26,210 nucleotides of DNA from positions 45,209,971 to 45,236,180 of the forward strand of contig NC_057719.1 in NCBI RefSeq assembly GCF_004010195.1. Direction: 5' to 3'. This document shows positions 1-26,210 of this stretch, piece by piece. Position numbers and translations under genes: made by a program. This DNA is from Chiloscyllium plagiosum (taxonomy: Eukaryota). The notes under the pieces were generated by a model that was given only the letters and a program-made list of their open reading frames with translations, had not been told where the DNA came from and did not search any database. The stretch's first letter is position 1, and each line of letters starts with the position of its first letter.

Positions 1-282
1 ATCACGATTGTTTAGTTGTTTGAAGCTGACTGTTAAATACTTCTGAAATAAGTGCAGTTACTTCTAGATGATGAGAAAGAAATTGAAACATTTTGCCAGC
101 CTTTCGGAAAAGAATTCAGCCAGTCCTCAGGTTGTGAATGGGTTCCGTTCTGGAATCTGCTCACAAGTCGATTTGTATGCAAGTTGGAATGACTCGCAGG
201 ATAGAGTAAAGCAGCTATTCGTAAGTACAGGAAATGTTTGTATGGTGCTGTATCACCTTCTGTTAAATCATCTCTGAAGTAT

Positions 283-288
283 TTTATT
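283..288 (-). promoter_or_regulatory. Candidate polyadenylation signal AATAAA in the NID2 3'UTR
   Basis: TTTATT on the + strand, about 350 nt past the stop codon. Motif match only. Confidence 0.3.
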
Positions 289-639
289 CCATAGTTTGTG
301 CTTTTTCTTCACTGCATCATATACTTGATATGTGTCCATCACACAACTATTTATGCTTGTGTTCTTTAAATTTCAGAATAAGCGACCAGGTATTGACCAT
401 GTATTCATACCAGTCACTGAGTCCACTAAAAACAAAAAGGCAGCACAGTAGTGTGTTCTTGAAAATCATGAGGTATGGAAGCTCTCTCAAAAAAAAATAT
501 AGTTACCATGTAACATTTTCAGTTCCCTACTAACAATGGGAGGAAAAGTACAGACCAATCCATGCAGCATTGTGCTCCAATAGAGCTCTTCCTCCAGATG
601 TAGTATGCTGAAATACAGTTGTCATTACCAGCACAATCA

Positions 640-650
640 TTATTTGCTTC
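640..650 (-). CDS. NID2: Nidogen-2 terminal coding exon (G-S-K-stop); the 3'UTR runs toward position 1
   Basis: Polypyrimidine tract and acceptor cttttttcctctcctggcag|GA AGC AAA TAA. The phase matches the preceding exon and parallels the ...GRK* end of mammalian NID2. Confidence 0.75.
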
Positions 651-819
651 CTGCCAGGAGAGGAAAAAAGGTAGATTAAATGATACTGTGCAAGTATTCC
701 TCATGGCGATATTAAAACAAAAAGCTGACTTGTTGAATTTAATTTGTAGCTGTTGATGCTAGTTTAGTTTTTATTAACTAGCAAAGTACTATTCTTAGTT
801 ATCAAATTTATCCTGGTAA

Positions 820-935
820 ATAAAAATTGAAAGAATCGCAGATGCTATCATTTCTGAGGAAGGGTCATGGGACCCGAAATATTAACTGATTTCTTTTCAC
901 TGATGCTAGCTTTTCTGGCAGCTTCTGTTTTTATT
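820..935 (+). mobile_element. Short Penelope-like terminal fragment with hammerhead-like core
   Basis: CTGAGGA-A-GGGTC-ATGG-GACCC-GAAA-TATT at 854-883, followed by a degenerate tail. Confidence 0.6.
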
Positions 936-1834
936 CATCCTGCTAAAGAAGGGCAAGAATTTAGTTATTCCACATTTCTTTTACTTAAGAATTCTACAAA
1001 TGAGAATAGAGAAATCCATTGTGAAGTCATTGAAAAGTGACCACAGCTTGAACATAGATGCGAAATGAAATGAAATTAGATGGGTATAAGTTCAGGATAC
1101 AAAGGGAATTGAATGATTATTTAAAAAGGATATTGCGCAAGGGAATGAGTAAATGGCAGGGCAATAGCACAATGTCCTGAATGGCCTCTTACTATGCTGT
1201 AACACTTGTGTGCTTCAGAACATTAAGGACTGACTCAACAAAGTATTTTTGTCTTATAGGAATGTACTTTTTCCTTTGAAAAGCAAACACTATTTCTTGA
1301 AGTACTGGTCTTGCACATGTATTTTTCACTTTCCACTGTAACAAATTCCCCATCACACATTTTATAATTAACCTTAAAATACATCTTTTTCAAACTTAAT
1401 GGAACATTCTATCATGCTAACAATCACTATTTCCTAAAGATTCTTTTACACACTTATTAATTAGTCCTCTCATTGCAATTGCATTAATGTTTACATAAAA
1501 ATAGATCTAAAACAGCCAGCGCTCTAGTTGATTTCTTAACATATTGTCCCAGAAAACAGTCTCCTACGTTCAAAGAATTTTTCCTCCATATCATTGACAC
1601 TCTGTACTTTTACCCAATCTAGAAGTAGTTAAGTGTCTCATTATTATTGCATTCCCCTTACTTATATGCATGTCTAATTCTCTGAGTTAGATCATGCTCT
1701 ACATTACCACATTGGTTAGTGTACCACTGCCATTAATGGTTAGTGGGCTATAAACCACTCAATGTTTGCTGCTAAAAGGTACGTTCCAAAAATGAAAAAC
1801 ATTTCAGCTTCCATTTGTGCAGTTGGTTGAAGTA

Positions 1835-2020
1835 TAATGGTTGGGACACAAGAACTCCCTCCCTGCTCCTTTAATTCCATGAAATATTTTAGATCTCTGA
1901 GCACAGAAGCTTGTGTTCAATCCTCATTCTGCAATAAGTATTCCTTCTGTACTGCTTATGTGTGTCAAGCCAATATTGTGTCGTCTTAGAACCCTGTGGT
2001 TTGAACCCATAACCTAATGT
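1835..2020 (-). mobile_element. Degenerate DeuSINE (SacSINE1-like) fragment
   Basis: The reverse complement shows ggttatgggttcaaacc (B-box-like) and agcagggagggagttcttgtgtcc, resembling the copies at about 9100 and 17100. Confidence 0.4.
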
Positions 2021-2282
2021 ACTCCATCAACTTAGGTCATCAAGACCCAGCTTTGCAAACTTTGCTTCGAAACTTCTTGCACAAACTACACGCAAGTTCT
2101 TATTCAGATAGTGCTGTTTGCGAGCAAAAATAAGAGAGCCCTTAAATACATTAAAGTTTTACTTTCTTTAATTTTAAAATTCTTCGATCTTAAGTATGAG
2201 AGGCTGGAGTAAATCAAATAATGTTAATACTTGATCTACACCAGCAAACTTTTAAACAAGCAATAGAAAGAGGCTGCAACCT

Positions 2283-2340
2283 TTTAAGGCACCTTTGGGT
2301 AATAGGAATTGTTTAAGGCACCTTTGGGTAATAGGAATTG
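2283..2340. repeat. Perfect tandem duplication, 29 bp x2
   Basis: tttaaggcacctttgggtaataggaattg occurs twice in a row. Confidence 0.95.
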
Positions 2341-2436
2341 CTTTTCGGGAGGGAGTAATATCACAAAGTATACATTTCTTTTCAATTTAGAATTGCTATT
2401 CCCTAGCAAGAACTTTCCAATTTTATATCCTCTTAC

Positions 2437-2549
2437 CATGCAGACAACGAGGGTAGGCCACAGTTATTCCGTACAGATGTGATCTTTGATCAGGTAGGTA
2501 CTCATCAGTAATTTGGTTACTATCTTTAGATACAACTATAATTCCATCT
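2437..2549 (-). CDS. NID2: Nidogen-2 penultimate exon, end of G3 (113 nt)
   Basis: Boundaries ttccag|A GAT...CAT G|gtaag. Encodes [37 protein letters not shown]. No C-terminal EGF module follows, which fits NID2 rather than NID1. Confidence 0.93.
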
Positions 2550-3691
2550 CTGGAAAAAAAAGCAATTGAATCATTCAGAAATGCTGATTCTATGTTTGGA
2601 GCAACTAGAAAGAAAAAAGTAAAATAGTGGATAGAAGGAGTGATCTTCAGACATTGATCTAATTACGGGCTTCCAATAAATTATAAACGTTAATCTTTGC
2701 TCTGGTGAATCCCTCAATTACATTTTTTTTGAAGTTGTTCTGATATTTGTTATGTATAACATTCCCTGTTTGTATTTGTTTTATTTTAGTCCTTAAAAAG
2801 ACTGCCATGTCTTGTTCCCATCTGCCCACCAGTGGGAGCAATCTTTCATTGTTTACCTACAGTAGGATGCCTAGGTTGCTCTTGGTGTTGGCAGCTCCAC
2901 TCCCCATTATTACATTGCTCTCGCTTTAGGCTTCCCCAAAATCTACTCTCTCCCATACCCATTTCTATTCAATATCTCTGCCCTGCAGTATCCTGGGTGC
3001 TCTCCTAACAGCCCTCCATTTTTACAGTCTGTAACTCCTGAATCACCTCTGTGTCCCCATGCATTATTGTGTGTTGGTTTAGGGAGTACCGTTGTAATAC
3101 TCTCTCAGGCAGTTCTCCAGCACTGGAAGCAGGAGCTGGAGATTTATGTCCTATTTTGAGGCATGATAACATGAAACTGACAGTCCCGGCAGTGATACAG
3201 CAAGAAGGAACACAGGCTACCACATAAGTTGTCCAGGGCTTTTAGGGTGGAGGGGAAATCTGAGACTTCAGGCAGAGGACAGTGAGGGGATGGGGGTGAC
3301 ATCTCGGGAGGCACCCCGATGCATAAAAAGTATTCTTTAAATGAGGGACAGCCCTTCCTTCAAGCCTTTTCCCACTTGGGGTACAAAAAAATGGTTTCCA
3401 ACTTGCAACTAGCTGCCTATGTCAATATGGTCTGGGTAGTGTATTTTCTTAAATCAATAAGCTTGCTAAAACAATCTGTTGACCTTTGATTATTTAACTG
3501 AATATGGCAGGCAGGCTGCCACTTTTGATATCTTGTTAACTCTAATGTATTATGGGAACAGGTCAGCTATAGGTGGGAAGGTAGTAGGCTAGCCATCTGA
3601 CATACTGTTCTTTATTATTCCCCATACCCAGTGGGGCTGCAAAATGTAGGCCATAGTTACACTTAATAGTTCCATTAAACTTTGCTCCTAC

Positions 3692-3815
3692 CTTCTCCAA
3701 TCTGTGTAGTAGAAGTGATTTGCATAAGCAACAATACTAAAGGGATAGTTTAGACCACGTTGCACCACCTGTCTTCTTGTACCATCGGAAAACACACACT
3801 CCAGATCTTTGGTTC
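3692..3815 (-). CDS. NID2: Nidogen-2 exon, G3 (124 nt)
   Basis: Boundaries gaaag|GA ACC...AGA AG|gtagg. Encodes [42 protein letters not shown]. Confidence 0.93.
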
Positions 3816-3970
3816 CTTTCATCAATGAAAGCAAGAAGAAAGGTTGTTAGTATTCAACTGCAAATTTCAAAAGTGTATGCTCTTAATTTTTTTTTGCTTT
3901 AATGCCAACTAACTTGATCTTTTAAAATGTTTCCTTGAATAATAAAGTATATTAAGCCTGTGAAACATAC

Positions 3971-4128
3971 CAGCATCAGCCCAACATAGTTGTGAGGAAA
4001 AAGGGTCAAATGTCAATCCATTTGGCAATCCAATGTCATTTGTAACTAATACCCTTCTGTTAGTTCCATCTACACGAGAAGTCTCAATTTTAGGAGCTTC
4101 ACGATTCCAGTCTGTCCAGTAAAGGTTG
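3971..4128 (-). CDS. NID2: Nidogen-2 exon, G3 YWTD beta-propeller (158 nt)
   Basis: Boundaries ttcag|C AAC...GCT G|gtatg. Encodes [52 protein letters not shown]. Confidence 0.95.
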
Positions 4129-4632
4129 CTGAAGGGAAAGCAGAAGAGCAAGATAATTAATATAAACAAGGCTGTGTATTTAATTGAAAGACAGTGGGAG
4201 CCTATCATATTCCATTTACAAAATAGCCTCAACTAGGACAATGTCAAATATCTTAAAAGGAAACTGTTGATAGTCCCAGATTTTTAAAAATTCTCTGAAA
4301 TTTGCTACGAGTCAAGTAATATGCACATTCAATTTTCTGCTACGTAAATTTTCTCCATTCTATAAACAGTGGAAGCATTTTAGATCTACAGTATATTGTG
4401 CCAACATCTGGGCAACATGTTGCCATAACACCTAATTCAGATGGTTGTCAGATGTTAGCATTTTGGAAAAACCCTGTTGTTTGGTTTACGACTTGCAAAA
4501 GCTATAATCATGTTGTCTACAAGGGCTATGTATGTTTAATTGGTAAGAAAGCATGTCAGATATTTTTTTAAAAAAATCATGTTCTGGAAAATTCTGAAGT
4601 TGTAAAACTTCATACCTTTATATGAAACCTAC

Positions 4633-4804
4633 CCATTAAGAGAGTCCACTGCAATTGCTCTGGGATTTACCAGATCAGTATCAACAAGAACTCTTCGTTC
4701 AGATCCATCCAATTTAGCAACTTCTATCTTATCCAATCCACTGTCAGTCCAAAACATGTTTCTGTGGAGGTAGTCTATGGTTAGTCCTTCAGGACTAATC
4801 AGGT
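4633..4804 (-). CDS. NID2: Nidogen-2 exon, G3 YWTD beta-propeller (172 nt)
   Basis: Boundaries tttag|AC...GG|gtagg. Encodes [58 protein letters not shown]. Confidence 0.95.
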
Positions 4805-5552
4805 CTAAAGTTGGAGCAGAAACACAAAAGTGGTGATACAGATGATTCAGCATCCATCTGATAATTTTCAACAACAATTGGGCTGGATTTTATACTGTTA
4901 GGGTTTTTTTTTGTCCTCACCTTAAATGTTAGTGGTGGATTCTCTCACACTCTGGCATATTACACTGTAGCCATTTAATGTTCATTGGGCACTAACTGCT
5001 TGAGGTGAGGCTTTTACCACTTGTCTTATTGGGAGAGTGGGGGTGGAATATCCCAAGAGCTGCCGGTCAATCTGATGGTCAACAATTCTCACAAAAACAG
5101 CAAAACAAAAAAACACTTAGTTCCTAACAGAGATCACTGCTGGACTGGATGGAGAGGAAAATGTGCATGGTGACAGGAAGGAACAGATGAATGTGGTGAT
5201 ATTTTTGTTAGAATAGGAGGTATTGTGAAGACTTTGGTGTTGAGAGGGGGTTTCCCTGGGCCTGGGGAACACTAAAAGAGGTAACCAGTCTCTACCAACC
5301 ACCAGCTGGTATAGTGAAAGTTACTAGGCTTTCTCCTCGATGCTAGTCTCTGCTGGAAATGGATGAAATTGTCATGAGGGTGGGAAGAGGCCATTGTGAC
5401 AAATTAAAGGCCTCAAAAATGCTTGTTAACATTATTTGTCTGTTCAAAATTACATCATAATTATAAAATTTTAAGTATACATCATATAACTTTTCATAAT
5501 ATTTGCCTTGTAAAGACCTAATAAATTTTCGGACCTCTAATAAAGAACTCAC

Positions 5553-5682
5553 CTGAGTTAATAACTGTTTCTGGCTCAGCACCTGGTTCCAAACTAGCGC
5601 GATTAATAGTTCGGCCAGAAACATCAGTCCAGTAAACCATCTTATCCCTGCAGTCGTAATCAATACCAATAACAATTGAACC
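5553..5682 (-). CDS. NID2: Nidogen-2 exon, G3 YWTD beta-propeller (130 nt)
   Basis: Boundaries ttaag|GGT...TCA G|gtgag. Encodes [43 protein letters not shown]. Confidence 0.95.
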
Positions 5683-6114
5683 CTTAATGAAAAATAAACC
5701 AAAGAAGAGTTAATTGTCTGATAAACAACCATTTGGAAAACTGAAAACAGCAATGAATCAATTTTGGAAAACCTTATAAATCTGTATAACAATTGGAGAA
5801 ACTCAAACATGAATGTAAGTTTACACATATTACCTTATTGGAAAGACTCCACAATTTACATAGTTGTGTTGTGGGTGTTAAATGTTTAGTTTTTACAAGT
5901 ATGAAGTTAACTACTTCTGTTATTCATTAATTAGTGCAAAATAGCTGATGCAAAAACATTACGTGACTATTCAAGGAAAGAAAAACTCAAAGTAGCAATA
6001 AAGGAAACAATAAATTACTCATTTTAAAAAAAACATAAGTTGCAGCATAACTTGAGTTACTTTATAATGTTCTAAATTGATTTACAGAATATGACATTGT
6101 CAATTGCAAGATTT

Positions 6115-7030
6115 GTAGCTCAGGTTGAGGTTTAGCGTGTGGGTTTGCTAGCTGAGCTGTAGGTTTGATATCCAGGCTAGGTAACATCATAAGCGGTGAC
6201 CTCCAAGTGAAGAGAAGCTGTTGTCTCCTGCTTTCTATTTATATTGTAGACGACGTTGGTTTTGTCCATGGGTTGTACTGGGGTCTTTAAGTTTGTTAGT
6301 TTTTGTTTGAGTGTGTTGGTGGGTTTGTGTGCTACTAGGATTCCGAGGGTCTTCGTAGTCTGGCTGTCATTTCTGAAACTTCTTTGATGTATGGTTAAGG
6401 TGGTTAGGGTTTCTGGCTGTGTTTGGTCCATTTCAGAAATGACAGCCAGATTACTAAGACCCCTCAGTATCCTAGTAGCACACAAACCCACCAACACACT
6501 CAAACAAAAACTAACAAACTTAAAAGACCCAGTACAACCCATGGACAAAACCAACGTCGTCTACAAAATTCCATGCAAGGACTGCCACACACACCTACGT
6601 AGGACAAACAGGAAGAAAGTTAGCCACCAGGATACATGAACACCAGCTAGCCACAAAAAGACACAACTCTCTCTCCCTCGTAGCCCTACACACGGAGGGA
6701 AAAAAACCCCACCATTTCGACTGGGACAACACATCTATCCTGGGACAGGTGAAGTAAAGACATGCCAGAGAATTCCTAGAGGCCTGGCACTCCAACCACC
6801 ACACCATAAACAAACACATAGATGGTATCTAGATCTACCAACCCCTCAGAAAACGAACAGGAAATTACATCACCACAAACCCCAGGAACCCCATCGAGGA
6901 CAAACCTATAAATAGAAAGCAGGAGATAACAGCTTTGCTTCACTTGGAGGTCGCCACTGATGATATTACCTAGCCAGGTAATGAAACGTCTGGATATCAA
7001 ACCTGCAGCTCAGCGAGCAAACCCACACAC
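6115..7030. mobile_element. Penelope-like retroelement (GIY-YIG endonuclease), inverted two-arm structure
   Basis: The plus arm encodes (frameshifted) SEMTARLLRPLSILVAHKPTNTLKQ..KTNVVYKIPCKDC..YVGQTGRKLATRIHEHQLATKRH. 6244-6378 is the inverse of about 6432-6566, and about 6138-6243 is the inverse of about 6908-7029. Confidence 0.88.
6954..6993 (+). ncRNA. Minimal type I hammerhead ribozyme motif
   Basis: CCA-CTGATGA-T-ATTACCT-AGCC-AGGTAAT-GAAA-CGTC-TGG: full core, 7-bp stem II, ACGT palindrome, GUC site and 3-bp stem I. Confidence 0.75.
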
Positions 7031-7154
7031 ATTATTATCAATTATTTATTCCAATTTGGTCATGATTTCCAAAATATTAAAATGTGACTGTGCTTGAATA
7101 GACAAAAGAACTGGCAGCTTGTTACATAACATAGATGTGCAGTAAATAACAACT

Positions 7155-7207
7155 CGGGTTGGAACGAAGGGTCTGTTTCCATGCTGTACATCTCTATGAC
7201 TCTATGA
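7155..7207 (+). mobile_element. Extreme 3' tail of a CR1/HER1-type LINE
   Basis: gaagggtctgtttccatgctgtacatctctatgactctatga: a CR1-type 3' end with a short tandem tail, related to the HE1 SINE tail. Confidence 0.6.
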
Positions 7208-7330
7208 TAACTTCATTTCTGTGTTTCTATAATGTCTTGCTAATAAGCAGCGAGATTAATTTACTTCGGAAAGGTGATGACCATTCCCTATATTCCTTAG
7301 TTACCTTATATGTCTGGACAAAGCACACAG

Positions 7331-7483
7331 AAAAGCACAGCAGGTCAGGAAGTATCCAAGGAGCAGGAGAATCGACATTTCAGGCATAAGCCCTTCATCA
7401 GGAATGAAGAGCTTATGCCTAAAATGTCGATTCTCCTGTTCCTTGGATGCTGCCTGACCTGCTGTGCTTTTCCAGCACCACAC
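7331..7483. mobile_element. Palindromic mini-element (Penelope terminal derivative) with a hammerhead core on the minus strand at 7374-7401
   Basis: About 65-bp inverted arms (aaaagcacagcaggtcagg.../...cctgacctgctgtgctttt). The minus strand reads CTGATGA-A-GGGC-TTAT-GCCT-GAAA-TGTC. Confidence 0.8.
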
Positions 7484-7798
7484 TTGATACAGTCCTCACT
7501 TTCTCCAAAGCATACAGAAGGCCTAAGTGAAACCAGAGCAAGTGTGAACTGATTTATAACTCAAAAATAATAACCCAAAAGGCAAAAAAAGAGGGCAACA
7601 GTCTGATTTATCAGTCACCTTATAAATGTAAGAATACTTGTTCCACTGGAACTTGTTTAAATTTGACGTACTGGGGGAGTTAGCAGAGATTCTAGTGGTG
7701 GGCAATGGATATATGATGAAGTTTAGTTGGAGTTCCCAGACATCCTTGACAAATTTCCCCTTTTAAAGGCCCAATATAACATGCCAGTTAAAATCACA

Positions 7799-7990
7799 AT
7801 GAGTTCTAGATGTAGGTTTGCTCGCTGAACTGCAAGGTTCGTTTTCAGATGTTTCATCACCATACTAGGTAACATTATCATGAGGCTCCAGATGAAGCCT
7901 CATCCAGAGACTCGCTGATGATGTTATCTAGTATGGTGATGAAATGTCTGAAAATGAAACTTCCAGCAAACCTACATCCAGAATCTCAAC
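7799..7990. mobile_element. Palindromic Penelope terminal fragment with a hammerhead core on the + strand at 7915-7948
   Basis: Inverted arms (gatgtaggtttgct.../...agcaaacctacatc), related to 6950-7029. Core reads TCG-CTGATGA-T-GTTATC-TAGTAT-GGTGAT-GAAA-TGTC-TGA. Confidence 0.78.
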
Positions 7991-8756
7991 CTAGACTACA
8001 AATCTTCCCAAAATAGCTATCAAAGTGAATCCATTTGAAGGTCCCAAACCTCTACTGAATTACAGTAATTAACTCTGATGCAGCAGTGTACCTTCTTTAG
8101 TGGCAGAATGATTCCAGTGATAAAAGTGTTTCTCTTTGCCTCAGCACACCTGATGCCCAGTTGAACCAGAGTCACAAGGCGTTACTTCGGTTGAACAGAC
8201 CAATGTGAGCAGATGCCCCCTGGGCTATCCCTGCAGCAACCAGTGGTCTGTCCTGGCAATTTTGGCTGTCTCCAAGATTGGGAACCAGGGCTTGGACCTT
8301 GCTTGTGATTGATTCACAGACCTCTGAACCATCAGTGTCAGCAGTGGCTCCATGAGGTAAAGTTAAGTGCTCTCAACAAATCAAAGCATGAAAGACAACA
8401 TTGTGTTCCAACCATGACTACTTGTCAAAAGTAATTAATCAGTAGGAAAACACCTGAGTTCATGAAAGGCACTTTAAAGGAAGGCTTGCATTTATAAACT
8501 TGACAGTAAACATCTGTTCAATCCTCCCACTGTACCTACTGTGCTATATTGCTACTGTTCCTCAATTTATCTCATTTGCATAGTGATATTAATGTTCCTG
8601 TGGTAATATTTGATTTATATGCATGGGTGCAATTTACTGATACTGGTCCATTTACACTTGCTAAAATATGAAAGTAACCTGATATTTTCCTTTCACAAAC
8701 ACTAACATTCTCTGCAGATATTCCAATGGAGAAGCTTATAAAAATAGATACTTTAC

Positions 8757-8926
8757 ATGAAGAGCTAACAGGCTCTTGGCTCCCTCTTTGTTTAGCTGAG
8801 TACCATTCAGGGGCAGGTACCCAATGTGCTGGCCCTGAGCATATAAAAGGAAGGTACCCGTGCGTGGTGCAGACACTACAGGAGCTGGAGAAGGCTGTGT
8901 AATGGGAGGTGCAACTGTTGGTATAC
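8757..8926 (-). CDS. NID2: Nidogen-2 exon, Pro-rich linker and start of G3 (170 nt)
   Basis: Boundaries gccag|GT ATA...CAT|gtaaag. Encodes [56 protein letters not shown]. Confidence 0.95.
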
Positions 8927-9094
8927 CTGGCAAATTCAACAGAAAACATTCATAAATCACTAGGATGAATTTCAGATCTCTATAAAACTATGATTACAAT
9001 GCTGTGCATCATTAATAGGCAACTAGAACAATTCCGATTAACTTTTACAATTTGTGACTTTATACTGTTGCTTTCTATAATGCTGCATGGTTCA

Positions 9095-9490
9095 ATCTTG
9101 GCTCAATTTGTAGTACGCATGCCTCTGAATCAAACAGTTATAGGTTCAGAAACCACAACACATTTGCTGATGATCCAGTGCTGGACTGAAGGTGAGGTGC
9201 TAAACTGTTTTGGATAAAGCGAAGTGGAATATTACCTTACTAATAGATACCATTAGTAGGGTACCATCAAGCAATTTTCGAACAAAGATAAAGGAGTTCT
9301 CCCTGGTCCCCTGTGCAATATGTGTCTCAACTAAAATTAATAAAGCAGATTTGCCTGCTTATTGCTATTTGTGGGATCTTGTGCACAATTTAACTGCTGC
9401 ATTTCAGTATCTTATCAACAACGATAGCAATTTTTAAAAAAAGTATTTTGATTCACTTCAATAATGAAAAGAGCTATACAAATATAATGA
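9095..9490 (+). mobile_element. Degenerate DeuSINE (SacSINE1-like)
   Basis: tRNA-like head, ggagttctccctggtcc, ttattgctatttgtgggatcttgtgcacaa and an ...aagagctatacaaat tail. Confidence 0.5.
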
Positions 9491-9653
9491 TAGCTTTACT
9501 TGCTAAAAGTTCCCCATACGATTTGAACTTCTCATTTTGGAAACTAGACATGAAGTATTTTTACCAACACCACTTTTCCATTATTCCTTTCCTCTACCTT
9601 AAAATGATCTTTAATTTTCACTTTACAAAGAAAGTCAAATTGAAAGTTCTCAC

Positions 9654-9875
9654 ATGCAGGTGGACTGCCGGGTTCAGTCCTAGTTCCTTGAATTTCCCGA
9701 CCATCTTTATCGACACACCAACAGTAACCACTGTTTCCATGGCATTGCAAAGGACTAAATTCCCCAAACTCATTACATTCGGGAATGTACTGATCATTAG
9801 CTGGTCTGCCACTGTAATGTTCCAGAAGACTCAGTCTCCACCGTTCGCACACAGTTGGTTGTCGCTGTGGGGGTT
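9654..9875 (-). CDS. NID2: Nidogen-2 exon, last TY domain before G3 (222 nt, phase 1-1)
   Basis: Boundaries tttcag|AA...GCA T|gtgag. Encodes [75 protein letters not shown], matching the vertebrate NID2 second TY domain (CERWR..LLEHY). Confidence 0.95.
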
Positions 9876-10719
9876 CTGAAATACATTAATACACTGTAGT
9901 TAGTGTAAAATCTTTTGTTGAATGAAACAATTGTTTGAATTCTTTATTGCAATCCAGTTTTATGAAGAGGATGCAAAGTAATCTATCCTAAAACAATAGA
10001 TTGGGAAAAAAAAGAGATTTAATCACAGACCTTAGTGGGGGATACTTAGATATCAGATATATGTTTAATTACATTTAGAAAAGGGGTAAAAGAAATGTAA
10101 CAATAGCTGGGTTCCAGGGATAAACAAATTTGAGCAAACCACAAGTTTAAAAACAGACCATTCACAACAGTTAAAGAATATATAACCAAACTGAGACATA
10201 AAAATTATAGAAGGAATGTAAAAACTAAAAAGAAAAAGCTGCGGTAAGGGCTTTGTAAGCACATATGAAGAGATACTGTAGTTAAAAAAGACGAGTTGGT
10301 GATAAAGGTTATTTTGTATTGAATCTGAGGAAATGACAGAGAAGGTAACTAAGTATTTCTCTGTCTTAGAGGTATGTGAAACAGGCTGTTTTGTGGGGGA
10401 GGATGTGGAATAATTACCACTAGACCAAAAAAAATTCAAAGAGAGACCGCACTTTAACATTTCTTAAGTTGGCTAAAAATAGAAAACCAATCAAGCCCAA
10501 ATGATATATATCACAAAATACGTACGGAAATTATAAAGGAGGTAGCAGAGGATCAACTATAATTTTCTAAAAACTATGAAAATTGTAACTGTGCCAAGAC
10601 ATGCAGTGTTCCAACTGTTAAATACTAGATGAGAAAAGAAATTTTAACAGATGAAGAATAATCTTCAAAATCTGAGATTAAATCATTGATTAGTTTCGAA
10701 AGGCATGGGTGACTCTGCA

Positions 10720-11280
10720 ATAATGATAGAGGACAGCTTTAAAAGACAGGCCGTCTCTGTGCCCAGCTTCAGTCTACAGCCAATTCGGTTAACTTCATGT
10801 GATGTCAATAAACAGCTGGAGGCAATCAATATTGCAAAGGTCCTGACAACTTTTGACAAAAGTACTGAAAATAGCATCACCCCTGTGGTCAGGTTTTACA
10901 GCTACAATGTTGGCATCTATCCACCAATAAGGAAACATTGCCATGGTATGTCTTTTACATAAGCAGAAAAAATCCAATCCGGCCAATTGCCACCCCATCA
11001 GGCTACTCTCGATCATCAGTAAAGTGATGGAAGGAGTCACCAACAGTGCAATCAAGCAGCATCTGCTCAGCAATAACCTGCTCAGTTACACTCAATTTGG
11101 GTTCTGCCATGGCTACTCAGCTCCTGATCTTTGTTCAAATGTGGACAAAATGATTGACTTAGAGGTAGGTTGAGCATGACTTCCCTTGATGTCAAAGTAG
11201 CAGTTTACCCAGTGTGGCATCAAAGAGCTCTATCAAACCCAAAGTGAATTAGGAAAAATCCCCCCACTGGTTGGAGTTAT
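10720..11280 (+). mobile_element. Non-LTR retrotransposon RT fragment (second LINE family)
   Basis: SNPANCHPIRLLSIISKVMEG..IKQHLLSNNLLS..QFGF.HG.SA corresponds to the YRPISLL / QFGF RT motifs; degenerate. Confidence 0.8.
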
Positions 11281-12344
11281 ATATATCTCACTGTGCTCTC
11301 TGGTCCACTACAAAATGGCGGTGGAATAGGAAACTCTAGCCAGAGCTCATCCACCTCTGTCCATTCTCCTTTTCTTCTCTTTTTCTCAATGTTTTTTCCT
11401 TCTTCTCTCCTGGCCTCTGACAACGACAACTTCCAGCCTGACTTAGCAGCCTCCCATAGTCACCTTCCTGCCTGGTGTGGCGACCTCTCAGTCTGGCACC
11501 CTCTGCTACGCCGGACTGTCTGAAGTGATCTCCCAGCCTCCTGGTGAAGCCCAGCACGGACTGGAACCAGGGCCTGGTGCGGTCTGAAGGCTAGGTGCCA
11601 GCATAGTCTGGGTTGGTAGAAACTTTTATTTCTGCAGTGCCGAACATTTTATTTCTCTATTTTCTGAGATCTTGTAACTAACGAAGCTGTACTTAAGTAC
11701 CTTTGGACCTAACATGATACTGTAAGTGGCATCATATAAACTGTTCACTATTTTCATTGAGTATATGTGACAATAAAGCTGATTCATCATTCACAAAGAA
11801 CAACCATGGCACAACTACATGTGGTTGACACTGTCTCCTGTCACATGTAATATATCACACTGTTTTAAATAAATCAACCCACAGCATTAATTGCTCCCTG
11901 ATGCCAATTCGCTATTAGACCATTGTCATTAACATGACATGGAGGAACATTAAAGGAAACCATCATGCAGATGAGGCCAGTCATGTTGAAAATACAATTT
12001 GCTGGTAAGCACACAAATCTCTGTAGAGGGGACAGTTTAAGTCACTTGAAAAGAAATCAGGGTGTGTGCCAGATTGATAGCAAGCAAGAGAAGATCAAAG
12101 GCATTTTATCAAATGTCCTTGTTTAAAAAGACAGACATCTTAATAGAATTTAAGATTTCTCACTAATGTCCAGAGGTATGGTTCTTGATGTGGTTGTGGC
12201 TGATGTTAAATAATGAGCCACTAAGATTTGCTTAGCTGTTGGAAATGGAGACGAGACAGCCATAACACATCAGGATCACATCAAGAGCTAAGATATCCCC
12301 AAAAGATCTAGACCACATTAGACCAACTGGAATCAGATTAAACT

Positions 12345-14115
12345 TATAACATAGATAAGTACTGCACAGGAGAGGGCCTTGGGCCACGGTGTTGTGCCGA
12401 GGTTTAATCCTAATGTAAAATCTAATAACTTAATCTATGCACCCTTCAACTCACTGCTATCCATGTGCATGTCCAGCAGACGCTTAAATGTCCCCAGTGA
12501 CTCTGCTTCCACTACCACCACTGGCAATGCATTCCATGCATTCACAACGCTCTGCATAAAGAATGTCTCCTCTATACCTTTCTCCTTAAAACTATGACTC
12601 CTCATAGCAGTCAATCCTGCCCTGGGGAAAAGTCTCTGGCTGCTGACTCTATCTATTCCTCTCATTATCTTGTGTACCTTGATCAGGTCTCCTCTCTTCC
12701 TCCTTCTCTCCAGAGAGAAAAGTCTGAGCTTATTCGACGTTTCTTCATAAGGCAAGCCCTCCAGTGCAGGCAGCATCCTGGTAAACCTTCTTTCCTATAG
12801 TAGGGCTACCAGAACTGGACACAATATTCTAAGTATGATCTCACCAGGGACTTCTAGAGCTGTAGCAAAATCTCACGGCTCTTAAACTCTATCCGCCTGT
12901 TAATGAAAACCAAAACACCAATTGCTTTCTTAACAACCCTATCCACTTGGGTGGCAACTTTGAGGGATCTATGTACTTGCACACCCAGATCCCCCAGGAA
13001 TACTGTCTTTAATCCTATATTCAGCATTTGAGTTCGACCTTCCAAAATGCATCACTTCGCATTTATCCAGGTTGAACTCCATCTGCCATTTCTCAGCCCA
13101 ACTCTGCATCCTGTCTATGTTGCACTGCAGCCTGCAATAGTCCTCGATTTTATCAACGGCACCTCCAACCTTTGTGTCATCTGCAAATTTACTAATCCAT
13201 CCCACAACGTCCTCATCCAAGTCATTTATAAAAACTACAAAGAGCAGAGGCCCAAGAACAAAGCCCTGTGGGACCCCACTCATCACTGACCTCAGGCAGA
13301 ATACGTTCCATCTACAACCACTCTCTGCCTTCTGTCAGCCAACCAATTCTGAATCCAGATAGCCAAATCTCCCTCTATCCCATATTTCCTGACTTTATGA
13401 ATGAGCCTAATCATGGAGAACCTTATCAAATGCCTTGCTGAAGTCCAGATACACCACATCCACTGCTTGACCTTCGTTGACCTGTCTTGTCACCTCCTTA
13501 AAGAACTCAATAAGGTTTGAGAGGCATGACCTGCCCCTCACAAAGCCATGCTAACTGCCTTTTATCACACTATGCTTTGCCAAATAGTCATAAATTTAGA
13601 ATTCTTTCCAAAACTTTGCTGACCACAGACGTAAGACTAACTGGTGTGTAATTGCCTGGGATTTCCCTATTACCCTTCTTGAAAAGAGGAACAACATTCG
13701 CCTCCTTCCAATCCTCCGTTACGACTCCCGTAGAGAGTGAGGAGGCAACGATTCTCGCCAGCGGCTTAGCAACCTTCTTTCTCGCTTCCTGGAGCAGCCT
13801 AGGATAAATCTGATCTGGTCCAGGAACAACATTCGCCTCCTTCCAATCCTCCGTTACGACTCCTGTAGAGAGTGAGGAGGCAACGATTCTCGCCAGCGGC
13901 TTAGCAACCTCCTTTCTCGCTTCCTGGAGCAGCCTAGGATAAATCTGATCTGGTCCTGGGGACTTATCAATCTTAATTTTTTCCAAAATTTCCAGCACAT
14001 CAACTTCATCAGTCTTGATCTGGTCAAGACTGTATCCCAGCTCCTCAAAGTTTTCATTCACAACAAGATCCCTTAGTGAAAATCGAAGCAAAAAACTCAT
14101 TTAAGGTTTCCCCTA
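12345..14115 (-). mobile_element. 5'-truncated CR1/HER1-type LINE (ORF2 reverse transcriptase), degenerate
   Basis: KSPGPDQIYPRLL, GNYTPVSLTSVVSKVLERI, SGVPQGFVLGPLLF, KFADDTK, QMEFNLDKC, LFSLERRR.RGDLI and VVNAWNALP motifs, with frameshifts. Confidence 0.93.
13687..13956. repeat. 135-bp in-frame tandem duplication inside the LINE
   Basis: 13687-13821 versus 13822-13956, 2 mismatches seen. Confidence 0.93.
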
Positions 14116-14667
14116 TCTACACTTGTGTGGTCCTTAACTGGATATCATATCGTTCAGAGAGAAGCTATCAAAATCCATGGTCTATTTTATGAACAAGGGC
14201 AGAAAAATGGGCTTATTGTGATTTTTCAGATAGAAAGCTAGCAAAAAAAATTGCTGAGTCAGCAATCACATCCACTCCAGTGGAAGCTTTCCATAAAGAC
14301 TTTTAAGACAAAGCAAAAGCTTTTGGCATTAAGGAATTATCAAAGGATGGATGTAGGTATGAAGGGATCCTCAAAGGTTGACAATGTTTATTGGTCTTTA
14401 GCACAACTCAACTGTTGACAAAATCAATCATTGAAACACCCAAATATACCAGGAGAAGTGGAAGATATGCCTTCTGAATGCACCAAGATAAGGCCCAGGT
14501 TTTAATCAATTTTGCAAGGCATCAACAGAAAAGGCCATTGTCAAAGCCTGTGCAAAGTACCAACCTAAACAGACCACACACAAGGACTATGTTCAAACTA
14601 CCTTTGAACTCTGCAGTCATTCTGATTGGAAATTTACTAGAACAGGTTATGAAAAACAAGTGTGCCT

Positions 14668-15465
14668 CAGGAAAGGATGCCCTGAGGCACAGCCTACCAG
14701 CAAGACCATGCAGACGCTAAGACAACGAAGAATGGTAACCGCATAACCATCGCCAGGCAGGGGTGTTCCCTCCCAGTTGGGGAACATTTCAGCCATTAAG
14801 GGCATTTGGCCTCAGATTTTCAGGTAACGTTCTCCAATGCGGCCTTCAAGATACACAACAACACAGGATCACCGAACAGAAACTAATAGCTAACTTCCAT
14901 ACCCATGTGGATGGTCTCAACAGTGATTTTGGGTTCATGTCACACTACATATAACCTCACCATACTGTTCTGTATTTGTAAAATCTTCCTTACTGTTCTG
15001 TTTTGACATGATCACCTTGATAACTTGTTATCTCTCTACCTTAATTAGTTCGTACAGTTGTGGATTACTTGTTACTTTGGTTAGACCCTCATCATGCGAC
15101 TCTTATACCATGTTATATTATTTCAGCCACTTGGATCCTACTTTTGATTTTTTTGTAATTTACTTGGATGTTAGGTCACCCCTTCACATGCTATTCAGCT
15201 GTTGACACTTTACTCACATCGTTTGACACTTTTAATCATCTGCAAAGACTTGTTATTCAGCCTATTGACACTCCACTCTCACTATTTGTATTTATCTTTT
15301 GACACTCTTAATTACCTGGAATTATCATGCCATTATCCCTCTACATATAGATTCTGTGCCTGTGCGCTGCCCTCCACTTCATCTGATGAAGGAGCAGCAC
15401 TCTGAAAGCTTATGATTTCAAATAAACTTGCTGGACTATAACCTGGTGTTGTGTGACTTCCAACT
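14668..15465 (+). mobile_element. Penelope-like element 3' fragment (GIY-YIG C-terminus plus terminal region)
   Basis: Frameshifted RKGCPEA..KTMQTLRQR..IARQGCSLPVGEHFS..EQKLIANFHTHVDGLNSDFGFMSHYI*. Ends with a hammerhead motif and AATAAA. Confidence 0.75.
15379..15415 (+). ncRNA. Minimal hammerhead ribozyme motif
   Basis: TCAT-CTGATGA-A-GGAG-CAGCA-CTCT-GAAA-GCTT-ATGA: 4-bp stem I and an AAGCTT palindrome. Confidence 0.7.
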
Positions 15466-16457
15466 ATGTTCAATGTTGTGACTGTGCTGCCAGTTAGTAA
15501 GCAATGTAGCACACAAATGAATAGGTTTGCTATAATGGCTGCATTATAACATATGTAGTATATTGTGTTTTACTGCTTTAAATAAACAAATCCACAAAGT
15601 TAATCAATCTCTGAGGAGCAACTGATTATTGGACAATCATCATTGAAATGATACAGCAGAGACCTGAAATTCTTTACAGTATCACTGAGGGCTGTGGGTT
15701 GTGATGGGAGGTCAAGCCCTGTGCAGATTGCACTCTGCTTGTATTCGATCTCACGTCTCCACACAAGCAAGTTTTGGGATATGGAGTTAATCCAGTGAGA
15801 ATAAAAGCCAGACTTCAAAATATTGCTGATAAACCAAAAGGGCAATATTCAAATATTTCGAATTATATTCGGTACCTTTCCATTCCAATACTTACTTCAG
15901 AGGATGCACTGTTTGCCACACGATAATGTTTGTGTCAGCATAAAAGAGCTACAATCACCAAACTAACTAAATTCTCTTTACATGTGCCTCTTATTCTGTG
16001 ATTATTTTTTTTTGACATAGTCTGATAAAAGATCCAAATGGTGTTCTGTCAGTAAATTTAAGATAAGAATAAAAGGACATTGGGTGGTCCAAAGTTATAC
16101 AACAGAAAAGTAATATTTATTGGTTTGGTGTGAAAATATTTATATATTAAAAATATAAAACTGCATAATTTTATATATAAATAACTAACACTCTAGAGTT
16201 GTATTTATATCTGGCAACATTTGTACCCTTCAGAGAAAATGCACTGTTTTAACCAACTCTTTAGATCTGTTTCTGAATGGCTTTATAAAGATCAAACCAA
16301 TGCTTAAATGCCATCAAATAACTTGGTGGGTCTGCGGAAGCATTAATGCATTTCAACACATTCCCGATAAAATCTCCCACATTTTTCCCTCAACAATGAA
16401 TACCCTTCCCCAGCAATGCCAAGCCCTCCCTCAACTTTAATGGCTATCCCATCCCCT

Positions 16458-16800
16458 CTAGAATCCCTACAGTGAGGAAACAGGTGCTTTGGCCCAACAA
16501 GTCCACACCAACCCTCCAAAGGGTAACCCACCCAGACCCATGCCTCTACCCTATTATCTGACATTTACCCTGACTAATGCACCTAATCTACACATCCCTG
16601 AACACCATGGGCAATTTAGCATGGCCAATTCACCTAACCTGCACATCTTTGGATTGAGGGAGGAAACCAGAGCACGTGGAGGAGACCCACGCAGGCACGG
16701 GGAGAATTTGCAAACTCCATACAGACAGTCGTCCAAGGCTGGAATTGAACCCAGGTCCCTGGCGCTGTGAGGCAGCAGTGCTAAACCACGGAGCCATCCC
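16458..16800 (-). mobile_element. HE1-type SINE (V-SINE superfamily, elasmobranch), near full length
   Basis: A-box gtggtttagcactg, B-box gggttcaattcc, V-domain tggagtttgca.attctccccgtg.ctgcgtgggt...caaagatgtgcaggttagg, and a HER1-like 3' tail. Confidence 0.9.
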
Positions 16801-17094
16801 AAAAAATAGCATTGCCCATGATGAACAGAATATTAATACATCCAACAATAAAAATCGTTCAGATGTCTGACTGCTCCCATTGGGCTGCTGGCAATGTACA
16901 CTCTCCACTTGCCTCCCATCAAATGTAGCTGAGCAGTTGAAATTTGGCCTCTGATGTTCAATCTACTTCCATGCTCAAAGTTATTCAGAATGACAATAAC
17001 AGACACTTCACTGCCATTGAGATAATGAATTCTTAATTCATTTAGCTTTCCTGAAATTTCCCAGCAACACTGTTCAGTTGTATTACAGTTGGGT

Positions 17095-17535
17095 GTGAGC
17101 TATAATTCAATGCCTCTGAGTTTAAAAAAAGATTGTTGGTTCATGCCCCACTCCAAAAACTTAGGAACAAATTCAAGATAAACACTTCAATATAGTGGTA
17201 AAAGAGCACTTGACAGTCAATGTATTGTCTTTCAGATCACACTGATTCCATCTTACCTCTTGGTCCAGCATCTGCAGTCCTCACTTTCGCTGAGTTGATT
17301 TTAACCTTGTAAAAGAGCCTATAGAATGATTTTGAAGAATAGCAAGGAAATTCTAAGCTGTATTTATCAGCAGTAATCATTTAAAAGTAGCGTTTTGAGA
17401 CACTATCACATTGTTGTTTGTGTAATGTTGCTATGCATTTCCCATATTATAAGTGATTACACTTCTAATACTTCATTGTACTGTAAAGCACTTTAATGCC
17501 CTCAGCTCATGAAAACGCCAAGATCCTTTATTCTT
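17095..17535 (+). mobile_element. Degenerate DeuSINE (SacSINE1-like), interrupted at about 17262-17310 by a Penelope-tail fragment
   Basis: ggttcatgccccactcca, ctatcacattgttgtttgtg and tacacttctaatacttcattgtactgtaaagcacttt. The insert ccagcatctgcagtcctcactttc matches 18944-18968 and the inverse of 22680-22708. Confidence 0.55.
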
Positions 17536-17576
17536 GCTACAATGTGATCATTTTTCTGAACTCAAAACTAACTGAC

Positions 17577-17819
17577 CTGACTGCCCACACTGTGGTTGAC
17601 TAGTTCCAGGGGGTGTCCTTGTCCCAGGAATTTCCTGTCCTCTTTCATCCACACACCAGCAGTGGCCTGTACTGCCGTGGCACTGCAGAGGCGTGAAGTT
17701 CCCCTGCTCATCACACTCAGGGATATGGATTCCACGGAAGTGTGATCCATGCTGATTCACCTCTGCATGTAGCCTCTCCCGATGCTGTTCACAAGCAGTC
17801 TTTGGCCTTTCAATCGATT
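17577..17819 (-). CDS. NID2: Nidogen-2 exon, thyroglobulin type-1 repeat copy C (243 nt, phase 1-1)
   Basis: Boundaries gcttag|AA...TCA G|gtcagt. Encodes [81 protein letters not shown]. Confidence 0.92.
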
Positions 17820-17965
17820 CTAAGCAAACAAAAATAAATTTTCATGAGACAAGAGTGCAAATGTAACAATGATTTCTTGTACAATGTCTATTGTCACCAG
17901 TCTCATTGTAGAAAAAGGGATTGAAGTGAAGCCAATACTACTTCTGAACTCAAAAACTAACTGAT

Positions 17966-18160
17966 CTGGCTGTCCACACTGTGGTTGACCAGTTCCAGGA
18001 ATTTCCTATCCCCTTTCACCCACACATCAGCAGTGGCCTCTACTGCTGTAGCATTGCAGAGGCCTGAAACCTTCCTTCCCCCCCACCTCTCCTCTTCACA
18101 CTGAGGGAGGTAGGCCTCAACAAGAGCAGGAGATCCACACACACTCAGCACTGCTTGCAG
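17966..18160 (-). pseudogene. Degenerate TY-repeat pseudoexon of NID2
   Basis: Reads LQAVLSVCGSPALVEAYLPQCEEE, then a +14 nt frameshifting insert, then FRPLQCYSSRGHC*CVGERG*EIPG, an 18-nt deletion, and TGQPQCGQP. The donor is mutated to AT (ccag|atcagttag). Confidence 0.88.
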
Positions 18161-18835
18161 CCAGTGAAAAGAATGGAAAGAAATAGCAAGGTGTTCCTCC
18201 ACTCACAGACTGGTTTTCTCTCATGCTTGTTGTTTACAGGTTCACAAGTAAACCTATCAGCAACAGACATGGCACAGGAACTAGCCTGTGATTGGAGGAG
18301 CAGTAAACAGCGAGGAAAGTAAATGCCAGCAATGAATGAGTTGCCAGGAAGCAGAGGATGCCAAGTTTGAGGATCTGTAGGGAGTTGGAATGCTGACGTC
18401 TGGGAGCTTGGGTGCTTGGACACATGCCGAAGGTGCTGAGGGGGAAGATGGGGTTGGTGCCTGCAAGAGGTCTAAAGGATAGGGATAGGGCTGGGTTGAG
18501 CTGGGGAGGCCACAAGGATGTGGCAAAGGTTTGAGAGAGAGGGAGAGAGAGGCTGCAAAGGGGGTGGGAAAGAGAAAGAGAAGCTGCAATGTGGGCAGGA
18601 GAGAGAGAGAGGGAGACAGCAGCCTGTTGAAATCCATCTCCCTCAGTTTGTGAAGAATTCCTGAACTCACTACCAGCAATCAACTCAGCTCTGGCAATTT
18701 GTTCTTCTGCTGTCCTCCCTTCTGTCTGGTTGCTCACTGAAAACATGTAACTTTCTCCTCTCTGCTGACCATATCAGCTTTAGCCTTTTGTTCCCATGGA
18801 ACCTCTCCCTCTCTCTCTTCCTGGCTAAAAAAACC

Positions 18836-18970
18836 TGGAGTCGAGAGTGTGGCGCTGGAAAAACACAGCATCCGAGGAGCAGGAGAATCGACGTTTCAGG
18901 CATAAGCCCTTTATTAGGAATCACCACACTCTCGATTCTGATCTCCAGCATCTGCAGCCCTCACTTTCTT
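18836..18970. mobile_element. Fold-back Penelope terminal mini-element with an inactivated hammerhead core (minus strand, 18890-18917)
   Basis: Same family as 7331-7483. Core reads CTAATAA-A-GGGC-TTAT-GCCT-GAAA-CGTC; tcgagagtgtgg and ccacactctcga are inverted. Confidence 0.75.
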
Positions 18971-19225
18971 CCAAAAAAAACTTAGAAACTGAAAAGCTGT
19001 CCCAGTCAAATAGTTGCACTTGCCTTTGTTTGAGTGTATGGGTCAATGAATGCTGACGCGAGACCTCCTGCCTCATGGTAAGCAAGTCACATTGGCTTGA
19101 TGTCAGGTAGATGTTAGAGCATCTATGACTGTCTACGTTGGACCATTTTACTTTGAATTAAAAAATTCGTCCAAAGCATAATTATCTTACAAAAACTCAG
19201 ATTCCTAACAAATTAGAACACTGAC

Positions 19226-19471
19226 CTGGCTGTCCACACTGCCTTTGACCAGTTCCAGGTGGTGTCCTCGTCCCAGGAATTTCCTGTCCCCTTTCGTCCA
19301 CACACCAGCAGTATCCTGTACTGCCATGACATTGCAGAGGCCTGAATTTCCCCTCCTCATCACACTCAGGGATATAGGCTCCAATTAGAGGTTGTGATCC
19401 ACGCAGACTCAGCTCTGCTTGCAGTCTCTCTCGGTGCTGTTCACAAATAGTCTTTGGACGTTCAATGCGTT
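19226..19471 (-). CDS. NID2: Nidogen-2 exon, thyroglobulin type-1 repeat copy B (246 nt, phase 1-1)
   Basis: Boundaries cactag|AA...CCA G|gtcagt. Encodes [82 protein letters not shown]. Confidence 0.92.
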
Positions 19472-19789
19472 CTAGTGAGATAGAAAGAAATTTTTGTTTT
19501 GTAAAAGTGCAAATCCCTCCATTTCCATTGTGTAACGTCAATTTCCTTACATTGCCTACTGCCCATGCCTGATCTTCAGTAATGAAATCCACTGTCAGTT
19601 CACAACATTACTGCTATGGGATTCCGTATCAGAGTCGCATGGTTAATTAAGGAGGGTCTGCATCACAACTAAAACTTTCCTCTCCAAGTCCTTTGCCAGA
19701 ATTGAAAGGGGATTTCTTTTAAAAATTAAATTTCTTTTGTAAATGTTTCACAATAGATTGATTTCATTTTATTCATCTGTACAGACTGA

Positions 19790-20345
19790 AACAGTCCATG
19801 TCTAATTGCAACACGACCTGGATAATATCCAGGTTTGGGTTGACAAGCGACAAGTAACATACAGCCCTCACGTGCCAGGCAATGACCATCTCCAACAGGA
19901 CAGAATCTGACCTTTGCCCCTAAACATTCATTGGCATACTACTGTTGAATCCTCCACTATCAACATTCTGGAAGTTACCATTAATAGAATCTGAATGACA
20001 GTAGCTATAAAAACACTGTAGCTAGGAATCCTGTACTGAGTAACTCATATCCTGACTCCAGAAAGCCATCCACCATCTACAAGGCACAAGTCAGGAATGT
20101 GACAGAATACTCCCCACTTGACAGGAAGAGTACAGCTCTAACAACACTCGAAAAGCTTGACATCTTCAGGTCAAAGCAGCCCAGTTGATTGGCACAACAT
20201 CTACAAACATTCGCTCCCTACACCACTGCTGCTCAGTAGTACACACTACTGCTATCTACAAGATACACTAGAAATTCATTAACACTCCTGAGGACACCTT
20301 CAAAACTCATGACCATCTAGAATGATAAGGCGGCATGGGAAGACC
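19790..20345 (+). mobile_element. LINE ORF2 3' fragment (probably the family at 10720)
   Basis: Degenerate QHDLDNIQVWVDK.QVT and TIYKAQVRNVTEYSPL. Confidence 0.7.
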
Positions 20346-20369
20346 AGTTGAAGGTAATTTGCAGGTGGA

Positions 20370-21620
20370 TTTCCTGCATTTCCCTTGCATTTGCTGCCAT
20401 TGTCCTTCAAAGGTTTAGAAGGTGCAGTCTAAGGAGACATGGTGAGTTATTACAGTATCTTGTAGAGGTTGTACCTCGTGTGTGTGTCATGGTGAAAGAA
20501 GTGAATATTGAAGATGGTGGATGAGGTGCCAATCAAGTAGCTGCTTTATCCTGGATGGAGTCAAGCTTCTTGAGTGTTCTTGGAGCTATACTCATGCAAG
20601 CAAGTAGCAAGTATTCCAACAGATTACTGACTTGCAGATGGTGGATAGATGGAGAGATAGAAGGGGAGTAACTCAGTGCAAATTTCATAGCCTCTGACCT
20701 GCTTTGTAGCTACCGTATCTCTATGGTTGGTCCAGTTTGGTTTTTGGTCCATAATGGTTGGGGAGGGCTGGTTTCAGTGATGGTTATACTATTAAATATT
20801 AAAGAACAATGGTTAGATTCTGTCTTGCTGGAGATGATCGTTGCCTGGAGTTGCGTGGTGTGAATGTTGATCAGGTCTTGATAGAGATGGATGCACAGTG
20901 CTTCAGTATCTGTGGAGTTGCAAATGGTGTTGGACATTGTTTACCGGTCATTGCACATTCTCAGTTCTGACGTTCTGATGGAGAGAAGGTCATTGATGAA
21001 AGCAGCTAAAGATAGTTGGGTTAAGGACACTATTCTGAGGAAATCCTGCAGAGATGTCCTGGACTTGCAATGTTTGAAGTCCAACAACATCAGGTATAAC
21101 TCCAGTCAGTAGAGAGATTTCTCCTGATCCCCACTGACCCCCATTTTGTGAGGGCTCTCTGATGCCACATTTAGTCAAATGCAACCTTGTTGTCAAGGGC
21201 AGTCACTCTCATTTCATCTTTGGAGTTCAGCTCTTTTTGTTCATTTTTCAACTAAGCCTGTAAAACTGAGTATCAGTGAGCTTGTTATTCCTGTGCAAGA
21301 GCTGCTTTGTCAATGACTATTTTCATCGTTTTACTTAGGATTTAGAGTAGACAAAGCAGTAATTGGCTGGTTTGCACTGGCCCTGCTTATTGTAGCCAGG
21401 ATATATCTGGGCAATTTTCTGTATTGTTGGGTGTATGCCAGTGTTGTGGCTGTACTGAAATAGCTTGACTAGGGACAAGTTATGGAGTACAAGACTTCAG
21501 TACTATTGCTGGAATATTGTCAGAGTCCTTGGCCTATGTAGTCTCCTGTACCTTCAGCTATTCCTCGATAATGTGTGGAGCAAATCAAAGTGATTGAAGA
21601 GTGTAACCTGTGATGTGGGA
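20370..21620 (-). mobile_element. LINE ORF2 fragment, inverted relative to 19790-20345
   Basis: DISAGFPQNSVLNPTIFSCF (the GVPQGS motif). 20500-20660 is a diverged inverse of 20040-20210. Confidence 0.7.
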
Positions 21621-21719
21621 ACATCAGGATGAAATGTTGGTCCTGTTGTTTGAAACTATAGGTCAGTCGGCTTATCTTCTGTCCCAGAGAGCTTATGAGA
21701 ATCCATGATAAAAAGTACT

Positions 21720-22095
21720 TCGATTGCACATCATGAAAGAATCAACCAGTGTCAACATGTTTTTTTTGAAAGGGTAATTGTTAGCTAGCAAATTGGAGTT
21801 TTGTGAGAAAATAACAAGTAAGCTAGATAAATGGGGACCTACAGATGTGGTTTACTTGGATTTCAAAAACTGCATTTGATAAGGTGCCAATGAAGTTTTT
21901 TGACAAAATAAGGGAACATGATATGAGAAGTAAAATATTAGCTCGGTTAAAGCAATGGCTAGTGAAAAGGAAGCAAAGACTGGATAAGTGGGTCATTTTC
22001 AGCATGTTAAGGTCTGCCACAGGAATCAGTGTTGGGTCTCAGTCATTTACAGTCTGTTTCAATGACACAGACACAGGGACTGAATGTATGCAAGC
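21720..22095 (+). mobile_element. CR1 RT fragment
   Basis: Degenerate DVVYLDF.KAFDKVP...LARLKQWL..RKQR. Confidence 0.7.
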
Positions 22096-22329
22096 TACTT
22101 TTTAAATTAATTCATGGGATGTGGGCGTCGCTGTCTGGCCAGTATTTATTGCCCATCCCAAGTTGTACTTCAGGAAGTGGTAGTTAGCTGCCTTTTTGAA
22201 TCGCTGCAGTCCCCCATGACTTTAAGGATAGAATTCATGGATTTGACCTGCCTTTCATGAACCAATACTGCAACTGCCCGATGCAACAATTTCTATCCAG
22301 GTATCTCGATATTTCTTCCTTGATGATAG

Positions 22330-23195
22330 AATCATGCATTTTCCCCACTGCAGAATTTAAGCTAATGGGCATATAGTTACCCGCCTTTTGTCTACCTCCT
22401 TTTTTCTTAAAACAGTGGCATCATATTTGCTGTTTTCCAATCTGCTGGAACCATCTCAGAGTTCACTGAAGTTTGGTAAATTACCGAGTGCATTTGCTAT
22501 TTCTCGTGCCATCTCTTTTAGTATCCCAGGAATCATTCCATCAGGGCCAGGAGACTTGACTACCTTCGGCCCCATTAGCTTCCCAACACTACCTCTTTAA
22601 TGATAATGATTGTTTCTAGGTCCTCACCTGCCATAGCCTCCTTTTCATCAATTATTGGCACATTATTAGTGTCAAAGGAGAAAGTGAGGACTGCAGATGC
22701 TGGAGATCAGAGCTGAAAATGTGTTGCTGGAAAAGCGCAGCAGGTCAGGCAGCATCCAAGGACCAGGAGAATCGACGTTTCGGGCATGAGCCCTTCTTCA
22801 GGGCTCATGCCTGAAACCTCAATTCACATTATTAGTGTCTTCCACTGTGGACACAGACACAAGATACGTGCTAAATCTCTCGGCCATTTCCTCATTTCCT
22901 ATTATTAAATCCCCTAAGGGGCCAATGTTTACCTTTGCCACACTTTTGCCTTTTATATATTTGTAGAAACTTTTGCTATCTGTTTTTAGGTTCTCAGCTA
23001 GTTTACTCTCAATTTTTCTGACCTTTCTTTATAATTTTTTTATGGCTTTCTGTCAACCTTTAAAGATTTCTTAATTTTCAAGTTTCCCACTAATTTTTGT
23101 CACTGTGTATGCATTAGCCTCCTTTATTTTCTGAATTGTCAATGGCTAATTGTCCTTTTCCTACAGTTCTGCCTTTTCACTGGTATATACTTTTG
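22330..23195 (-). mobile_element. CR1 ORF2 fragment (endonuclease-RT linker)
   Basis: The reverse complement reads KSPGPDGMIPGILKE and ANMMPLF.EK; interrupted by the insertion at 22674-22824. Confidence 0.7.
22674..22824 (-). mobile_element. 151-bp hammerhead-bearing fold-back mini-element with a 15-bp target-site duplication
   Basis: cacattattagtgtc at 22659-22673 and 22825-22839. Minus 22774-22801 reads CTGAAGA-A-GGGC-TCAT-GCCC-GAAA-CGTC. Confidence 0.85.
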
Positions 23196-23204
23196 CTGTA
23201 GACA

Positions 23205-23590
23205 GGCAGGAGGTTGGGAGAACACAGTAAGCAAGGCAGCATCAGGAGGTGGAGGAGTCGACGTTTCGGGTTTAACCCTTCTTCAGGACTGGGGAGTGGA
23301 TGTGGGGGGAGCTGCAGATAAAGGGGTTAGCAGGAGCAGGGTGGTGAAGTGGGGATGGGTGAAGACAAGCAGAAGGTATGACCTGGTTGGTCAATGGGAT
23401 GAATGAATCCACTGCTGGGAGCAGTGGCAGGGAGGGACTGTGAAGGGAGTCGGGGGATGAGGAGGGAGGTTACTTGAAATTGGAGAACTCAGTGTTGAGT
23501 CCTCCAGGCTGTAGTGTGCCCAGGCAGAAGGTAAATTGTTGTTGGCGCTATGGTTTGTTTTCGCAATGGAGGAGGCCAAGGCCACATTTG
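23205..23590 (-). mobile_element. Penelope-like element 3' fragment
   Basis: FCLGTLQPGGLNTEFSNFK* (GIY-YIG C-terminal GLN motif), then a pyrimidine-rich UTR and a hammerhead. Confidence 0.75.
23256..23290 (-). ncRNA. Minimal type I hammerhead ribozyme motif, intact, sense to NID2
   Basis: AGTC-CTGAAGA-A-GGGT-TAA-ACCC-GAAA-CGTC-GACT: perfect 4-bp stem I, 4-bp stem II and a GUC site. Confidence 0.78.
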
Positions 23591-23831
23591 CTGAGCACTG
23601 TGAAAATCGCTTTGAAAGGCCTCCACTGTTCCTTGATTGTTCTACTATAGTATTTGCTCTCAGTCTACCATAGCCAACTCCTCCCTCATCCCATTGTGAT
23701 CTCCCAAGAACCAACCTCTGTGAATTACATCTGCATGCTTTTCCAGGCTTAAAGTTTGATTCATACAAAATAAAAGATCACATCTTCTGCTACAATGTTA
23801 ATAATTTTGCTGAATTACAACACTGACTGAC

Positions 23832-24077
23832 CTGGCTGCCCACACTGTGGTTGACCAGATCCAGGAGGTGTCCTGGTCCCAGGAATTTCCTGTCCCCTTT
23901 CATCCACACACCAACAGTATCCTGTACTGCCATGGCACTGCAGAGGCTTGAAGTTCCCCTGTTCATCACACTCAGGGATATAGGCTCCAACAAAAGGTTG
24001 TGATCCACGCAGGTTCAGCTCTGCTTGCAGTCTCTCTCGATGCTGTTCACAAATAGTCTTTGGGCCTTCAACAGGCT
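23832..24077 (-). CDS. NID2: Nidogen-2 exon, thyroglobulin type-1 repeat copy A (246 nt, phase 1-1)
   Basis: Boundaries ttgaatag|AG...CCA G|gtcagt. Encodes (E)[81 protein letters not shown] with 6 Cys and the QC..CWCV TY motif. The ORF track misses this frame. Confidence 0.92.
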
Positions 24078-24489
24078 CTATTCAACAGAAAAAAAATCCT
24101 TATGAAACATAAGAATAAATGTCTCAAATTGGTTCTTCCATCATCTTTTCGTCTATACTCTGGGTGTCGCCACTTATAGGAAAGACATTTTTTCTAAGGC
24201 AAATACATTTTAACATAGCTCAGTGATAACCTTAATTCAGTATTGCAAATGTTTTCAACTCTAACATAATAGCAATACAGTACTCACCAGAAATCAAGTT
24301 TTCAATCTATTATACAGTTTGTTGCAGAAAGAACCAAGTGTAACTGGCAAATGTTGTTTTATAAAGAGTATTTTAAGGAACTGTTATAAAATCAATATTT
24401 TATGGAAGCAATATTTTAAACATGGTTGTGTCAAGTATAACAGGGAAGAAAAATGTGAGATCAGGTGATTGTTGACAGATCTTTTGTAA

Positions 24490-24940
24490 TAGCTCCAGTT
24501 TTAGTCTCCATACCTAAAAAAAGACATGTTTACATTTAAGTGGAAGCAATGAAGATTCAAGAAATTGGACCCTGGAATAAGGAGGCTGCTGTAGGAGGAG
24601 GTAGAGTAAAATAGACCTAATTTCTCTGTAGCTTAGAATAGTGAGCAGCATCTCACTGAAACATATAAAATTCTTCCAAGTGCTGATGGGTAGATAGTGA
24701 GGGGTTATTTCCCCAGACTGGAAAGTTTAGAACATTGGTTAATTAAGGTTTTGGCTTGTAAAGACTTCAGAAGAAGAGAAATCTCTTTACCTGGAGGGCT
24801 GCAGATGCTCAGTTGATTAGCTTGTCCTAGGTTGAGATCAACATTACGTTTAATCACTAACAGAAAGAAGAATAATGGAAAAGGGTAGGAAAACGGAGGC
24901 CATCTAGACATTCAGCCATTGAATGATAGGAGCAGTTCCT
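24490..24940 (+). mobile_element. Old CR1 3' fragment
   Basis: Remnants of SPYLKKD and LTETYKIL motifs; heavily decayed. Confidence 0.5.
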
Positions 24941-26210
24941 CAAAGTGATACTACTTCAATTACTTATGTGCTTACAATGGTTGTAACAGGCTTTTTTGTT
25001 CAAAAGTGTTCATTTCTATTTTCAATTCATCTGTTATCTTTCTGATTTCTTTCATTTTAATCTGTTATTCCTACATCTATAATGCTGTCCATTTATATAT
25101 GAATCTTAGAGCAAAAACATTTCAATACAATATTTTGATAAGTTGCAAATCAATTTGGTTTTGCGCCTTTGATTATAGTGTTTGCCGGTACAAAAGATTC
25201 CAAGATAACCATCTTTTATGAATTAAACCGAGCTGTTTCTTCAAGCTCCAAGTTAGACTCGCAAAAAATCTGACATTGCTTTTAACTCTGAGTTTTGAAA
25301 GAGTGTGGATTATTTTCCTTTGTTAAAATTGTCATGCCTCACTTGGGTAGTACACTGGAAATAAGGTTCTGCTATTCCCAGAATCATCACAAAAATTTTA
25401 TAAAGTAAGCAGAACTCCCCAGTTTTAAACCCAGGGTGACAGAAAGCGTGGATGAAATTTCTGTACTTAACAATAATTACTATTTATTACAAATAAATAA
25501 ATAAATTCTAGCTACAGACAAACACAATGTTATTTAACTCTAGCAGTTAAAATTCTAATCCCCTCTTTATAAAACTTTGTGTGCACACACGTATCGACAA
25601 ACATTGGTGCTGTGGGCGGTGGGAATGACTGAGAAGGCAATTCAGTTGTTTCTATCCACGAGCTTCACTGAGATTATCCTTGTGCTTGCTAGGACTTGCT
25701 GCTCCATGGTGAATCTTCTCCAGGTATTTTTAATTTCTTTGCACAGAACAACTGGTTCAAAACGTATGAAGTCTCTGACTTATTGGTTAAAGGAAACATT
25801 TACAGCAATTGGTAAGGAAAATACCCTGGCTTTCTTCAGGCTTTTTTTACTGCTGAGACAAGGATATCACTTCCCGTTCCAGAGGTCCTCAGGCTCCTGG
25901 CTATCTCATTCACACCAACATGCTGTTCAGCTACTTGGCAGGCAGAGGGTCTTAGTTATCTCGACTGGTCACCACCCCACTGACCAATATGATACTTGTT
26001 CCCAGCCAAATCTTGTTTTGTACAAACCCCCAGTGCCAGATTGTTGTTTGTTCAACTAGTGGAGGAAGTTTAGTTGCAGACAAAGTAAACAGCATTTACA
26101 GTAAGTGCTGACAGCTTGCTTTTAAAATGTTCAATGCCTTCCACAATCCTTGGTTTTTATAAGTCCTTTTTGTCCTCATTTCAGTCCATAATCAAAAATG
26201 CATAAAAATA

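Follow-up and report, generated by a model that had tools for sequence, protein, structure and literature searches.

The question raised by the window, i.e. the whole 26,210-nucleotide stretch of Chiloscyllium plagiosum DNA analysed here, is whether the short hammerhead-like motifs found within one of its genes are genuine ribozyme cores and, if so, how they came to lie there and what they may still do. We hold with high confidence that the motifs are genuine cores of the minimal type I hammerhead, that about five Penelope-like retrotransposon families, inserted eight separate times into the introns of nidogen, are their likely source, and that nearly all of the cores are predicted to be inactive today.

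Seven intronic cores within a nidogen gene

The pattern CUGANGA-N-stem II-GAAA-NN-UH occurs exactly seven times, at 854-883(+), 6957-6990(+), 7374-7401(-), 7915-7948(+), 15383-15411(+), 22774-22801(-) and 23260-23286(-), each as originally predicted and each with the CUGANGA core, a stem II of 3-7 bp and GAAA-NN-UH. A pattern search of the whole window returned no eighth exact core, and the segment 10325-10381 was rejected as a candidate on account of its 3-bp stem, long loop and failure at NN-UH. The host gene (640-24080, minus strand) is the 3' part of nidogen, with thyroglobulin type-1 exons followed by LDL-receptor class B exons (Pfam and exon edges), and from this domain order we take it to be nidogen-2. 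The best single-stretch PDB match of its protein is nidogen 1npe (E 1.4e-36). Carpet sharks supply the protein sequences most similar to those of the window. All seven cores are intronic in this one gene, as had been claimed, the core at 854 being placed in the last intron by the exon edges, and three of the seven are in sense orientation to the host, without strand bias.

The core fixes only about 11 letters and receives no score from Rfam, whose covariance models gave three chance matches in the window at E values up to 5, none to a hammerhead model, and both facts speak for chance matches to a short pattern. This explanation has nevertheless been refuted by controls, both shuffled and slid, and can practically be dismissed, since 300 dinucleotide shuffles of the window yielded a mean of 0.05 and at most one match, since stem I, which was not selected for, is paired at 23 of 28 positions (21 of them Watson-Crick) as against 6-12 of 28 in slid controls, and since every core is found inside a repeat. 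Stem I positions 1.1-2.1 furthermore comprise four pair types across the seven cores, and an additional nucleotide after the core, likewise a feature outside the search criteria, is present in all seven. Agreement with the published Penelope minimal hammerheads is borne out by the four cores passing the published descriptor (6957, 7915, 15383 and 23260; mean 0.002 and at most one match in 1000 shuffles). The descriptor needs at least three contiguous stem I pairs, whereas the looser core search had no stem I requirement; the cores at 854 and 7374 fail it through an internal stem I mismatch, and that at 22774 through loss of the stem I strand.

Positions 15.2 and 16.2 are Watson-Crick complementary in five cores and U-G in two. 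The tetramer of stem III is ACGU in three cores, AGCU in one and AUAU in one, and the palindrome claimed for this stem is thus found in five of seven, but not in the two with the non-palindromic AUGU. The claim that stem II changes in sequence while keeping its pairing holds as covariation across families, read over seven rows that are not independent, families A and B being represented twice each; it does not extend to the opening pair at 6957. The 10.1-11.1 pair is G-C in three cores, G-U in three and A-U in this one, and covariation was ruled out as the source of the A-U pair: position 6965 is G in 99% of the aligned contig depth, and this family-majority letter restores the stem II pairing, indicative of decay in a single copy. 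At position 7914 the majority letter (96% of depth) likewise restores pairing.

Repeat families, insertions and coding remnants

The cores sort into about five repeat families, here A to E, and eight insertions, five of which have inverted arms by repeat search, the arms at 7404-7472 and 22800-22825 being partial. Target-site duplications exceed background in three of the eight; the 8-10 nt duplications of the other five are at background and were not counted.

The larger family A insertion (6107-7030) consists of an inverted arm of the pseudo-LTR (pLTR) with tail (6108-6243), an inverted ORF piece (6241-6349), a 5'-truncated GIY-YIG end (approximately 6421-6865) and the pLTR, the inverted arm being 5'-truncated and the 30-40 bp tail found on one side only. 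Its core at 6957-6990(+) passes the descriptor with a 10.1-11.1 pair decayed to A-U, and the broken core in its inverted arm (6170-6195, minus strand) has a 15-nt deletion spanning GAAA and the cleavage site. The palindromic insertion at 7800-8020, of a second family A subtype, holds the core at 7915-7948(+) and a broken core at 7845-7882(-). The coding remnant at approximately 6421-6865 is 65% identical to the shark PLE (Penelope-like element) protein P0001 (tblastn, E 7e-63), its protein matches are named GIY-YIG domain-containing protein, and the relatives P0002, P0004 and P0008 carry PF00078, the RT having been truncated away in the window copy. A Pfam scan of 17 proteins gave no match for any of the seven candidate PLE frames, this remnant included. 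Judged by sequence, family A is proven to be a Penelope-like element with a GIY-YIG remnant upstream of the pLTR, which we presume to be Poseidon-like.

Three cores had been proposed to lie downstream of GIY-YIG remnants, and this is confirmed before 6957, whereas the case before 15383 is a weak lead. There, a decayed and frameshifted coding remnant seen in three-frame translation (14600-14954, plus strand) is a putative PLE endonuclease end; its nearest named cluster in the Atlas (score 0.81) shows GIY-YIG among 15% of its members, which is no more than a lead, while Pfam gave no match for it and no relative was found for the piece 14823-14951. The family D core itself (15383-15411, plus strand, antisense to the host) passes the descriptor with a 4-bp stem I, the tetramer AGCU, G10.1-U11.1 and U as H17. 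The family C core (23260-23286, minus strand, sense to the host pre-mRNA), with a 4-bp stem I, G10.1-C11.1, ACGU and a GUC site, is the only copy with every feature. A putative coding remnant of 37 codons with one stop at 23473-23583(-), seen by translation, lacks the GIY-YIG motif itself and may represent the C-terminus of a PLE endonuclease.

Families B and E occur as short insertions, with no PLE coding sequence for either within the window. The family E insertion (821-936) in the last intron holds the core at 854-883(+), antisense to the host, with a 5-bp stem II, G10.1-C11.1, the tetramer AUAU and a stem I broken at the third pair; its target-site duplication of 10 of 11 nt (810-820/937-947) is marginal, since the background maximum is also 10. 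The palindromic family B insertion at 7333-7505, flanked by a duplication of 13 of 14 nt (7319-7332/7506-7519), carries the core at 7374-7401(-) and a partial mirror arm at 7404-7472(+), the hairpin apex falling inside the CUGAUGA core. In that at 22674-22824, with a perfect 15-nt duplication (22659-22673/22825-22839), the core at 22774-22801(-) is without its native stem I strand and the mirror arm at 22800-22825 buries both core and cleavage site. The insertion at 18837-18973 has a broken core with two core changes (18890-18917, minus strand) and an inverted tail arm at 18922-18969 starting 4 nt upstream of it, and a coreless, tail-only family B remnant was found by repeat search at 17264-17288(+). 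The three broken copies of the original prediction are all real, but two of them, at 6170-6195 and 7845-7882, belong to the 6957 and 7915 insertions as inverted arms on the minus strand and are not independent. It should also be mentioned that PLE coding sequence is proven for family A alone, which limits the Penelope origin of families B to E.

Proposed copying from the tail and predicted folding

We infer that each family would carry the core in its pseudo-LTR and that reverse transcription would begin at the element tail, some 100-130 nt 3' of the core, so that even the shortest copies would tend to include it, which would explain the density of motifs. The template RNA would be uncleaved, since every copy extends past the cleavage site and reaches the core, and fold-back or template switching would then build the mirror arm. 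By analogy with characterized elements, the core of the parent element may cleave weakly, either as a dimer via the 4-nt palindrome or assisted by the element protein, while inserted copies would undergo neutral decay (seen as CpG-type changes at positions 11.1 and 15.2) or be sequestered by their mirror arm.

A possible, though rather doubtful, alternative is that families B and E represent independent, non-autonomous mini-elements of a SINE- or retrozyme-like kind, which start at the hammerhead and whose own short transcripts are copied by a PLE enzyme, instead of being truncated copies of the full-length element RNA. This notion is in agreement with all four B and E insertions measuring 115-175 bp without an ORF, with family sequence ending 0-7 nt upstream of the core (by eye in E), with 7 of the 15 joints listed falling 3-5 nt ahead of the core, at 7404-7406, and with family B being the deepest repeat of the stretch examined by depth. 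However, the reference arm stops near 7407 and hides joints further upstream, and 1086 joints exist beyond the 15 listed. Furthermore, 199 RNA reads continue with family-like sequence upstream of 7406, family A depth does not drop upstream of its core (0.57 vs 0.53 million), and a repeat search found no retrozyme-like tandem units in the window. Identity with retrozymes proper was indeed ruled out by this absence of head-to-tail tandem hammerhead units; family B copies on the same strand are separated by 3.9 and 11.5 kb, and the intervening sequence is unrelated. Neither copies of the families nor related loci turned up in two metagenome scans.

The fold-back arms also bear on activity. Within their insertions the modelled stem II probability is approximately zero for 6957, 7374, 7915 and 22774 (0.0001 for 6957 when its whole insertion is folded, the core being predicted to pair with its own inverted arm), and these four of the seven cores are predicted to be locked in fold-back duplexes. 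The arms cannot serve as dimer partners, a possibility ruled out because the two copies in a transcript, one sense and the other antisense, pair mutually. For the core at 15383 the hammerhead fold is likewise not predicted, and none of the seven short folds gave a hammerhead more stable than shuffles. Only at 23260-23286 is the hammerhead the predicted lowest-energy fold, with probabilities of 0.62 for stem II and 0.47 for stem I, and this copy alone is intact, predicted to fold as a hammerhead and on the host-transcribed strand. Most copies are thus predicted to be inactive.

The properties of 23260, together with the occurrence of repeat-derived reads in RNA (4,662 of 12.96 million in one run), are what might suggest that some sense copies cut the host pre-mRNA, 23260 pairing in trans with an ACGU-bearing RNA or in cis with the 22774 site 486 nt downstream, where four stem III and four stem I pairs can be drawn on paper. 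We consider this very unlikely, since the hairpin of the 22774 insertion encloses the site (probability near 0), since even dimers of minimal hammerheads show weak cleavage (PMC4209133), and since the anole one needs the element protein (PMC11167929). Moreover, sense cores make up just three of seven without strand bias, and no pile-up of read ends was seen in one RNA run, a weak test given the library type. For the nidogen gene the hammerhead copies look like neutral debris.

Abundance and relation to known hammerhead elements

The original prediction of a very large genome-wide ribozyme load is supported as far as the number of motifs is concerned. Summed contig depth in the family B core bin is 6.1 million, as against 14-16 on single-copy contigs, and 160,846 and 167,281 contigs in two species align to three repeat types in 2.2 kb. 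Summed depth is not a copy number and can be inflated by overlapping short contigs, and the depth in two species points to some 10^5 family B copies per genome as an order of magnitude (range 7x10^4 to 5x10^5) rather than an exact count. This estimate covers relics, not active ribozymes. The term ribozyme load is overstated, since one copy of seven is both feature-complete and folding, four of seven are predicted to be duplex-locked and two of the broken copies are mirror arms. That the window is unusually dense and the genome-wide count an ordinary 10^4 is improbable: the window was chosen for a standout motif, the descriptor density of 42-391 per Mb (95% range) comes from four matches, and short overlapping contigs can raise summed depth, but even on an assumed sevenfold overcount approximately 7x10^4 family B and 2x10^4 family A copies remain, in two species.

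A bolder proposal, which we put forward tentatively, is that Penelope stubs headed by a hammerhead number several hundred thousand in carpet-shark genomes, at least ten times the published animal density, because reverse transcription, begun at the tail of the upstream pseudo-LTR, runs off the 5' end of the RNA a few bases short of the core before folding back. If so, the stubs would map the transcription start of the element, prove an uncleaved template genome-wide and constitute the largest natural mutation library of any ribozyme. Already with an estimated 10^5 copies or more, the natural alignment would be very deep and would allow selection on the ribozyme in active elements to be examined, and copy ends clustered at the core bear on the role of the hammerhead in Penelope transposition.

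Cervera & De la Pena described the minimal hammerhead class in 2014, together with its link to Penelope and its dispersal in massive numbers (PMC4209133), and a preprint records that Penelope has expanded within the introns of the whale shark (bioRxiv 10.1101/443036), so that a high shark count is to be expected; sharks were not found in the available parts of the 2014 main text and supplement, nor was a minimal hammerhead count for sharks in the literature searched. Among animal non-LTR retrozymes, which are related to PLEs, 126,247 type I hammerheads are known in axolotl (Cervera & de la Pena 2020, PMC7229834; bioRxiv 10.64898/2026.07.22.740005), one chondrichthyan being sampled in the preprint. 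The shark copies resemble these as PLE-related, high-copy type I hammerheads, but retrozymes are tandem with canonical or near-canonical ribozymes, whereas the shark ribozymes are minimal and lie scattered, often as inverted copies. With endonuclease-positive PLEs (Arkhipova et al. 2013, PMC3846280; Craig et al. 2021, PMC8557442) they share, as far as the available text of both papers goes, a 5'-truncated copy with inverted arm and junction palindrome, a tail at one end and target-site duplications; the fold-back apex within the catalytic core of both family B palindromes finds no counterpart in the same available text.

The anole Poseidon element PAc (Frangieh et al. 2024, PMC11167929) is matched by family A in a majority start codon at stem II, G6965 creating an ATG where this stem begins, with the cut 28 nt later as against 26 in PAc. 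Family A likewise ends approximately 65 and 95-100 nt past the cut site with an optional tail, and the template was apparently uncleaved. PAc has been assayed, its cleavage being protein-assisted and dispensable for insertion in vitro. Finally, the hammerheads of PMC4209133 share with the shark copies the core, one additional nucleotide ahead of stem II, GAAA-NN-UH, a short stem I and palindromic 15.2/16.2, and also high variability and a similar arrangement, with several families in a genome, motifs that are mostly single and dispersed, and pairs on opposite strands at distances of 100-700 bp. The shark copies differ in the 4-bp stem II of families B to D, where 7-8 bp were published, and in number, as the estimate of at least 10^5 remnants points to an abundance of relics exceeding the published counts of approximately 4,000 in coelacanth and 9,000 in Xenopus.

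Hammerhead cores within the introns of the host gene

When both strands of the window were searched with a loose descriptor (CUGANGA, an optional extra base, a stem II of at least 3 pairs and GAAA-NN-UH), exactly seven minimal hammerhead cores and no other were returned, precisely at the positions of the original prediction; in 300 dinucleotide shuffles the mean was 0.05 and the maximum 1. Four of the seven, named here by start position (6957, 7915, 15383 and 23260), also pass the descriptor that Cervera and De la Pena published, in which 3 contiguous stem I pairs are required as well (mean 0.002 in 1000 shuffles). The first four stem I positions, which the looser descriptor does not require, are paired in 23 of 28 cases, 21 of them Watson-Crick, compared with 6-12 of 28 after a shift of the 3' strand by 1-3 bases. 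Furthermore, position 1.1-2.1 is occupied by four different pairs and 15.2/16.2 is complementary in five cores and U-G in two, the seven rows being not independent, as families A and B are each represented twice and 22774 has a non-native upstream strand. An Rfam search of the window gave no hammerhead match, and none of the short folds of the cores was a hammerhead of greater stability than its shuffles.

The host gene lies on the minus strand, with thyroglobulin type-1 exons followed by LDL-receptor class B exons; its best single-stretch solved-structure match is nidogen and we take it to be nidogen-2. Judged by exon edges all cores are intronic, 854 being found in the last intron, and three of the seven are sense to the host pre-mRNA. 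The last intron also holds an exact 29-nt tandem duplication (2283-2340). Four thyroglobulin type-1 exons are intact (minus strand, about 23815-24080, 19205-19470, 17550-17820 and 9660-9875), three of them with a DNA likeness of 82-88%, and 17957-18170 is a decayed, frameshifted copy. Nidogens typically have one or two such domains; the exons are a case of recent tandem exon duplication, and more may lie outside the window.

Families, decay and predicted folding of the insertions

The ten motifs, whole and broken, resolve into eight insertions of about five families. Family A is a 5'-truncated Penelope-like element (PLE) at 6107-7030 with a GIY-YIG end, core 6957 and inverted arms, which carry the broken core 6170 and the tail, the direct copy having no tail; a second subtype forms a palindrome at 7800-8020 with cores 7915 and 7845. 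Family B is present as three short insertions (7333-7505, 18837-18973 and 22674-22824) and, at 17264, as a remnant of the tail alone. Two family B insertions have clear target-site duplications of 13/14 and 15/15 nt, the background being a best of 10 among 60 unique sites, and that of the family E insertion (821-936) is marginal (10/11 nt). Core 23260 of family C and core 15383 of family D each lie downstream of a decayed coding remnant, read as a putative endonuclease end. Three GIY-YIG remnants had been claimed, and one of them is confirmed, that of family A, which is 65% identical to the shark database protein P0001 (E 7e-63). It has its closest proteins in Stegostoma, Chiloscyllium and Hemiscyllium, so that the window likely belongs to a carpet shark. 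For the remnant of family D there is a lead from an Atlas match (0.81, GIY-YIG in 15% of members).

The C-termini of P0001 and of two other shark proteins, P0004 and P0005, run into or through the family A hammerhead, which overlaps coding sequence twice (6957-6975): stem II of the copy at 6957 contains a stop codon, and the family-majority ATG at 6963-6965 would open the next ORF in a different frame. The same PLE endonuclease piece is found in two further shark database proteins, P0003 (named MAP3K7 isoform X3) and P0006 (named CUE domain-containing protein 2 isoform X1), where it is either exonised or an annotation artefact.

The G10.1-C11.1 pair is kept in three of the seven cores. Among the differences listed (40 of 286), position 6965 is G in 99% and position 7914 is A in 96% of contig depth, so that pairing is more canonical in the family majority than in the window copies. 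In predicted folds the stem II probability is about zero in context for 7374, 7915 and 22774, and for 6957 within its whole insertion, because the mirror arm, an inverted copy within the same insertion, pairs with the core; for 15383 the hammerhead fold is not predicted, and 854 is predicted to retain stem II and not stem I. Only 23260-23286 has all features, a predicted hammerhead fold (pairing probability of 0.62 for stem II and 0.47 for stem I) and the host-sense strand, its nearest potential partner site, 22774, being buried in the predicted fold.

Elsewhere, decayed non-LTR reverse-transcriptase remnants (RVT_1 matches) are found at 12350-14100 (where 13687-13956 is a tandem duplication of 135 nt), at 10700-11270 and at 19800-22100; inverted pairs link 10897-11281 with 21095-21454, and an imperfect palindrome of 111 nt (71%) that has no hammerhead core lies at 18192-18302.

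Proposed origin of the short copies

The element's enzyme may start reverse transcription at the tail, some 100-130 nt downstream of the core, and short copies would contain the core because of this start, which has been measured for an anole element (PMC11167929). The template RNA would be uncleaved, since every copy crosses the cleavage site, in agreement with the same paper, and the mirror arm may arise by self-priming or template switching, as put forward by Arkhipova et al. 2013 (PMC3846280).

In each of the four short insertions, three of family B and one of family E, family sequence is lost 0-7 nt upstream of the core, the apex of both family B palindromes lies within the core, and 7 of 15 listed contig joints end at 7404-7406. 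A run-off model, in which reverse transcription halts at an RNA 5' end near the core, would give a fixed start there, but we hold it as a lead, because the joint table is biased by the end of the reference arm (15 joints listed, 1086 others), 199 RNA reads extend farther upstream, and family A copies reach 17-47 nt or more upstream with undiminished depth. In one RNA run (X21), 4,662 of 12.96 million reads match 5950-8150, and 97% of these continue into unlike sequence and therefore stem from other copies; no pile-up of molecule starts or ends was seen in this poly(A) single-cell library, which is a weak test of cleavage. A second run, X22, had no matching reads.

Genome-wide abundance

Abundance was estimated from public contig sets of two species (X3 and X9) matched to 5950-8150 at 80% likeness, which covers families A and B, not C, D or E, and counts remnants whether intact or not. 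The 160,846 and 167,281 contigs matched fall on these two families and on an unrelated 50-bp repeat end (7158-7207), presumably a CR1- or SINE-type 3' end, which has a summed depth of 7.7-8.6 million and in other copies often abuts an end of family B directly (joints 7203-7207 to 7404-7485). Single-copy contigs have a depth of 14-16 and unique bins 7-69. In X3 and X9, respectively, depth sums to 6.1 and 5.7 million over the core bin of family B, to 16.0 and 14.5 million over the tail bin of that family, and to 1.5 and 1.8 million over the four family A core bins together. Summed depth is not copy number, and the raw depth ratios of 4.8x10^5 (B cores) and 1.2x10^5 (A cores) become 7x10^4 to 2.4x10^5 and 2x10^4 to 6x10^4, respectively, if overlapping short contigs overcount two- to sevenfold, as we assume. 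The original prediction correctly picked out motifs of an established class, and this class is very abundant in the lineage.

The window, picked for its density, has 153 published-descriptor matches per Mb (95% range 42-391). Coelacanth has about 1.4 and Xenopus about 6 hammerheads per Mb, taking approximate genome sizes. No count for any shark genome was found in the literature searched, which covered few subscription papers. The published count of minimal hammerheads is about 4,000 for coelacanth and 9,000 for Xenopus (PMC4209133), and the axolotl, with a genome of 28 Gb (bioRxiv 10.64898/2026.07.22.740005), has 126,247 retrozyme-type motifs (PMC7229834).
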